A stretch of 64,000 nucleotides of DNA from assembly GCA_002269645.1 (NCBI GenBank), contig NIVC01001449.1, positions 62,001 through 126,000 on the forward strand, given 5' to 3'. Numbering within the stretch: position 1 is the first letter of the stretch; each line of letters opens with the position of its first letter. This document shows positions 1 through 64,000 of the stretch, in pieces. The stretch comes from Macrostomum lignano (taxonomy: Eukaryota). The position numbers and the translations under genes are program-made. A model generated the notes under the pieces. The model was not told the origin of the DNA, did no database searches, and saw only the letters and a program-made list of their open reading frames with translations.

Positions 1-2469
1 TGGAGCCTTGCAGCCTAAATAAGGCGTTATGCCGTCAGTGTAAGGGCCTTTTCAAATTACCAATTCCAGAACCAGAATCGGTTCGGAATTCCAAGAAAAA
101 CAGCAGTATAACTATTAAACTCTGTGCCTTAACAACCTAACTTAGCACAATTTTTCACTTTCTTCTTGGCGATTGTCATTCAATAATAAAAACTTTATAG
201 CACGTATCTCCCTCTAGTTATGGAGACAAAAAGTTATACTTCACAAATTGGTTCTGGTTCTGGAACCAGAACAAGCAATATGAAAAGGCCCAATCATTTC
301 CTTTGCGTCCATTATATTATTTAAAACTGATTCGATGCAGCTATCACCACATTTAGCTGAACTTGCTCTCGTGAATATTTTAATGATTGTTTTAAAAATT
401 GATTTGCAGGATCTGAGGACGACCATGCAAAACGAATGATAGCTAATTTATACATATTGTTTAATGTATTGTAGTAGTAGGACGTACATGTAAAACTCAA
501 AGATCGTGTATTTTAGGAGGCCAATTTCCAGGAAACATACACTGGGAGATAGATAAGAAAAATCCTTTTTGAACCACAAAATCCATGATTTAATTTGATC
601 TTAGGGTGGTGATATCGATCCGGTAAAAATCAACATGGCCATCATTACTTAAATTTAACATATGTTACGTACTAAAGTGTAAAATTTACCGATATGGTTG
701 TGAAGTGAAAGTTTTTATTTTTATAGTGTTTACTTTTTTATTTTATAAACCTAAGCCCAAAGTTGTACGTACATGCAGTAGATCATGTACATGTACGATC
801 TCCAGTGAGATTTTGCTTCGTTCCTTCTTATCCAAGGGCCTACTAACTTACACGATTTCCATTGTTTAGTTGTACATACAACTTAGTTGCGCGTAGAGAA
901 GTGCTGCTATTTTCTTGCATAAGCTGCATTTGCATTCGTAGCTAAATTATACACTTTTAATTCGAGCTGTTGCTTAATTTATGGGGTTTGCTACCGCGCA
1001 TCCGCTTTCCTGCCAATGCTGCTCCTGTATCGATCAATTCTACGTTTAACAAACTACTAATAGCCCGTATGAATAAAAAGAGTAATTTCTCAGTTTAATA
1101 CAGGCCCGAGTAAATGCTTGAGTTGGAGCAGTTGCTCGTTTTATTTATATGGCCTAATAAATATGAGCCCAAAACGGCCACCCTCAAAAAGACATATGAC
1201 GTAAGCTGTCATGCTTTTGTGTAGTTACATGATTACAGCAATACGCTGTACATTAAATCGCGTATACTCGTATATTTTCTTTTTGAAATAAAAAAATAAA
1301 GCTGCGTCATCCTGCGCAAATAGCCAACGTAAAATCAAGTTCTAGTACAGGATCGCTAGCTTCTGTCCCGACACACGCCGTGAGTCAAGTCGACAACAGG
1401 GCAGTAGCCGGAACAGCAGCCAACGTGGTGGGTGCACGCTTTACCATTGACAAGGCACGTCCGGCTGCTGCACGAGTTCACTGTCCAGACTGTGCATGGA
1501 GTTAAAAACAGTTGTTAATCGGATTTTACACTTGGTTTCGATACATGTATCCAGCTGGACCGCATACATGTAAGCAGCTAGATTATTAGTACAGCTGATC
1601 GCAAATGATCGCAGACCACACACTCTCTATAGCTTTCGGATCTTTGAATCTAAGGCGACAGTACAACCGCAGCAAAAGAAACAAGCACGTCCGCAGTTGT
1701 GCTCATTCATTTACCCAGCACACCTGACAGAACCCTGAATCTGTATCATCAGTATCTACTCTGTGTATATGAATTGCGGACAACAAGATACAAACCAAGT
1801 TTTCGCACAGTTGGTTTAATAATGGAGTACACATTTTTCACAGAACTCTACATTTTTCGGGTATATTATGAACATGCTTTTAGCAACAGGAACTTTTTAA
1901 CTAACAAATTAATGTTTTAGTTGAAGAAACTCGTTTTAAGGGGACAAAGACATGCAGGACAGGGCCCCTATGTCACATTTCACATGCTTTTCCAAGATTA
2001 AACCAACATTTTGATATTGGCATAAAGAATAACTGATCGCTACTTTGCTTGTAATGAACACTGATGCAGATCACTATACGCGCTACTTACCAGTAAGAAG
2101 TAGACTGAGTAGTACCAGCTGCAGTAGGAAGGTGCAAAGCTTCAGCGGCATAATATCGATTTATTTAGTTTATTCACAGCGGGTCGTCGATGTAACTTTC
2201 AGATGCAGACGCTATTAAGCTATTCTTCCTTTTTAGAGTGAGACGAGGATTTCCCATTTTATCCCACTTTGCCTGTAGCTACGCCTTGTCTCTGTCGCTA
2301 TAGTGCCTTGCTAGCGGAGATTCTCACTAAATAAACTACGATTGCTTATTTAATCAATAAAAAATTGTGCTATTCTAAGCCGGGAATGTGTTGTCTATGG
2401 TAATTTTTGGTGAGATTATTTGACAAAAACTAGGATATTATCACAGAACTTACGGATATTAAATCATTA

Positions 2470-3237
2470 CACACCATTTTACCCTCGATTTTGAACAAGG
2501 AGAACTTCGAAACCGACAAACTCCTCTCCAATATTGACACTCTATGGTCGGGCACTCAAAATCTACAATCAATATTGACAGATCAAGCTTCAATTTTGAC
2601 TAACTCTGGTTCAATTTTGACAATACACGTTTAGTCAACTTCTCCTGGGAGAATTCGGTAACAAAGTAATCAAATGAAAGCCTGAACGGGGCGAAAGTTA
2701 TCTGTGCAAAATCAGCTGATTCTGATCTGACTTTGCTTTTGGGATCTACAAGTATTGATAAAAAAATTTTCTCCATCCTTTTACACACAGAGACTAAAAT
2801 AGCCTGACTGTTCAATATTGATTAGGAGTTGTCAAAAATGGATGGGACTTTTCGGGTACACAAACTATAGAGTGTCAGTTTTGAAGCAACTCTGTCAAAA
2901 TAGAATCGGACTTTGCGGCCCAACCAGTCAGGCTATTTTAGTCTCTGTGTGTAAAAGGATGGAGAAAATTTCAAAGTCAGATCAGAATCAGCTGATTTTG
3001 CACAGATAACTTTCGCCCCGTTCAGGCTTTCATTTGATTACTTTGTTACCGAATTCTCCCAGGAGAAGTTGACTAAACGTGTATTGTCAAAATTGAACCA
3101 GAGTTAGTCAAAATTGAAGCTTGATCTGTCAATATTGATTGTAGATTTTGAGTGCCCGACCATAGAGTGTCAATATTGGAGAGGAGTTTGTCGGTTTCGA
3201 AGTTCTCCTTGTTCAAAATCGAGGGTAAAATGGTGTA
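2470..3237. mobile_element. Foldback/MITE-like palindromic element
   Basis: Arms ~2471-2810 and ~2925-3236 are near-perfect reverse complements (one ~30-bp indel), ~115-bp spacer, TA on both outer flanks. Confidence 0.75.
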
Positions 3238-3284
3238 TAATCTCCTCGAAATCAGGAGCATTACACCTTTTTGTGTTCTATTTC

Positions 3285-3570
3285 GATGAACTGCATTCAA
3301 TTTCGGCAAACTGGCTTTCATTTTCGGTATCAGCTACGGCCGCACATCCAAACTGCATTCGAATTCGACAAACCGAGAACCAATTTCGGCAAACTGCATT
3401 CAATTTCGGCTACTCAAGTTTCTAATTAGACAAACTGATATTTAAATTCGGCAAACTGCGTTCAATTTCGGCATCGTATATTCAATTTCGGCAGCCAACG
3501 CCTCGTGCCACAGACTGTCTATGGAAATAAGCCCAAAACTGATTTTCAATTTCGGCAAACTGCACTCAAT
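3285..3570. repeat. Degenerate ~20-bp minisatellite (caatttcggcaaactgcatt-like)
   Basis: About 10 imperfect copies of aatttcggc/aaactgc. Confidence 0.7.
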
Positions 3571-3819
3571 TTCGACAGCACGAATCTATAAAAGAGAAAA
3601 AATAAAGACAGAAAAGAGGACTTATGAATTAGGACTTAGAGTTTGCACAAGTACTGCATTTGGAGTACAGTTAAAATGTAATCGTCAGCACTCATCAGCA
3701 AGCAATTGCGCGCGAAGGAACAAAGCGCATAGCCAGAAACAATTGCACAATGCACAGTATGTACATAGTATTTCGTGCACAAGTGATACGCATCGAATTA
3801 CACCTTAACTTACTCCAAA

Positions 3820-4791
3820 TGCAGTACTTGTTTCGCTAAGATTCCTTGCTTATGAGCTTGGTGTCAGCTATGGAAGTGCTCATAACATCATGCATGAGCA
3901 ACTGGGCTGCACAAAGACCTGCGCTCGGTGGGTACCCCATCTTCTCACTCCAGAGCAGCAAGCATCTCCAGAGGTGCTCCAGAGGTGCGAATCTGCCGCT
4001 TGTGGCTGCAAATTTTTGAGCCCCACGGCCCACGACGACTGTCGGATGTCATCACAGGAGACGAATGTTGGATTTCCTTCTTTACCATGAAGGATAAGCA
4101 GTCCAACATGGTCTGGCTGGCAGAAGATGAGCCAAGGCCTGAGGTGCTGAAGACTGGATTCCGCAGTCGGAAGCGGATGTTCACCATTTTTTCAACTCTC
4201 AGGGTGTTGCATCGGTGAACATCCTTCCAGCGGGTGCCACAGTGACTGCCAGGTACTACACAGACGCTGTTCTGCCAGGCGTGCTGCAGGAGCGGCAAGA
4301 ACGTGCGCGAACCAGGCATGGACCTCGACTTCTGCTGCACCATGACAATGTGGCACCGCACAGATCGGCCTCAACCATGGCGTACCCAAGGACAACTGAA
4401 GTTACGTTAAATACTACTACTTCCTACTTCAGTTACTACTTCAGTTGTCCTTGGGCGTACCTGGAGCAGCAAGGGGTCCAGCTGCTGCCCCATCCACCCT
4501 ACTCTCCAGACCTAGCACCCTGTGACTTTTGGCTGTTCCCGAGGATCAAATCCGTAATTTCTGGGGGGCCGTTTTTACGCATACAAGACCTTGCCCAAGC
4601 AGTAAATTCAGCTCTATAGGGTATACCAACTTTGGAGTACCATGACTGCTTTCAGACATGGTGCACACGCATGCGACGGTGCATACATGGTGGTGGAAAG
4701 TACTTTGAGGGAATGTGACACTGATTAGACGCCTCGGCTGCTATAACACTGAGTTGTGAGGTCACTTGCAGAACTTTTTGATCACCCCTCG
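3820..4791 (+). mobile_element. 5'-truncated mariner (DD34D) transposon with transposase pseudogene
   Basis: ARWVPHLLT, ITGDECW, HHDNVAPH, HPPYSPDLAPCDFWLF motifs; D-34-D once the 75-bp insert is removed; right TIR ...tttttgatcacccctcg then TA (4792-4793); frameshifts and a stop. Confidence 0.92.
4385..4455. mobile_element. 71-bp micro-MITE inserted in the mariner ORF
   Basis: 18-bp perfect TIR cccaaggacaactgaagt; direct repeat CGTA (or GCGTAC) on both sides; removal restores MAYLEQ. Confidence 0.8.
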
Positions 4792-5104
4792 TAAGTCATC
4801 ACGAGCTGGCGCAGGAATTACAGGAAAAGAAGCTAGGGAGGGGTGCACGAAAATTGGTGGAGGGCCCAAGAAGTGCCTAAATCATGAACTTAGTGAGAAT
4901 CGATCGATATATTCTATATCGTAAATATTCTGCCAAAGATTAGTAGCTAGTTAGTAGGTCATAGCTTTACTCGTAAGATTGAAAATTAAAGTGATTAACT
5001 TACGCGCTCCAGATATAGTAAAAGTCTAAGAAAGCTGGTTTTATGTTTTTAATTTTCCATTTTGCCGAATTTAAATGTGCCGATTAAAATAAATTATAAC
5101 TATC

Positions 5105-5435
5105 AAAATGAAGCCCAACATTTCAGCCTCTCCGGTGTCGAGAATGCGGAGCATTTCATCCGCGAATGCCCCGGCCTTTACTCAGGACAGACTCACCTTC
5201 ACTCAGTACCTCGGCCCAAACCCGGACCTCTCCGACGTTTTTAGGCCTGAGACCCTCTGTCAGCTTGTCCGATACCCAAGGGCTACCGGGCGAGCGACCA
5301 TCCACCTCCTGGACCGCGCTGCGGACACCGGCCTCACCGGATCTCCCTGCGCGACACCGCAGCACCAGCCAGCGAAATGGGCGGCAACGCCTCCTTGCTG
5401 CATCCGCATCCCTGCAACTAAGTCAAGTACATGTA
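5105..5435 (+). mobile_element. 3' fragment of a non-LTR retrotransposon (C-terminal CCHC region)
   Basis: Frameshifted E..EHFIRECP.AF..DR....LG...L..Y.RATGR, like the C-terminus of I/R1/LOA-type ORF2. Confidence 0.45.
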
Positions 5436-6721
5436 AGTCAAGAAGCCTAACATTTCAACGAATATCAAAAATAAAAGACAGAAAATTACTTAACAGTCAA
5501 AAGACCTTGAAACCACTAAAAAACCATATTGTATCTTAAAAATTGCCTGCTTCCATCCCCACAGGGAAAACCGCTAGTGGCCCCAATTTGCAAATTGGAC
5601 GGAAAACTTTCCGATCAAATATAATTTCTAGCTACTAGCTACAGTTGACGTCACGATCTTATGTTTAGGCAGACAATAGTACGTCTTTTTACGCAAGCTT
5701 TCGACTGTTAAATAATGATGGGTTTAATCTTGGATAGCTGTATTTTGTTGAACTTCAATATTTCAACAGTATTGTAAAACAATTACGAGTATATAGAGCA
5801 GAAAAATATAATCAGAGATACGAAATTACTTAAATCACAGTTTTTTTAAAAAATATAACAACCATGTAGGCATTAAAACGTCAGAGTTAAAATTAAAAAT
5901 GTTGGAAATAAAAAAACTGGTGTTATAGCTATTTCAAAATGATGTTTGGGCAAGGCTAGAGATATGAATGTACGCTCGTATACTTAGCAACATCTAAAAG
6001 TCGGCATCACAGAAGATTCCGTCTGTAGTCGCGACTTTTGAGAGTGCAGGTAAAGTCTCTCAATCTTGCGAGTGATGCAACTCAGCTACGCCGAGGCAGA
6101 CTTGAGTTGAGGAATGAAGTAGGCGGGGAGCGGTGTGCGAGGGTTGGACGGATTAAAGCTACTCCAATCAGTTTTCTCGTATCTTTTATTTCAGAATAGT
6201 CCAAGAGAAATTGCTCACTGGCGCATAGAGTGGCGACTTTTCAATGTTGCTGAGTGTATGTGCATTAATAAAACAAAAATAGAAAAATTCGCTGCACGGT
6301 AAAGCTGCACGGATTAAACAATTGAAAATCTATAAAAATACCTAAGTATACTTTCAGGATCAGTAAATCTCAATTTGACACAAAACAAAACGCAGTGTTT
6401 CAGTTAAATCGTTGAGAGAAAATCTATTTTAACAAGTCTCCCGGCTGAATAAAAAGAAAATGTTACGGAAAAGTTAGGAAAAATCTAGGCAAAACAATCC
6501 ATCTCGTGATAAAAAAGTAAGTTGCTGTGGCAATAGTAATAGAAGCCTAAAATTACCTTTTTAAATTTAAACTACGTTTTAGTTTAAAAAACCGCTAAAT
6601 TTTATTGCTGGCACGAACTACTCCATAACTAGTGACAGCAGGGTAGAAACATTTCATAAGCTTTTGGGACTCAACTTCTTTATTATACGAGCGTAGCTAC
6701 ATTTTGCGTACCTAATTTTCT

Positions 6722-6727
6722 TTTATT
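6722..6727 (-). terminator. Candidate polyadenylation signal of the PKD1-like gene
   Basis: First AATAAA (minus strand) about 270 nt after the stop codon; no transcript evidence. Confidence 0.3.
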
Positions 6728-6996
6728 AGTTTTAAACAACAATTATCTTGAGTAAATCCATATGTAAGCTCGTATGTGAAAGTGATGCTTTACAAATTAA
6801 TCGCGTAAAAAGTTCATTCAAGCTCGATCACATGCTGATATGCAGAAATGGGTGAGATGATTTCCCATTCGAAAAAAATCCTTAGTAATCACTGCTATAC
6901 TATATAAGCCTATCAATTAAGTGTCTAAAATAGACTTTTCAGTTGAAAAATTACCGAATTAAAAAGAGTCATTAGCCTAAAGGGCTTCAAAAGTTA

Positions 6997-7199
6997 TTAT
7001 TTCTGCTTCGAGTCGAACTCTTCTCCTTCGCCGGAGGTGACATCTTCTGGCGCAGACTTTTGCACTAAGCGGTACATTATCGACTCGAAGGTGTCAATGG
7101 AATCTACGTGAGTCCGGTTGCGAATGCTGGTTAGTTTCAGCTCCACATCGTTGAGGCTTGTGAGCCAGTCTGAAGTGTCAGCGTTGGATTTGCGAATTA
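6997..7199 (-). CDS. PKD1-like last exon, cytoplasmic C-tail
   Basis: Acceptor ...aaacag| at 7200, phase 1; encodes VIRKSNADTSDWLTSLNDVELKL...EEFDSKQK, stop TAA 6999-6997. Confidence 0.7.
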
Positions 7200-10100
7200 C
7201 TGTTTCAGTTTACCTATTAATAATTTAATAAGGCTTTAAGGTGGCGGGGAGTGTTGGCAGGGGAGACAGTGGCGAGGCAGTGATATTCCAGCACCAAAAT
7301 TTCCCACCCGAGCGCAGGAGCCGCCCAAAAATGGATGTGGATCATGGTAAAAGCAACGTCCTGCTTACCTTCTTCCGGGCTTTCAATGTACACTGGATCG
7401 GGGCGGCCACGAGCAATTTTCTTTAAGCTATTCAGTATGTAATCGATTATCTTGAAGTTCTCCTCTTCTGGCGCATCCTCCATTTCCTGACGAACCTCTT
7501 CGTAGCTGTCATTGAGAATAGCCACAAACATGTTGAGCACAATGTACATGATAAAGCTGATGTAGGCCAGGAATATTAGTTTAGCTTTCAGGCCGTTTCG
7601 ACTGATCACAGCCACATCGAATTTTCCAAGCATGACTGAGAACTGGGTGGACATGGCCTGCAGTACTGAGTAGTACTGCGCCTCGTGCCTTCCCAGGTAC
7701 AGATAGTGCAGCAGGGTGAAGGCTATGAATGCAATGCTGAACACCCAGAAGAAGGACTTCAGCTGATCTAGCGAACGCGTCAAAGTGCCCAATAAGTGAC
7801 TCAGATTTCGGCTAAAACGAATCATGCTCAAAAATGACAACTGAACAAGGAATGTTGCGATACCCAGAAGGTAACAAAATGTCTCGTTCAGATACATGAC
7901 GTAGCGAAGATTTGTGCTCAAGCCGCTCTTCGAGTTCTGCATAGCCTCCAGGGCGGTGACAGTCGCCATGGAGCGCATGACGTAAAAGGCGGCGGCGCAG
8001 ATGAGGCACACAAACGCGGTCAGGTTGAATATGTTCCAAACGCTTTTGAAGTAGGCGCAACGCTCACGGGACAAGTCATAGTAGGCCTTTACTAGGAGGC
8101 ATAGGGTCAGCAGTCCAGTCAGGATTTCTGATATCAGCGCGAAAAGTCCCATTACACCGACGTATCTGAAATGGATCGAATTAAGTTGTCTTGTTAGCTC
8201 CTACTACATTTTTTTATGTTGAAGATGTTTAAGTTAAAGATACAATACAACTACTATTCCTTAAATAAATTCTAATTTGAAAGTATGATGCGCAAAATGA
8301 CTTTCTTATTTACTATTCATTTCAAGAATAAGAGTATCAGCCCAACCCTTACCTGTACAACCGAGTAGTGTAAACCTGGGTTGCAGTCACCGCCCCACCA
8401 AACGGATAAAATTCAGTAGCAAACAAAACTGAACTGAACAGGTTGACATTGGGATAGAACAGATCCACCTCGACGAACACGGCTCTGGTGTAGTTGTCAA
8501 GCCAGTTAGCCTCCTTGAGCTGATGCAGCAAGCTCTGAGCCGCAGCTGCATCATTAGGCAGTACAACAGTGTAGCCTCCACCAGCATAGATGCCCTGCTG
8601 TCCCCAGTAAGGCAGGCTGTTCGTCACCCGGGCTTCCAGACCGGAGAAGGCGAGATCAAATGCCGAGATCCCGTCGCTGAAGTTGCAAGATCGCTGAGCC
8701 CTCCAGCCAGGTTCGAAGCAGCTACGCTGGTCCCGTCCGAAACTGTACGCTGCTGATCCGCCAAGGTTGTCTCTGCTCACTGGCGCTATGCGTAGCTGCC
8801 TAAGCGTGGCGTGACCCAAGCGAAAGCCTGTAAAGTCCGCTATATACTTGCGCTCCCATGCGCTCATGCTTAAACCGTTGAGTCGATCCAGTGGGTAAAG
8901 CCCAGGTAGAAGAGTTTTCTCTGCGTACACAAAGTAGTCGCCTCGAGTCTGTACGTTTGCTAGCCCTGTTGCCGATACGTCCGGGTCACTCTGATCGAAT
9001 AGATGAGCCTTTATGCTGGCGTGCAGGCCGTAGGTGAAGGGCTCAAGATTGCCATAGCAGATGCAATAGAGCAGTGCCAGCAGGAGACAGCTACCGATTA
9101 TTTCTACTGCTGTTTTCTTTGCCTTGCGTCTCAGCTCGCTGCTCTTCTCAATCTCCTCTACTTCGTGCAGATATCGAAAGCCCTCTGCGATAATCAATTT
9201 TTATGTTGAGTTAAAATAAATTGTTGATCACAGCTAAGGATGTCTTTTTAATGGACAATAGTAGAAAAGGTATGTTTAAATTATGAATTAAAAAAATTAA
9301 AGTGCAGAAGCTCACCCGCATGCGTTGCAGGATCTCTGAATCGAACTCGAACAAAGTCCATGTCTTTAGCGTCGTAATCTTTTCTTAGCAACACAGAGAC
9401 GAATAATCCAATGGCCAAAACCTTTAATTAGGTTTGCATTCATGACAAGATTTATCCGTGCAATAATCAATGTGGGAGACGTCAGCAAGCGTCTTCGACG
9501 TCTTGTGGCGTCGATAGAAAATACATTACGCTGTTTTTTATTGTCTCTTTATTAAATATCGGACTCACATGCCTGTATCAATCTACAAAGCAATTTTATC
9601 GAAATAGAGGGGAAGGCCATCTGCTTTTTGACAGCTGTCTGTTCTTTTTTCTGATGTGGCAGTGGGGAGGCTAAAACAAATAATGTGCGTAATCGGTAAA
9701 ACCCTTCTATATGTTTGCATCCGTCAGCGTATTGTAAAATTACCGATTCACGATGGGCGTCGATCTATTTTGGGTGCGTCTGTAGCGTCTACGGACGTCA
9801 TAATTTTTCACCGGTTAATTACGAGTACATGTACTTTGGCCTGTAGCTACTGTTAAAATTTATTACAGTAAATACACTATGAAACTTAAGCTTGTTTATA
9901 AGAATTTTAAAATTGACATACCTTCAGTGGCTGAATCAACAGTAGAGACTCGAACAAGGATAAGAAGAAAGTTAGGAGCCACTCCTCGGACTTTGCCTTT
10001 CCCCAGTCCATGGCGTAGAATACGATAAAAATACCAGAACCGACCATGCTGCCTAGTACTAAAGCCCAGCCAATGTACTGGAACCAGTGCGGTAGGCGGA

Positions 10101-13100
10101 ATTTCTTTGTCGTTGTCTGCATGTCTGCAGGCAGACAAAGCGGTGTGCTGACCGAGTCAAGCGTGGCATACAGTTCGTCGCTGTGAAGCATTTCATTGTC
10201 CGCACAGTTCGACTGGCTGCATAAAGCAGAGCCACCAATGGCTTCGATGCGACCGTCGTCATTGACAATTGCGCCATGAGAAGCTCTACGCGCTAACCAT
10301 GCTGCATCAATACGAACGCCCTCGCCAAAAGTCGGCAAAAACTCGGTACTGTCAGACTTTTTAACCAAATATGCTTTCGCTGCTGTTTTGCGTAGTTCAT
10401 CTGACTTTGAACGCTTTTCCGACTTTAAGAAAAAGATAGTAATCGCAGAGGTTACAGGCACCACGCACAGAGCGCCGAGGATAGATGTTAACAGTGCATT
10501 GACCGATATGCTCAATGGGCCAATATGCACCTTGGCACTGGCACTCGGACCGCTTTCGCCAACACCGTACCACATCGCGTTGGCAATCATAGTCATAAAT
10601 AGGATGCTGAAGCATACTCCGAGGCGCTGCAGTCGGCTAAAGTTTGTGTCCGTTTTTCGTGAAATTAACGACATCCATAGGTGGTCGTCGGTCATCTTTC
10701 TGCTTAGATTGCTACGCACTAGACCGTGGCAAAATGCTATATCGTCTTTTGATGTCAAGCCAACGGTCACAGGATCTTCCTCCGAGCTGACGGTGACTTT
10801 CTCGTTGTGAATGAAAAAGTACCTGGTTGAAAAAAGGTCGGTTTACAGTAAAAAAAATCCATGAATTACAAACCCTAAGTAGTTTCTGCACTTTAATTCA
10901 GAATTAGTCCACAGTAAAGCACTCACTTAGAGCTGTACATGGTATCGGTGACGATGATGCGGTTCAGCAACCAATCGCGCTTGTTTTCGGAGCCTTCCGA
11001 GTCATGCCAGACCAGCAGGCGCTTCAGATCGCCCAGATGACAATCACAAGTCATCTCAAAATGATTTATTGCTCCGTCAGTAAAGTTCTAAAAATACAGT
11101 TGGGGCCAATTTACTTAATTTAGTGAATATGAAAGACAGAATTAGGATACAACAGGCAAATCGATGAAGTGGATTCTTACCTTTCTGATTCCATCGTCAA
11201 GCATTCTGCAGCGCACCTGACCGCTCGTACCAATTAAGCTGAATGATATCCTCGACTCTGTGCCACTTCCCTTCTGAGTTCCAGTGTATACATCAAGCAG
11301 ATAGCGATATGGTTTTTGTTCGTCGTCCATCAGTGGTAGGTATTCAAACTGTAACCAAATTTAAAGATGCTTTATTAACTGATAAAATTTGGTTAAAACT
11401 AACCTGAAAACTGATAAAAGATTTTAATTAATTAAAATCTTGCGTGACGTAGGGTGCCTGACAGGTAAGTTAATACGGATTGCATTATTCAATTGAAAAT
11501 GAAGGAATTAAAAAACAACGTACCACTTCAGTGTCTTTCCGGTCAAACCTTCGAAGAATGATGGCCAACGGAATAAACAGGCACCAGAGAACGGCCACGC
11601 TGCTCACAACGAGGGCCGCTTCAGCCAGTTTGCCTTGCCAGTTGTCGAATAGCTTGCCGAAGTCAATGAGATTCGGTGTGAGGTTGATGCCGACGCCGAT
11701 GCTGCCAAACAAGTCGCTGCGGAACACTGGCTTGCTAGGAGGTCCCAAACCGAGAGGCTGGCAGTTTTCTTCTGATAGCGGCACCCACAAGTCGAGCGCT
11801 TCATCCCATCGCTGACAGGCGTGTTTCGATATGCTAAAGTTGTACTGCAAGTTCGGGTCGGGGCAATTAGCTGCGTCGCTCATCTGGCATGCGCGACGTC
11901 GTACGCCAATATAGTGCATGGCTGATACGTTTAGCGTTCCTCGAGGAAGGTAGAACATCGTCTGGTACTCCCATTTCTCCTCCTGACTAAGAGATGTGGG
12001 ATCTACGCTGTGAATGCTGCTTAGGTTGGCCATTGTTAGTGGCACGACAACGGACATTATAAAGTTTTCGGGACCCGGTAGAACAATCGACTGAAGGTAG
12101 ACATCCATCGTGTGATTCGGATTTATTGGTGTCACAATTACCTGAATAACATCGTCGCTGTTTTCGATTTTGAAACTGTGATAGACCATGTACCACTTTT
12201 GCTCGGGCGTCCTGTTGACGAATTCAACTTCAGGCATTGTGGTGGGCAGGGCCAATTCGTACGGCTCCACAAAATCTGCCGGGGATAAGGATCGGCGTTT
12301 CTTCTCAGTGTGGGAGCTGTGGCGTTTCCGCCAGTGTTGATATTCTTTGGGCAATTATCGTGCGTCACGATCAGCGTATTCGACATGATCTTCTTTGCCG
12401 ATTTTTGCCACAGATATGGATTGTTAACCGAAAAAATGGCCCTCACACTGCAACCGGAGTATCCGCTGATTGGGATATTTAGATTACCATGTTTTGAAGT
12501 CAACTTTGGATTGCTACCTCTGCTGCCATTTCCAAAATTTCTTCCCAGTGCGGACAAGATGGTGTCGTTGAAGTCATACTCCCCGGACACAGAATCTTTT
12601 AGCACATAAAATGTCACATCGTCTATAGTCTGAAGAACTGTATCGATCACCTTTCTGGCTCTTGAATTCACTGGCTGAACGGCCGAATCATCTCCGGTCG
12701 TATTGATCGGCGGAGAGGTAGTTGCTTCAATTGCATCGGATGTGCAGTTTTCGGTAGTTTCATTCGACTGTGGGTTGCAAAGCGTCGACAAGCGAAGACT
12801 TTCTGTCTTGACAGTGGCGTCTGAGGCTTGCCAGATGTTGGAACCAATCTTGACGAAGTCTAAATTGTGAATGAAATAAAAAATGTATTAGATTCACTGT
12901 AGTTTTACCAATCAAAAACTTTTACAGCACATTACCTTCGCCCATTTGGTAGCTAGCGTTTGGATTCATGTTTAATCGAAGATTTTTATAGACGTCAGTC
13001 ATACTGGAGAACTTTTCAACGACAACCTCCTAAAAGAAGAATATACAAAGAATTAACAAACGAATTAATCTAATTTTAAATGACCAGTACTAACGTACCT

Positions 13101-16100
13101 GCGAGCCCAACGATATTTGATCCACACGCATGACGGCAGACCTGACAAGCTCATTGGTCTGTTCAAGAGAATCTGTTGAGTTTACCTTGAACTTTGCCAA
13201 GTGATTGATGAACGTGGTGCGTTGCTACAATATAAAATCAAAGCTCTCTTACACATAGCTGTTAGTTTCAGAACCCATAGGAACCAAATGCGACATACCT
13301 GCTCCATTTGACGGCGATATGCTTCTCTCATCTCGTCAGTAGCATTGGCACCTTCTGCTTCGTCATTAGGGGCATTCATTAGCGACCCCACACAGATCAT
13401 AGTAGTGGCAGCGCTCTGCTGATCGCCGCTTTCAAAATACTGCTTCAACTCTTGATTTTCTCCGGACAATATGCTTGAGATATTGGCTAGCAGGACGTCA
13501 GCTGGGACAGGGGGAGGTCGTACCTAAAGTTGCATGCAAATAAATACAAGGTTAAGTATATCAAATATAACAAAAAAGCGCAGCCATTTAGTAAGTGGTA
13601 AACTACAATATTTAGCTTTTTATGATGAGGCGAGATAACAGGCGAATACCATAACATATTTTATTTTTTAAGCATTACAGACTACATATTGTTAACTTCT
13701 CCAGCCAAAGTATACATATCAACTCAGTTCTTTTAAAAACATAGGTAGCTGCAGTGTAATGAATTACGTCTGTCTTGATGAATTCCTGCTAAGCTATATA
13801 TTTCTACTTGCCAATAAAGTCGTACTCGAACATAATGACTGGATAAAATTACTTTGGTTTCCCACATATCGTTTTAGATAAATTAATATTGGCTGTGAAC
13901 AACAACGAAATTAATTTTAGGCAATCTTGATATGGCTAGCTCCATCACTATAAAAATTGTCTAAAAATGTCAAATTGCAAAAAGAACAAATATCTCACAA
14001 AAACGTCAAAGTAGAAGTCCTTGCGGTAATCCAGAGGATCGTAGATCGAAGCAATCAGCGTGGCAGCATACTCATCGGTAAACGAGCCCACAGGGAAGAA
14101 AACACCAGGAGGCGTTTCAACTTCGCCATTGAAAAATAGAATGGACCTGCGACTGCCTTTTGGCTGAAATCTGTACTCGTAGTTAAGACTACCGGTGGTG
14201 ACGTCAAACTCTCGCCATCCGTAGCAGCTTATTTTAAACTTTGTTACCATAGCAATGCCTCGCAGTGGAAATACGGTGCAGTTACCGCCAAGTGGAGGAC
14301 TGTTTACGGTAATGTTGGAGTACAAAATAACCGGTCCCTCCTGGTTCTCATTCCAAACTTTCACAGACACCTCATAGTAAGTTCCATCGGGCAATGTAGA
14401 CTCCAAACGAATCAGATGATCGCGGGTGTAGTTACCTAAGTATTAAATATTGCACATAGCTTATTTAACTATGTAACTGAAAAGCATGCACATAGAGCTG
14501 AATGTTTTATGCTTATCACAGATGCATTAAACAACATTGAAACACACCGTCCTGCACGACCCCAGAAAGATCGTCATCGGATGCAGATCCGTAGCGTTTC
14601 ATTCGCCAAAAGTACTGTAGCGGCTGGAACTTTTGTCCGCATTGGTTGTTGCTACACTCTGCTAGAAGGTGAAGCTCTTTCTGAGAGGATATCTTCAGGT
14701 TGCAGTTTCTAAGACATCTAGAAATTATTCATTAATGGGCGCTTATTTAACAAATAACTACTACTGAACCTATTCAAAGTACATAAAAACGAAATAAAAC
14801 TTACACCAAACGTATTTGAGGTCGCTTTTGAATCTTTACTGTGACAACTTTTTCAACAAATTTCCACCTCGTGTCCTTATAGATTATAAGCCTAAACAGA
14901 TAAGTACTATTAGCCAAGAAATTGTAGCTAGTTCCATTGTAAACACCAGCTACTGAGCTATCGCCTTGCAAAATCACTCCGGGACCGTTACCATAGCAAC
15001 CTTTAAAATTTTTCACACCCTGGACCTCGGGCAACTCGATAAAATTCGTCATATTAAATGGCAGCGAAGAATTTTCTGTAAGCTGCATGCACATCCAAAC
15101 AAATTTCATGTCAGTATAGTTTCCGTCCTCAACATCGTAGTCACGGATGGATGGGACAAGGCTGAAAGTCTCATTGTACTCCAGAGTGTCCGGACCAATT
15201 ATTTCATTGAACTCAAGTGGCGTTTTGATTATGTCCAGAAAAAAGTTCAGCTCAGTAGACACAGGTGGAATCACATTCAGCATAGATAGATTCATTACAA
15301 CCTTGTACAATCCGTACCACAGAGTTCTGGGCTCGAGCGAGAGCGTGAATGAATCAGGGAGAGTGGTTAAGGCGTCGCTTCCACTAGGATAATTAAAAAT
15401 TTGCCAGCGTCGATAGGTCTTGCGCGTCTTTGTACAGTTGAGCTCTGTCTCGGCCTCAACGGTGATTCCGACTGACCGTCTGAATATTAAACGATTATCC
15501 GGGTCGCGAGGAATCAGGTAGCTGTCGTTAAAAGTAAAGTTTAGTGACGGCTCATAGCATAGCCAGTCCCACACAATGGCAATGTTTTCTACAGTTTCGT
15601 TGCTGACATGGTTGAATGCAAATACACAGGCAGAGTAGCTTCCAAACCATGGATACAGGTGGAAGATCTGGAGATGTGAGTCTGTGTAGGTGATTTCTGT
15701 AAAGTTTATTCCGTGCTCGGTGGCATACGGCTGACACAGGGAAGGCAATCCATAAGACACGTTCGGAGAGCCGTCTCCAAAACTGATTACAAAACAGCCG
15801 TTTGTTCCGAATCGAGTAATATTTAGCATAAATGTCGTTGCGTTGTAGTTTAGCACAGGCCCGTCGTTGTAGAATGCGCCAACGATGACTGCGTCCAGAA
15901 CTATATCTACTGGAGTGTCTATTATCTGGCCTTGGAGCATGTTTGAGCAGTTTACTGTGAAATTGCGAAGGCCCACAGCACTGCGCTCGAATGCATGCTC
16001 ACTGAATACGTCGGAGCTAGGACCAAGAACATCCAGATAATGATAAATCCCACCGAAGCCTTTGAAGTCAATGAAGCAGTGAACATTCGTGACTGGATAG

Positions 16101-19100
16101 CAGGGATGATTAATCCAAAATTGAACAATCGCAGGAGTATAGAGAACGGATGAGTTATACCGGATTCGAGGACAGGTCACTGGGTCAAGGATAACGATAA
16201 GCCCAATGCTCGTATTCAGAGTGGAAACTTGGTTCCATGCTACTACAGAAATTGTATAGTTTCCCACATCCTTGTATGTGTGATTGACGGCTAATCTTTG
16301 ATCAACTGCGAACGTCATCGGATGCGTGTGATTTTCTATAGTGGTATTGTCTCCGAAGTCAAAGGAGAACTCCAAATGAGACCCGTTAAGAAGGCTTGCA
16401 AAAATTTCTAGTGCTAGTCCGCGCTGCCAGACAAAATCGGTGTTCAAATTGAGTTCGTAGGCGGCTTCGATGCAAGACACATTCGACAATGCAAATCCTT
16501 TTGATACCAAGTTCTCGCAGGCAATCATGACCGGTACCGGATTCCCAACAGCTGTTCTTGGGCAGAAGAACTGATGCGTCTGGATTGTAGTATTCAACCA
16601 ACTTAACTGTACCTGCTGAGTATCAAAGAAGGTGACGTTGCAGCTAATATTTGTTGGAAACGGGGTTTGGTTATGTGAAACGCTGGCTTCGAACTGGCCA
16701 TTCGGAACTTTTACAATGCTGGGGGCCGAAATGGACAAAGTATGTATCACATGCTGTACTGTAATGTCCCTGATGCACATCGACTCGCGTGTATGATAGT
16801 TGTATGCTGTTACACATACATCAAAGATACCATGCTGAGGATAGTTCCAAACATATATGTCACTACTTAGCGCAGATAGTTTCGAATTGTCCGACACAGT
16901 GACATTTTGCCCGTCACCCATTGTGATTTGATAATTTACGCCTGTTCCCGTCTGAAGACTAATGTTCATGCTAGCTTGATCGATGGTCCTGTACAGAGTA
17001 CTGTTCAGAGTGAAATTTAGTCCCGTCACATGTTCCTCTTTCTGAACATAAAATGTTCGGCTGTACGAGGAAATTTTGTTTTTGCACGTCAAGTTACTCC
17101 ATACAAACGGTTCCTCAACTATGTAGGTTCGTTGAATTATGGGGGTTTCGTTTCTACCGAAAATTAGCTGAAATGTTGTGCTGCTCCCAGCCTCCGTTTC
17201 CAATGTGCAGTTCATTATTAGTTGGGAGAAATCGGAACCGTTGGTCATGCGGAAAATGTAGCTCACGTTAATGGGGACAACGTATGGCTTGTAGTCGTAT
17301 GTAACGTCGAGAAAATCGACCAGTTCAGGAATGACTTCCAAGCTATTGTTTATCAAAACGCCTCCCAGCTCATTCCAAAACAGACACGAAACTGTAAAAA
17401 ATCCAGCATCACTATCATACTGGTAGCTGTTCTCAAATGCATTTGCCAAAAAGCTATTTGTGTGTCCCTGTTGCAGCCAAATCCACTGGTAAATCTGACC
17501 ATTTCCATAGCTAATGTTCACTTCCATCGCTGTTGCCACGTCCCAGGCGGCGCTGACCGTGACGGAGTCGCCCACTAGGATGCTACTGTTTGACAGCAAG
17601 CAAGTAGCATTGGTGACTGGCAGGCCGGGGCAGTTCAGCGTGGCATTAGCGGGCTTGCACATCCGGTTGTTGCTCGGAACGGATTCAATGTACGACGCGT
17701 TGATTGTTTGATTGAAATCAATGCAGAGCAGTTCAAGGCTCTCACAGCCAATTCTGGGCACCCTTAGCATGGAAAGGCAGCTGAAACTAATGGACGTGTT
17801 CGGGTTCAGACGTCTCTGCAAATCGCTCTGGTTGCAACCCTGCCAGAGCGATCCGGTCTGAATTATCAGATCAGACGACGCAAGGAATAAAACTGGGTCG
17901 TAGTTTCTACGGGCACCAGAAACCTCAGCAATGTTCAATCCAGTCACGTGATTCAACACTGCGCTCCACTCGACAATAGCGTTGTACTGGGATATCCAAG
18001 ACTCGTTGAGAACTGCAAACAAAGTAGATTTCACTTCCGTGTCAACGAATAGAGTGCAGTTAACTTGAACTGGCTGACAGAAGAAGTTATTGTTGGGCGT
18101 GACGTCTGCGAAACTTGAATTCTCTCCATGTCTCACGAGGAGACAAAAATAGCTGGACATTTCGCATTCTGAAAAGCTGAGATCAAACTGGCCGGCTAGA
18201 TTAAAGCTGAGTGACTGGCCGATAGGAAGGCCTCGTTGAACCTCTGTCAGATTGCTGTCAAGGCTGATGTTTTGCACCAGATTGGACCAGAGGCAAGCTG
18301 CATCGCCAGTGCAATTTACTGAAGCTAGGTGGACACTAAACACAAAATTTTCATCCGCATCTTGTACCGCTTCTATGTTGTAGCTTCCTGAAACTGCCTT
18401 AATATCCGAAACAAGCTGAAACGAATTGCTCATGGAACGGGTGAACACAGATGGTGATCTGGCAGTCAGAGCGAAATTTATCAGCTCTATCTCAGTAGCT
18501 GGCTGACAAGTGCGGATACTTTCTATTGACGTGCAAATCACGTTGTTCGTGTGGTTCAGATCGCGATAGGTTGAGTCGACTGTGTCAAAGACGCCGACGC
18601 ACATGTAGCCGACAGCTGTGCACCTGCTTCCAGTGCGCAGCTGCGCAGTGCTGAGCACTCTGTAGGTCCGATTCTCTCCAACTATGCCATCACCTCGTTG
18701 ATCACCAGTAAGAACTGTCACGGGAGTTGCTCTCAAATGCTCCGGGATGAATTCTGGAATTGAACTTGTGTCTACTTCCCAAAGAAAAGCGCTAAAATTA
18801 AAGTTGATATCCGGCGGCGCAATAGCGGTGAAATTTGAAGCTTCTCCTGTCACTAAAAACGTCAATAACTGCGTCAGGTTTGATGGAACACTTCTGACAA
18901 ACCCGTCGCTGCCGTTTTCGCTTGCTTCAATCGTTGTACTGAGAGCGACAAGATCGTTGACTGAAAGGAGTAGAGTAAAATTTGGTTTAAATCAAAACTT
19001 GAGAAATTTACTATTTGCTGTATTTACTTTCCCAACAAAACATTTAAAACACAAAAAATAGGAAAAAAACTTAGCCTCACCTGGCTTGCATTTGGCCTGA

Positions 19101-22100
19101 TGATAGACGTGACCAGGTGCGCACAGGCAGAGCTTCTCATCGTAGACGCCATCAAGAGCCATGCACACAGTCTTTGGGAGTAGGACGCAGCTTAGGTCGG
19201 ATTCACATGTCTCGTTTAAATTTCGGGCTAAAGGAAAAAATTAATACGTCCGTCAAAAATTAGGAAACCACTCTACTCTTATCTAGCGAATAGTCTATGA
19301 CGTAAGAATATATATTATAAATTTCTGTTTTTTACTGTTTAGAAAGGATTCCTTCAATCTATGTTAAATCAATGAAATTAGGTAACTTACACGAGAATGT
19401 CATGTTCTGGCTCGCAATTTTCATAACAACTCGACCACCGGAGATGCTGGTGCCCCAGGAGATGGATCCTGGAGCCATGGAACCGCCACTGCCAGTCAGT
19501 TTGCTATCGTAGCAATTCTCGGACACTTTGTACCACCATCCGCTGCCACCAGCATTGGCACAACCAATCCTGGATCCCTGGTCTTTAGTAGAGAACTCGG
19601 CAGCCTCATGATTTTCCAAACGCCAGGAGTCCAGGAATCCGGTAAAACAGTCTTGAAAGTGAACCCGGAAACTAAAGTAAGACGAGTCGACCCAGAAGGT
19701 TCCGCACTCGATGTAGCGGAACCGCCCGTCCGCGTCCCACATGTCGACGCGCAAACGGTATTTGACGACACTTGAAAGCATTTGAAGCGCCTCAGTGCCC
19801 ACCCAGAAGCTGCTGGAGTTGAGCAAGCTGGTGTTGTCAAAAAAGCCTCTGGAATACTCGGCGAATGTTGCATTCATAGACCAGCTGGCGTTGAAGTTTC
19901 TGTAAAACACGAACCAAGAGTCTTGACAAGGAACTGGCAGAGTTCCCACCAGCGGATTTTTAATGAACAGGGCAGTTTTGTTTTCGCAGGTCATATCTGA
20001 AATGCGAATATGAAATGACTTAGCTGTAATGTGTATCAGGCACTCATTTGACTGTCCAAGGACTCTCATCAACAATTACGAAGAAATGGATGTGAACCAT
20101 TGAAGGGGTTAAGCTACGAACCGTTCTGCAAACAACCAAATACGTCGAATTTGAACGGCCGGTTGGACGTAGCCTGAGTTATGCGAATTTTGAAGGTGTG
20201 AAAGCCGCGCAAAACTATTATCCTTGGACAGGCAACGTAGCCTTGTTGGATATCCATATAGCCCTGTAAAAGATTACAAGGAACAGTTTCGCTTAGTTAT
20301 TAATTTTTCAATAACTTGAATTTGAAATACCGGTAATTTTGTAAAGTTATCTGCACTTCTGCATTTTTATTTACCGCTGAGCCGTTGGAACTGTACGATG
20401 CTGGGACAAATGGCAAATTCTTGTCAGCAATGTCGACGTACTCCAGCAAGAGGTTTCCTATGTCAAAGCTAACCGACGTGCCAGCGTAGTCACCACCCTG
20501 TCCCGTAATAGCGATGGCGCTGATCAGGTAGGTCTGGCTTAAAATTACCTGGAAGTAAAGTGGGTAGCTAATGCGTGCAGTTTAAGATTTTAGTTTAGAA
20601 AGTCTTTCAAGTGAACCTTGCGGAGACCACTATTAGTAAAAGGACGGATGATACTGACTTTTATTAAAGGCTTCAAACTACAATTTCAAGATAAGAATTC
20701 TCCGTTTTCGTGCTAAAGCAACACTTTGATCAGATTTTGACTTTCCGAATGGGCTAAAGTGGAAAAGTCCGATTTTCGAATCACTGAATATCGATGTGCT
20801 ACATGTACGTCCTGCAACTACAAGTGATTTTCACAGGAGAGCTGTGGGCACCCTGGCGCAACGCCTTCGGCGACATTGACCCACAACCAGCGCTGAGACA
20901 ATTATTGCCATCCATTTCGCTCACTCATGAGCCTTATATGCACATGTATACTGTGTGGCGGCACGCACTCATACGCACACTCACACAGAGTACATAGGTA
21001 TGTACACTCTCTGTATCTTGGGGGTTGGCCTTCATGGGTGTGAATCGCGCGAGAACCACCGGCCACGCACGGAATCAAAGCAGGAGGTCGTGGCTCGGGT
21101 CAGACGTGCTTACTGATGAGCTGCTCGGTCCCCTAGTGGTCCTTTTTTCTATACTGTTAGCTTCATTGAACACAATAAATAGTAGCTTACAGTTACAGAG
21201 GAGCCGCGATAGTATCCGGCAGTGTCAGAGACGGGCTGCACGCCAATCGGCACGTCTTGAACGGATCCGGCAGCAGTCGCCGGGCTAGTGAAGTTGTATT
21301 CACTAGGATTGGCTGGGTCTATCAGGTTGGTCCAGCAGGCCTCTGTTAAATTTACGCGTTTTGTTGCTTTTTTCATGAGTATTGGTAGTTTTCTGTATCA
21401 CAATAACTAATATTTTCATTATTATTAATTAATAGAACCCACTAAGACAATAGAGCCATTAGTATATATTCTAGCTAATGCTGCGGTTTGCGTTAGGCTT
21501 GCCTTGAGCAAACCGGATTTAGTGCCCAAGCGCGCTCGTTCTCCGTGCTCCCCCCTCCGCCGCGTGTGTACGCTGTCTCTTGTTAGTTGGGTGGGCGCCC
21601 ACCCCTCCGCCGCGTGTGTACGCTGTCTCTTGTTAGTTGGGTGGGCGCCCACCCCTCCGCCGCGTGTGTACGCTGTCTCTTGTTAGTTGGGTGGGCGCCC
21701 ACCCCTCCGCCGCGTGTGTACGCTGTCTCTTGTTAGTTGGGTGGGCGCCCACCCCTCCGCCGCGTGTGTACGCTGTCTCTTGTTAGTTGGGTGGGCGCCC
21801 ACCCCTCCGCCGGCTGGGGTATTTTTATTCCAGCCGCGCTGCTGAGCAAGCAGCGTTTTCACGCAGTTTTTTTCTTCCTTTTTTCTTCTTTTATCCTTTT
21901 AGAAAGAAGCCTTACAGTAAGAAATATAACGCAATACTATCGAGGTCTCGCTGCTGCTTTCGCTTTCACCAACGTCACGTCTTTGTGTTTGCTTTGGGGG
22001 CACTAAAGGATCCTTCGGCGAGTGGATTTTCTATGTTTAAGAAGATGTCAACTTAAGCGCGGGAATAAAGCCCAAAGCTAAGCTCCGGATCTACGCGACT

Positions 22101-25100
22101 GCAATTGGTAAATTTTCTGGCCAGTCGACTATCTACTGGGAGTCCAAGGAAGAGACCTAAATGGGAAGGATATCTCGGCGCATCTTGTCTAAGGTCCTAA
22201 GTTTGTCCAGTTGTTGATTACATTAAGTTTGGTCCGGAGCTGAACTTCAGACTCAATTCGGGCGCTTAAGCTGACATCACATTTAAACTTTCAGTGTTTA
22301 TTCTGAGGTTAGTGTTTCACTGTTTCATCGGGTTTCACTTCGATACAAGACTTTACCTAGCAAAATTATTGTTACAAACAGTAAACGGAAAAACTTACCT
22401 CTACAGAGCTGTTCAATAACTATGCTAGCAGTTTTGCTTGCGATGCCAAAATTAGTGGTTAGCGATGTCATCCGGGAAATTGTGACAGCCTGATCGGCAG
22501 CTTCAATTGTGCCGCATTGGTCCGAATCGATCTGACACTTGGCAATGGTCCCGGTGACTGAGCGCCACACTGGCAGAGGCACATGACTCATGCCCGTCGC
22601 ATTCAGCACCTTCGTTTTCGCGTTGAAGAATACATTGTATAGGGGACTGGTGCACTTCCTGCTCGACTGCTTTGCTGTAGATGGAAGAGTGAGGCTTGAT
22701 TACAGAAATTCGACATGAGGACAGGTTAAAAGCATGAAAATTCATTCGTTTCCTTTAAGCAACTGTTGACAAAGGTAGCGCAACGATTGCCTGCACACAT
22801 TTTGCTAACAGATTTGAAGTTTTCATTGCTTTCAATAATATCAAATTATTTTTACTGTGACTGAAATCTAACACAAAGGGGTTCGCTTCACACTACCCAT
22901 AGTCAGATGTTCATTCTTATTGGTTGCTTTGGATTTCCGTGCTGCAGTGCAAGTGTATTGCTGTGTGGTCATTGCCACTGAAGCCAGGTGTCGCTGCTGA
23001 TAACTGGCTTACAGGCACCACTTATGCCACTTGTCGTGGAACCACTTAAAATGCAGAAAGCATGTGATCAATTTTTTATACTTCACCGCTATAGTGATCG
23101 CTCACTAAACTCACTAATCTCGGAACTATCTAACTCGTATATACAGAGGTTTATTATCCCCAATCGACACGTCCGCACGCAAAAAGCGGCCAATGGACAC
23201 AAAAAATCAAATCTCTTTCTTTGATCCTAATTTGCTGGAACACCCTTCATTAGGAGAAGCCAAAAGCAAGAAACTGTTTTTATGCCAAGTAAAAATACAG
23301 GCGCAAAAGATACGGAAAATTCTTTTTTTAAATGCGTTGGACGGTAGTTGTCCAAAAAACCACGCTTTTTTGTACGAGCTACTCGTAGCCACGGGGTGTA
23401 CTAATCAGACCTACAAATTTTGCGGACTATTTCAGTGCTGATATCACGTTTGCTTCACGCTTGCAACTTACAGTTAGCATCTTTTCATGCCAAGTACCAT
23501 GCCCCTCAGTTTGTTCTGCATCTTACCGGCAGCAACTTCGCACAGAAAAGTTGAATTCAGGCAGTTCCCGACGCGCCAATTCTCTCCAGCTAGGGTGGAA
23601 TAAACGCACGACGCGTTGATGCCAAAGCCGGACGGCTCTCCGTAGCGCCAGTGGGTCCAGTTAAGCGGCTCTGCGGACAATTCGTGCTCCCAATTGTTGG
23701 TGGTCGAGTTCCTCACTATTCCGAGATATACTCGATAGTCTTTCAGGGGCCATGCGCTTGCTGAAGAACCTCTAGCTCTGAAATTCATGGATTCTTCTGT
23801 AAATATACTGAGCACAATGCTCGAAGCCTACCTAGAAATCCCGAATTGAAGGCAAACTTTGGCGTAACTTTGGCAATGGTGGATTTAGACAGGATGATAC
23901 GAGAAGTTTTTTACTACTCGTATCTCTATCTAAGCTCAATTTTTTGTCGCGTCATGCAAAAGTATTGGAGATGGAGTCTGATAAAAATAAATTACGAGTA
24001 AGAACTAACGGGAATACCACAAAAAGAAGTCAGGTATTCAATCTAATGTGTGCATTCGTTTCTACGGTACTCGTAATATTGAAAAATGGTAGTCAAGTAA
24101 CTATAGTTTCCCTTACTGCAACAGCTCTGCGTAGCCAACTCGCAGCACGGTATAGTCATAGAGGCTGGTGGGTACGAACAGGTGTCCCCTGCTTGCCCAG
24201 CTGATGTTGGCGCAATATTCTTGACCCAATGCCCTCGGCACGCGCGGGTCGAACTCAGAGTAGTGATGAAAGCAGCGACCATTGTAGTAGTAGAAATTGA
24301 CCGGACACTCTGCCATGCGATTGATAAGCAAAGAAATGAAAATGCTATGTCACGATAATGCAAAGGTGCGATAACCGATTTTATAATGACTACACAAACA
24401 ACAATGCTCTCTCACGGAAGCAAGCATACCTTCAGCCGCGCAGCCATAGAATTTGAATCTCACAGCTGAGCAATATGTTCCAGCCAGCCACTGAACTCTG
24501 ATTCTGGCAGCTGTGACAGTTCTGTTCAGCCATAAGTCAGCAAAGCCGGATCCAGATGATACGGTGGTATCCTGAAATGCACAAACACGATAGTAAGGCA
24601 TTAAGCCTTATCTATACATGTACAGTATATGTACGCAATTAGGAGTGTAATAAAAAGTATAAAATTTAGCCAACGTACGCATTTAGCAATGAGACTGTAA
24701 TTGTAGTTAAAAAACTCCAATCTAAGCTTTTGACTCTGCGAGCAGTTAGTGAAGGTTAAGCTGACATTCGTGAGGTGAAAGACAGTGTCCAAAGTGTAGA
24801 CGGCCTCGGACTTTGTCGATGGCAAAGTGGCGTCACCAGTCAAAGCAGTACCGTCCTCTTCGATTTTAAAAAATTCAACAGTAGGACATTCTGAAAATTA
24901 AATACCAGTAACGTTGAAGTTTTCGCAGCAAAGGTTTACGCTTTGAATACGTAAGTTTATCGAACTCTTCATATTAGCTTATTTACTCATCTAACCCTTC
25001 AATTTATGCTCGATTTTAGAAAATTATTGGCATTTTTTGCAAAGAGGGAAACGTCACAAAATGACGCTAGATTACATGCGTACCAACTGGCAAGCCGAGA

Positions 25101-28100
25101 ATGGCCAGTCTCGTGATGGGCATGGCATTGTACGACACGGTTCTAAACGCCACGTACTTCGCGACAACAACATTTTGAAAATCCTGTCTGATCCAGTGCT
25201 TGCTTTCGTGATTGCCATAGAAGGTGGCATTTCCAGATTGAGAACAATTAATCGCTACCCGTGCAGAGTCTAGTGTTTCGGCATAGAACATCAAGTACTC
25301 AGTGACATAGTTGGAGCCCGAACCAGCTGTGACCACACCAACCACACGATGTGGCAGTTCAAAAGTCACAATAATGTCGAAATCGACGGGAGCGATATAG
25401 CCAAAACTGAAGCTGACTCCATTGTAAGAGGCTGAGCTGCTCCAATCGAGATTTATTGACGGCGGAATGTAGCTTGTAGAGAAGGAGCTCGAGCCATTTT
25501 TATTAGAGGTCACTTGGTACGCATGATATTTGATTGCCGGCCATTGGACTGGATTCTGGTTGTCCGCTAAGCAACCGAACACTCCAACTTTTCCACCTAT
25601 GTAATATACGACATTTAGCGCGTACAGTCGAATGTAATACACGTCCACCGACGGAATAAGTCTTTCGGTTGCAACTTCGCAATAGTTCGGAGTGCGATAC
25701 GGCCCGAAGAGTGTCTGTGAGGGTGGGTGAAATTTAAGTGGCTTGTAAATGCACTAGCATTTACTAACAGTAGAACCTAAAACATTCATATTTAGTAAAT
25801 AAATATTACGATCGAAAGTAATGAATGGAATGGAATGGAATGGAATGGAAAGTAAGTTTTGTCTGAAATTTGGCTGTCAAATGCGAATGATTGTTACGTA
25901 TTTACAACACGAAGAATTGCTAGCGCTAAAAGAAAGTTAATTTGATTTGCTTCAATTTCAGTTTTCTGCTGTTTATTCAAACTTGTGTTCTTTTCGAGTA
26001 CCCATAGTGTTAGTGCATGCGCGCTACTATAAGTGTTTCAGTTATAAATTTATTTACGTTCAATGCAACAAGGAAATGACTTGAAAAACGACTGCAAACC
26101 TCAAGCCTGGAGACAATTACACTTACTCTGTAGGGAAATACCTCCGTGCCGTAACGACGCCAATGCAGTCCTTCGTCTGAATATTCCATGATGTAGCTAA
26201 CGATCATTGGGTTGTAATAATTCGTAAAAAGAGTGCACAGGCCGCTTCCAATTGTGATGCTCTCTACTCGAACGTACTTGCTGAAAGATATCTGAAGCCA
26301 TTCGTCTAGAATATTTGTGCTCGCGGCTCGCCACAGGCCCTGGACAGGTCGAGGATCGGCTGAAATTTGTTCGGTGAAATAACAGGAGCCATGAAGTCAG
26401 CACGTAACGCGTCAGAATTGCTAAATTAAAAGAATAAGCTTGAGTACAGTTGTAAATAAATATGTGCAAAATAAATTTTGTCACTCTTGGCCGTGACCCC
26501 TTATATACGAGCGTATAAACGCTAACTATGCCAAAACTCACATATATCACACCGATGAACATTGCAGGTTTTCAACGAGCCGTAGGGGTCCAGGCAGTTT
26601 TGTTGTAGGTATTGCGTGGTAAAAAATCGACAGTAATTTTTGGCATCGTAAATGCTGCCTTCAATAAATTCCTCATGCAAAAAGGTTTTCGTTGTACTTC
26701 CGACCGACCATGGAGAGCAGACGGTGCTATTTTGAGCTCTGGTCCAGTACTTGCCAGAGTACGAGTAGATTTCATTGCCGTCGGCGTAGCAGTACTGTCC
26801 GCCAGGCAGCTCACTCTGCGTTTCGGAGTCGCAACATGACCAGATAAGAACGTCCTCCTTTTTGCTGTAATCTGAAAAAGATGCAGTGCCGAGATATTCA
26901 TCTTTAATGCAGTACATGTAGGAGGAGGTAAGCGCGATTGCGTAGCAGTTTGGTGTCGACTGAAACCGATCCAAAACATTGAGTGTGTTGCCCCGGGTGG
27001 TATAGTATGTATAGTAGACCGACGCGTCCACACTAAGGGCCCGGTAGTTGAGCAGGCGTTCAAAGTAGCCCGTGCAGCGGGATGGAGCTGAGCGACAGTC
27101 TGAACGCAAAAAAAGATTTCGTGCCTGATGTTAGGTAATTATGTGGCCCAAATACTTAAATATTTAAACACATCCTTGCTTTTTTCATAGAATTACCTAC
27201 TACTGGTGTGCCAGTTCTACCAGTGTCATCATGCTTTGTACGTGCCCAAAAATTAAAACGATATGGAAAAATCTCTAAAAAACGACGTTCTTCAATCTAC
27301 TTCTACATGTAGTGGCTATTGATTTTGCACAAGGTCCACTGATGGTGAAGAGTTTGTAAGAGAAAGTTTTAAAATACGGTGCGCCTTTCGAACTACCGGT
27401 AGTCGTTGTTTAGTATTTGACGCTAAAAAATCAAACCGTTTCATATCCTCTTTTATGAATATTTGCCTAATTTACATTTTACGAGTATATCGTTAAACAC
27501 TTTTATTAATTGAGCACACTACGAGTAATTCTCCATATTATTTATATAAGTGAACGTTGTTTAGCTAACAGAAAAATGGTCCTGAGTCGTAAAACCGGCC
27601 TGTCACTCACATCTTGTGTAGGGCGTGCATTCCCTGTATGCCCAGTGGTTGTGAGACAGTTGCAACAAAGGCGTCGTGAACACTTGTAGGCAGAATATCG
27701 AAACACTGGGGCCGCCGTTGCCAAAAATGAGCGTTTCGCTGAAGTGAAAATTTAAAAACGGTTAAATGCTGTTGGCTTGGGATTGAGATTTTAAATTCTT
27801 AAAATCCCAATCGAATTTTAATTTGTACCGGTCAATTTTATGGGAACGGGCCGCCGCTCAGAATATTATGTTGCAAAAAATCTTGCATAAAAATACTATA
27901 CTATTTTTAACAGAATGCACATGGATATTGATTTTATTTTTCATGTATTTTATATACAAATCAAATAATATTGTATTTTATGTACATCAGTACTTGAAAT
28001 TGCATATAATTAAACAAGAGAAAAATACAGCTCTCAAGGAAAACTTAAGAGAAATCTACTGAAAAGAATCGTTAAAAAAAGTAACCGAAATATCAAAAAC

Positions 28101-31100
28101 CCACACGTTTTACTCGTACTTTGCTAAGCTGCTTCACTTGCTATACAAGCTGCCGTAGTACCTGATAATAAGCGGGTCATTACTGGCACAGCGCCGCTAA
28201 GATTATATTTTCGAGGGAATAGGCACTGCCTCCAACGATAATCCGATATTTTTTTCAAATATCGGGCGCTTTCATAAGACATGAATTGCATATCGCCTGA
28301 ATTTCATAACACTTAAAGCAGAAAATGCAGCCTCACTTAAATCACCTAAATTTCATATCGCCTAAATTTCACAACGCCTAAATATCTGCGTTCTCTTTCG
28401 TTGTGAACTTTATTTTTCTGCTGCCAATCAAAGTTGAAGTTTAAAGTTAATTACCCCCCGCCCCCTATGTAGAGCAGTAGGCTGGCTAAGTGCTCTCAAC
28501 CGGGTGCACAGGTGCACCAAGTTCCGGCTACCACAATATAAAAATAACGTCTAACTGTCATCAAAATTATTCTAAGTGACCATGTAGAACAAGTGCTACC
28601 AAAGAGATTTACCAATTTACCAATATACTTACTTATCCAACAGTCTGGTGGTATCGTTTGCTAGTCCGCTTGCAATAAGCTCAAAGCGGTGGCCGTCCAC
28701 GACTTTAAACTGACCGGAATCTGCATCTACAGAAAGGCAAAAGAAATGCCACCAGTAGCTGCCCTTGAAGTATCCAGAAATTTTCATTTGTTCGCCAGAC
28801 TGTCTCAACACGGTGGCTTCATATGAGGTGGCGGTGAGCACGCGGAAAGTCAAACTCTGCCCGGAGGATGTCAGCACAGGACGAGTGTAGTCAGTGGCAC
28901 CCGGCTCCACGTAAAGGTAAAAGCAAACTGAGTAGCCTTTGCCACCGGAAGTTTGCAGCACTCGTCCGAAGGCTGGCACCTGCAGTGTGGCGCCGACAAG
29001 CAGCTGAAGAGAGGCATTTTCACGATAAGTTGGCCCGTAGGTCCATCGGTACTGGCCGCTGTCGCTGCTGATGTTGCCGTGCAGCTGGTTGGCTGAGACA
29101 TCGTTTGCCATTGTCTCGTTCACCAGAGGCCAGAAACCGATGCGGTAGTCTTGGAGCTGCACTGTCTGGCCGGCCGGGTCTGCACGTGCGAATTGAGCTT
29201 AATCAACAGACAACAAACAAACAAACAAGCTAGCAATCTAACTAACGAACTTCTAAAAGTTACCAAAACAAAACGGTATCTAAAAGTGCCTCCGAATTTA
29301 GCAGCGTGGTTTACAAAAAGGGGCAGTCTTTAGAAATTTAGCCTCAGATTAGCAGTATAAAAGCATAGCACTATAATCGTAATTACTGAGAAGTTCTCGA
29401 GAAATAAATTTGGCGTTACTTTTCGGTCAGTTTACAAACATAATTGCATTGATTTTATGATTATCTCGCGCGAACTTATGACCTACGCTATTGTGCCATT
29501 GTCCGGTGTTCTCCGTAGAATATTAGTATACCCTAAATCATTCAATACGAGTAGCTCTTTCTGTAATTAAAATCATTATCTCGTGCAGCTACACTATACT
29601 CACCCCAAGCCGTCACGCTGTACGAAGCCGAGTTGGCTGTATAAGGAAAATACTCCGTGCTGGAAGTAATCGTAGAGCTCAGAATGCCTGACACACCCTT
29701 GACTAAATCAATGTCACAGCTGGAGTCTGAAGCGGTAAAGTTTTTTTTTAAAACGTAAAGTTATATTCCATGATGTTTACCAGTTATGAAAAACTCAGAT
29801 GCAGGTTAAAAGGTTAAAAGCATTACGATGCTCACTGTACGGCAGCCATTGCATCATGATGCTGGGAGTTGTAGTGACAGTCGCGGCCATAGAAAGTCCG
29901 GCAATAAAATGGGTCTTATTGAGATCACTAAACTTAGACGTCGCCTCGTAATACGGGAAAACTGATTTGCAACTGGGCGCCAGATCGGTATAGCAGTCGT
30001 AGACCTGGCCCATTTGGTTCACTAACGGGTACTTCTTCATGTAGTTTTTGTCGTCTGAATAAATCATTCTCTTCACGTAGATCTTTCCGGCTGGTGTTGA
30101 CGCTTGCTTGACATCTAGAATAGAGTAAAGCTACAAGCATGAAGGTTCTTATAGGACGAACTTTGATTAAACTTACCAGGATCACTGCCTAATATTGCGG
30201 GAGGAAGTCCTTAGATTGTTCAAAAATTTTTAGTACGGGCTTGATAGCTTGATTTTTCTATTTTTTGCATGGCAATATAGTCAGTTTTCTACCATTTGGA
30301 CTTCCGAAGAGCTTTGGAAGCCAGTAAACTTCATGGTATGAGTTTTAAAAAAGTTTTCAACAACTTTAATTTGGAAAATCACTACAAGGATGTACAATAA
30401 GCAAAGTGTGAGTAAATTACATTATATATTTCTATCACCCTTATGTTGCTATTTTTAAACATACGTTGCAATTATGTTGCCATTGAGTAGTCCCTGACCA
30501 AACTTTAGACAAAATATCTGAGATTATTTGGTCTGGACCACAGATACTAAATACCCTAGCTGGTTCACTCAGCACAATCTTTATGTGTCAGTTTTGACTT
30601 GCTACTCTCTGTCCAGTGGCATAAGCGCATGTTCGCTCTATTTTTGTCTTGACAAAATATTTGGAGAAAATGATGGGCTAGCTGCTCGTGTCACACACCC
30701 ACAACTTTGCCGCTTTAAATTCTTATATCTATGGCCAAGCTTGGCAGTGGATCAAAATTCTCAGGCGTAAAACCCACTGTTAAAATCTGCCCCTCACCGC
30801 AAAAAGCGTAGAGTCTTGGCCATAGACAGCCGAAGAAATCGACTAATTTTGTTTTTAGCTAGCAGACAAGTGGGACAAAATACGGGAATTTAAATGAATG
30901 AGGCAGGATGGAGAAAAGAAAGATTTTAACTTCGCCCTTTGTTTGCTAAATCAAACCAGCAACTCTTCGTGAAATCCTCACCAGACTACAAGCATGGAAT
31001 TCAGCTCAAAGCGCTGCTGTGCAGCCACCTGCACCCATACAGCGCAATCTCTTACGGATGAGGGAGTGGCTGTGCGAATGCACAGGCTTCCAGCGGACGA

Positions 31101-34100
31101 CGGAGTTGCGAATAGATGGCACCAAATGCTGGAAGTCGACTTGGACATCGGAGTCATTCGCAAGATGGGATTGCGAGTGCGTAGTGTGCATTTTACTGAC
31201 AATGATTACAGCTGTCCTTTACGACATGAAGATATCACACGTTTACGATGGAATGCTGTTCCAGACAGGGAGCTGACTCTACCCCGTCTCATTGCACATG
31301 ACCTGACACATTTGGTTGTTCGCAGTGACGAAGAGGCTGACAATCTATCCACCTGAACTGCAGTGTTTCAACAGCACTGATGGTTAGCCACCACAGGCCA
31401 CAGAGTAGCAGGCAAATGTCAGCAGCAAACAGCTCAACCAACCGAGGTCATGCTGAACAACGAAGCAATGACATCATCGCTCAGCTGCGCAGCAAAGTCG
31501 TTTGATGCAGCAGAAGGTCAGGCGGGATGTTTGCAGCCGTGGCATGCACTGGACCAAGGCGGACATTGCATGTTCAATTCAGCTGCATCACAAAGGCTCG
31601 TCAGCTTACCGACTGGTCCGCAATAAGTGGGAGATGCCGCTACCATCGAAGTCGACAATTAGGCGGCGAATTCGATAGTATTTCGTATTGCCTGGGATTT
31701 GCAACTTGACGATGCGATCGATCCTTGCTGTCAAAGTTTGATGTATCATCGACCATGACTCAACGTGCCGCAACTGTGCAGACGACAACTGCGAGGCTGC
31801 CACCCACCGGTGCCGGAGACTGCGTGACTACCAAAGCGAGTCCATCGAACTCAAGCAGTTTTAAACGCCAGGCACCACAGCAGCAGCTGCTTGAAGAAAG
31901 GCTGGACTCCTGTCAGGATGCAAGCAATGCCTCGCTACAAACTGCAGAGTACGTTGGCGGGTATGTGCTAAAGCGAATTCGAGTTCCTTACTGTCAGCTG
32001 TGCAACTCTTTGCTTACAACATCCGTACCTGTGGGGCTTCAAATCCAGCACAAGACCTACTCGTATGCATCTCGCGGGTTAACTGCGTCCTCGCCGCTGG
32101 CGCTTGTTCCATTAATGAAGATGGAGGCTGCGTTTACAGCCCTGACACCCGGCTTCATAATCCAGCCACGTGTGGCAGCTCCGTTCGTGGAACACCTCCG
32201 GGCGCAATTAGCGAGCTGCATCACACACGGGTTCTCAATCAAGTTTTTTAAACTGGTGCCCTCGTGAAATGACAAATCTGTTTGCAGTGGCTCAGAAAAA
32301 GAAAATCATGCGCAAGATTAGCAAGCTAAACTGACTTTGTCACACTAATATAGCTCAAGAACACGATTTTCTTATATTTTGCGGTAAATATATTTTCTGT
32401 GTATTATAAATATTTGCCCATTTTTATGTTCTTTTTTTCTCCCTTGCAATGCACAAAAATATTCTTGAATGTTTGCTAAATCAAGAAAAATAATCATCAC
32501 CAAGTATACCAGTAGCACTATAAGTTTGACTTTCGATTGTGTAGACAACGTCAATTATTTGTGCTTTAGCCTAAGCCGTCACAGCTAGTTGAATAAATAA
32601 ATGTTGCTTTTTACGATCATACTACCGAACAGAGAGTAGTTTTGCTAAATATAGTCGAGTGAGCCATCTAGGGTATTTAGTATCTGTGGTCTGGACAGGA
32701 CGAATCCTTGATAACTAAAACTAAATGACAAAAATTATGTTTAAATTGTCAGTAAAAATTTAGTCAAAAAACTGCTGGGACTATTTCCTATGGAAAATTC
32801 TTACCTCTTTTTTAGTTGTGATTTTCGAAGTGAATTGCACCATAAAAAAAACTTAATAATTTGCTATCAGTGATCCTGGTATACCACAAGTCATTGGGTC
32901 TCTCTGAGGCACAAGCGCATATATTATGCAATTCATAGTACATTTTTTTGCATAGACGGCCACTTCAGCCATAACGAATGTGGAAGTCTGCGGCTTCCTA
33001 ACAATAACGAACTGAGCAGGTATGTCGCAGAAAGCTTCGAGAATGTCGCCGGGCTGGTTATCCATGTTGTCCAGCTGGCACCTGATCGAGTTTGGCATGT
33101 CCGATTCGTAGTTCGCTTCATTTGCCAGCGACACCCAGACTTGGTGCTCGTTAGGGTAGTCTGTCAATCAAAATTGAATTTTAAAGAATATTATTTGCAT
33201 GCTTAGCCATCCAATAATTTAGGTCAGTATGATATGCACATTTCTCTGCGACAAAAGACAGTTTTTAAAGACCGGTTCAAATTACCGCCAGCAGCTCCAT
33301 GGATCTCTGATAACTTAAATTTAAAATTGGTCTGTACCTTCTCTGCATCATCTGCTGCGTCATAGATCTTATATACACTTGTGTGTATAATATAATAATG
33401 CTCTACATTAATAAGAGTATACTTGTACGACAGCAGTGGCAGTGGCACACTTACAGGTGTACGTTTGGAGCGGTGTTACAGAAAGTATATGCATTTGACA
33501 GTGTGCATCCAGTCAAACAAAAATGCAATTATGTTTTCACAATCTGCTTTTTCCTTTGAGTTCAAGAAAATGCTCAAAATTGTTAAAAACGGTTGAATTT
33601 TTTGTCCCGATGCACTCCCTGCTACTAAATTGCTTTCTGGATGAAGTTAATTCCCTAACCATTGAAATGTACGAGTAGCTATCTACCCTAATTGTTTCCA
33701 CTGTTAGGCCTTCACTCTAAAGTTATAGCTGATTTTTGACTGGGAAATAGTCACAAATTAATATTTACATTTGATACTAACACAAGCTCTTTCACTACCT
33801 GTATTTATAACCAAATGATATTTTCTTCTTTATTATCATAAATATATCCTGGCGATGGCAGAAGAATGCCGAAACTAGTCCACTATTGATTTTCAACATG
33901 CTGTTCTTCAGTTCTGTTTCAGCAATACTATTGAATCGTATTGATAGCAAAACAGAATAACACTCTTAAGGTACTTAAAGGTTCTTAGGAACTGGTCAGA
34001 TATAAGTGTGACTTGCCTCCCGACTGCTTTCTGGTGTACAACCAGACTTCGCTAACGTGCCAAACAGCTTGCATGTCTACTCTCCACCACTGCATCACCG

Positions 34101-37100
34101 AGCCATATACGTATTTTATGGAGAAGCCACTTGCTACGGCAAAGTCTGCAGCAAACACGCCGTCGTTTGCCCCAGTAACGACACTGCTCGCCTCCACCTC
34201 TCCGCTGTGGTTCACCGGCTTCCCAACAATGTCGACTGGCTCCGAGACCAGAGTGTAGTTTGTGTTGAGGGAACTGACCTGGAGTTGAGTAAAGGTATTC
34301 TTCATGAATTGCAAAGATTATCATTTTCTAATGACTGAGTTCGCAGTTTATGAAAAATTTGAGTAGCAAAGTTACTGAAAACATGGATCTTGATAAAGAA
34401 ATTCCATTGTAGGTAAGCCCATCAACCAAGTAATAGGTGTGCTTGCCTCGCAAATGAACGGATATGCCGATTGGTATGTGTCGCACTCGATGTTGAGCCA
34501 CGCACCACCACTTCTCAGGTCCATCATCAGGCAATGATTTCCTGGCTTGCTGAACCTCCAGAACTTCCACTCGATAGGCGAGCCGTCGAACCACTGCCAC
34601 TGGTCCGCCGTACGGTTGTACCGCCCGTCGATGTGCAGCTTTTGGTAAGCGGGATTGGAGCTGAAATTCATACGAGCGTAATTTAATCATACGGCTTGTT
34701 TAACGAGGCTTTGTGATCAATAAATCGAGCGATTGTGTCCAGTTGCCAATTTGAAACTTAAGTTTTAGCCTATTTCAAAATTCTCAACAGACTGGCATTG
34801 GTAATTGGTCTCGAAGATTAAAGAGACTCAAAGCCAGATGCCATTTCAAAATTTTATCTTGGTGGCCTGCAAAAAATGTACTTTTATGTTATTGATACAA
34901 TGCTGATGACTAAAACATAGCCATTACCCTGAGAATGAATGATTCCAGGACAGGTAGTAAAACAGTTGATTCTCAATGATGCTCTTCGGAGTAGCCAGGT
35001 GCCCGCTGCCGTTCCAGTGCATTGACTCGCAAATCTCCTTGGCCAGTTTCGGCGGGGCCAGGGTGTGCGGCATGGTGTTGTTCCGTCCGTATGAAATCCA
35101 ATAGCAGCTCATTCCGTGCCTGATGAAGCCGATAGGACACTCTGCAGTTGTTGAAAGTGTGACAATTGTGAATGGAAATTTGTTATGTTCTCTTCTTCTG
35201 CTTCTATACCGACTATTGCCTCCAGGCTACCATCTGACATCAAAGTCAAGTCGAAGAAGCTTTCTTGACTAGTCTTCTATGCCAACATATCAAATGTATC
35301 TCGTATCTCGTATCCGTTCCCGACGGCTTGGACCGAAATCGTGCCATAGACATTTTTGCGCTCCACGACGAGACTGATGGCACGGTTTCGTGCCAAGCCA
35401 GCAAAACCGCACCCAACTGACGATTATTTAGTTTATGTTTGCACCACCTTTCGCGTAGATAGCACCACAGATACTATAAACACTAGATAGGCCACTCAGG
35501 CTAATTTTCTGGGCAAGTTTTTTATTCTACTTTCTGCTTAGTAGCAATGAAAGGAAGCAACAGTATTATTTGCTAAATTAGACAAATCGAGTGACTGTTT
35601 TTAAGACATCGTTTTGCTAACGCCATAAACAACTAACTTGTTTTGTGCAGTAATGGTGTACATTAAGACGCGACAGACAGTGTGCAATGCCGCTATCTTT
35701 CAAAGTGGAGGAAGGGGGGTAGTCTGGAATAGGGTTAATATCAGTTTCGTATAAGGCAGGGTGAGTGGATCGATAATTTAGGCCTACTGGTGGTGGGATA
35801 GAAAATAAAGGACTGCACATAGCTAGCCTGGGTTAGGGGTGGGGTGGGGGTTGAGAGGTTGTGGGTTAGAAAATTTGGGGGTGGCGAATCGTGCTTAAAT
35901 ACAAGCTTATATAGATGAACAGGACAAGAGTCAGAGTTAAAGAAAGTTCGAGTGCATACTAGCTTTTCTATCTAATCTTGTACTCGAGAAATGTTTTGAT
36001 TCGAACCACTGCTGTGCTCCCACTTGCACGAGCTTTGTACTAGTGCTATTAACATCCGAGAAAGAAAAATCCGTTGCGAATGCATAAATTACCAAAAGAT
36101 GACACTGGCGAAGCGCTGGCAGCAGCTACTACAGGAGCGTGGATATTGATCTTTATAAACAATTAAATCACGGGGCCTCCGTGTGTTCAGCTTGCACTTT
36201 ATGGACGAGGCCTACTGCTGCCTTACAAAGTGCCACGGATGTGCAAGACATCTGTTTTCGCTGGGACGCAATCCCACACCAAGAGTTGATGCTGCCTCGG
36301 CTCGTTCAAATAGACCAGCTACCCTCTGTGCAAAGGACTGATAAACGATGAAGAGGCAGACGACATGTACCCTCCAGTGCTGGGGCCAATTAGCAATCTA
36401 TCTGCAGCCGAGCCTGCGACTTGCCTGCTGCCAGTGCTGTGGCAGAGCAACCTTCGGCTACCAGATTCTGCGCCGAGAACAGCTGTTGCGGCTGAAAGCT
36501 CTCACCTCTGCAGCCGATTCGCGGGTTCCAAGCGCTAGAGGCAAAGATCAAGCGGCTGCAGCAACGATCCCGAAAGTGACAGGCGAATCAAGCGGCTGCA
36601 GCGGCAATCCCGAAAGTGACAGGCGAATCAAGCGGCTGCAGCGGCAATCCCGAAAGCGACAGGCAAATCAAGCGGCTGCAGCGGCAATCCCGAAAGCGAC
36701 AGGCAAATCAAGCGGCTGCAGCGGCAATCCCGAAAGCGACAGGCAAATCAAGCGGCTGCAGCGGCAATCCCGAAAGCGACAGGCAAATCAAGCGGCTGCA
36801 GCGGCAACTCTCGATGGTCAAGGCAAGTGCAGCGCAGTCGTGCATCCATGGACTGTGGAGGCGTGGCTAGCGCAGCTTCCAGCGGTCGACTGGGCGGCAG
36901 GGCGCTCGCAGTCAGGGGTGCTCTGGTCAAAGGATGTCATCTCATCAGCAGCTCATTGCAGCTGCACCACAAAAGTCCTGCTGCTTATCGGCTGCCTGTT
37001 ACGAAACCACTGAGGATTGGCTCCATCGGATACATCCCTGGACCTTGAAGTGGCGCATTCGCCAGTTTTTTTCATCTGTTGGGCCGTTCTGAATGCTGCC

Positions 37101-40100
37101 TCTGAACAAGGGCGACTGGCGACCCTGTTCTTCGACAGCACGCTGCGAGTTTCACAAACAGATGAGCTGATTAAGATGAGAAATCTTTCTATTTTGCTTC
37201 ACGAATATGGATTATGGAGTATATGATATAGCTCGTATTTGCTAAATATACAATAGTAGACTGCAATAATATAGCCTTCTATGCAATCTAAAGCATTCAC
37301 AATGTTGCTTTGAATTGTGGAAAGTATAATTATAAGTTTCTTTTTGCAAAAAATCAATACAATTGCTGCATTGCATTCATCTGTTTTTTATTTTAAAAAA
37401 ATATAAATAACGCTAAAATGTTTTTACTACTACTAAGCAGAAAGTAGAGTAAACTGTCGTGTTGTGAAAATTAGCTGGAGTGGCCTATCTAGTGTTTATA
37501 GTATCTGTGGATAGCACAGCCATTGCAGACTGATATGGACCGTTTTCGTGCCATGGCTTTTGTTGAAAGACAAAAATCTTTTTTTAACAGATAGAGCAGA
37601 ACATAATTGGGAATTGTGTATATTTGATAAAAAGAACATGTGGACTGATGTGAACGTGCGTTGATGGACCTGATATACCGGTGTTGTAACAGTATTACTG
37701 TTCGAGAGTTCGAAAGAATGCAATAAAGTGTGTGAAACTAATGAAAGAAATAACAACTATAAAAACAACCCGCGAACCATAATATAAGCTATGCACATTA
37801 TCCTGAAAAATACAGAAAAAGCTTACAAAAGATTCAGGAACATAAGCATTACAACATCTGGATTCAGCTCTTCATAGTCGCTCAGAGACTCGTCATCGGT
37901 AACTATTGGGGACTCCGTCGCGTCGTCGGTCTCCCAATCAGACTCAGCGCTCATGATCTCGTAATTTATACTACTCGTACGCTCGTCCAAGAACAACGCT
38001 GCTAGCAATACAATGCTATAAAACTTAAACAAAGAACTTAAGCAAGTTTGACTGCACCGGTGGGAACACTGGAACACTAGGGCTGTGTCTCAAAATCTAC
38101 TTGGCAAAGACTGCGTGAAAAGTTGCTTCAGTCTGGAAGGGGTTTGTATACGAGCTTAAAAACTTGAGCTAAAAAAATTCTATGGCACGATATCGAACCA
38201 AGCCGTCGGGAACGGATGTGTTGGCATAGTAGGCTAGTCAGGAAAAGGGTTTGACTGCTCTAATCCACCGGTCTGAGCCAGGCGTCAGTCGGGGGCGGTT
38301 TTGCTGGCTTGGCACGAAATCGTGCCATCAGTCTCATCGTGGTTTAAATACGAGCTGTTCACTAGCTTTATTTGCCTCTAGCCGGCGCACGTCTTGCTTG
38401 CCTTTTTGTAATACTGTTAGCCTTCGGCTCTTAAAGAAATAAAAGATTGTACCCTAGACTATAGACGAAGAATGGAAGAAGGGAAGAAGGGAAGCATTAG
38501 TGCATTTGCTAAACCAAAAGTCCATACACAACATTCCCCCTTTGTCAATTAATATCTCACAGGTCCGGTTTCTGCAATTTGTCTCTGTCCCTCAGTCGTC
38601 TAGGTTCTTTAGCCGATGTGTCAGTGCTCTTGCCAAGAGTTCCGTCTGAGTCGGTTTTCTGTGGTTCGTCTTGCACGGGCACGCTTTGGGCTGCTGGATT
38701 TGAGATGTCCTCACTCTGCATTTGCTCACGAGCCAAGTCAGTCTGATCGTCCTGATGCCTCTTCATGATTGGTGGAATTCGGGTGGGAAGAACGTCTGTC
38801 TTGACAATTTGATCAACGTGCCTCTTCCAGATTTGACCGTTGACCTGCAGTCTGTAAGACATTGGTCCTGTGCGGGTGACCACCTCGGCAGGAATCCATC
38901 TGTTCTCTTTCTCCCTTCTGAAATCCAGCGTCAGAACTTTTTCTCCCTCCTGGAACTCCCTCGGCGACGCTCCTCTATGGCTTTGTCGTTCGGTCACATC
39001 AGTCTGCTTATCCAGTACTTTTGAGTAGGTGTCCGGCCTAAGAAAGTCCAATTGAGTCCGGCGCTTGTAGCACAGCATCATTTCAGCTGGCGTCCTACCA
39101 GTTGTAGAGTGAGGTGTACTTCTGTATCTGAACAAGAAGTTCTGCATACTCAGTATTGGGTCTCCATGCGTTTTGATTCCGGCTTTAATAGCAGACTTCG
39201 CAGTCTGGACCATCCTTTCGCTAAGTCCATTAGTACGCGGATGTCCAACAGCCGTTAAAATTTGACGAATATTATTTCGCTTCAAAAACGCACGAAACTC
39301 AGATGAGCAGAACTGACTGCCGTTATCACTTAAGACTTGCTGAGGAATTCCGAACCTTGTGAAAGTATCTCGCAGGCACTCAATTGTCTTACTTGTAGTC
39401 GCATGTTTCATAGGAAAAATCTCGACCTATTTGCTAGTTGCGTCGACAATGATAAGCCAGAAATATCCGTGAAATGGTCCCATGTAGTCCATCTGGATTC
39501 TTGTCCATGGCTGCTCTGGCCAAACAAGAGGTTGTACAGGTGCCTGTGCAGGTAAATTTCTTTGCAACTGGCAACCTTCACAGCTTCGGACTAGGTCTTC
39601 GATGGCACTATCGATTCCAGGAAACCAAACATGCAGCCTAGCGATAGACTTCATAGCAACTATTCCAGGGTGTCCGTCGTGAAGCAACTCCAAAACCATT
39701 CGTTGCACACTCCTTGGAATAACGACGCGCAGTCCCCAGAAAATCACTCCTTGCTCGATACAAAGCTCATTTTTTTTACGAAAATACTGTTCCAAACCTG
39801 GCTCACTTGTTTCTGGCCAGCCGTTTTGGCAGTAGTGAACGACTTTTCGAAGTTCTGCGTCCTTCCGTGTCGCGGTTCTAATCGTCTCTGCCGTGATCGG
39901 TAGCATCTCAAGCCTGACTTCCAGAATTTTGTCACATGAGATGTTCTTGGCTCGATCTGGTAAGCGTGAAAGCGCGTCCGCATTTGAATGGTCCTCTGTC
40001 CTTCGAAATTTGATTGTGTATTGGTGGGCGGACAGAAGTACGGCCCAACGCTGAAGACGACTTGCTGCGATGCTAGGGATATCCTTTTTGTCTCCAAAGA

Positions 40101-43100
40101 TGGTTAGGAGCGGCTTATGGTCCGTCACAAGCACGAAATGATGTCCAAACAGGTACTGGTGGAACCTTTTTACTCCGAATACTATGGCCAGCGCTTCCTT
40201 CTCCAACTGCGAGTAGTTAATCTCCGGCTTTGATAGCGTCCTCGAAGCATAGGCAACTGGCCTTTCATCACCATTCGGCATCACGTGCGAGATGACACAT
40301 CCGATTCCATACTTTGAAGCATCCGTTTGTAGAACGAGCTGCTTCTTCGGATCGAAATGCGCTAGCACTCGGTCAGATGTCAGCGTTTTCTTCACTCTGT
40401 CAAATGCAGCGTTGCACTCCTCACTCCAGTGAAACTCCGATTCCTTGCACAACAGTCGATTGAGCGGTACCAGAATCGACGACAGATTCGGGATGAACTT
40501 CGCGTAGTAGGTTATCATTCCAATTAGAGAGCGAACTTCGGTTGCATTTGTTGGTGCCGGTGCATTGTGAATTGCCTCAACTTTCTCGTTTGATGGGTGA
40601 AGTCCATTTTCGTCAATAACGTATCCGAGGAATGCAATCTTGTTGAGACGAATTTCACACTTCTTTCTGTTTAAATGCACGCCATAATCTGAAAGGTGCT
40701 CCAACACAGCGTTCAACCTATTATCGTGGTCTTCCAGACTGGTTCCAGACACCAGAATATCATCTATGTATACAACGACGTCCAGGCCCTGCAGTATTTT
40801 CTCCATGGCCTCCTGAAACTGAGCCGGTGCGGATGCCAGTCCCATTGTGAGTCGGTTATAATGAAACAGACCGAGATGAGTGTTGATAGTGGTGAACCTT
40901 CTACAGGATTCTTCCAACTCAAGCTGCAGGAATGCTTGCGAGATGTCCAGTTTGGTAAAATATTTCCCGCCATTTAATGTTGCAAAAATTTCTTCTGGTC
41001 GTGGCAGAGGATACTTGTCGACCTCTAATTGTGGATTGACTGTCCTTTTAAAGTCAGCGCAAATTATCACTGATTTTCCATCGCGCTTGAGAACAGGAAC
41101 GATTGGCAATGCGAAATCCGATGCCTTCACCTTCGTGATGATTCCTTGGGCTTGCAAACTCTTTGAGCTCGTCCTCAATGAGACCCTTGATTGCAAATGG
41201 AACTGGCCGACTTTTGAAATACTTTGGTATTGAATTCTCCTTCAGCACTATATTGGCCTTCAATCCTTTAATGGTTCCCAATGTCTCAGCAAACACTTGC
41301 TCATGCCTCCTTACCAATAGATCCAATAGGCTGGACTAATGTGGTCACGTTCACACTCGCAAACTTGTCCCAGTCAATCTTGATCTTAGAAAGCCAGTCG
41401 CGTCCAAGCAGATTTACTCGTTCTCCTTTGACAATCAGTACAGGCAATTGGTAACGCCGGACGTTGTGGCTAACCACGTCGATTGTTGCTTCACCTAATA
41501 CTGGGATTGAGTGATCCGTGTAGCTGGACAACCTTACGGTAGTCCTTGAAAGCTTCAGGCCTAGTTGCTTGCTGGTGTCGTTGATCAGGGTTTTATCCGC
41601 ACCAGTATCCACTTGAAATCTTACAGCTTTTCCGTTCAGTTCCAGTTCGCACTCGTATGGTGGAGAAGTGACATGCGCGACCTGTCCAGTCGAGCACACT
41701 GTCCTGACTTCAAAGCACTCCCTGTGGTGTCCCTGACTCGTACAGTTTGAGTCCCTGCTGTGTGAGCTGGTTGAACTAGCTTGTCCTGTGCATAGTGCAC
41801 TCTGCCGTGTCTCTTATGTCTGGACGAGCTGAGTTTCTTTTGCTTTCCACCTCCGGAATCTTTAGTCCTGTCCTTTGTGCGGCAGGCATCACTTTTATGT
41901 CCCACTCGACCGCACTTGCTGCACGTCTTGCTACGGTAGGGGCAGTTCTTTGCCCAGTGATCTTGTGCATTGCAGCGGAAGCATCCAGATTGATTGTTTC
42001 TGTTGTTCTTCTCTGACAAGCCGTCTGTCAGATTTTTACTGGCTCTCGAAGACTTCACCGCCTGGATTGCACCGGTTGACGAAATTGTCACCACACCTCT
42101 TTCCGCTGCTTCCATCGCAGTCGCAAGGGTAAGTGCTCCAGTTAGTGTCAGTGTGTCTTCTTGCAACAGACGCTGCTGTGTCAGGCGATTCCTTAGGCCG
42201 ACAACGAACCTGTCTCTCAGTGCCTCGTCCAAGAATTCATTAAAACCACACGTGGCAGCCAACTTCCGCAGACTTGCGATGAAATCGCTCACATTTTCTC
42301 CTTCATGTTGGGCTCTGCTGTGGAAGTTGAATCTCTCGACAACGATCTTAGGCCTTGGGTTAAAATGCTCCCTCAGGGCCTTGACTTGATCGTCGAAGTT
42401 CACATCCTTGGGCTTCTTTGGTGACAGCAGGTTGCGGAGCAATTGATAGCAGTCATTACCAATCACTGTAATCAGATTTGCTCGCTTATGTGCCTCCTCG
42501 GTCACTTTGTTTACGACGAAAAACTGCTCGAGTCGTTCTTCATAAGCTTCCCATTGCTCCGGTTTAGCCACGTCGAACTCTCCGATTTTTACACTCCTCG
42601 CCATTGTTATGTCCTCTTCTTCTGCTTCTATACCGACTATTGCCTCCAGGCTACCATCTGACATCAAAGTCAAGTCGAAGAAGCATTATTTAAAATACGA
42701 GCTGTTCACAAGCTTTATTTGCCTCTAGCTAGCGCACGTCTTGCTTGCCTTTTTGTAATACTGTTAGCCTTCGGCTCTTAAAGAAATAAAAGATTGTACC
42801 CTAGACTATAGACAAAAGAAGGGAAGCATTAGTGCATTTGCTAAACCAAAAGTCCATACGAGCGTACACAACAAAATTGAAGCGTCCGCACCATTGCCGG
42901 AGGCATGTCTCTTGCAACGACTAGTTCTATTAAGAAGATGCAACGTTTATATTATTACTGAGAGATAGTGTCTTCAAGTTTATTGCCGCTGAAAAAATAC
43001 ATTGAATTATTCCGATTACATGTACGTTTAGCAACCAATGGTTTTTGATCGCAGACGAACTTTTAATACCTACCGATATACTCGTATGCCCCTGGTATAC

Positions 43101-46100
43101 TTTCTGCAAAAATTTACCTCTATATTGAGGTAAGGGAGCACGCTTTAGAAGGCAAAGAAATATAAAAGAGAAAATCAACATAGATTATATTCTTTCGACG
43201 CGTTTCGGTCCAACTAGAGCCATCTTCAGGTCTGGTGTATTTTTAGTCACACAACAACTTTTATAAGAGATAAGTGAACAAATGTTTACTGTACAGTCCG
43301 TAAATTCTTCCGTAAATTCTTTAACACGCCTATTAAGATAGTTTTCCACACTGCTAAGGTCGGCCAATACGTTAGTAGACTGAAATCCCATGTTCCTCTT
43401 GCTCTGGCAACAGGTGTTTGTGTATAAGTTCTCTTGTTCTGTTGACCAGAACATTACCTATATAGGTAAAACTAAAAGGCACTTGTACACCAGAGTCAGA
43501 GAGCATTGGTTGAAAAGGTCGGCTATCCAAGACCACCTGCTCTGTTGCAACAGTTGCTGCGAAATTGAGCAAACTCAGCAGTTCAAATTTATTGATCGGT
43601 GTAGGACTGACTTTAGGCTTAATATACTTGAATCCATGTACATTAAAAACCAAAAACCAAATCTGAATATTCAGCTCTCCCATAGTGGTGCGGGCCATTT
43701 GCTCAAGGTGTTCCAAGTGAAGGCACAAACCTGAACAATGTACTCGTAATCTCTGCTCAACTTTGAAAATTCTGCCCATGATATGCCCCTTGGACTGTAC
43801 AGTAAACATTTGTTCGCTTATCTCTTAAAAAAGTTGTTGTGTGACTAAAAATACACCAGACCTGAAGATGGCCCTAGTTGGACCGAAACGCGTCGAAAGA
43901 ATATAATCTATGTTGATTTTCACTTTTATATTTCTTTACCTCTATATTATCCCTTTAGCGACACCCTGCTGGAGATAGGATGATTAGGAAAACCTGTAAT
44001 TTTACTTGCTTACTGATAACACAAATGAACCAGTAAAGTTGAGTACTCGCAATACACTTCGACCAAAAGTGTCACAAAGTAGCTGACTGGATTAAAAGAA
44101 GCCGACTAATAAAAATCAACAATAGCCTCAGTAACCCCGAAATTCATACCCTCTTTGATGATGCAACCGCGGAACTGAAACTGGCTCGCCGCTGCAGACC
44201 CGTTGAGCAGCAGGACTCGCAGCTCATTCGAACGAATCAAATGCGGCAAAGGCTGGTCGGCGCCATTCTTTGAATCAAAAATCTAAAATTTCATATATTT
44301 TGTGAACTAAATCTGGCGTCAAGCCAAGTTAGCTCATATTAGACCTAGGAACCATGGCAGTTGATGCGCGAAATCAGTTACCGTGTCGGTGCCAAACACT
44401 GTAAAGTTGACAAACGTCCAGTTTTGCAGTGTCTTAAACTGCAACAAAAACTTCACTCCATCGCTGACAGACAATGCAAGACCCGTGATGTGGTAGAATT
44501 CCGTGAACTCAAAACTTATCACAGTTGGTGAGATGCTGCTGGCCGTCATTTCACTAGTCGGGATTAGCTCGCAGTCTAAAATTTGAATTAAAAAATCTTT
44601 GCTGCTAACTAAAGTCACAGAACTTTTTGTGTGCGTCTGAATAACACAGCAAATTCTTACCGTCGGGGTAGCCGAGTAGCTCCAGTTTCATCACCCGATT
44701 CCCGATAAAGTTAGTGTCTGGCGGCGTGAACTGAACAATCTTGGCTTTGATTGGCACTGGCAGGTCCATTCGAATCGGCGTGTTGTCATTGGCGAAGTCG
44801 TTGAATTTGTGCTACAAAAAAGTGGAGTTCTCTTAATTAGTTTTCTTGTTTTCTATAGAAGATAGTAACTATAATGGTCGATTAACCTCAATAAAATCTG
44901 CCTTCAACTTACAACATTTAATGTATTCGACATCTGATATGATGTCACAGGTATCAAGGCTCTGTGGTGATCACCGTATGACAGAGTAAAAGACCTCACG
45001 TAAGCGAACCAAGCTCGTGTCAAATCCATTGTGGACGAGCCCTGCACGACAACGCCTAAGATCGTGTGCCTCGTTATCAAGTAAATATTTACGGAGAAAA
45101 CTGGAAATTGAAAAGATTTAACGGGGCTGCGTGAACGCGCTTATATTGTTGTTACACATTGACTACTCTTAATGCAAAATAGTAGCTACTCACCGTGGGT
45201 AAAAAACATGCCGGGAGGCTGCAGTGGCTTCTGCGGAGAGTTCAGTCGCAGCATGTAGGGCGAAGGATGCGTGGTTGGCTGTATAGAGTAGCCACTGAAG
45301 TTATGGAACTGAACGTCAAGCTGATTGACTCCGATTATTCCCTCCTCGATGCCAACAGGATTTCCAATCAAGTGTTTCGGGCCTGTGGGATTTTTAAAAC
45401 ATGGCTTGAACAGGGGCAGCTTTAACAAGGTCGCATCCAGTGGCACTCCTAATAAAAGTACGCGTTAGTTTATATAGAAACATGATCTCCTTCATTTCTT
45501 CGTTATCAAAATGAAATTCGACCTGCAGCCAGTGAAGGGGCCAATAGTTATGTACGTTTAGTTGAATTTAAGCACATGCATCGGATATATAAGTACGTTT
45601 CGTTTCTATTTTGACCATTATATGCAGAAATGATGATTCATTATGATAGAAAAAGTGAAATGCGACGCCTATTTTTCCATGCAGCCACAATTTGACAGGG
45701 TAGCATAAACTGTCTGTCTGCTGAAGTGAAATATTTTATAATGTTAGTGTCCTTGGTCTTCTGGACTCTCACTACTGCTGCGGCTCTACAATAATTTCTA
45801 TTATTAATGTGAGAGCCAAATAACTGGGGCGGCGGATTCGACTAAACTTTTCCTGATGATGCAATCAGGAAATATTAACTCACAGACCGTTTAATTAAAT
45901 GTTCACAATATCAGAATGTTGTCTTACAAAGAAAAACAATATGAAAGGATGTTCCAAATAAGAAGCTCGACTAGCTCAAGTTGTAAGGAGGGGATTAGTT
46001 ATCCTTTAATTTTAGTTTGATTAGATTCGTGTATTCTCTGTTGAAGTCAAAAGCAAAGCAAGGGCATAGGAGGAGCAAGGAGAAGAGCAAGGAAACGGGC

Positions 46101-49100
46101 AAAAGGTGAGCAAAAGGCGAAAGGCGCAAAAGGGTGGCGAAGACGAGCTTCTTGTGTGGTTTAAAAAAAGTTTTATATAGATTTTCTGGTCTTTCCAATT
46201 GAGGAATATTTTAGATGGTACATGAATAGTGTTCATTGACTGAGGCTCGAGTCGTATCCTCAACTTTTTGCTTGTTTGAGCGCATTGATTGTCTGGTAAT
46301 ACCTTTAAACTGGATGGAATTTTTTTTTATTAGAGGCAGGGGGTTGTGTGCACCCTGGCGCACTTCAAGCGACATTGTCACACAACCGGCGAGAGGCATT
46401 ACTGCCCATTTCGCCGACTCCCCTGAGCAGGCATACAAGCGCGCGGATACGTACGCAGGCACCACAGACCAAGAAATATAACTAGACTGCGCATCCCGCA
46501 TTTCTTGCTTGGGCTTGTTTTTGACCAAATGACAGTGGAAAAAATGGTCCCTCTCTCCCTACTCGAAAACGATCGATAATTGTGCTTGGGCAAGAAGTTA
46601 GGGTACAGGCCTGCTTTTCTTTCCGCCTGCGTTGATATGTAGCTATATATTAAAGTGGTCTGGGGCCAAAAATATAAACTTATAAAACACATACTTGAAA
46701 TACAAAGCAAGCTGCTTCAGTCTAATCTAAATCAATCCTCACCAAATCGAACTGCCATGGAAGAATCTAATTCTTCAAAACTGCCTAGCAGAAAAAGTCA
46801 CGGCAGCTTTTGCTGCGCTCTAGGCTGCTCGAACAACTCGTCAATGTCTCCGGCAGTGTCCTTCCATTTTTTTCCAAAAGACACTGAAATGAAGAGAAAG
46901 TGGCTGGTTGCGCTCCGACGCAAGGAGTTCAAACCATCGGCGACCACCCAAGTCTGCTCGGTCCACTTTGCAGAGTCTTGCTTCAAGGAACAACTAGCCG
47001 GCTTTCTGCCCACCACAAGAAGGCGGCTGTATCCAAATGCTGTTCCTTCTATCTTCCCGACGCTCCCTGACCGCCTGCAGCCTGTTGAAAAGAAGCGAAA
47101 AACAGCCACCGCCGCCGCCGCTGCTCAGGAAGTTGACTTTGCTGCATTTTTGAAAGCGCCGGAATGTAGCAAGACGAAGGCTCAGCCAACTGACACGGAG
47201 GCAGATGAACCAGAACAACCCCTACAAGAACTGCATGCCAACTGTGTGGCCAGAGAACTATTCGAAGAAAAGGTGAGAGTCCTAAAAAACCTGAGGCGCA
47301 GATACAAAAGGCTTTTGGCTGCTCATAAGAGATCTAAGAAAAGTGCTAAGGCCATTGAAATCCTGCGTCGGACGGTACAGAGCAAGTACAGAAAAATTCG
47401 ATCTCTGCGCTCAAAGCACAGGCAAATTAAACATAGAGCCAAAACATTGAAGGACGCAATTCTGGATCTAAAGGCCAAGTGCATGTTAAACGAAGCAGCG
47501 GCATCTCGATTGAATTTCTTGACCTCCGATTCACTGCTGAGCAGCATCGTGCCTTGCAATAGAAAAAGGACAAAGAGGTTCTCTGACGAAGTGCGCAAAT
47601 TCGCCTCTACATTGCATTTCTATAGTCTGAAGGCTTATGAGTATGTACGAAAGTACTTTCAGCTTCCACATCCTGCGTCACTTAGAAAATGGCTCTCAAA
47701 TGCAAAGTGCTTTCCAGGGTTTTGCGATCAGGCTTTCCAGGAACTTTCGCGGCGACGCAGCTCCACTGACGGCCAAGCCTTTGACTACTGCAACGTTGTT
47801 GCTGATGAAATGTCGCTAGAGTCGATGATTGAATGGAATTCAAGCGAAGGTATGTTTTTTGGCTACGTTGACAAAGGTGATGGCAAACCAAGTGATCAGG
47901 AGGCGTCTTCGGCACTGGTAGTGATGGCAGTGGGGCTTAAGAGCTATTGGAAGCTGCCTTTAGGGTATTTTCTAGTGAATGGAGTTGACGGCGAATTTCT
48001 TTCGAGCGTTGTAGAGGAATCCATTCAGCGACTGTACCAGGTTGGCGTCATAGCAACATCATTCACATGCGATGGAACTCAGCACAACATTCGAGCGATC
48101 GAACTCCTTGGCTCCAGGATAAGTTCTCCGAACGAGGTCATCGCCTGCTTCCCGCACCCCTGCGATCCTAGCATTCAGGTTGCAGCCTTCCTGGATGTGC
48201 CTCACATGTTAAAGCTGATTCGCAATCAGTGGCAGTCACTGGGAAGATTTGTTTGGCCGAACAGAGGAAATATTGAATGGAAATATGTTTCCATGTTGCA
48301 GCAAGTACAAGAAAGTCATGGACTCCGACTTGGAAACAAGTTAAGCAGGCATCACATCAACTTTGCTAATTTAAAGATGAAGGTCTATTTGGCATCACAA
48401 CTGTTTAGCAAGTCAGTGGCCGACTCTTTGCGATGGGTGCATCAGCAAGGTGTGATCGGATTTGAGCACTCTGATGTGCTAGTCACCGCAGATTTCGTTG
48501 AGCACATGAATGATTTGTTCGACGCTTTCAATTCCAAGCGGCTGGTCAGTTATGGCGCCAAAATGGCGCTTAGAGCTGACAATCAGTCGGATTGGATCGA
48601 TTTCTTCTCTAGCTCGATCGAACTTCTCCGTAGCCTTGAAACTCCGGCTGGCTGTAAGATAGTAGAAACCGCAAAGAAGACTGGCTTCCTAGGCTTCATC
48701 ACCAACTGCCATGGCATTATGGAGCTCGCTAAGTATTTATTTTCGACTGGCGAATTCTTCTTTCTTTGCACTTACAAGCTTTCGCAGGATTTTCTCGAAC
48801 TGTTTTTTAATGCAGTAAGGCTACGAAATGGCTGGAACCATAACCCAACGCCCACGCAATTTCGCTCAGCATTCAGGCAGCTGTTGGTGCATGCCGGAGG
48901 TGGAATTCTACAGTCCGTGAGTCCGAATGTGAGGCAGCAGGATGCCACTATTCAGTTATCATTGTCTTGTCTGCCATCATCATCAGGACAGCAGCCATGG
49001 AAGCAGATGAAAGCTCAAAATGAAATGGGACTGAGTCTGGGTTCAATCCAACACTGCAAGAATGCATCGGTGTGTGAAATTTGCCAGTCCATCGTGTGCT

Positions 49101-52100
49101 ATATCGCAGGCGCGGTCGTCCGAAGAATGATGAAAGCAGTTGAATGTGCTCCGTGCAGGTCAGCTCTGATCGCAAGCTCTGAGACGCCAGGAGCTTCACG
49201 CGGACCATGCTCACTCGTTGCCATAAAAATGTTTTGAACAAGGAAGGAACTGGCGGCCTGATTTTTCCTAGCAGCAATGTCCTGCGGGTGCTGCTCAATG
49301 CAGAGACTGTTGTTCAGCGTGCCAGCTACAGCAGCGGATTCTCTAGTGATGTAGCTGTTCAGGAGATTCTGCGCATGTCAATCGATCTGTTCCCTGAACT
49401 GGACTCTCATTCGGCATCCGCGAGTATCAGCATTGAGTCTCACAAGCTGCATTTGATTCGAGTAATGGCTATGCTTTTTATAAATATTCGAATGAAGAAG
49501 CTGGCTAAGGATCTTTCACGCGCTAGAAGAAAACCCGGCAAGAGGCAAAGGCTGCTTCGAACATCGATTTTTCTTAATTTGTAATCAGCGTATCCGAATA
49601 TGGAAGCTGGTAAGTTATGGCTTCAATGGATTCTGTTTAAGCTTATTCCCGTGATAAACTATATATTTGCCATTAAATGCGTGCAAAAAAATTCTAGATA
49701 AATTAAAAATGAATCTGTAGTTGTTGATTTGTTAATCCTATTTCTTACTGAGTCTGAATTTTCACTAGTTACGAACATAAAAAAAAAGAGACCCCGACAA
49801 GCTGAGTTGGCTGAGGGTAAGAAGAAAGGCCCGGGCACAATTATCGATCGTGGGGGAGTGGGCACTGGGGTGCCACTTTTCCTACTAGGAAAAAGGCACA
49901 ACTTTTTTTACCCTCATGCGCAGTCTAGTTATATTTCTTGGTCTGTGGCAGGCACACACTCACACAGGAGTGTACAGCGGCCCTAACTTTATTTATCGTT
50001 AGGCATGTACACTTCACTGCGCCTTGGGGGGTTGGCCCTCAAGGCCGTTAATTGCACGAGCAGAGCCAAGCCGAGATTCCAATTCAGCCCCAAATTAATG
50101 TGACTGCACTTGGAATCGAGCCTGGGTCGCTGGCACACCAGAGCAGCTGCGCTACCGCTGGGCTACGGCCCCCCTTAAACTTTATGGAAAATTTCAGGGC
50201 CAAATTTATCACTTCAGTAGTAATGACTAGCCATTTAGCCCCCCGCTGGGGGGCTTTAAAATGACACCTAGTGGTTTTTATTTTGGCCCAACAGTAACCA
50301 TTAATTTTCATTTCCATTAATAAAAAGTTACTTTTTCTCATTTTGAAAAAAAATAAAATTGCTTTCAAGCACAAACTCTTAGTGCATATCGTCATTGGCC
50401 TGGGCATATTCTGGTCCGCAGCAGGAGCTCAATATGCCAATCCCTGACGGCCTCTTTATTAGCCTAACTCAAAGAATCAAATCTTTAATAAATACGCTGG
50501 TATTTCCTATCAGCAGAATTCAGCGTCACTTGTGTGTACTATTTTATTATCTGAATTAAATGAACTACTTGAGCCGTACTACTTGACGATCTGACAATCG
50601 CTCAACAACCTAACCCCCCCCCCAACAATTCAGCCATCTCCCATAAGCCTTGATATCTCAACAATTCAGCCATCCCCATGAGCCTTGACATCTCAGCAAT
50701 TCCCCCAGTAAGCCTTGACATCTCAGCAATTCCCCCAGTAAGCCTTGACATCTCAGCAATTCCCCCAGTAAGCCTTGACATCTCAGCAATTCCCCCAGTA
50801 AGCCTTGACATCTCAGCAATTACCCCAGTACTGGTAAGCCTTGATATCTGAGCAATTCCCATGAGCCTTGAAATCTCAGAAATTACCCCAAAAAGCCATG
50901 ACATCTCAGCAATTCAACCAATAAGCCTTGAAATCTCAGCAATTCCTGAGATGTCTCCACAACAACCTGAAATTATCCCTTCCAATCCCAAAAAACAGGC
51001 TTCAGTCATACTCTAGCGGCCTAGAATTGTCCCCACAGCAAACAATAATTTACTCAGTAGTCCACACTTACTACCTCAGCAGTTTGCAGCTATACACTCA
51101 TAAGTCTGGAGCAAAAATCATATCATTGCTTCTGAATATGGTCTGGAGAAACTCCGTCTGCACATCTCACATCTTTACATCTATGTTATGATCCTCCAGA
51201 CAATATGATCTATATGAACTACCTTAGCAGTTTTCAGTTTGTCCCCTCAGCAGTCTGCAGTTCTCCTCTCGGCCCACTCCTCAGAATCCTCAGCAAACTG
51301 AAATAAAGGATCCTTTTAAGAATCAGAATTTTTCTCATCATTTATTATGGTTCACTAAATCAATTTTCGATACATATCGGCAGTTTTTTCACAATTCAGC
51401 CTTCATTTTAACTATAAATTTAGCAGCATAGCACTTTGATACTTTCATGGATCTAGGCAATACCCATTGATGCGATGAGTAATACTCACGCCGCCACTGA
51501 GCATTATTTTCCTCTCCCTTGCTGCATCCAGTACTGAGGCCTACTACTCACAATGAAGAGAGAAAAGTTGTGGCGCAATCTTAATTGGAATTGCTATTCA
51601 GTTAGTCAAGATTTTGACCTTTTCTAGCCTCCCATTGAAAGCATTGGGAAAACTCGTTTTTCGAATATTTAACCATCTTCCCATTCGAATTTTTCAATGC
51701 AATTAGATCCGCACAATCTCACAAAAATTTGCAATTGAATAAAGCAAGTTTGAAAAAAATCGGTTCAGGCATTCAGGCTGTAGACTGAAATACCGGTCAA
51801 ACCTGAGAGATTTAGTATATTGGTGATGATGATGAATGTTGACTCTACACCGAGCCTGGTTTATGGGTTACCAAACTAATAAATTACTCACTAGCAGCAG
51901 GAAAGCCGAACACTTCGAACTCGGGCAGGTAGATGGGGCGCCGATAGTAGGTCAGCTTCCTGATTCCAGCGTACCGAGCAACCTGAATTTCAACAAAGCT
52001 AGCTTTATTTTCATTTCAATTTTGCTATGACTTTTACTCAAACTAGCCTGAACGATTTAACGGCGGCCTAGAAAAATCACTCGGATGTCTAAACTGATGC

Positions 52101-53685
52101 ACAATAACTTCTAAAACGAATCATAAGTATTCATACCTGATTGATAGATGGTACCATCCAGTATCGCTCCTTTGGGGGACCAACGGTATGTCTGCTGACC
52201 ACCTTTACTGCAGGACTCTCGACGGCAGAGCTATTCGAAATGAATATTTCTGAGTGATCCAAATATTCGTAATCTGAAATCAATAGTATTTTAGTTAGTT
52301 GTTGTTATCTTTAAGTATCCAAAAATGCATTCTACATCTTGAAAGTTTTTTGACAAAACACAGCAGAACAATTAGGGCAGTAAGAAACCATTTATGATTA
52401 AATCACCGGAAGCCGATACAATGAAGATACGAGCGTAATTTGTTCTACGGAGCATGGATGAAGGAATATATTATTCTGCTCATATGCGGACTACTCGTAT
52501 AAGTCGTAGAAACAACCAATGACGAGCAGAGCCATGCCTAGTCAAGTTGCCAATATTTTAACAAGCGTTAGGAAATATGGACAAAGCTATTGCTACACAA
52601 CAATTAAAACCGTGAGTACCTGCATTCGTTCAGTTTTCTACCACTAGGGTTGATGCAGATAAAGATTTATAAGACTTGAAAACCAGTTAATCCATGTATA
52701 ATAGAAGCACAGGGTTTAGGGTTTACAGTCAATTTGTGGCAGGCAAATTGCAGTAGTCAGTTGCAGACGCCACGGTTTGGAACACCCCAAGTTTAGATGA
52801 ACCTATGACCACGGATAAACAATTCTTATATTCCAGCACCCTCGCCACCCAGCTGTGTGTTTCTGATTGCTCTGATTGATTGTCTGTACAAACCGTAGTG
52901 CATTGACTGCCTGTTGCAGGGCAGCACCTCACAGGCCTGAAACGGCACAGTCGGGTCCATTGTGTAGCAGTAGTAAAAATCTTTGCTCTCGCAATTGCGA
53001 CAATAGTTTCTAGAGCGGTTCTTGGCGCCATCTCCTGGAAAGTTTGCATCAAGCTGGCACTGGTAGGGTATGGTGTGCGGTCCGGAGCTGCTCCAGTTCT
53101 GGCAGGCCAGGCCTCCTACGGTTACATTCTGCAAGCCATAGTAGTTCTTGTAGGACACAGTGCCGCATACGTCATGGCCGTAACCAGCTAAAATTCATCA
53201 AGGATAAGTTTTATGTACATTTGGAATGGCGCTGCTCAATTTTGGGGCACTAAATTGACTACTTATTCAAATTTTAAATTCCATAATAGCAAATTAAACC
53301 TTTGCTTGTTCCATATGAGTACTATGTTGAGCGAAGTATGTGAAGGTAAAATGTAAAAATGCTATGCCAGACATGTAAGCGGAAAAATGAAAGTACTCTC
53401 CGAGGCATTTTTAATCAATTATTATAAAAATATTGTAACAGGAATCTATGATTCGAATTTGATTCGATATGATTCGATTTGATTCGATATGATTCGATTT
53501 GATTCGATATGATTCGATTTGATTCGATATGATTCGATTTGATTACGAATAATAAGCCATAAAGCAATTTACAGAAGCAAAAAACCTACAATAAATTTGG
53601 TTTTTAAATCACTTTGCCAGGATACCTTTACACTCTTAAATTGTAAAAACCCACGTGCTGATAGGGCCCTTTTGTACACACACGT

Positions 53686-53719
<34 letters not shown>

Positions 53720-56700
53720 TATACTACTGTCAGTATAACGTACTGGTAATATAAGTGTAGACCCGGATGAATCTGATATCGGTATCAATGCCCAGGTCCA
53801 CCATCCAGTAGTGATAAGTCCTGGTAAAGTCCAGATGCGGCGTGTAGAAGTTACTGCCAGAGCTGATCGCACCAACGTAGCCGTCGTTCGGCCTCAGGTT
53901 GATATACGAGTAGCTGCTCGGGTCGATGCTGCTAATCCGTCTCTTGGCTCGAGCCATCGAGTAAGGTAGAGCGGTGTCTGCGGAGGCTGCAAGCAAAGTG
54001 AAAAGCCAATTCAACTTTTGTGTTACGCATGACTTGCTTGGTGAGCGGTTTGAATTTTAGATGCGTTATAAAACACACCCCGTGTGACCCACTGTGCTTA
54101 CCACTTTGAACTCAACTTACAGTTGATACATCGATATCCAGGGACGGACCCGGAATGTATTTGAGAGGGGCAAGCTATGCCACGCAAGTAAAACTAAAAA
54201 TTGGAAAATCTACATGCATAGTTACAGGTAAAAAAGTAAGGCCCGATATTTTGGCCACGGCTGAGGGAGGGTCATGGCCCCTGCCCCCTCTGGGTCCACT
54301 CCTGGCGTCCCAAACAAGATTTCGCATCATTAAGTCGTTTGAAATCGTGGGTACTGGCCCATCAAGTTTTTGGACGTAAGCTTGACACTTTTTGGGGACT
54401 TTAGGCTGTTTAATATCCGTTCGGGCCCTGTCCCAGGTGCGCGTTCTCCCTGCTTTTTTCCTTTTCGTGCACCTCTACCTGTCTCCTCCGCCCCGGTTTT
54501 AAGGCCTTTCGAATTGACTCAGACCACTTGTCTGTTTGCTCAGCCGGCAAATGATTTTATCTTCTATGCTCGTCTGTTTTTTTCCTACTGATAGTTAGTT
54601 GCTACTATTTTTTTAGTTATTGTGAACTGGAAACTTCGTAATCTGAATAAAAATGGCTCTCCAATGTCGTTTTTTCGTGCTCCGACCAGAGAGCAAACGA
54701 TATAAGTCTTCCGACCGTTTGGTAAAGGGTAATGTTGCTATGTTCCGTAAGTATTTATTGCAGATTAAAATGACTATCAAACCATAGAGCACACTTTCAC
54801 GCTGTCAGGCACGCGCAGACTTTAGCTGGCTTGAGTTGACATGTCAGCTTTTGTGCGAGCTATTGCGCAGCGCATCTAAAGACTGTGTAGTGACCTTCGA
54901 GAAATTTCTATTCGTACGTTTTCTAGAAAGTTCTGTGTCTGAAACAATTTCTCATTTACTGCATTTCAATATATTTAATAATTAACGAGTATTCGCAGTC
55001 TGTGGGTAAAACTAGCGATAAATAACTAGCAGTATTTTCTTAACAATCATTTTGTTATAATGCATTATTTCTAGAACTTTCCGGAAGAGCATCTCAACAC
55101 TATAAATATACAGCAGCTCAGCTGGAATCTCTTCACGAATCTTCTTCTTCTAGATTCCAGTAACATTATTCCATAAACCCATTAACCAGTTGAAACACCA
55201 CCTTGCTCTCGCCTCATTACTGAAAAACCCGCTACAACTGGTCCGGCGAGGCGGATGAACATGTAAAAATACCGCCTATCTCCTTTCACTTTCTTTTATT
55301 TACTTTAAATCCTTACAACTGCATACGCCTTTCAGCCATACCCACCCTTAATTACCCTAGTTAATCCTGGTACCCATTTTACAGCTGGTTGAAGTGAATC
55401 AATGCAGAGTTAAGCGTCTTGCTGAAGGACATAAATCGTTCCGAGTGCGACCTTTGAGTAGTAAGTCCGACGCTCCAACCACTAGCTCGTATTATTTTGA
55501 ATTTGTTCCGTTAATCAAGCTAATCCGTTAATCCATATACTAAACATGGTTTGTCGATATCTATGTGATCGATTAAAGAAAAAATGGCTCCACCGATTTT
55601 CTTCGAACTTGTACTGTTCGATCAGATGTTTAAATGATTAAATGTTTCAAAATTTCACACCAACGATTGAATTTGAAGTATTTTATTAAAAAAAACATAA
55701 GTGTAGCTCTTTTCCATAGAAAATAATTTTGATATAAATTGAAGTCTAGAAGCAAGCTATCACACTATAAAGCAAGCTGAATCCTTACAATCTACTAGTG
55801 TGACAGTCTTAGTCTTTTTAGAAAAGTCGAGAATTATCGCAGTTTAGCGTCACGCTACTGGTAGTAGATTTAACGTAGTAAAATATTTTAGAGTTTTAAG
55901 AATTTTTGGAATCGAGAATTTTCACTGTTGTTTATATATCCAAATAATGTTTAAATTAGCTTTAAAACGTACTTTGGCGGACGCACTTTTTCGTATCAAG
56001 CAAGCTCGGCATGTAGTATCTAAAACCACTAACCTGCGGGACTCCACAAGCAACAAATTCTGGGCTTACCATTCACGCATCCGTACAGCTGCAGCCTGGT
56101 CTCGGCAAAGTTGACCACAGCAGCCGGATAGACGCGGATTGCAAGGGCCAGCAGGTCAGGCAGGAACCTGAAGCTGCCGACCCGGCGTGGATTGTCCATG
56201 ATTCCGCCGAGTTGCTAAGTTAAAATATAAAATAAATCGGGAAAATTACGCAATAATAAATTATTTCAAATAAAAAACAATTTAGGCATAAACTGAACAA
56301 TGCTCATATTATTAGACCATATCTATCTAAATGTTCTACCTTGTTGTTATAGAAAATTCTCCAGTATCGCGCATTCTCGCTATAGGTAATGTTAAAAGCT
56401 TTCATCCCAGTCGTTGAAGCCGCACCGCCGAAGGCTGCACTGCTGATTCCGCCCTGAACCGAGATCCACAACAGCCGGACAATCTTGTCGAATGCGGCCT
56501 GTAGAATTTTTTTGAGGAGTACATGTACGAATTGGCTTATCTATAGAGCAATGACCTACGAGCTTTTGTGACTATTTTAATCACTTCTTGCATTTAGGAT
56601 TATCGTACGATCACATCTATTTTTTCTTTTTTGGACGTGAATTCATAGCTGCATGTGCATGAAGTTCGGGCCCGGGAGTAAGTAGAAACGCAGCAGAAGC

Positions 56701-59700
56701 GGTGAACAAGTTTATCATCATATTTTGTTAATGACATTTAATAAACTAACCTGAATATATATTCGTTCAATAGAAGACTCCTGGTAGTGCGTTGATCGAA
56801 AAGCCCCCAGTGTCTTTTTACTGAGCACGTTGAAGTAAACTTGTATGCTATGAAAGTTTGTGTCAGAGTTACATTTGACGTCATTTGAGTAGCCGACCTT
56901 CCTGACCGCAATGGAGTGCACCTGGTCGGTAGACTCGCCAATTTTGACGTCGCCAACGTAGGTAGCGATGGTCGTGACTCCACCAGCTGTCTGCCAGGTG
57001 ACGCTCACCCGAACAAAGTCGTCCGTGTTTGCCTGTGCGGTCTGGTTCAGTGTATTGTTAAGCGTATCTAGGGTATAGATAGATGCATTATTGATTGAGT
57101 AGTCCTTGTGCTCTACAACAGCTCCAGCGTAGCTGATCTGACTCAAACCATTGCCTTTCAGCATGATGATGTACCGCGGCTGAAGCACGAGGTTTTGAAA
57201 GTAAATATTCGCGGAGCAAACTGCACAAAGACGCAAGTTTTATTTAGAGATTCACGAAACGAAAACATTCGAAAAATACGTACATTGGTCATGGCCTCTA
57301 GGTAGCCATATTGGTCAGTTAGCCAGATCTTTGTGAGCCTAGATCTCATTCGAACAAAGAGCGTGGCATTGCGCGTTGTCAGCGCCTCTGAAATCGCTTC
57401 ATCCGGGAACCAGTAGACTCTCACGTCAACTTCTTTGTTGAGTACGTAATCTGCATTTACGATTGAGGTTGCTTTAGAATCATCATGGACAAGAAATTTC
57501 ATTGTGACAAAACCGCTGACTTTGCAGCAGAAACTTACACTCCTCGCCGTGCACTTGAAGGTTATAAATATGAATTCGGCCCATATCAGCCGGCCTGGTC
57601 AGCACGGCGAATCTTCCGATGATTGGCCTGTCACAGATGAGGCTGTAATCCAACAGATTTGCTACATAAAACTCGAGCGAGCTGCACACCTGCCAGTCTT
57701 TGAATGCGCCCTCTCCGAGGGATGAATCGTAGTTGTTACCGACGAGCACGGTGAGGGGATGCATACCCTTCACTGTATAAAAGCACGATAAATTGAATTC
57801 ATCTTTAATGTCTCTGATTAGAACTTTAATTGAAAATTAAATTCCCAGCTCGATTCGCGAGCTGGGAAAATCCCAGCTCGCTTCAGGATTCACTCACAGT
57901 AAGACGAGAATTCGATCCCAGAAATATTATGTAGCAGTTTGAGGTCCATCAGCAGCCAATGCAGCTTAACGGCGGGGGGAGTCGAAGTGCTTATGGTAAT
58001 CCATCCAGTGTTATAATCCAGAGAGCTCAGTGTGATGGTCTGTCCGTTATGAATAACCGACATCCTGTCTATCGCATTTGGCCTGCCATTGTATCGGTAG
58101 CTTGCAAACCGGATGTACGGTCGGACTGCAAATAGTTTTTGTTTGTTTGTTTGTTGTCAGTTTATTGTTGGCTTGTTGCTAGCTTGTTATTAGTTTGTGG
58201 TTATCTTGTATCTTGGCTTGTCTATGTCTGTCTCGCATATTTTTTTCAATCATTAGCTAGATAAAATCTTGTGCGTTCCGACTGTTAACAACTAACGAAT
58301 TCCTAAATCTTCGAAAAAAAATTGCAACGCCTTTAAAGTGCAAATAACTGGGAAATTTGCTCTTTCGGTGCCGAAATTTCCAAATTCGAGCTCACAGCAA
58401 TAGAATGATGTGCAACTAGAAAAACCGCCAGTCGCTCCATAACACCTGGGTTCGTAACTGCCGCTCTCTGAAAGAAAACGAGAAAGAGATAGGGTATTAC
58501 CGCATATACTTCGGGTGTGTCATAAGTAATGTCACTGCAGGCCTCTGTCTAAAAAATGTAGGCACATGGACTTGTGGGTAGTGTAGCTGCAAAGAATACT
58601 TAGTGAAGCAATACCAGTGCATTTGAGACGTGCATAGGTTGTTTATGGCCCAAGCTATCGCAAGAATACGCCAAGCAGATTTAGCAAGTGCAACGCGATG
58701 AAAACTCGTCTATGCAGCAAACAAAAATAACCATGAATCTCAACAAGACGCCTGCACCAAGCAGATCCGCAAGGTGTTCAGCAGCCGGGGCTTGAATGAC
58801 ATCCTAAACTGCCTGGTTGCTGAGGATGAAAGTTGGCTCCACCTGGATGGCAAGGGCAGCGAGGCAGACAATCGCTGCTGGCTAGGAGCTGGGGTCTGCT
58901 GCCGACCGTGACCACGAGGTCCGTCTCGGACAAGAAGACCATGCTGCTGGTGGCCTTTACACCAAACAAAGATGTCTCATCGAGGGTCAAACGTCAAGTT
59001 CGATTGTCAATAGTTTTTATCCGCTTTTGCCCGGCACACTGGGGTCCTTTGGCGCACTCTTCGGTCAAATCCATGTCTCCTGGACGAGGTTCTGTGGCAG
59101 GTGGACACCGCACGGTCGCACACCTGTAAGCCTGTTTCGGATTTTCTACCTGCACGGCGAGTGAATCTGCTCTGACAGAGTCCCTACAGCCCGGACCTCA
59201 ACTTGTGCGACAGATTTCTGTTCAAATGGCTGAAGGCTGACTTTTCCAAGAAGAGTTTCGCAAATCATGAAGAGGTCAAACAGGCCGCGTTGCACTGGTT
59301 ATGGCTGTTGGATTAAAAACACCTGCAGGCTGAGGTGGACAAGCTGTATGAGCACTGCCAGAGAGTGATTGATATTGGGGGACTCTATATTGTTGAGTGG
59401 TACAGTTTTGTTTATCTGCGATTGCAAGTTCGTCTGTTTTCACATCAGTGACATAACTTTTGACACACCCGAAGTACCATCGTCTGCAGTTCATTAAGTG
59501 CAATAATAATGTGTGCATAGCTAAAATGGCAGATAGTGGAGCCCATTACCACTTATACACTGTCGGCTGTAGTTTAGCCCGGTCAGACTTGAAGGCAAGT
59601 ACGGACTCCATGGAAGGCAGGCGATTCCTTCCCGTGTAACATTCAACTCGTGCAGGTAGTAGGCTGCATCGCCTCTGTTTATTATGCATGGCTCTGGGGG

Positions 59701-62700
59701 TATGGAGTAGGAGTTATTATTTACAAATGCGCGTGTACATGTAGATAAGAAAGTCATAAACAAAGCAAATCTTGCACTATTCAGATAGACATTTAGACGT
59801 GTACATGTGAGTCTGTCTGAAAGATGCGAGTCTGTTAGATTTGAGTTCGTCTGTTAGATAGGAGCCTTATCTATTAGGCCTGTTACAAGTTAGATTGGAT
59901 TCAATTCCTAAGAGGAAAAAACAGGTAAATGACTAAATCTACATGCAATGCGCGAACGTATATTGCAGCCCAGCTTGGACCGATTGACTCTACAGCTTAC
60001 GATCAGTCTTGGTCTTGCTGCCTATAATGGCATCCTCGGGCCTGCTGAATGACGATCTCCCGTGGCTGGTGAGGGAGACCGATAATTTGCCGGGAATTCC
60101 GTGCAACAGTGGCTGCATGCAGTCTGCAAATCGATGCAATATCGAATGGCGTGTTTCTGGTGATCAAGAAACACATTGAAAAACAGAAAAGTTGATTTCG
60201 CATTGCATTTTTACCGATTTCAAGACAAGAGAAATACTCCGTAGCATAATTATTAGCTGTAAAGTACAAGTCTCCACTCCAGGGTGTGGAATAGTATATT
60301 GCGTAGATGTCGTAAGAATACTGAACACCGTATGTGTAGTTTTCGAACTCATGGTCCGTAAGAAACTGAAAGTTTCTGGCGGCATTCGGGCCATCTCCGG
60401 TATATCTCAGGTCCGTATAGGTGAGCTGGCCTCCAACGTAGCCGATTTGCGTCAGTGGGCCTCTGGTGCACTGGCCGGGCACTGCGGACGGGTTGGAGCA
60501 CAATAAATGGCCATGCATCTGCTAGACTGTGCTCTATCGGTACTTTGACTCTGTTATACGTTAAGCTAAACCAGTTTATGATGTTAAGTAATATATTTTA
60601 CGAAGTAATTAATGGATGCTACATCAGTACGATGCTAACTGGATGTTACAACAGTGTGACGCTAACTGGATGCTACCACCATTGGAATGCTAACACCAGT
60701 GCAATGCTAATTGGATGTTACACCAGTGCGATGCTAACTGGATGTTACACCAGTGCGATGCTAACTGGATGCTGCACCAGTGTGATGCTAACTGGATGTT
60801 ACACCAATGTGATGCTAACTGGATGTTACACCAGTGTGATGCTAACTGGATATTACACCAGTGCGATGCTAACTGTATTTTACACCAGTGCGATGCTAAC
60901 GGAATGTTAAATCATTGCGTGGTGCAAAAGTTGGGGCAATCGGGAAGCAATTGACTAACCTTTCTGCATAGGCACCTGGCATGCAAAATAGTACTTGAGC
61001 GACGCATTGGCCACAGGAATCAGGCCGGCAAAGATGACGTGCCATGCAGCGTGCAGGTTGCCAGGCTGCTCCGACACCCAAGCCGAGTGATCAATCGGAT
61101 CGCCATCAATCCAGAACCAGTCGCCAGTGCTTGCGTTTCTGGTCACGCCAACGTGAAGTGTCCACGGTTGACTGCGGCGAAAAAAGTACAGTGGGTAAAT
61201 GTGTCTAATGTCAGAACTCAGAAACAGAATTTTTTTAAAAAATACGTTCTAGGCTCTAAAAATATAAATTGATTTAAACTTATGACTGAAGCTACCTCGC
61301 TGGGCTTACTGACACTGATATGACGCTATCTGTAGCTGTCACCTAGCTTTCTAAAACACAAATAAATCAATCACATTCTTGTTCTAAAAACATGAAATGT
61401 ACATGCATGACTCCATTTGATCAACTAAATTCTTACTGCTTGGTGAGAAAGTTGTACTGCAGCGCCTGCTTGGGCATAAACAGACTGCCTCGCTCTCCCA
61501 GCCACCTGTAGCTCCGGCAGTGCTTCTGTGCCGCGTCCTGGGTAGCGTTTATTGCCACCACTCGCACGCACGAATAAAACTGCGGCGTGAATCCCAGCGG
61601 ACAGTCGAGAATTCGCTTTCCAAACACGGCAACACCGTTGGGACTCAGCGAACCATTGTTCCCATTCGCAAAGTGCAATCGCAGTTTTACTGGCTGCAAA
61701 ACCTGCGGCAGTAGCACTTTTTGACTTACGGCGGTTACTGAGAACTGGAACAGAATTGGAAGGTGATTGGTATCGGTTTGTTTGCAATAAATGCAGGTCC
61801 TCAAACGCTCTGGTAGCCACTTCTCAACAACTGCGGTCAGTATTGTTTCCAATCCACCCTGAATTCTGCCTCTTTCATGGTGTCTGCTGAACCTCGCTAC
61901 CATTCTTTCTATTGCTTAGTGTTTATTACTCATAGGCGAAGCAAAATACAGTTTTCTTGCACTAAAACTAGCACATTTTTACGATTGAAAACGAGTCTTG
62001 AAGAGGGAAACAATATTGTTTTAATACCGGTCTCTATGGACGTACGACACGTAGAGTTAATAGAGGCCAAGAACCCGCATTCCTGCAGTTTCTCTATTAT
62101 TCAAACTCGTCGCTTTAAGAAAGGGTAAAGACGCACCATCCACGTCGTGTTGTAAATCTTTAGCACTTCGTCTTCTCCAAGAACTTCTTCATAGCTCAGG
62201 TAAAACTGAATAGGTTCAGACGAGCTCCGATCGAGCACCAGGTAGTTCAAGTGGTAGACAATGCCGAAGGTAATCAGAATCGTTTTGGAGTCTTCCCATG
62301 TTGAGTTCATTTCGCTGGCAAGCACTTGTGTGCTGTCTGCAAGAGTAGATAAGCAAATCAGAGGATTTAAGTTGTCGTGCGATAGCTCTCACCCATCAGG
62401 GCCAACCTCCGAAGGCACAGAGAGTGTATATGCCTGACGGTTAGAAAGTCAAGGACGCTGAATTGTATACCCTGTGTAGGAGTTTGTATGTTTGGGTGCC
62501 TACGCACAGTATCTACAATATTTTATGTGCTTAGGGGTCAGCGGAATGGGCAGAGTTGCCTCATCGCTGGTTGTGGGACGATGTCGCCGAAGATGTTTTA
62601 TCAGGGTTTCCAAAGCACTTTCGCAATTTTTTTTATAAAAATATAAAAGTACTGCTCGTACTTGTGTCATTCGGAAAGCCAAGGAGATCGAATTTCACAG

Positions 62701-63740
62701 CGGCTCGACCAGAGACAGACAGCACTTTGAGCTGCACCACCTGGGCTTGAAACGGATTTGAGAGAGAGTAGCGTCGCCTCTCCAACTCGTCCCGTGGGCC
62801 ATCAAATAGCGCCTAAATGTTAAAAAAGCAATAATGATACTAATTTTGCGCTACGTATTTAATTAACAATAAATACACCCAAAACTCACTGGAACGTCCA
62901 AGCCCCAGTCTCTGTAGTAATTCAGCATGTCCTGCCGTGGTTCGTAAGCAAATAATAAATTAAACGCGGTCGGCCGACCACTGAACGGCACGTGTAGCAC
63001 CCCAGAGCCCTGCAGCGCCAAGCCAGTAACGGTGTAGGCACAGGGCAGGTACACAGTGAAGAAGTTACTGTACGAAAGCAAGTACATAGCAAAGTGGAAG
63101 GTCTCGTCTCCAGGCCAGTCCAGGGGCAGAGAGTACACGTCGCCGGCGTAATTGTTATAATCCGCGAGTCGGCTGGCGACAGCCGCGCCCACGGGAATGC
63201 GGCTACCGAAGCCGGCGCGAACGAAGGTCTGGTTGACCACCTGGTCGCCGGTGTAGCCTGCGGAGAGTGTACAGTTTGCCAGTGAAATATTCTATTTGGA
63301 AGTTGGATATGAATTCAGCGTAGGAGAGGATTGCCTTGTGACATTATTAAGCGTGCGTAGCTAGCTCGACTAACGTGGATGCAGTAGCTCTCATATAAAG
63401 ATATTGAAGCTCCCTATTAAAATTGCTTCGCTATATCAGGATTAAGGAATTCCCTTATCAGTTGGGATACCAATGCTCAAAAAGCTTGCTATAGGATTGG
63501 AAAGCTCAAGGCAAAATGCTTAGGAGTCAAAATCTAAGAGCAGATCGGACAATTGATGTTGAAATTTTCGAAGGGGCTTACATGCAAGTATACACACCAA
63601 GAAAATAAAACTAATTGTGCACAGTAAACCGCAATGGTCCACAGTTTCTCACCCAGTGGATAGCCGTACACTTCGATCTCGCAGACGGAGTAGGCCACTG
63701 ATATATTTGCGTTGCTGCGCACTCCAAAGAAACGAGCAAC
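6997..63740 (-). CDS. Giant polycystin-1-like (PKD1L/REJ family) multi-exon gene; 5' end outside window
   Basis: About 58 GT(GC)-AG exons join in frame (one 1-nt frameshift at ~12299; joins near 51.5 kb and 52.3-52.9 kb unresolved). Domain order REJ-GAIN/GPS-TM1-PLAT-TM2-5-TOP-channel is diagnostic of the PKD1 family. Orthologue not assignable. Confidence 0.93.
7369..8165 (-). CDS. PKD1-like exon: polycystin cation channel S2-S6 and pore loop
   Basis: ORF 7217-8152; SVWNIFNL, STQFSVMLGKFD pore loop, YIVLNMFVAILNDSYEEV S6; splice sites ttcag| and gaag|gtaag. Confidence 0.92.
8353..9184 (-). CDS. PKD1-like exon: channel S1 helix and TOP domain
   Basis: ORF 8349-9197; LRQLRI, GIYAGGGYTVVL, WLDNYTRAVFVEVDLFYPNVNLF. 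Confidence 0.92.
9316..9421 (-). CDS. PKD1-like exon (end of TM5 and linker)
   Basis: 106-nt exon VLAIGLFVSVLLRKDY...; aag| and |gtgag; phases 0/1 match neighbours. Confidence 0.8.
9922..10822 (-). CDS. PKD1-like exon: post-PLAT segment and TM2-TM5
   Basis: DDHLWMSL, FSRLQRLGVCFSILFMTMIANAMWY, FESLLLIQPLK motifs. Confidence 0.92.
10927..11348 (-). CDS. PKD1-like PLAT/LH2 domain (exons 11181-11348 and 10927-11087)
   Basis: YLLDVYTG...GTESRISFSLIG and LGDLKRLLVWHDSEG...WLLNRIIV; canonical splice sites, phases consistent. Confidence 0.9.
11524..12859 (-). CDS. PKD1-like exon: GAIN-B/GPS and TM1, with 1-nt frameshift at 12298-12300
   Basis: Overlapping ORFs 12138-12791 and 11485-12354; CQRWDE...W...C GPS-like motif, PNLIDF, TM1. 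Exon length 1336 nt needs +1 nt to fit flanking phases. Confidence 0.85.
12936..13523 (-). CDS. PKD1-like REJ-end/GAIN-A exons (13299-13523, 13099-13224, 12936-13029)
   Basis: Three exons with AG/GT ends and compatible phases (0-0, 0-0, 0-1). Confidence 0.8.
13999..14717 (-). CDS. PKD1-like REJ exons (14548-14717, 13999-14435)
   Basis: CLRNCNLKISSQKELHLLAEC; NSPPLGGNCTVFPLRGIAMVTKFKISCYGW typical REJ motif. Confidence 0.88.
14805..18960 (-). CDS. PKD1-like 4.16-kb exon: three unnamed Cys-rich repeats, PKD/Ig-like repeats, start of REJ
   Basis: ORF 14801-18865 extends to acceptor at 18961; FDFGDNT...HTYKDVGNYTISVVAWNQVS and ISFGDGS PKD motifs; many N-x-S/T sites. Confidence 0.92.
19081..19227 (-). 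CDS. EB/EGF-like Cys module exon
   Basis: LNETCESDLSC...C...CLCAPGHVYHQAKC; phase 1-1. Confidence 0.75.
19391..19996 (-). CDS. Fibrinogen C-terminal (FReD)-like domain exon
   Basis: FNASW...YSRGF, FWVGTEAL, YRLRVDMWD, FSTKDQ, GGSGWWY; phase 1-1. Confidence 0.88.
20122..21342 (-). CDS. F5/8 type C (discoidin)-like domain (exons 21191-21342, 20375-20548, 20122-20263)
   Basis: VILSQTYLISAIAITGQG and FKFDVFGC motifs; phases chain correctly. Confidence 0.7.
20835..21132 (-). mobile_element. Diverged tRNA-derived SINE
   Basis: Homologous to the SINE at 46320-50174 (gcaccctggcgca, gcgacattg, acactcacacag, ggggttggcc); degenerate A/B boxes at the right end. Confidence 0.6.
21553..21811. repeat. 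50-bp tandem repeat, about 5.2 identical copies
   Basis: cgcgtgtgta recurs at 21561, 21611, 21661, 21711, 21761. Confidence 0.95.
22057..22265. mobile_element. Possible TTAA-flanked MITE
   Basis: TTAA at 22053-56 and 22266-69; imperfect inverted ends gcgc..gaat...agctccgga. Confidence 0.4.
22399..22674 (-). CDS. PKD1-like exon, unassigned module
   Basis: Open phase 1-1 exon, ctacag| and gag|gtaag. Confidence 0.65.
23527..24309 (-). CDS. C-type lectin domain (exons 24117-24309, 23527-23777)
   Basis: CPVNFYYYNGRCF; YLGI...WTHWRYGEPS...C...W...C...FLCE. Confidence 0.85.
24430..24890 (-). CDS. Divergent discoidin-like domain (exons 24679-24890, 24430-24571)
   Basis: AARIRVQW...VRFKFYGC end motif; phases consistent. 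Confidence 0.7.
25084..26359 (-). CDS. Two F5/8 type C domains (exons 26127-26359, 25084-25714; alternative acceptor 25741)
   Basis: DEWLQISF, YIMEYSDEGLHW, VVGVVTAG, AKYVAFR...RLAILG. Confidence 0.8.
25824..25850. repeat. (GGAAT)n microsatellite
   Basis: About 5 copies. Confidence 0.9.
26542..27099 (-). CDS. Cys-rich segment plus kringle-like domain exon
   Basis: CY..GN...YSG...C..W...NYCR...C pattern; phase 1-1. Confidence 0.75.
27611..29179 (-). CDS. LamG/concanavalin-like domain (exons 28633-29179, 27611-27738)
   Basis: IGFWPL, YSVCFYLY, WWHFFCLSVD, LIFG...IFCLQVF pattern. Confidence 0.7.
29836..30188 (-). CDS. PKD1-like exon 29836-30114 plus possible 12-nt microexon 30177-30188
   Basis: Open phase 1-1 exon (ttctag| ... 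aca|gtgag); microexon flanked by attag| and |gtaagt. Confidence 0.55.
30539..32688 (+). mobile_element. Internally deleted P-superfamily element (P1)
   Basis: 32-bp TIR cacagatactaaataccctag(c/a)tgg(t/c)tcactc (30/32 match); perfect 8-bp TSD GTCTGGAC; THAP ORF 30994-31356; transposase C-terminal remnant (YVGGYV...C..C) 31725-32267; no catalytic core. Confidence 0.9.
30994..31356 (+). pseudogene. THAP zinc-finger ORF of P1 (third Cys changed to Arg)
   Basis: CCAATC...MHRLP...RW...RVRSVHF...LRWNAVP. Confidence 0.8.
32942..34278 (-). CDS. Fucolectin/FTP-like domain (exons 34017-34278, 32942-33160)
   Basis: GANDG, QWWRVDMQAVWHVSEVWLY, AQFVIVR...MAEVAVY. Confidence 0.8.
34447..35141 (-). CDS. 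C-type lectin domain (exons 34928-35141, 34447-34660)
   Basis: CPIGF..HG.SCY; WQWFDGS...FW...PGNHC...WLNIEC...PFICE. Confidence 0.88.
35466..37509 (+). mobile_element. Non-autonomous P-superfamily element (P2) with THAP remnant
   Basis: Perfect 32-bp TIR cacagatactataaacactagataggccactc; perfect TSD GATAGCAC; frameshifted THAP (HCCAPTC, MHKLPKDD, KRWQQLL, SLHF, RWDAIP) ~36005-36280. Confidence 0.88.
36547..36808. repeat. 40-bp tandem repeat, about 6.5 copies, inside P2
   Basis: atcaagcggc recurs every 40 bp from 36547 to 36787. Confidence 0.95.
38557..41720 (-). pseudogene. pol: pol (protease, RT, RNase H, integrase), disrupted
   Basis: VDTGA, YIDD, TDASKYG, H..HPG...C..C, SDNGSQF; frameshifts near 41720, 41320, 41170 and an in-frame TAG at 39427. 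Confidence 0.92.
41636..42604 (-). pseudogene. gag: gag with two CCHC zinc knuckles
   Basis: IGEFD...WEAYEERLEQFF; CFRCNAQDHWAKNC and CSKCGRVGHKSDAC. Confidence 0.9.
43127..43948 (+). mobile_element. 5'-truncated Penelope-like element with GIY-YIG endonuclease and inverted pseudo-LTR copy
   Basis: VYKFSC...YIGKTKRHL..RVREH...ILESMYI...PNLN (43390-43734); ~150-bp inverted repeats ~43148-43300 / ~43787-43943; 14-bp direct repeat tttacctctatatt at 43113 and 43935. Confidence 0.88.
43862..43894 (+). ncRNA. Minimal hammerhead-ribozyme-like core (second copy on minus strand 43198-43229)
   Basis: CUGAAGA-U-stem II (gg..cc)-GAAA-CGC-GUC with palindromic ACGCGU; stem I pairing not evident. Confidence 0.5.
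44150..45100 (-). CDS. Two F5/8-like domains (exons 44913-45100, 44661-44811, 44382-44575, 44150-44282)
   Basis: ILGVVVQG...YVRSFTLSY; PIKAKIVQF...MKLELLG; FQFRGC; all splice phases chain. Confidence 0.78.
46463..49947 (+). mobile_element. Full-length P-superfamily DNA transposon (P3)
   Basis: Perfect 32-bp TIR cacagaccaagaaatataactagactgcgcat; perfect 8-bp TSD GCAGGCAC. Confidence 0.96.
46757..49584 (+). CDS. THAP9/P-element-type transposase (~942 aa if one base is restored near 49227)
   Basis: C2CH THAP with AVP box, coiled coil, ADEMS, TCDGT, FLDVPHMLKLIRN, MKVYLASQLFS, SQDFLELFF; ORFs 46655-49237 and 49207-49584 join by +1 nt in an A run. Confidence 0.93.
50625..50960. repeat. 30-bp GC-skewed minisatellite (cagcaattcccccagtaagccttgacatct)
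   Basis: About 11 copies, central ones identical, outer ones decayed. Confidence 0.9.
51892..52273 (-). CDS. Fucolectin/FTP-like C-terminal half (exons 52137-52273, 51892-51982)
   Basis: VARYAGIRK...LPEFEVFG, homologous to the exon at 63653-63740. Confidence 0.7.
52894..53187 (-). CDS. Kringle domain exon
   Basis: C...Y.G..NVT.GG.ACQNWS...PH...NYCRN...YCYTMDP...CEVLPC; 3' donor uncertain. Confidence 0.88.
53449..53545. repeat. Alternating decamer repeat (gattcgatat gattcgattt)n
   Basis: Strict alternation from 53461 to 53540. Confidence 0.93.
53687..53717. repeat. (CA)n microsatellite
   Basis: About 15 units. Confidence 0.95.
53744..53986 (-). CDS. Fucolectin/FTP-like N-terminal half exon
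   Basis: RPNDG...HYWMVDLG...IRFIRVY; phase 1-1. Confidence 0.8.
54138..54305. mobile_element. Possible short MITE
   Basis: Imperfect inverted ends ccagggacggacccgga / tctgggtccactcctgg; no TSD seen. Confidence 0.4.
55350..55490 (-). mobile_element. CORE-type SINE fragment
   Basis: cccattttacagctgg...gttaagcgtcttgctgaagg resembles the CORE/MIR domain; tRNA-like A box at the right end. Confidence 0.5.
56070..56498 (-). CDS. F5/8 type C domain (exons 56340-56498, 56070-56214)
   Basis: ISVQG...FNITYSENARYW; ALAIRVYP...RLQLYGC. Confidence 0.8.
56751..57471 (-). CDS. PKD1-like exons 57284-57471 and 56751-57179 (possibly LamG-like)
   Basis: Open frames, canonical splice sites, phases 1-0 and 0-0. 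Confidence 0.65.
57539..58125 (-). CDS. Fucolectin/FTP-like domain (exons 57898-58125, 57539-57772)
   Basis: HWLLMDLK; VLVGNN...C...CDRPIIGRF...NLQVHG. Confidence 0.8.
58509..59474 (+). mobile_element. Decayed mariner-type transposon (second family)
   Basis: TIR cttcgggtgtgtca(t/a)aagt(a/t)atgtcactg, TA on both sides; PYSPDLNLCDRFLFKWLK remnant. Confidence 0.88.
59550..60123 (-). CDS. Exons 60001-60123 and 59550-59693 (partial kringle-like)
   Basis: C..NRG..Y...NVTREGIACLPW; phase 1-1 exons; donor of the lower exon uncertain. Confidence 0.55.
60215..60481 (-). CDS. PA14/GLEYA-like or unassigned extracellular module exon
   Basis: Phase 1-1 open exon; YYSTPWSGDLYF resembles PA14/GLEYA strands; domain call weak. 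Confidence 0.55.
60610..60908. repeat. 27-bp minisatellite (atgctaactggatgttacaccagtgcg), about 11 copies
   Basis: Period 27 visible in sequence and as the TSAMLTGCY ORF repeat; intronic. Confidence 0.93.
60960..61744 (-). CDS. Discoidin-like C-half and C-type lectin domain (exons 61437-61744, 60960-61171)
   Basis: CPLGF....SC...A...C; HVG...WFWIDG...W...QPG...FACQ. Confidence 0.82.
62137..63257 (-). CDS. F5/8-like domains (exons 62890-63257, 62662-62812, 62137-62336)
   Basis: VTGLALQG...FNLLFAY; PFQAQVVQL...VKFDLLG; phases chain. Confidence 0.78.
63653..63740 (-). CDS. Fucolectin/FTP-like C-terminal exon (most 5' exon resolved)
   Basis: VARFFGVR...SVCEIEVYG; ttacag| and |gtgag. Confidence 0.75.
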
Positions 63741-64000
63741 CTGTAAAGTACAAAAAGAGAGTGTATTTTAGTAAAGTATTTGGTATATGGAACAATCTAT
63801 AAAAACACATTTGCTGCAACTGCAGTTGCCGCGAACAGCATGTGCATTGCTGAGACTGCAGAGGTCGCAGCGTGACGCTTACACCAGCCCGAAAGTTCAC
63901 AAGCTCAAAGTTCAAATTACTGAATTTGTTGAAGTTGTGAGCTAGGTGGCGGGATACGTAGCAAGACTTTTGTCTATGTGAAATTTTGAGCTTGTGAAGT

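What the first reader, a model, noticed from the sequence alone, without database searches (positions are those of the whole stretch)
1265..52499. Pervasive TA-CGAG-TA / TA-CGAGCG-TA words look like excision scars of a mariner with a 4-nt staggered cut
Seen, counted by eye: TACGAGTA/TACTCGTA 19 times (1265, 4968, 5784, 9820, 23380, 23915, 23993, 24068, 26760, 27480, 27520, 28111, 29546, 32058, 33670, 37972, 43079, 43741, 52492) and TACGAGCGTA/TACGCTCGTA 6 times (5971, 6686, 26506, 34671, 42857, 52428). Only one lies in a PKD exon. My rough base-composition expectation is about 2-3 and about 0.1. The DD34D mariner in this window ends in ...CTCG|TA. Known: Tc1/mariner excision leaves TA + element-end bases + TA; Tc3 leaves 2 nt, Mos1 and Sleeping Beauty 3 nt, and a 4-nt stagger is reported for rice Osmar5. 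Inference: 4-nt CGAG overhangs explain both classes, by full overlap (TA-CGAG-TA) or 2-nt AG/GA overlap (TA-CG-AG-CG-TA). That implies an unusual cut geometry for an animal DD34D mariner and about one scar per 2.5 kb.
Basis: partly seen in the sequence, partly recalled or inferred. Interest (0 to 1): 0.85.

Follow-up and report, generated by a model that had tools for sequence, protein, structure and literature searches.

The report
Mariner excision scars peppering a genome
Two short DNA words, TACGAGTA and TACGAGCGTA, occur about 15 and 80 times more often than chance in this animal genome window and are most likely scars left where a mariner-type jumping gene landed on a TA and later cut itself out, keeping four bases of its tip instead of the usual three.

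Summary
TACGAGCGTA/TACGCTCGTA occurs 6 times against about 0.07. All sites have unrelated flanks.

An unbiased scan ranks TACGAGTA among the two most over-represented 8-mers in the window. The other is also a TA-N4-TA word, TACATGTA.

The scar reading is supported directly at one site. The two LTRs of one gypsy retrotransposon (97.2% identical) differ by exactly TA versus TA-CGAGCG-TA. A tandem array shows the same event for a third word (TA versus TA-CTGG-TA).

The window's broken DD34D mariner ends …CCCCTCG|TA. Related copies in other genomes all have TA|CGAG…CTCG|TA termini.

Only the "4 nt" and "4+2 nt" junctions exist. The forms predicted for 2-nt or 3-nt staggers are at background.

One-mismatch variants are not enriched, so the scars are young.

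The 4-nt staggered cut is the simplest reading but is not proven. The 8-mer can equally be read as 3+1 nt, and only the six 10-mers require four bases from one end. Host repair could also shape the scars. Other genomes carrying the same mariner lineage show no such scars.

Verdict: real, a known kind of feature in an unusual form and density.

The parts
1265..1272 (-). 8-mer scar TA-CGAG-TA
4968..4975 (-). 8-mer scar TA-CGAG-TA, 175 bp from the mariner right end
5784..5791 (+). 8-mer scar TA-CGAG-TA
9820..9833 (+). compound site TA-CGAG-TA-CATG-TA (two different words sharing a TA), in an intron of the polycystin gene
14174..14181 (-). 8-mer inside a REJ-domain coding exon, read Y-E-Y; possibly a chance occurrence and not a scar
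   Evidence: removing the 6 nt lowers the REJ profile score from 78.6 to 76.1 bits
23373..23387 (+). both-ends form TA-CGAG-CTA-CTCG-TA (contains the 8-mer at 23380)
23898..23922 (+). TA-CGAG-(13 nt)-CTCG-TA, both ends retained with filler (contains the 8-mer at 23915)
23993..24000 (+). 8-mer scar
24068..24075 (-). 8-mer scar
26760..26767 (+). 8-mer scar, inside an open frame with no Pfam match
27480..27487 (+). 8-mer scar
27520..27527 (+). 8-mer scar, 40 bp from the previous one
28111..28118 (-). 8-mer scar
29546..29553 (+). 8-mer scar
32058..32065 (-). 8-mer scar, inside the TIR element 30545-32682
33670..33677 (+). 8-mer scar
37972..37987 (-). compound site gA-CGAGCG-TA-CGAG-TA (a one-mismatch 10-mer fused to an 8-mer)
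43079..43086 (-). 8-mer scar
43741..43748 (-). 8-mer scar, inside the TIR element 43150-43941
52492..52499 (-). 8-mer scar, 55 bp from the 10-mer at 52428
53905..53912 (+).
5971..5980 (-). 10-mer scar TA-CGAG-CG-TA
6686..6695 (+). 10-mer scar
26506..26515 (+). 10-mer scar
34671..34680 (+). 10-mer scar
42857..42866 (+). 10-mer scar inside LTR_b; the sister LTR has a plain TA at the same position (38525-38526)
52428..52437 (+). 10-mer scar
3836..4793 (+). 5'-truncated, frame-shifted DD34D mariner copy. The right terminal repeat (4769-4791) ends ...CCCCTCG and is followed by the TA at 4792-4793
38343..38533 (-). LTR_a of the gypsy retrotransposon; reads GTCCA-TA-CACAACA, the unscarred state
42690..42873 (-). 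LTR_b of the same retrotransposon; reads GTCCA-TACGAGCGTA-CACAACA
50829..50836 (-). TA-CTGG-TA (TACCAGTA word) in one unit of a 30-bp tandem array whose four sister units have a plain TA

Best explanation
The words are excision footprints of a cut-and-paste Tc1/mariner element whose ends read TA|CGAG...CTCG|TA.

Sequence of events: the element inserts at a TA and duplicates it, then later excises. End-joining seals the break with the two TAs plus element-tip bases between them. The result is either four bases (TA-CGAG-TA, which is the same word as TA-CTCG-TA on the other strand) or four bases from one end plus two from the other (TA-CGAG-CG-TA).

Shown: the enrichment; its restriction to TA...TA context; the insertion into a plain TA at one 10-mer site; the presence of a DD34D mariner with this terminus; the youth of the scars.

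Inferred: the source is an active relative of that mariner or its MITEs elsewhere in the genome. It is also inferred that the first-strand nick lies 4 nt inside the element, not the 3 nt known for Mos1. Four-base 3' overhangs 5'-CGAG-3' from the two flanks can lie fully over each other, with C:G pairs at both outer positions and a tandem G.A/A.G mismatch inside. Both 3' ends are then paired and directly ligatable, and replication resolves the bubble to the same 8-mer on either strand. The 10-mer is the minor product, in which one overhang is kept whole and the other contributes two bases.

My sub-estimates: excision scars about 0.9; this mariner lineage as the source about 0.65; a true 4-nt nick (as opposed to a repair effect) about 0.45.
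For: - Enrichment: 21 sites against 1.1-1.6 expected, and 6 against 0.07. TACGAGTA is in the top two of all 8-mers.
- TA-CGAG-TA is the dominant context of CGAG.
- The junction table has only the 4-nt and 4+2 cells filled. TACGATA is 4 against 6.3; TACGCGTA, TACGATCGTA and TACGAGCTCGTA are all 0.
- The LTR pair is 97.2% identical and differs by TA against TACGAGCGTA.
- In the tandem array, four units have TA and one has TACTGGTA.
- Mariner terminus ...CCCCTCG|TA in the window. The translated fragment has DD34D spacing, is 72% identical to an intact relative, and that relative aligns full-length to Mos1.
- Relatives in other genomes: 115 of 125 termini are TA-flanked and both ends read CGAG/CTCG.
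- Compound and both-ends sites exist.
- The sites are moderately clustered, P about 0.01-0.03.
- One-mismatch neighbours are not enriched, 40 against 37.7.
- Literature: NHEJ footprints equal the 3' overhang (PMC7827188). Mos1 nicks 3 nt inside (PMC4344528). Plant mariner-like elements leave up to 4 nt (PMC9632168).
Against: - No 8-mer site could be compared with a paralogue or allele.
- The one 8-mer in a real exon does not look like an insertion relative to the REJ profile.
- There is no intact CGAG-ended element or MITE in the 64 kb. The only copy is old and broken, while the scars are young.
- Control genomes rich in the same lineage show no scars: 10 sites against 7.9 expected in 461 kb, and 0-2 per 20 kb.
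- The 8-mer fits 3+1 as well as 4+0.
- The full 4+4 junction is absent.
- Pairing in the model relies on non-canonical G.A mismatches.
- With only two LTR sequences, the polarity of the indel is argued from structure, not from an outgroup.
Confidence: 0.7

Rival explanations
1. The scars are real, but the transposase cuts canonically, 3 nt inside. The host's end-joining produces the extra base. The two CGA-3' overhangs overlap by two positions (G.A/A.G), each strand is filled in by one templated base, and ligation follows. This gives TA-CGA-G-TA. The same rule gives TA-CCA-G-TA for CCAG-ended mariners.
For: - The 8-mer is arithmetically identical under 3+1 and 4+0 (table).
- The second non-palindromic word TACCAGTA follows the same rule.
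- Footprints are known to vary with host repair (PMC3770610).
- The same mariner lineage leaves no such scars in other hosts.
Against: - It cannot produce TA-CGAG-CG-TA: 3+3 would give TACGATCGTA, which is absent.
- It requires extension from mismatched 3' termini.
- It predicts no reason for the plain 3-nt footprint TACGATA to be missing (4 against 6.3).
Confidence: 0.2
2. The scars come from a different TA-targeting element not seen in this window. One example would be an element with asymmetric ends CG...AG and a Tc1/Tc3-like 2-nt stagger (2+2 = TA-CG-AG-TA), parallel to TACATGTA = TA-CA-TG-TA. The match to the mariner terminus would then be coincidental.
For: - The other top word, TACATGTA, is most simply a 2+2 footprint.
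- The control genome's scar-like words are palindromic 2+2 types.
- No active CGAG element is present in the window.
Against: - No element with CG...AG termini was found.
- It does not explain the 10-mer.
- A mariner with a perfect CTCG|TA end is present.
- Both-ends sites carry CGAG and CTCG together.
Confidence: 0.07
3. The words are not transposase products. Either they are a functional or compositional motif, or they are remnants of MITEs lost by spontaneous microhomology-mediated deletion between the terminal repeats.
For: One site lies in a conserved exon and fits the protein profile as it stands. Deletion between the G at position 4 of the left end and the terminal G of the right end would also give TACGAGTA.
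Against: - Enrichment holds against Markov backgrounds up to order 4.
- Both orientations occur and the flanks are unrelated.
- The word was inserted into a plain TA in an LTR.
- A 1-nt microhomology would not give one dominant product.
- Deletion through the stronger CG or TA repeats would give TACGTA or TA, and TACGTA is not enriched (10 against 10.5).
Confidence: 0.03

Closest known systems
Mos1 / Himar1 / Hsmar1-type animal mariner excision footprints
   Same: The scars are bounded by the TA target duplication, retain terminal bases of the element, and are sealed by end-joining. The element is a DD34D mariner that aligns end to end with Mos1 transposase.
   Different: Known animal mariners nick 3 nt inside and leave 3-nt footprints (PMC4344528, PMC7827188, PMC9632168). 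Here the 3-nt form is absent and 4 or 4+2 bases are kept.
Sleeping Beauty canonical footprint TAC(A/T)GTA
   Same: The same logic applies: identical overhangs from the two flanks lie fully over each other with paired outer bases and a central mismatch. This gives one footprint word and its reverse complement.
   Different: SB has 3-nt overhangs with one central mismatch. Here there would be four bases with a tandem G.A mismatch. SB is a DD34E Tc1-like element, not a mariner.
Plant mariner-like elements Osmar5 / Ppmar2 and Stowaway MITE footprints
   Same: Footprints of up to 4 terminal bases between the TA duplications, including historical scars recognised in gene alignments (PMC1925063, PMC9632168).
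   Different: Those are plant elements of a different catalytic class (from my own knowledge, DD39D). They give a spread of 1-4 nt and not one dominant 4-nt product. No genome-wide k-mer signal of this density was found in my literature searches.
Tc1/Tc3 2-nt footprints (TA-CA-TG-TA)
   Same: The co-enriched palindromic word TACATGTA in this window has exactly this form.
   Different: The CGAG words are not palindromic and cannot be 2+2 products of a symmetric terminus (TACGCGTA = 0).

Membership tests
Tc1/mariner excision footprint | Bounded on both sides by the duplicated TA target | tested here: met
   All 27 sites; TA-CGAG-TA is the dominant context of CGAG
Tc1/mariner excision footprint | Internal bases equal the termini of a TA-targeting element present in the genome | tested here: met
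   The window mariner ends ...CTCG|TA. Relatives have CGAG/CTCG at both ends
Tc1/mariner excision footprint | A homologous site without the footprint carries a single TA | tested here: inconclusive
   Met for the 10-mer at 42857 (LTR pair) and for TACTGGTA at 50829 (tandem array). No comparison was available for any 8-mer. The exon site 14174 does not look like an insertion
Tc1/mariner excision footprint | Filled, empty and scar alleles, or observed excision, at one locus | not testable with these tools
   The window's genome is not in the searchable collections
Animal DD34D mariner (Mos1-like) | D,D34D catalytic triad and mariner transposase fold | tested here: met
   HHDN...(34)...D in the window fragment. 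Pfam Transposase_1 match. The intact relative aligns full-length to Mos1 3HOS, E 8.5e-39
Animal DD34D mariner (Mos1-like) | About 1.3 kb long with short terminal inverted repeats and TA duplication | tested here: met
   Relatives of 1.26-1.34 kb are TA-flanked. The window copy itself is 5'-truncated, so only its right end could be checked
Animal DD34D mariner (Mos1-like) | First-strand nick 3 nt inside the element, giving 3-nt footprints | tested here: not met
   Tested only indirectly, through the scars. TACGATA is 4 against 6.3 and TACGATCGTA is 0, while the 4-nt and 4+2 forms are 21 and 6. The nick position itself was not measured
Plant Osmar5-type mariner-like elements | DD39D catalytic spacing, plant host | tested here: not met
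   The spacing here is DD34D, and the window carries animal-type polycystin/REJ and fibrinogen-domain exons

The most novel reading that the evidence does not exclude
An animal DD34D mariner lineage, in this host, excises with 4-nt CGAG overhangs instead of 3-nt ones. These overhangs self-anneal through two C:G pairs and a tandem G.A mismatch and are ligated without processing. Every hop therefore leaves the same 8-bp scar. The genome then carries a dense, young and uniform ledger of tens to hundreds of thousands of excision events, about one per 2.4 kb. The +6 and +8 bp indels would be a measurable class of mutation.
Probability: 0.35. Interest if true: 0.75.

Novelty: new variant of a known kind. 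Interest (0 to 1): 0.58.

Why it matters
Excision footprints are usually studied a few at a time in reporter assays. Here they appear as the strongest k-mer signal in raw genome sequence. That would allow in vivo transposon excision and double-strand-break repair to be read at genome scale in a non-model animal.

If the 4-nt geometry is real, it would be the first animal mariner departing from the 3-nt rule established structurally for Mos1. It would also point to residues that set the position of the first nick.

If instead the host's end-joining adds the base, the scars report a lineage-specific repair preference.

Either way, the scars add +6 and +8 bp indels at about 1% of TA dinucleotides (45 or so scar-type words among 3,921 TAs). 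They create new TA targets that are re-used, and they provide markers for dating transposon activity.

Tried and rejected
1. Allelic or orthologous DNA. The large PKD open frame has no relative at E<1e-20. The channel exon's best hit is 34% identical. The mariner fragment's best hit is 71%. Contigs fetched through five of those hits share nothing with the window except the mariner, at about 77% identity.

2. Paralogue search around every site (blastn, word size 9). This covered only the LTR and tandem-array cases.

3. Exon test. Deleting the 6 nt at 14174 lowered the REJ score, within the range of the control deletions. That site may be one of the 1-2 chance hits expected.

4. Apparent 3-nt scars in the control contigs (TACGATA, 81 against 40). 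Rejected, because most lie in (TACGA)n runs abutting a conserved retroposon-like end.

5. Empty alleles of MITE insertions among the control contigs. None found; all orthologous pairs are filled.

6. Source element for the control genome's TAGGCCTA word. Not found.

7. Reversed-sequence control for the TIR census. Invalid, because reversal preserves inverted repeats.

8. Literature searches for the words themselves. These returned only primers. One search failed on syntax. No genome-wide report of such scars was found.

9. Site clustering. It is only moderately significant, and exon avoidance could also cause it.
Full report
**1. Observation**

TACGAGTA or its reverse complement occurs 21 times in the 64-kb window. 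Dinucleotide-preserving shuffles give 1.12 expected, with a maximum of 5. TACGAGCGTA or its reverse complement occurs at exactly the six listed sites, against 0.08 expected.

Against Markov backgrounds of order 1 to 4, which include the sites themselves, the Poisson probabilities are 3e-20 to 9e-12 for the 8-mer and 5e-11 to 2e-9 for the 10-mer.

The 40-nt flanks of all 27 sites are unrelated to each other, and both orientations occur (10 plus, 11 minus for the 8-mer). The words are therefore dispersed and not part of one repeat.

In an unbiased ranking of every 8-mer, the two most over-represented words are TACATGTA (13 sites against 1.0) and TACGAGTA. Both have the form TA-N4-TA. Among the 362 CGAG tetramers, TA-CGAG-TA is by far the commonest context. 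Of the 49 TACGAG hexamers, 27 are closed at once by TA or CGTA.

**2. What is in the window**

- The minus strand from about 20 kb to 7.2 kb carries a polycystin-1/REJ-like gene, with fibrinogen-C, PKD, REJ, polycystin-domain and channel exons.
- A gypsy-type LTR retrotransposon lies at 38343-42873.
- A P-element-like transposon lies at 46477-49933, with an open 860-aa THAP9-like frame.
- Several other elements with inverted repeats are present.
- At 3836-4793 lies a 5'-truncated, frame-shifted mariner copy. Its right terminal repeat reads ...CAGAACTTTTTGATCACCCCTCG and is followed by TA.
- The translated mariner fragment has the HHDN...(34 residues)...D spacing.
- CpG is not depleted (observed/expected 0.89) and GC is about 44%.

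The organism could not be identified. The best protein matches are 34% (polycystin channel, to a cestode protein) and 71% (transposase, to unnamed metagenome proteins).

**3. Are the words insertions into a plain TA?**

Two internal controls say yes.

*The LTR pair.* The two LTRs of the gypsy element are 97.2% identical (171 matches, 5 mismatches). Apart from a 15-bp slippage indel, they differ by one event. LTR_a reads GTCCA-TA-CACAACA and LTR_b reads GTCCA-TACGAGCGTA-CACAACA. With only two copies, polarity rests on structure. The difference is exactly a TA duplication plus six bases. The same 10-mer also recurs at five unrelated loci, which a deletion in LTR_a would not explain.

*The tandem array.* In the 30-bp array at 50.6-51.0 kb, four units read CCCCAG-TA-AGCC and one reads CCCCAG-TACTGGTA-AGCC. 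This is the word TACCAGTA, itself mildly enriched (7 against 2.4). Here polarity is clear. One caveat is that the insertion creates the palindrome CCAGTACTGG.

*Limits.* No 8-mer TACGAGTA site is covered by any paralogue in the window or in the fetched contigs. The one 8-mer in a verified exon (14174, REJ domain, read Y-E-Y) does not behave as an insertion. Removing the six bases lowers the REJ profile score from 78.6 to 76.1 bits, within the range of the control deletions. One or two chance hits are expected, so this site may be one of them.

**4. Which junctions exist**

I tabulated every word of the form TA + i bases of the left end (CGAGGGG) + j bases of the right end (CCCCTCG) + TA.

| Junction | Word | Observed / expected |
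|---|---|---|
| 4 nt total | TACGAGTA | 21 / 1.6 |
| 4+2 | TACGAGCGTA | 6 / 0.07 |
| 3-nt footprint | TACGATA | 4 / 6.3 |
| 3+3 | TACGATCGTA | 0 |
| 2+2 | TACGCGTA | 0 |
| CG-microhomology product | TACGTA | 10 / 10.5 |
| 4+4 | TACGAGCTCGTA | 0 |

Other relevant sites:

- Two sites keep both four-base ends with filler: 23373 TA-CGAG-CTA-CTCG-TA, and 23898 TA-CGAG-(13 nt)-CTCG-TA.
- Two sites are compound: 9820 TA-CGAG-TA-CATG-TA, and 37978 gA-CGAGCG-TA-CGAG-TA. This shows that scar TAs are re-used.

**5. Age and distribution**

One-mismatch neighbours of the 8-mer are not enriched (40 observed, 37.7 expected). The scars have therefore hardly decayed. By my rough bound this corresponds to under about 6% divergence, which fits the scar inside a retrotransposon whose LTRs differ by 2.8%.

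The 27 sites are moderately clustered relative to random TA positions (P about 0.01-0.03). Local hopping would produce this, but so would avoidance of exons. One of 27 sites falls in about 14% of the window that is exonic open frame.

**6. The mariner lineage elsewhere**

The exact 20-nt terminus occurs in over 120 metagenome contigs (521 kb). In those contigs:

- 115 of 125 termini are flanked by TA.
- About 46 MITE-like copies of roughly 550 bp and 7 copies of 1.26-1.34 kb have CGAG...CTCG at both ends.
- One copy (L028) has an intact 353-aa frame that aligns end to end with Mos1 transposase (3HOS, E 8.5e-39). It is 72% identical to the window's fragment.

Further relatives on long ENA contigs and TARA scaffolds also start TA|CGAGG. 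None of these contigs shares anything else with the window, so they are different hosts.

In them the scar words are not enriched. After masking the elements, TACGAGTA is 10 against 7.9 and the 10-mer is 0. The long contigs hold 0-2 sites per 20 kb, where the window's density would give 6-7.

An apparent excess of the 3-nt word TACGATA in those contigs is mostly (TACGA)n runs abutting a conserved retroposon-like end, not scars. That control set has its own TA-N4-TA words, all palindromic: TAGGCCTA 50 against 3.2, TACATGTA 39 against 11.9, TACCGGTA 13 against 2.8. The general phenomenon of scar-like words is therefore not unique to the window, but the CGAG scars are.

**7. Mechanism**

Established knowledge:
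- Mos1 nicks the non-transferred strand three bases inside the repeat and the transferred strand at the junction (PMC4344528).
- For Sleeping Beauty and mariner this leaves 3-nt 3' overhangs on the flanks, and end-joining gives footprints identical to the overhangs (PMC7827188).

By that rule a four-base footprint implies a four-base overhang. The geometry works:

- 5'-CGAG-3' from the left flank lies fully over 3'-GAGC-5' from the right flank.
- There are C:G pairs at both outer positions and a tandem G.A/A.G mismatch inside.
- Both 3' ends are therefore paired and abut the 5' ends of the flanking TAs, so ligation needs no synthesis.
- Either strand then yields TACGAGTA, or its reverse complement, after replication.

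This is the Sleeping Beauty TAC(A/T)GTA logic with one more base. The stability of tandem G.A mismatches is from my own knowledge and was not tested here.

The 10-mer is one whole overhang plus two bases of the other.

Weak points of the 4-nt claim:
- The 8-mer is equally CGA+G. In mariner termini base 4 is G and base 1 is C, so a 3-nt overhang with a two-position overlap and one-base fill-in gives the same word. The same is true for CCAG.
- Only the six 10-mers need four bases from one end (3+3 would be TACGATCGTA).
- Non-canonical, host-dependent mariner footprints are documented (PMC3770610).
- The lineage leaves no such scars in other hosts.
- The only copy in the window is old, while the scars are young.

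I therefore put excision scars at about 0.9, this mariner lineage as the source at about 0.65, and a true 4-nt nick at about 0.45.

**8. Comparison and novelty**

The feature is a member of a known kind, Tc1/mariner excision footprints. The element is a member of the DD34D mariners. It departs from the animal mariner norm in footprint length, in uniformity (two products only), and in density (about one per 2.4 kb, the strongest k-mer signal in the window). I found no report of such a genome-wide signal in the searches I ran, although those cover open-access papers only. I rate it a new variant of a known kind, with interest 0.58.

Noticed in passing
window, 13 sites (485, 788, 1542, 1565, 5428, 9826, 20800, 24615, 26913, 27304, 43017, 56520, 59736): TACATGTA is the most over-represented 8-mer of the window (13 against 1.0), with unique flanks. 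13 of its 26 half-sites extend to G-TACATGTA-C. It has the form of a Tc1/Tc3 2+2 footprint (CA...TG ends), but the GTAC extension suggests a target preference or a different origin. It is also enriched in the control contigs (39 against 11.9).
   Followed up: partly
window 50829-50836 and six other sites (2088, 17418, 24903, 32507, 53741, 55856): TACCAGTA/TACTGGTA occurs 7 times against 2.4 expected. At 50829 it is an insertion into the plain TA of a tandem-repeat unit. It would be the 4-nt (or 3+1) scar of a CCAG-ended, Mos1-like mariner. The 3-nt form TACCATA is not enriched (5 against 5.7).
   Followed up: partly
window, 14 sites, e.g. 29529, 33684, 46599, 55353: TACCCTA/TAGGGTA occurs 14 times against 2.9 expected. 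Four of these lie in repeat pairs (the 30552/32669 terminal repeats and the two LTRs). The rest are unexplained, and could be a 3-nt scar of a CCC...GGG-ended element.
   Followed up: no
window 46477-49933: P-element-like transposon with terminal inverted repeats (TAACTAGACTGCGCATC, 16 of 18 matching). It has an uninterrupted 860-aa frame carrying THAP, P-element HTH, RNase H-like and GTP-binding insertion domains, so it may be active.
   Followed up: partly
window 4386-4460: A 69-bp foldback (arms CCAAGGACAACTGAAGT...) is inserted in the mariner reading frame and flanked by a 6-bp duplication, GCGTAC. Removing it restores M-A-Y-L-E-Q-Q.
   Followed up: no
window sites of TACGAGTA: The base after TACGAGTA is G at 9 of 21 sites and GCT at 4 of 21 (23382, 29546, 33670, 53905), whereas the mirror-image C before the word occurs only 3 times. 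A symmetric heteroduplex model predicts no such asymmetry. The numbers are small (P about 0.08).
   Followed up: partly
window 6765, 38149, 50493: Variant 10-mers: TACGAGCTTA occurs twice and TACCAGCGTA once. They do not fit simple trimming of 4-nt overhangs.
   Followed up: no
control contigs L001-L120, e.g. L062 569-3431: TAGGCCTA occurs 50 times against 3.2 expected, always with distinct flanks. Seven of these are in the 4.8-kb contig L062, and one interrupts a (TACGA)n tail. It looks like that genome's own scar word, but the source element was not found.
   Followed up: partly
control contigs, e.g. L026 1068-1095, L080 338-360: (TACGA)n runs of variable length abut a conserved sequence, GAAGAGTTTAACGTGGACTC. 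This looks like the microsatellite tail of a retroposon family. It mimics 3-nt mariner scars in k-mer counts.
   Followed up: partly
L121 (JBLIRM010000020.1) and L122 (JBMYQZ010000693.1): Two contigs deposited as bacterial metagenome-assembled genomes carry the exact 20-nt mariner terminus. This is probably eukaryotic contamination of the bins.
   Followed up: no
window 35180-35266 and 42604-42690: An 87-bp stretch next to LTR_b recurs at 97% identity 7.4 kb away, just left of a block of nested inverted-repeat elements (35270-38236). This could be a second, disrupted copy or a tandem arrangement of the gypsy element.
   Followed up: no

What the first reader, a model, noticed from the sequence alone, without database searches (positions are those of the whole stretch)
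6997..63740. Polycystin-1-like receptor of more than 6,600 aa with a very diverse lectin/adhesion ectodomain
Seen: about 20 kb of spliceable CDS with no start codon yet, carrying about 10 discoidin-like, about 4 fucolectin-like, 3 C-type lectin, 2-3 kringle, LamG-like, PA14-like, fibrinogen-C and EB modules ahead of the PKD/REJ/GAIN/channel core. Known: human PKD1 is 4,303 aa, and sea urchin REJ proteins carry C-type lectins that bind egg-jelly glycans. Inference: a multi-glycan sensor coupled to a polycystin channel (gamete, food or microbe sensing). I do not know this domain combination from a described protein, but I cannot search.
Basis: partly seen in the sequence, partly recalled or inferred. 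Interest (0 to 1): 0.75.

Follow-up and report, generated by a model that had tools for sequence, protein, structure and literature searches.

The report
Giant polycystin-1-like receptor gene
The window holds a real, very large polycystin-1-family receptor gene whose extracellular part is a patchwork of binding modules, but this kind of patchwork is already common in invertebrate polycystin-1-like proteins, and only part of the claimed module list, and of the claim that it is one gene, can be verified.

Summary
On the minus strand, 63740 to 6997, my exon model has 64 GT-AG exons, 20,613 nt and 6,870 aa. It has no internal stop and no start codon, because the gene runs off the window.

The polycystin-1 core is firm: PKD repeat, REJ, PLAT, 11 transmembrane helices, Polycystin/TOP domain and a TRPP-like channel. 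Two features differ from the family norm. The GPS self-cleavage motif is absent, a trait shared with Macrostomum lignano paralogues. The pore filter reads LGK instead of LGD.

In the ectodomain I can support three C-type lectin domains, three discoidin-clan modules, one kringle (plus one faint), a fibrinogen-like domain and a weak EB module. The "about 10 discoidin, 4 fucolectin, LamG, PA14" calls are not verifiable.

Unannotated DNA upstream of the Macrostomum homologue encodes the lectin and fibrinogen modules in the same order. This supports one gene for the proximal ectodomain. Continuity across two transposon-bearing introns is unproven. There is also a frameshift or indel near 12.33 kb.

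Kringle, fibrinogen, discoidin and C-type lectin modules each occur on other PKD1-like proteins, and a 6,593-aa abalone member exists. I file this as a new member of a known kind, of moderate-to-low interest.

The parts
6997..63740 (-). Whole modelled transcription unit (5'-truncated by the window edge): 64 exons, 20,613 nt CDS, 6,870 aa
   Evidence: Own exon-chaining model corrected with Macrostomum-guided alignments. All junctions are GT-AG and there is no internal stop.
6997..7169 (-). Terminal exon with TAA stop at 6997-6999; cytoplasmic tail
7369..8165 (-). Exon encoding TM7-TM11, the TRPP-like channel (PKD_channel 8164-7495). The pore filter reads L-G-K at 7632-7624 instead of L-G-D.
   Evidence: Pfam 103-106 bits; alignment to PKD2L1 5z1w; coordinates
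8353..9184 (-). Exon encoding TM6 (S1) and the Polycystin/TOP domain (8963-8357). Its start was corrected from 9041 to 9184.
   Evidence: Pfam 100-103 bits; Macrostomum-guided correction
9316..9421 (-). Small exon missed by the ab initio model (end of TM5 and loop), conserved with Macrostomum
9922..11348 (-). Three exons (11181-11348, 10927-11087, 9922-10822) encoding the PLAT domain (11303-10782) and TM2-TM5
   Evidence: PLAT 52 bits; PC1 6a70_B E 3e-37; 1,736 library hits to 9910-10842
11524..12275 (-). Exon with the GAIN-B-like region, the degenerate GPS position (11820-11661, 'FRSDLFGS' instead of CxCxHLT) and TM1 (11610-11556)
   Evidence: Alignments with 11 relatives and 5 Macrostomum paralogues; no Pfam GPS hit at E<=1
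12304..12351 (-). Frame discontinuity. The conserved '...NPYLWQKSA...THDNC' (one frame) and 'KKRRSLSPADFVEPYEL...' (another frame) lie too close for an intron. This is a frameshift, an assembly indel or a lineage-specific insertion. The model splices around it (donor 12449, acceptor 12275) and so deletes about 58 conserved codons.
13299..18960 (-). Exons 14805-18960 (4,156 nt), 14548-14717, 13999-14435 and 13299-13523. They contain about 850 aa of unclassified N-terminal sequence, PKD repeats (strong one at 16399-16201, weak one upstream) and the REJ domain (15454-13400).
   Evidence: Pfam PKD 47-50 bits, REJ 53+103 bits; tblastn with P0007 E 1e-112; junctions fixed
19081..19227 (-). EB/EGF-like cysteine-rich module (weak support)
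   Evidence: Pfam EB E 0.0027, 18.2 bits, below cutoff; colinear with Macrostomum L001
19391..19996 (-). Fibrinogen C-terminal-like domain (19922-19454), single exon
   Evidence: Pfam 54.3 bits, E 2e-14; conserved upstream of the Macrostomum core, E 5e-34
23527..24309 (-). C-type lectin domain #3 (two exons), 'EPS' and no WND
   Evidence: Pfam E 0.0023, 19.1 bits; conserved in Macrostomum L001 3273-3731, E 3e-8; motifs
25084..26359 (-). Two adjacent discoidin (F5/8 type C) modules
   Evidence: 35.3 bits jointly; 21.4 and 20.1 bits singly
33003..34273 (-). Discoidin-clan module of the fucolectin/NedA type ('WWRVDM' signature)
   Evidence: Pfam F5_F8_type_C_2 E 9e-4 and F5_F8_type_C E 0.009
34487..35141 (-). 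C-type lectin domain #2 (two exons), no EPN/QPD/WND
   Evidence: Pfam 24.6 bits, above the 22.6 cutoff; motifs
38343..42816 (-). Intronic Ty3/gypsy-type LTR retrotransposon (gag, protease, RT-RNaseH-integrase ORFs) flanked by 127-nt LTRs at 96% identity. It inflates the 35.1-44.1 kb intron.
43061..43181 (-). Candidate alternative first exon: ATG at 43181, 'MLIFSFIFLCLLK...', with weak phase-1 donors at 43118 and 43061. It is phase-compatible with the C-type-lectin-#2 exon.
   Evidence: opposite-strand control gave 0 candidates
44150..45382 (-). Middle block of five exons between the two large introns: unclassified beta-rich modules with one faint discoidin signal
   Evidence: Pfam E 0.06; coding score +6.8 nats/100 nt
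46462..49948 (+). Intronic P-element/THAP9-like DNA transposon with perfect 33-nt terminal inverted repeats and an uninterrupted transposase ORF of about 860 aa. It inflates the 45.4-51.9 kb intron.
52894..53187 (-). Kringle domain (53158-52918), single exon
   Evidence: Pfam 39.5-39.9 bits, above cutoff; similar to the kringles of PKD1-like P0136
58396..59663 (-). Two small exons forming a kringle-like module (faint)
   Evidence: PDB HGF kringle E 0.09; no Pfam hit
60960..61744 (-). C-type lectin domain #1 (61609-60972, two exons), 'QPG' and no WND
   Evidence: Pfam E 3e-4, 22.0 bits, just below the 22.6 cutoff; motifs
26542..32290 (-).
   Evidence: No Pfam, PDB or homologue hits; AF2 of 28635-29177 is all-beta but pLDDT 42
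51892..63740 (-). 5' block of 20 exons (4,030 nt).
   Evidence: Coding score +7.0 nats/100 nt, 20/20 in the best frame; only faint discoidin-clan signals, E 0.12-0.13

Best explanation
This is a single, very large gene of the polycystin-1 (PKD1/PKD1L/REJ) family from an animal whose closest sampled relative is the flatworm Macrostomum lignano. It is transcribed right to left and is cut off at its 5' end by the window.

Shown. The C-terminal roughly 3,200 aa form the family's standard machine. In order: PKD repeat(s), REJ domain, a GAIN-like stalk, TM1, an intracellular PLAT domain, TM2-5, and a last six-helix TRPP-type channel module with a TOP/Polycystin domain between S1 and S2. In front of this lies at least 3,700 aa of exon-shuffled extracellular modules, joined mostly by phase-1 introns. 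These include three C-type lectin folds, three discoidin-clan folds, one or two kringles, a fibrinogen-like domain, an EB-like module and many unclassifiable beta-rich modules.

Inferred. Like other family members, the protein probably sits in the membrane of sensory cilia or sperm as the receptor subunit of a heteromeric complex with PKD2-like channel subunits. Its long ectodomain would bind extracellular ligands or matrix, or bear mechanical load, and would gate cation entry.

Two differences from the textbook mechanism. The GPS self-cleavage site is gone, so the ectodomain is predicted to stay covalently attached, with no shed N-terminal fragment or exposed tethered agonist. The pore-filter aspartate is a lysine, so the protein is more likely to modulate a partner's pore than to form a Ca2+-selective pore alone.
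For: - Core identity: Pfam PKD, REJ, PLAT, Polycystin_dom and PKD_channel all above cutoff. PDB: PC1 E 3e-37 for PLAT/TM1-5; PKD2L1/PKD2 E 1e-49 to 1e-42 for the last 6 TM. 11 TM after model correction. 1,736 library relatives, named PKD1L2/REJ-like where named.
- Real exons: 64 GT-AG exons with no internal stop. 49/49 ectodomain exons are coding-positive and in-frame best under a core-trained model.
- One gene, at least for 35.1 to 7.0 kb: median intron 241 nt. In M. lignano the unannotated DNA upstream of PAA69298.1 encodes, on the same strand and in the same order, the module before C-type lectin #3, C-type lectin #3 itself, and fibrinogen + EB, running into the core.
- The two giant introns are explained by a 4.5-kb gypsy insertion and a 3.5-kb P-like insertion. 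The exon blocks on either side share phase (1-1) and coding signature.
- No strong hydrophobic segment in the first ~5,800 aa.
- GPS loss. LGK filter.
- Functional inference rests on the literature. Planarian pkd1L-2 and pkd1L-1 act in mechano- and chemosensory neurons with pkd2 genes (PMC11291080). The sea urchin REJ lectin domains are thought important in gamete recognition, and antibodies to SpREJ1 induce the acrosome reaction (PMC1934368). The PC-1 C-type lectin domain activates PC-1/PC-2 (PMC7728438).
Against: - No transcript evidence.
- The 5' end, the start codon and the signal peptide lie outside the window.
- Continuity across the 35.1-44.1 kb and 45.4-51.9 kb introns is only inferred, and a signal-peptide-like ATG exon exists at 43181.
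- The junction 22380->21392 needs a weak donor.
- The frame discontinuity at 12.30-12.35 kb means the assembled sequence does not encode the conserved GAIN-region block in one frame.
- My ab initio model had at least four local errors wherever homology allowed a check, so unverifiable ectodomain junctions probably contain more.
- No ligand-binding motif was confirmed.
- No PKD2-like partner is in the window.
Confidence: 0.6

Rival explanations
1. There are two or more genes. A PKD1-like gene of about 5,200 aa starts at an internal first exon (for example ATG 43181) and runs from C-type lectin #2 to the stop. The modules upstream (63.7-44.1 kb, possibly split again at 45.4-51.9 kb) belong to one or two separate secreted multi-domain lectin/adhesion genes on the same strand.
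For: - A signal-peptide-like ORF 'MLIFSFIFLCLL...' has phase-1 donors that are phase-compatible with the next exon. The opposite-strand control gave 0 candidates against 2 independent ones on the gene strand.
- After removing the transposons, the two introns are still 4.5 and 3.0 kb, against a median of 241 nt.
- Conservation with Macrostomum is shown only for modules from about 24.9 kb downward.
- Among relatives sampled, only the mucin-rich abalone protein exceeds 4,406 aa.
Against: - The donors of the candidate exon are weak (PWM 1.1-1.4), and AT-rich intron sequence readily yields hydrophobic peptides.
- No terminal exon or stop is required upstream.
- All exon blocks share strand, phase-1 junctions and the same coding signature.
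- The 5'-most exon and the blocks bordering the gaps begin and end in mid-module style, like the internal exons.
- Transposon insertion explains much of the intron size.
Confidence: 0.28
2. The locus is a broken gene or pseudogene, or it encodes only a secreted ectodomain. The frame discontinuity at 12.30-12.35 kb is a genuine frameshift that terminates translation before TM1.
For: - Two frames, both conserved against six Macrostomum proteins, abut within about 33-47 nt, with no GT/GC...AG pair that keeps both.
- The only plausible splice removes about 58 conserved codons.
- Two transposons sit in the gene.
Against: - This is the only disruption found in 20.6 kb.
- Every exon downstream of it is open, conserved (38-55% identity to Macrostomum) and has full-length Pfam matches.
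- The coding signature is uniform.
- Single-base indels are common assembly errors.
- Both transposons are intronic.
Confidence: 0.1
3. The distal 'ectodomain exons' are not real coding sequence, that is, chance open frames chained by a permissive model.
For: Most distal modules have no Pfam, PDB or homologue hit, and the model was self-trained.
Against: - 25/25 distal exons are positive and in-frame best under a model trained only on core exons, at +6.8 to +7.0 nats/100 nt against -2.8 for open intronic controls.
- The distal blocks contain a kringle above the Pfam cutoff and a C-type lectin domain at E 3e-4 that is assembled correctly from two exons.
Confidence: 0.02

Closest known systems
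Macrostomum lignano PAA69298.1 (P0007; 'PKD domain-containing protein', 2,685 aa) and its paralogues A0A1I8FTT6, A0A1I8GED8 and others
   Same: Closest long relative: 29% identity over the PKD/REJ exon and 38-55% over the GAIN-B/TM/channel exons. It has the same core order and the same replacement of the GPS CxCxHLT by FxSxLFGS. Fibrinogen-like, EB-like and C-type lectin modules lie in the same order in the DNA just upstream.
   Different: The annotated Macrostomum model stops short of those upstream modules, so it is 5'-truncated. [quoted passage not shown] No counterpart could be shown for the window's distal ~3,000 aa, because only 10 kb of upstream DNA was retrievable.
Human polycystin-1 (PKD1, 4,303 aa) and PKD1L2/PKD1L3
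   Same: Shared parts are REJ, PLAT after TM1, 11 TM, a TOP domain and a TRP-like last 6 TM (PDB 6a70_B E 3e-37). It also has a C-type lectin domain in the ectodomain, and ectodomain-dependent channel activation is documented for PC-1 (PMC7728438).
   Different: No LRR, WSC or LDL-A modules were detected. There are 1-2 detectable PKD repeats instead of 16. The GPS HL|T site is absent. The last 6 TM are more PKD2-like than PC1-like (E 1e-49 against 1e-37), with a conserved pore helix but an LGK filter. The ectodomain is longer and contains kringle, fibrinogen-like and discoidin modules.
Sea urchin receptor-for-egg-jelly proteins SpREJ1-10 (PMC1934368, PMC2120838)
   Same: PKD1-family receptors whose variable ectodomains carry lectin modules (C-type lectin, SUEL), EGF, WSC and PKD repeats. 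The SpREJ1-3 lectin domains evolve under positive selection and are thought to matter in gamete recognition; antibodies to SpREJ1 raise intracellular Ca2+ and induce the sperm acrosome reaction.
   Different: SpREJs are 1,450-3,716 aa. All but SpREJ10 keep a GPS. None is reported with kringle, fibrinogen-like or discoidin modules.
Other invertebrate PKD1-like models with mosaic ectodomains: amphioxus 'PKD1L3' CAH1271112.1 (fibrinogen-like), P0136 (at least 5 kringles), amphioxus XP_078669286.1 (C-type lectin), Ptychodera XP_070577742.1 (19 LDLa + 12 Fz; 4,406 aa), Haliotis rufescens XP_048238653.1 (6,593 aa; mucin-like + EGF)
   Same: The same conserved core with a lineage-specific, exon-shuffled ectodomain. 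Each confirmed module type of the window gene occurs in at least one of them, and one is of comparable length.
   Different: Each carries one or two module types, often as repeats. None of the 38 sampled combines C-type lectin + discoidin + kringle + fibrinogen-like modules. The abalone giant owes its size to Ser/Thr-rich mucin repeats rather than to globular modules.
Planarian pkd1L-1 / pkd1L-2 (Schmidtea mediterranea; PMC11291080)
   Same: Flatworm PKD1-family genes. They provide the functional precedent: expression in ciliated sensory neurons, and roles in mechanosensation and chemosensory feeding together with pkd2 genes.
   Different: All planarian PKD proteins are reported to be smaller than human PC1, and the extra N-terminal modules are described there as specific to PC1. 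Orthology to the window gene was not tested.

Membership tests
Polycystin-1 (PKD1/PKD1L/REJ) family | REJ domain | tested here: met
   Pfam PF02010: profile positions 1-211 at 52.8 bits and 221-450 at 102.8 bits; window 15454-13400.
Polycystin-1 (PKD1/PKD1L/REJ) family | [quoted passage not shown] | tested here: met
   Pfam PLAT 51.7 bits, profile 1-109/117. TM1 is at aa 5797-5815 and PLAT at aa 5841-5949.
Polycystin-1 (PKD1/PKD1L/REJ) family | Eleven transmembrane helices, the last six TRP-like, with a Polycystin/TOP domain between S1 and S2 | tested here: met
   11 hydropathy peaks after model correction; Polycystin_dom 2-199/199 and PKD_channel 2-225/225; PDB PC1, PKD2 and PKD2L1. Topology comes from hydropathy only.
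Polycystin-1 (PKD1/PKD1L/REJ) family | GPS motif (CxCxHL|T/S) at the end of a GAIN domain, the site of autoproteolysis | tested here: not met
   The window has F-R-S-D-L-F-G-S at the aligned position. 9 of 10 non-flatworm relatives in that alignment keep H-L-T/S there, and most also keep the Cys pair. No Pfam GPS hit at E<=1. The same loss is seen in six Macrostomum proteins. SpREJ10 also lacks a GPS (PMC1934368), so this does not exclude family membership.
Polycystin-1 (PKD1/PKD1L/REJ) family | GAIN domain fold | tested here: inconclusive
   AF2 with a 6-sequence alignment gave pLDDT 47: beta-rich, followed by a TM helix. Foldseek matches had TM about 0.2 and are meaningless.
Polycystin-1 (PKD1/PKD1L/REJ) family | PKD (Ig-like) repeats in the ectodomain | tested here: met
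   One repeat at 47-50 bits and a second weak one at E 0.0055. This is far fewer than the 16 in human PC1.
TRPP (PKD2-type) pore-forming channel | Pore helix followed by an L-G-D selectivity filter | tested here: not met
   The pore helix is conserved, but the filter reads L-G-K against PKD2L1 L-G-D in the HMMER alignment. That this Asp is the filter residue is my own knowledge of the PKD2 and PKD2L1 structures.
C-type lectin (Ca2+-dependent carbohydrate-recognition domain) | C-type lectin fold signature (Pfam Lectin_C) | tested here: met
   Three copies at 24.6, 22.0 and 19.1 bits (cutoff 22.6), E 4.5e-5 to 2.3e-3. Copy 3 is conserved in Macrostomum, E 3e-8. Only one copy is above the curated cutoff.
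C-type lectin (Ca2+-dependent carbohydrate-recognition domain) | EPN or QPD motif plus WND motif for Ca2+/sugar ligation | tested here: not met
   QPG, none, and EPS; no WND in any copy. Motif definitions are from established knowledge of C-type lectin domains.
Discoidin / F5/8 type C domain | Profile match to PF00754 / PF22633 (clan) | tested here: met
   Three modules at E 3e-4 to 9e-4, and 35.3 bits for the adjacent pair, above cutoff. Three more are faint (E 0.06-0.13). The claimed number of about 10 is not met.
F-type lectin (fucolectin) | F-type fold with the His/Arg/Arg fucose-binding triad | tested here: inconclusive
   One module hits PF22633 at E 9e-4 and has a 'WWRVDM' signature. 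By eye, the Arg-rich 'NRxDCCxxR'-type segment is not present. No rigorous alignment to a solved F-type lectin was made.
Kringle | Profile match with the six-Cys pattern | tested here: met
   One copy at 39.5-39.9 bits, above the 34.3 cutoff. A second is faint (HGF kringle E 0.09). A third claimed copy has no support.
Fibrinogen-related domain (FReD) | Profile match to Fibrinogen_C | tested here: met
   54.3 bits, E 2e-14, profile 41-202/221; 32% identity to the FReD of amphioxus 'PKD1L3'.
   No Pfam hit at E<=5, no PDB sequence hit at E<=10 and no homologue. The AF2 model is too poor to search. The folds remain unknown.

The most novel reading that the evidence does not exclude
All 64+ exons form one transcript encoding a receptor of more than 6,870 aa. 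It would be the most module-diverse ectodomain so far attached to a polycystin-1 core. It would also belong to a flatworm clade in which the GPS autoproteolytic site, generally assumed to be cleaved in all PKD1-family proteins, has been lost. Such a protein would be a natural experiment for whether ectodomain shedding or a tethered agonist is needed for polycystin signalling. It might serve as a multi-ligand chemosensory or gamete-recognition receptor.
Probability: 0.35. Interest if true: 0.5.

Novelty: new member of a known kind. Interest (0 to 1): 0.3.

Why it matters
If the single-gene model holds, this would be one of the largest polycystin-1-family receptors known. It would show how far exon shuffling can load a conserved 11-TM channel-coupled core with different binding modules.

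The more specific point is the conserved loss of the GPS cleavage motif in this gene and in at least six Macrostomum paralogues. GPS cleavage is necessary for a functional human PC-1 (PMC1934368), and mutations in the GPS site cause renal cysts (PMC7728438). A clade that does without cleavage would be a useful comparison for how ectodomain signals reach the channel.

On the practical side, the work shows that the public Macrostomum gene model is 5'-truncated. It also shows that ab initio models of such genes need transcript support.

As a family member, however, the gene is not surprising. Mosaic ectodomains with these same module types are already widespread in annotated invertebrate PKD1-like proteins.

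Tried and rejected
- Pfam on unspliced open segments of 64-43 kb found only one kringle, because the domains are split between exons.
- The word-indexed homologue search on the 1,396-aa exon gave nothing at 1e-10, and on the joined unassigned modules nothing at 0.01. This tool misses relatives at about 25-30% identity, since tblastn finds Macrostomum at E 1e-112.
- Self-BLASTP for internal repeats found none.
- A within-gene profile search for further discoidin modules found none above a reversed-sequence control.
- A PDB sequence search of the unassigned modules gave only a faint HGF kringle.
- AF2 of the 'LamG-like' exon without an alignment gave pLDDT 42.5.
- AF2 of the GAIN-B exon with five Macrostomum rows gave pLDDT 47, and its Foldseek matches (TM about 0.2) were discarded as meaningless.
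- Exact look-ups of P0002 and of a window ORF were not on record, so the source organism was not identified.
- I looked for a signal-peptide start in the 10 kb upstream of the Macrostomum gene. It was inconclusive because of minisatellites.
- I enumerated all GT/GC-AG pairs that might bridge the 12.33 kb frame change. None keeps both conserved blocks.
- Three ab initio exons were rejected as spurious: 36506-36555 (inside a 40-nt tandem repeat), 37827-37998 (a weak bridging exon next to the gypsy element), and 21753-21813 (inside a perfect 50-nt tandem repeat).
- My guess that the ORFs at 3.4-4.6 kb are mariner-like is not supported by Pfam.
- Rfam found no RNA families in the window.
Full report
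**1. What is in the window**

The long open segments between 7 and 64 kb lie almost entirely on the minus strand. Pfam on the largest segments identified the polycystin-1 core at once: PKD domain, REJ, Polycystin_dom and PKD_channel.

Unspliced segments of the distal region gave only a kringle, because the other domains are split between exons. I therefore wrote a self-training exon-chaining gene finder using a 3-periodic Markov coding score, splice-site weight matrices and phase-consistent dynamic programming. The 5'-most exon starts at 63740, behind an acceptor and in the middle of a domain. The TAA stop is at 6997-6999.

**2. Correcting the model**

Wherever a relative allowed a check, the ab initio model had local errors. 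Guided by Macrostomum lignano PAA69298.1 (P0007), I made these changes:
- extended the big exon to 14805 (GTAAGT donor);
- moved the next acceptor to 14717;
- added a 106-nt exon at 9316-9421;
- moved an acceptor from 9041 to 9184, which restored the missing TM6.

Three weak bridging exons were removed: two lie inside tandem repeats and one lies beside the gypsy element.

The final working model has 64 exons, all GT-AG, with 20,613 nt of CDS and 6,870 aa. It has no internal stop and no start codon. Its exons in window coordinates, 5' to 3' on the minus strand, are:

63653-63740, 62890-63257, 62662-62812, 62137-62336, 61437-61744, 60960-61171, 60215-60481, 60001-60123, 59550-59663, 58396-58467, 57898-58125, 57539-57772, 57284-57450, 56751-57179, 56340-56498, 56070-56214, 53744-53986, 52894-53187, 52137-52273, 51892-51982, 45194-45382, 44913-45100, 44661-44811, 44382-44575, 44150-44282, 34928-35141, 34487-34660, 33993-34273, 33003-33160, 32061-32290, 31610-31819, 31056-31128, 29836-30130, 29604-29726, 28633-29179, 27611-27738, 26542-27099, 26127-26359, 25084-25714, 24679-24890, 24430-24571, 24117-24309, 23527-23777, 22380-22674, 21191-21392, 20375-20548, 20122-20263, 19391-19996, 19081-19227, 14805-18960, 14548-14717, 13999-14435, 13299-13523, 13099-13224, 12936-13029, 12449-12859, 11524-12275, 11181-11348, 10927-11087, 9922-10822, 9316-9421, 8353-9184, 7369-8165, 6997-7169.

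Junctions in the ectodomain that have no homology support should be treated as approximate.

**3. Is it more than chance?**

A coding model trained only on the homology-verified core exons scores all 49 ectodomain exons positive, and each scores best in its modelled frame. The mean is +6.4 nats per 100 nt. The other two frames average -6.7. Length-matched open intronic segments average -2.8, and only 22% of them score above zero. The three exon blocks separated by the big introns score 6.0-7.0. The test is somewhat circular, because the exons were selected by a related score, but the margin is large.

**4. The core**

| Feature | Evidence |
|---|---|
| PKD repeat | 47-50 bits; a second weak copy at E 0.006 |
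| REJ | 53 + 103 bits, together covering profile positions 1-450 |
| PLAT | 52 bits |
| Polycystin_dom | 2-199/199 |
| PKD_channel | 2-225/225 |

Against solved structures, the PLAT + TM1-5 part matches human polycystin-1 (6a70_B, E 3e-37). The last six helices match PKD2L1 and PKD2 (E 5e-49 to 1e-40). Hydropathy gives exactly eleven strong helices, all in the last ~1,070 residues.

Two departures from the family norm are clear:
- **GPS motif.** In an alignment with relatives, the GPS "CxCxHL|T/S" motif is replaced by "FRSDLFGS". The same replacement is present in P0007 and in five more Macrostomum paralogues. Pfam GPS does not hit even at E<=1, whereas it hit 25 of the 38 relatives surveyed.
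- **Pore filter.** In the HMMER alignment with PKD2L1 the pore helix is conserved, but the filter reads LGK instead of LGD.

The GAIN fold itself could not be tested, because the AF2 model had pLDDT 47 and the fold matches were meaningless.

**5. The ectodomain**

Supported modules:
- **Fibrinogen_C:** 54 bits.
- **Kringle:** one copy at 39.5 bits.
- **C-type lectin folds:** three copies at 24.6, 22.0 and 19.1 bits (cutoff 22.6).
- **Discoidin-clan modules:** three copies at E 3e-4 to 9e-4. The adjacent pair scored 35.3 bits together. One of the three is of the fucolectin/NedA subtype.
- **EB module:** weak, E 0.003.

Only faint signals exist for three more discoidin-like pieces (E 0.06-0.13) and for a second kringle (HGF kringle, E 0.09).

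Nothing supports the "LamG-like", "PA14-like" or third-kringle calls. The modules are not recent duplicates, since self-BLASTP gave no off-diagonal hit. A profile of the three good discoidin modules finds no further copies above a reversed-sequence control.

None of the three C-type lectin domains has the EPN/QPD + WND motifs of sugar-binding C-type lectins. The ectodomain has 143 cysteines and 143 N-glycosylation sequons, as expected for an extracellular mosaic.

**6. One gene or several?**

Arguments for one gene:
- The median intron is 241 nt. From the fibrinogen exon to the big exon the introns are only 120-165 nt.
- The two giant introns contain a 4.5-kb gypsy element with LTRs at 38343-38469 and 42690-42816 (96% identity), and a 3.5-kb P-like element with perfect 33-nt inverted repeats at 46462-46494 and 49916-49948.
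- The exon blocks on both sides share strand, phase-1 junctions and coding signature.
- The best independent evidence comes from Macrostomum. In M. lignano no gene is annotated in the 10 kb upstream of PAA69298.1. Yet that DNA encodes, on the same strand and in the same order, relatives of three parts of the window gene: the module before C-type lectin #3 (E 4e-4), C-type lectin #3 itself (E 3e-8 to 1e-8), and the fibrinogen-like + EB + early big-exon region (E 5e-34). These run straight into the annotated core.

The proximal ectodomain is therefore a conserved part of this gene lineage, and the public Macrostomum model is 5'-truncated.

Arguments against:
- After subtracting the transposons, the two introns are still 4.5 and 3.0 kb.
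- An ATG at 43181 opens a signal-peptide-like exon ("MLIFSFIFLCLL...") with weak phase-1 donors compatible with the C-type-lectin-#2 exon. The opposite-strand control gave none.
- The junction 22380->21392 needs a weak donor.

I estimate about 0.85 that everything from 35.1 kb down is one gene, and about 0.6 that the whole 63.7-7.0 kb span is.

**7. A frame problem**

At 12304-12351 two reading frames are each conserved against six Macrostomum proteins: "...NPYLWQKSA...THDNC", and then "KKRRSLSPADFVEPYEL...". They lie too close for an intron, and there is no usable GT/GC...AG pair between them. The only plausible splice (12449/12275) deletes about 58 conserved codons.

The likeliest reading is a small assembly indel or a lineage-specific non-triplet insertion. 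A true disabling frameshift is possible but unlikely, because every downstream exon is intact and conserved.

**8. How it probably works (inferred)**

By homology, this is the receptor subunit of a heteromeric polycystin complex with PKD2-like subunits.

The literature gives three precedents:
- Planarian pkd1L-2 is needed for mechanosensation and pkd1L-1 for chemosensory feeding behaviour. They act in ciliated sensory neurons that co-express pkd2 genes (PMC11291080).
- The lectin domains of sea urchin SpREJ1-3 are under positive selection and are thought to be important in gamete recognition. Antibodies to SpREJ1 raise intracellular calcium and induce the sperm acrosome reaction (PMC1934368, PMC2120838).
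- The C-type lectin domain of human PC-1 activates PC-1/PC-2 by engaging glycans on the PC-2 TOP domain (PMC7728438).

The long ectodomain could therefore bind external ligands or matrix, bear force, or act on partner TOP domains.

The lost GPS site predicts an uncleaved ectodomain that stays covalently attached. The LGK filter predicts a modulatory rather than a Ca2+-selective pore contribution. Both are predictions, not findings.

**9. Comparison with what is known, and novelty**

An exhaustive HMMER search with the PKD1-specific exon found 1,736 relatives. The named ones are PKD1L2/REJ-like proteins of flatworm, molluscs, hemichordate, echinoderms, amphioxus, cnidarian and vertebrates.

I surveyed 38 long relatives with Pfam. 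All 38 have PLAT, and 36 have Polycystin_dom and PKD_channel. Their N-terminal modules vary: WSC, LDLa, EGF, Fz, CUB, SRCR, HYR, MAM, fn3, Lectin_C (4), F5_F8_type_C (3), F5_F8_type_C_2 (2), Kringle (1, with at least 5 copies) and Fibrinogen_C (1). A Haliotis rufescens member is 6,593 aa, with one core behind a mucin- and EGF-rich ectodomain.

The theme and every confirmed module type are therefore already in the databases. What I did not find is one protein that combines them. No paper in the searched library describes such a combination.

I file the gene as a new member of a known kind. The most interesting particular is the clade-wide loss of the GPS motif.

**10. Surroundings**

There are no Rfam families in the window. 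Five tandem-repeat arrays lie in introns. The ORFs in the 7 kb downstream of the stop codon have no Pfam identity. The source organism was not identified. Its closest sampled relative is Macrostomum lignano, and the window's G+C is 38-48% per 2-kb window.

Noticed in passing
window 46462-49948 (+): P-element/THAP9-like DNA transposon with perfect 33-nt terminal inverted repeats, sub-terminal inverted repeats (46534-46591 / 49829-49886) and an uninterrupted transposase ORF of about 860 aa (THAP, Tnp_P_element, RNase-H-like and GTP-binding insertion domains). It looks recently inserted and possibly autonomous.
   Followed up: partly
window 38343-42816 (-): Ty3/gypsy-type LTR retrotransposon in the same orientation as the host gene. 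It has 127-nt LTRs at 96% identity and open gag (zinc knuckle), aspartyl protease, RT, RNase H and integrase segments. I described it by its parts only.
   Followed up: partly
L001 1-10000 (Macrostomum lignano NIVC01001334.1:183111-213178): The public gene model PAA69298.1 is 5'-truncated. Unannotated upstream DNA encodes a discoidin-like module, a C-type lectin domain, and a fibrinogen-like plus EB-like region, colinear with the window gene. Two minisatellites (about 700-1200 and 3800-4660) interrupt it.
   Followed up: partly
window 12304-12351 (-): Frame discontinuity inside the conserved GAIN-region exon. No canonical or GC-AG intron can bridge it. It is probably an indel in the assembly or a non-triplet insertion.
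   Followed up: yes
window 43061-43181 (-): Signal-peptide-like ATG exon ('MLIFSFIFLCLLKRAPLP...') inside the large intron. It could be an alternative promoter/first exon or a chance ORF. A weaker candidate lies at 50395-50407.
   Followed up: partly
window 21552-21812, 36547-36807, 50674-50946, 53447-53544, 60693-60909: Intronic tandem repeats: 50 nt x 5.2 (100% identical), 40 nt x 6.5, 30 nt x 9, 10/20 nt x 5-10, and 27 nt x 8. The first two generated spurious 'exons' in the ab initio model.
   Followed up: yes
window 7624-7632 (-): The pore selectivity-filter position reads Leu-Gly-Lys where PKD2L1 has Leu-Gly-Asp, a charge reversal in an otherwise well conserved pore helix.
   Followed up: partly
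P0172 = Haliotis rufescens XP_048238653.1: A 6,593-aa PKD1/REJ-like protein with a single core behind thousands of residues of Ser/Thr-rich mucin-like repeats and an EGF array. It clusters at 90% identity with a 3,121-aa H. cracherodii 'receptor for egg jelly-like' protein. This shows that giant family members are already annotated.
   Followed up: partly
window 1-6996: Several ORFs of 100-160 aa on both strands at 3.4-5.5 kb, downstream of the gene's stop, have no Pfam match. My initial impression that they are mariner-like was not supported.
   Followed up: partly
window 52137-53986 (-): In the model, the kringle exon (52894-53187) sits between exons that look like the N- and C-terminal halves of one discoidin/fucolectin-like module (53744-53986, and 52137-52273 + 51892-51982). 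This is either a nested-domain arrangement or a sign of missed exons.
   Followed up: no

Follow-up and report, generated by a model that had tools for sequence, protein, structure and literature searches.

The DNA analysed here is a single stretch of 64 kb (the window), and the locus of interest in it is occupied by a decayed Ty3/gypsy (Metaviridae-type) LTR retrotransposon that lies on the minus strand. The 5′ LTR (42605–42873, minus strand) is 269 bp long, has TG...CA ends and is uninterrupted. LTR alignment placed the 3′ LTR, also on the minus strand, in two pieces: one adjoining the polypurine tract (38343–38533), which differs from the 5′ LTR by four substitutions, a 15-bp indel and an 8-bp indel, and an outer one (35181–35260), which differs by one substitution and is split from the first by a nested insertion. 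The divergence of the LTR pair is about 2% substitutions. On both sides the element is bounded by a 5-bp target-site duplication, AAATT (left copy 35176–35180, right copy 42874–42878). A PBS-like sequence, TGGCGAGGAGTG (TGG...; 42592–42603, minus strand), is separated by one base from the inner edge of the 5′ LTR; a polypurine tract, AAAGGGGGAA (38534–38543, minus strand), abuts the 3′ LTR. The gag region (41636–42673, minus strand; Retrotrans_gag plus zinc knuckle) is a single open frame, and pol (38557–41699, minus strand; protease, RT, RNase H and integrase) is disrupted, relative to four homologues, by two frameshifts and an in-frame stop. The order of the Pfam domains on the minus strand is gag–protease–RT–RNase H–integrase, and the nearest relatives in a protein search are K02A2.6-like gypsy polyproteins of animals (47–53% identity). 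That the two repeats belong to one element as its LTRs is proved by the target-site duplication together with the PBS-like site, the polypurine tract and the order of domains. An earlier reading of the sequence only had called them 5′ LTR and 3′ LTR, which for 42605–42873 and 35181–38533, respectively, is correct, as the element runs on the minus strand.

The insertion that interrupts the 3′ LTR is a composite of about 3.1 kb (35261–38342, from LTR alignment and inverted repeats; the left bound, 35261, is uncertain by about 6 bp). It is a non-autonomous element with terminal inverted repeats (TIRs) which is itself host to a P-like element. The arms of the TIR element lie at 35261–35422 and 38166–38245, with a displaced arm segment at 38283–38342, and the non-autonomous element of the P superfamily occupies 35466–37509 and is accompanied by an 8-bp target duplication, GATAGCAC. 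TIR elements flanked by TA exist elsewhere in this DNA (58505–59478). Open frames of the window carry animal-type Pfam domains (PKD/REJ, kringle, fibrinogen C and C-type lectin). A 1354-aa PKD/REJ frame had no protein match at E ≤ 1e-20, the only match of a polycystin channel frame was from a tapeworm (34%), and no Rfam families or tRNAs were found in the 64-kb window.

An 8-bp difference between the LTRs

At 42857–42866 the plus strand of the 5′ LTR reads cca-TA-CGAGCG-TA-cacaaca (the 10-mer is TACGAGCGTA, its context ...aaaagtccaTACGAGCGTAcacaacaaaattg), and at the matching column the 3′ LTR reads cca-TA-cacaaca (context ...aaaagtccaTAcacaacattcccc), with the TA of the empty site at 38525–38526, so that the 5′ copy is 8 bp longer than its twin. 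The two copies match over 44 nt ahead of the indel site and 7 nt beyond it and, as they are identical on either side of the site, the 8-bp difference is a clean gain or loss between TA repeats. The sequence-only reading had reported eight extra bases in the 5′ LTR and a bare TA in its twin, and both the letters and the LTR alignment agree; the 3′ LTR string that it quoted, ccatacacaaca, is indeed present, at 38522–38533, its start having been placed one base off at 38521. Its further claim that the difference postdates integration holds, because both repeats are LTRs of one element.

TA-CGAGCG-TA at 42857–42866 is best read as an excision scar consisting of six transposon-end bases and a duplicated TA. 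The 8 bp were very probably gained by the 5′ LTR and not lost by the 3′ LTR, the polarity being taken from the LTR pair itself. No relative above 53% identity was returned when the RT/RNase H open frame was searched against proteins, a search for matching LTR DNA by an exact LTR 19-mer gave only three chance matches (bacterial membrane-protein genes in metagenome contigs), viral contigs searched with an LTR 28-mer and the RT protein gave no match, and the 64-kb window holds no additional LTR copy. Set against point changes, the LTR pair shows roughly one scar for every five substitutions. We considered whether the 8 bp had been templated locally, from the TACGAGCTG at 42696 in the LTR itself, and rejected this because TACGAGCGTA recurs at five unrelated loci.

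Distribution of the enriched words

The sequence-only reading had further noted that the difference between the LTRs is exactly an enriched word, and the counts bear this out: TACGAGCGTA has six exact copies in 64 kb, where 0.08 are expected and 0/100 shuffles reach six. Word search placed the other copies, all with unrelated flanks, at 5971–5980 on the minus strand and at 6686–6695, 26506–26515, 34671–34680 and 52428–52437 on the plus strand. The shorter form TACGAGTA/TACTCGTA occurs at 21 sites in 64 kb (1.1 expected) and is, together with the CATG-type word TACATGTA, the most over-represented 8-mer of the window; TACATGTA makes up a second enriched class of 13 sites. Orientation is unbiased (read on the plus strand, TACGAGTA nine times and TACTCGTA 12 times, n = 21). 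Scars of the TACGAGTA class were found by word search on the plus strand at 5784–5791, 23993–24000, 26760–26767, 27480–27487, 27520–27527, 29546–29553, 33670–33677 and 53905–53912, and on the minus strand at 1265–1272, 4968–4975, 14174–14181, 23915–23922, 24068–24075, 28111–28118, 32058–32065 (within a P-like element), 43079–43086, 43741–43748 (within a GIY-YIG element) and 52492–52499. The scar at 14174–14181 lies in frame within a 152-aa open frame with a REJ domain (Pfam); a 6-bp scar such as this preserves the reading frame.

Among the TACGAG sites 36/49 are closed by TA within 0–3 bases, and the words form a graded series (CGAG, CGAGC, CGAGCG and CGAGCT) in which the fifth base is C in 12 of the 15 longer scars. 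Variant scars are TACGAGCTTA at 6765–6774 (minus strand) and at 38149–38158 (plus strand, within the nested insertion), and TACGAGCTA at 37229–37237 and 55483–55491 (both minus strand). Compound scars with a common TA occur at 9820, 23373, 35288 and 37972, as is expected if scars supply fresh TA targets or if insertions tend to fall nearby. At 9820–9833 (plus strand) the compound is TA-CGAG-TA-CATG-TA, in which the two most enriched words adjoin, TACGAGTA at 9820 running through the common TA directly into TACATGTA at 9826; at 23373–23387 (plus strand) it is TA-CGAGC-TA-CTCG-TA, and at 37972–37987 (plus strand) it is TA-CTCG-TA-CGCTCG-TC, with the final TA decayed by one base. We also tried TATCAAATGTA as an extra scar class, which was not significant (five matches with at most one mismatch against 1.7 expected, a count reached by 3/100 shuffles). 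A literature search for the enriched words themselves gave nothing relevant.

Of all TA in the window, 16% fall in open reading frames of 200 aa or more, and none of the 36 CGAG-type words and none of the 13 CATG-type words lies inside such a frame. The scar frequency is about 0.75 per kb of non-ORF DNA and the density about 1% of TA sites, which to our knowledge is much above that of any germline genome. The scars look young: about 21 are intact, and one-mismatch derivatives exceed the expected number by about seven. Their flanks are asymmetric, with A at −1 in 20/35, A at +2 in 18/35 and T at +3 in 20/35.

A second pair of paralogous sites

The TIR element nested in the 3′ LTR offers a further comparison, made by eye between its left arm and the inverted partner (reverse complement of 38166–38250). 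The left arm has 23 extra bases at 35290–35312, which can be parsed as TCAAATG-TA, TCTCG-TA and TCTCG-TA, so that the compound scar at 35288–35312 (plus strand) reads TA-TCAAATG-TA-TCTCG-TA-TCTCG-TA; its latter part is repeat A (35297–35312, TATCTCGTATCTCGTA). The counterpart site in the right arm has no insert and is one dinucleotide at 38217–38218, CA on the arm's strand and TG on the plus strand, and the three TA-bounded units of the left arm accordingly stand opposite a single (C/T)A. That TA-TCTCG-TA insertions part repeat A from its partner A′ had been proposed in the sequence-only reading, and the TA-bounded TCTCG units seen in the arm comparison support it.

Origin of the extra bases

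The eight extra bases are very probably the excision footprint of a Minos-type Tc1/mariner transposon, made after integration of the retroelement. The retroelement would have integrated first, with two identical LTRs, and a transposon with termini starting CGAG(C) would then have entered a TA near the outer edge of the 5′ LTR, eight bases in, duplicating that TA. When the transposon later excised, the cut made by the transposase in the non-transferred strand would have lain a few bases within the transposon, leaving each flank with TA and a short 3′ overhang of transposon-end bases, and the break would have been sealed by end-joining. Two four-base overhangs that overlap fully would yield TA-CGAG-TA or TA-CTCG-TA, the common class of 21 sites, and a complete overhang joined to two bases from its partner would yield TA-CGAGCG-TA or its complement, the class of six sites to which the LTR scar belongs. 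The order of insertion and then excision, and a donor family that exists or existed in the genome, are what the scars point to, and the end-joining route given for six rather than four bases is the one that appears to fit them.

Several observations agree with such a footprint. A duplicated TA bounds the scar and a single TA stands at the homologous empty site of the LTR pair, as three units in arm A stand against (C/T)A; the same scar recurs at many unrelated TA sites (6 against 0.08 and 21 against 1.1 expected); and both orientations occur without bias, as would follow if a mismatched duplex of the overhangs were resolved at random. The letters match TA+CGAGC of a published Minos end primer, and the series CGAG, CGAGC, CGAGCG and CGAGCT is consistent within itself. 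In the 64-kb window no element with TA|CGAG...CTCG|TA termini was found: all pairs of TACGAG...CTCGTA within 8 kb, scored for terminal inverted repeats, gave none above 16/30, a start in CGAG was seen in none of the 25 longest inverted-repeat pairs (of 54), and Pfam detected no Tc1/mariner transposase domain in about 70 of the window's open frames. The missing donor counts against a footprint, as does the failure of the searches to return another LTR copy of the family. The six-base product needs a joining register without Watson–Crick overlap of the four-base overhangs, which seems plausible for end-joining; the flank preference of the scars is asymmetric, contrary to what a model with a symmetric TA target would lead one to expect; and the scar density, about 1% of TA sites, is much above what we know of any germline genome.

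The difference might instead be a loss, TACGAGCGTA having already stood in the parent LTR (perhaps as an older scar copied to both LTRs at reverse transcription) and the 3′ LTR having deleted exactly CGAGCGTA between TA repeats. A direct repeat of 2 bp can be enough for a deletion, the polarity is read from the LTR pair itself, and a second TACGAGC string, common to both LTRs at 42696 and 38349, means that CGAG-type words can be ancestral in this LTR family; yet two rare events would be needed, a scar in the master copy and then a base-exact deletion, arm A against A′ would require three further precise losses, and the scar frequency of about 0.75 per kb of non-ORF DNA predicts roughly 0.4 new scars in the 0.54-kb LTR pair. 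We regard loss as very improbable. A chance indel, or an artefact of assembly or sequencing, is of negligible probability given six identical 10-mers where 0.08 are expected, a number that 0/100 shuffles reach, and given indel boundaries that coincide exactly with the enriched word.

No more likely than loss, and if anything slightly less so, is a functional role for TACGAGTA, TACGAGCGTA and TACATGTA, for example as protein-binding sites that selection has kept or spread. The words do avoid long ORFs, TACATGTA is abundant upstream of Phytophthora genes, where it was taken to be a binding site and not a footprint (PMC3520976), and a Myb-related factor is reported for it in a later paper (PMC11134190). 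A transcription-factor motif would have a fixed position and orientation relative to genes and would show no insertion or TA-duplication structure, whereas the words here are TA-duplicating insertions and compound arrays; selection on a motif accounts neither for a word that appears as a TA-duplicating insertion between paralogous copies inside dead transposons, nor for head-to-tail compounds with a common TA, nor for the graded series CGAG, CGAGC, CGAGCG and CGAGCT, nor for letters that are the same as those of a known transposon end. In place of ordinary selfish transposition, the process might be a TA-specific cut-and-rejoin that is directed by the host or unusual in some other way, for instance by a domesticated transposase that imprecisely removes a class of TA-bounded insertions. 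It would suit the very high scar density, the want of a donor in 64 kb and the young look of the scars (about 21 intact against about seven excess one-mismatch derivatives). Nothing in the window requires it, 64 kb is too little to expect the donor of a low-copy family, and ordinary Tc1/mariner activity yields the same products (PMC6943129), so that we give it as little credence as the motif explanation. On a wider and quite speculative view, about as doubtful as the loss from the 3′ LTR, the window might record how a Minos-like Tc1 family was recently and almost completely purged, with young scars at about 1% of the TA sites outside long ORFs and no donor nearby; this could reflect host-driven, transposase-derived imprecise removal from an animal germline, or a distinctive end-joining that gives the six-base CGAGCG besides the four-base product.

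The excision footprint of a Minos-type transposon remains our preferred account. The LTR pair provides a built-in before-and-after comparison, and it indicates that the most over-represented words of the window are very probably scars of departed DNA transposons and not regulatory motifs. Such scars are liable to be taken for conserved motifs in k-mer or motif scans, and they preserve traces of earlier cut-and-paste activity to which repeat annotation is blind, the elements themselves having left. When LTR divergence is used to date them, the combined rate of insertion and excision can be expressed in terms of point substitutions. Should the rest of the genome be as dense in them, a sizeable share of this animal's small insertions would stem from transposon scars.

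Comparison with known systems

The footprint mechanism is ordinary and the feature is of an already known type; what is unusual is the density of scars in animal DNA. The closest likeness is to Minos (Tc1 family, Drosophila hydei), which shares the TA target and a scar made of terminal bases plus the duplicated TA. The Minos footprint is explained by pairing of four-base overhangs and mismatch repair, which would give both orientations, as in the window. The LTR scar differs in being 8 bp long (six end bases plus TA), and we know of no 8-bp class of footprint described for Minos. The scar density of the window is also far above anything reported for that element, and the 64 kb yielded neither a Minos-like element nor a transposase of that kind. 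The published footprint of Minos is 6 bp (PMC10992017), the length of CGAG+TA, and a primer for its TIR starts TACGAGCC..., i.e. TA + CGAGC (PMC3680223), the longer TA+CGAGCC fitting CGAG and the frequent fifth base C of the window's scars.

Tc1/mariner footprints in general consist of the first or last 2–4 nt of the element with TA on both sides, and those of Sleeping Beauty are TACAGTA or TACTGTA (PMC6943129). Sleeping Beauty and Tc1 share the mechanism proposed here (non-transferred strand cut inside the element, 3′ overhangs, sealing by NHEJ), but their end letters are CAG or CA..TG rather than CGAG and two or three bases are kept as against four to six here. The C. elegans Tc1 footprint taCATGta, as cited in PMC3520976, is the second enriched class of the window, with 13 sites. 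For plant Stowaway/mariner elements, two reports describe small TA duplications with end bases at excision sites, revealed by genome comparison (PMC4561436, PMC4423477); the comparison there is between species and the density much lower, whereas here k-mer enrichment and paralogues within one genome were used.

The Phytophthora promoter motif TACATGTA is the identical palindromic 8-mer and is likewise highly abundant in non-coding DNA (PMC3520976). It is read there as a transcription-factor site, in an oomycete, whereas here it occurs in an animal and is fused to a CGAG scar at 9820/9826. A further parallel is found in ciliates, where excision in Paramecium is precise, leaves one TA and is somatic; the product seen here is imprecise, stands in the assembled genome and belongs to an animal host. 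What the two have in common is TA-bounded segments related to Tc1/mariner, the internal eliminated sequences of Paramecium being removed by a transposase-derived enzyme together with NHEJ (PMC3408717, PMC3464196).

An 8 bp difference between the LTRs of one retrotransposon

The two end-repeats are the LTRs of one real LTR retrotransposon, a now dead gypsy element on the minus strand, with its 5' LTR at 42605-42873 and its 3' LTR at 35181-35260 and 38343-38533, the latter divided by about 3.1 kb of nested insertion. A 5 bp target duplication, AAATT, borders the element on both sides (35176-35180 and 42874-42878). A PBS-like TGGCGAGGAGTG lies one base in from the 5' LTR, and the polypurine tract AAAGGGGGAA adjoins the 3' LTR. 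Coding content follows the Ty3/gypsy order (gag, protease, RT, RNase H, integrase), the nearest relatives in a protein search being animal K02A2.6-like gypsy polyproteins at only 47-53% identity. The gag gene is a single open frame; pol, compared with four homologues, has two frameshifts and an in-frame stop, so this copy has decayed. Separate comparison of the LTR pieces gave about 5 substitutions over some 256 aligned bases (about 2%), an 8 bp indel, and a further indel of 15 bp within a short tandem stretch.

At the 8 bp indel the 5' LTR carries TACGAGCGTA (TA-CGAGCG-TA, 42857-42866; local context ...aaaagtccaTACGAGCGTAcacaacaaaattg) and its twin reads ...aaaagtccaTAcacaacattcccc, with a single TA at 38525-38526. 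In the alignment the copies match exactly over the 44 bases preceding the site and the 7 following it, and as the flanks are identical on both sides, 8 bp have been cleanly gained or lost between two TAs. Reverse transcription copies both LTRs from one template, so the difference postdates integration. The sequence-only reading had proposed this, and had equated the 8 bp with an enriched word; both proposals were borne out, and reading the letters at both LTRs showed its coordinates to be correct to one base or better.

Enrichment and distribution of TA-bounded words

The word TACGAGCGTA occurs six times in 64 kb, with unrelated flanks every time, against 0.08 expected, and none of 100 shuffles reached six copies, which makes a chance indel very unlikely. 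The shorter form TACGAGTA/TACTCGTA is present 21 times (1.1 expected) and the palindrome TACATGTA at 13 sites (26 when both strands are counted; 1.8 expected), starting at 485, 788, 1542, 1565, 5428, 9826, 20800, 24615, 26913, 27304, 43017, 56520 and 59736; these are the top over-represented 8-mers of the window, above tandem-repeat words. TACGAG was observed at 49 sites (18.6 expected), and at 36 of them TA closes the word within 0-3 more bases: CGAG 21, CGAGCG 6, CGAGC 3, CGAGCT 2, CGAGA 2, CGAGT 1 and CGAGCAG 1. CpG is not depleted (observed/expected 0.89), which does not produce such words.

These words, which we term scars, show no orientation bias (9 versus 12 among the 21 TACGAGTA/TACTCGTA copies). 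ORFs of 200 aa or more account for 16% of all TA and contain 0/36 CGAG-type and 0/13 CATG-type words (P about 0.002 for the 36 CGAG-type alone). One 8-mer scar lies in frame inside a 152-aa REJ-domain frame, which a 6 bp scar would keep open. In non-ORF DNA scars average about one per 1.3 kb, or about 1% of TA sites. They cluster, with 12 CGAG-type sites in 23.1-29.6 kb and none in 44-52 kb, where a young-looking P element also lies. Copies of TACGAGTA with one mismatch hardly exceed expectation (40 versus about 33) and 21 copies are intact, so most scars are young, with an age close to that of the LTR pair. Some are compound with a shared TA: TA-CGAG-TA-CATG-TA (9820-9833), TA-CGAGC-TA-CTCG-TA (23373-23387) and TA-CTCG-TA-CGCTCG-TC (37972-37987). 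Window-wide, CGAG-type flanks are asymmetric (A at -1 in 20/35, A at +2 in 18/35, T at +3 in 20/35; background about 30%), a preference for which a symmetric TA target does not account.

A second internal control

The 3' LTR is interrupted by an element with long, hairpin-rich inverted arms (35261-35465 and 37518-38342). Its left arm (35261-35330) was compared by eye with the right arm (38166-38250) after reverse-complementing the latter. The left reads ...GCCAACA-TA-TCAAATG-TA-TCTCG-TA-TCTCG-TA-TCCGTT... and the right, at the corresponding place, ...GCCAACA-CA-TCCGTT..., a surplus of 23 bases in three TA-bounded units, TCTCG being the complement of CGAGA. TA-bounded TCTCG insertions distinguishing these arms had been claimed, and the 23 extra bases confirm them; at 35288-35312 they form a triple scar whose neighbours share a TA.

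The right end of this element is rearranged, 38283-38342 being an inverted copy of 35363-35422 that sits outside, not inside, the arm at 38166-38245. We found no clear target duplication for it; at its insertion site the uninterrupted LTR has ATTATTTAAAA and the interrupted one TTT...TTTAAA.

Donor search and other features

We found no TA-CGAG...CTCG-TA element with inverted ends in the 64 kb window and no Tc1/mariner transposase domain among about 70 open frames scanned. A different TIR element, about 970 bp long and flanked by TA (58505-59478, ends CTTCGGGTGTGTCA...), is a Tc1/mariner-like MITE, indicating that the superfamily lives in this genome; it did not give rise to the CGAG scars. 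A P-superfamily transposon at 46463-49947 (8 bp target duplication, GCAGGCAC; TIRs perfect over about 32 nt, starting CACAGACC) encodes a THAP9-like transposase in an unbroken frame of 860 aa (domains THAP, Tnp_P_element, TNP-like RNase H and GTP-binding), with a THAP9_C piece in a further frame. It contains no CGAG or CATG scars and is apparently young. Two P-like elements have related TIRs (CACAGATAC...) and 8 bp target duplications: 30539-32688 (GTCTGGAC), which keeps a THAP-domain frame, and the non-autonomous 35466-37509 (GATAGCAC), which has a 40 bp tandem repeat array at 36507-36866 and is nested in the TIR element lying within the 3' LTR.

A GIY-YIG nuclease frame (43150-43941; Pfam E 1.2e-5) between 150-nt inverted arms, 97% complementary, is possibly a fragment of a Penelope-like or related element; a TACTCGTA scar lies within it at 43741-43748. 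At 2466-3241 a perfect inverted repeat of 270 nt, its halves separated by 236 nt and a further perfect 47-nt pair lying inside, forms a foldback-type structure. On the minus strand, 7217-20075 holds a large polycystin-1/REJ-like gene of few long open frames (one of 1354 aa) with PKD, REJ, Polycystin_dom and PKD_channel domains and a fibrinogen-C frame upstream. Protein searches gave it no close homologue, suggesting a poorly sampled host lineage or a fast-evolving gene. The domains encoded in the window (PKD/REJ/polycystin, fibrinogen C, kringle, F5/8C and C-type lectin) mark the host as an animal.

Origin of the 8 bp difference

Polarity, a gain in the 5' LTR, was assigned by parsimony. Were the 3' LTR instead to have lost 8 bp already present in the master copy, that copy must have carried the scar and the deletion been precise to the base, with three further precise losses in the arms of the nested element. 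From 36 scars across about 48 kb outside ORFs, about 0.4 gains are expected per LTR pair. Protein and LTR DNA queries returned no further copies of the LTR family in any sequence collection searched.

We consider it likely that TA-CGAGCG-TA in the 5' LTR is a Tc1/mariner excision footprint of Minos type. Of five features expected under this reading, three are seen here: a duplicated TA at the scar where the unoccupied twin has a single TA, both orientations, and recurrence at many unrelated TA sites. A fourth, identity of the scar letters with the donor's terminal bases, is compared here with published Minos ends; the fifth, a donor family resident in this genome, is beyond the scope of 64 kb. 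A published Minos inverted-repeat primer starts TACGAGCC..., that is, TA then CGAGC (PMC3680223), and the reported footprint of this Tc1-family element is 6 bp (PMC10992017). Tc1/mariner transposases cut the non-transferred strand a few bases within the element, which leaves 3' overhangs on the donor flanks, and the resulting footprints consist of the first or last 2-4 nt of the element between TAs, in Sleeping Beauty TACAGTA or TACTGTA (PMC6943129). The window scars share CGAG with Minos, TA-CGAG-TA being TA, the four end bases and TA (a 6 bp gain), and the longer ones mostly share the fifth base (C in 12/15). If two four-base CGAG overhangs paired along their whole length, the outer base pairs would match and the two central ones would not. 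Repair in favour of one strand or the other would yield CGAG or CTCG and hence both scar orientations, a step with which the original Minos work reportedly agrees. The CGAGCG or CGCTCG class seen in the LTR would arise if one entire overhang were joined to the final two bases of the other, a register with no Watson-Crick overlap.

TACATGTA has been proposed as a protein-binding motif in Phytophthora, where it is an abundant promoter motif, but such a role for the words in this window leaves unexplained both the TA-duplicating insertions between paralogues and the compound scars. Here TACATGTA was probably left behind by a second, Tc1-like family with CA...TG ends. The excision mechanism is already known; what stands out is the density of scars. 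The LTR pair, in addition, offers a clean internal control. The word found at 13 sites here is the same as that cited as the footprint of Tc1 in C. elegans (PMC3520976).
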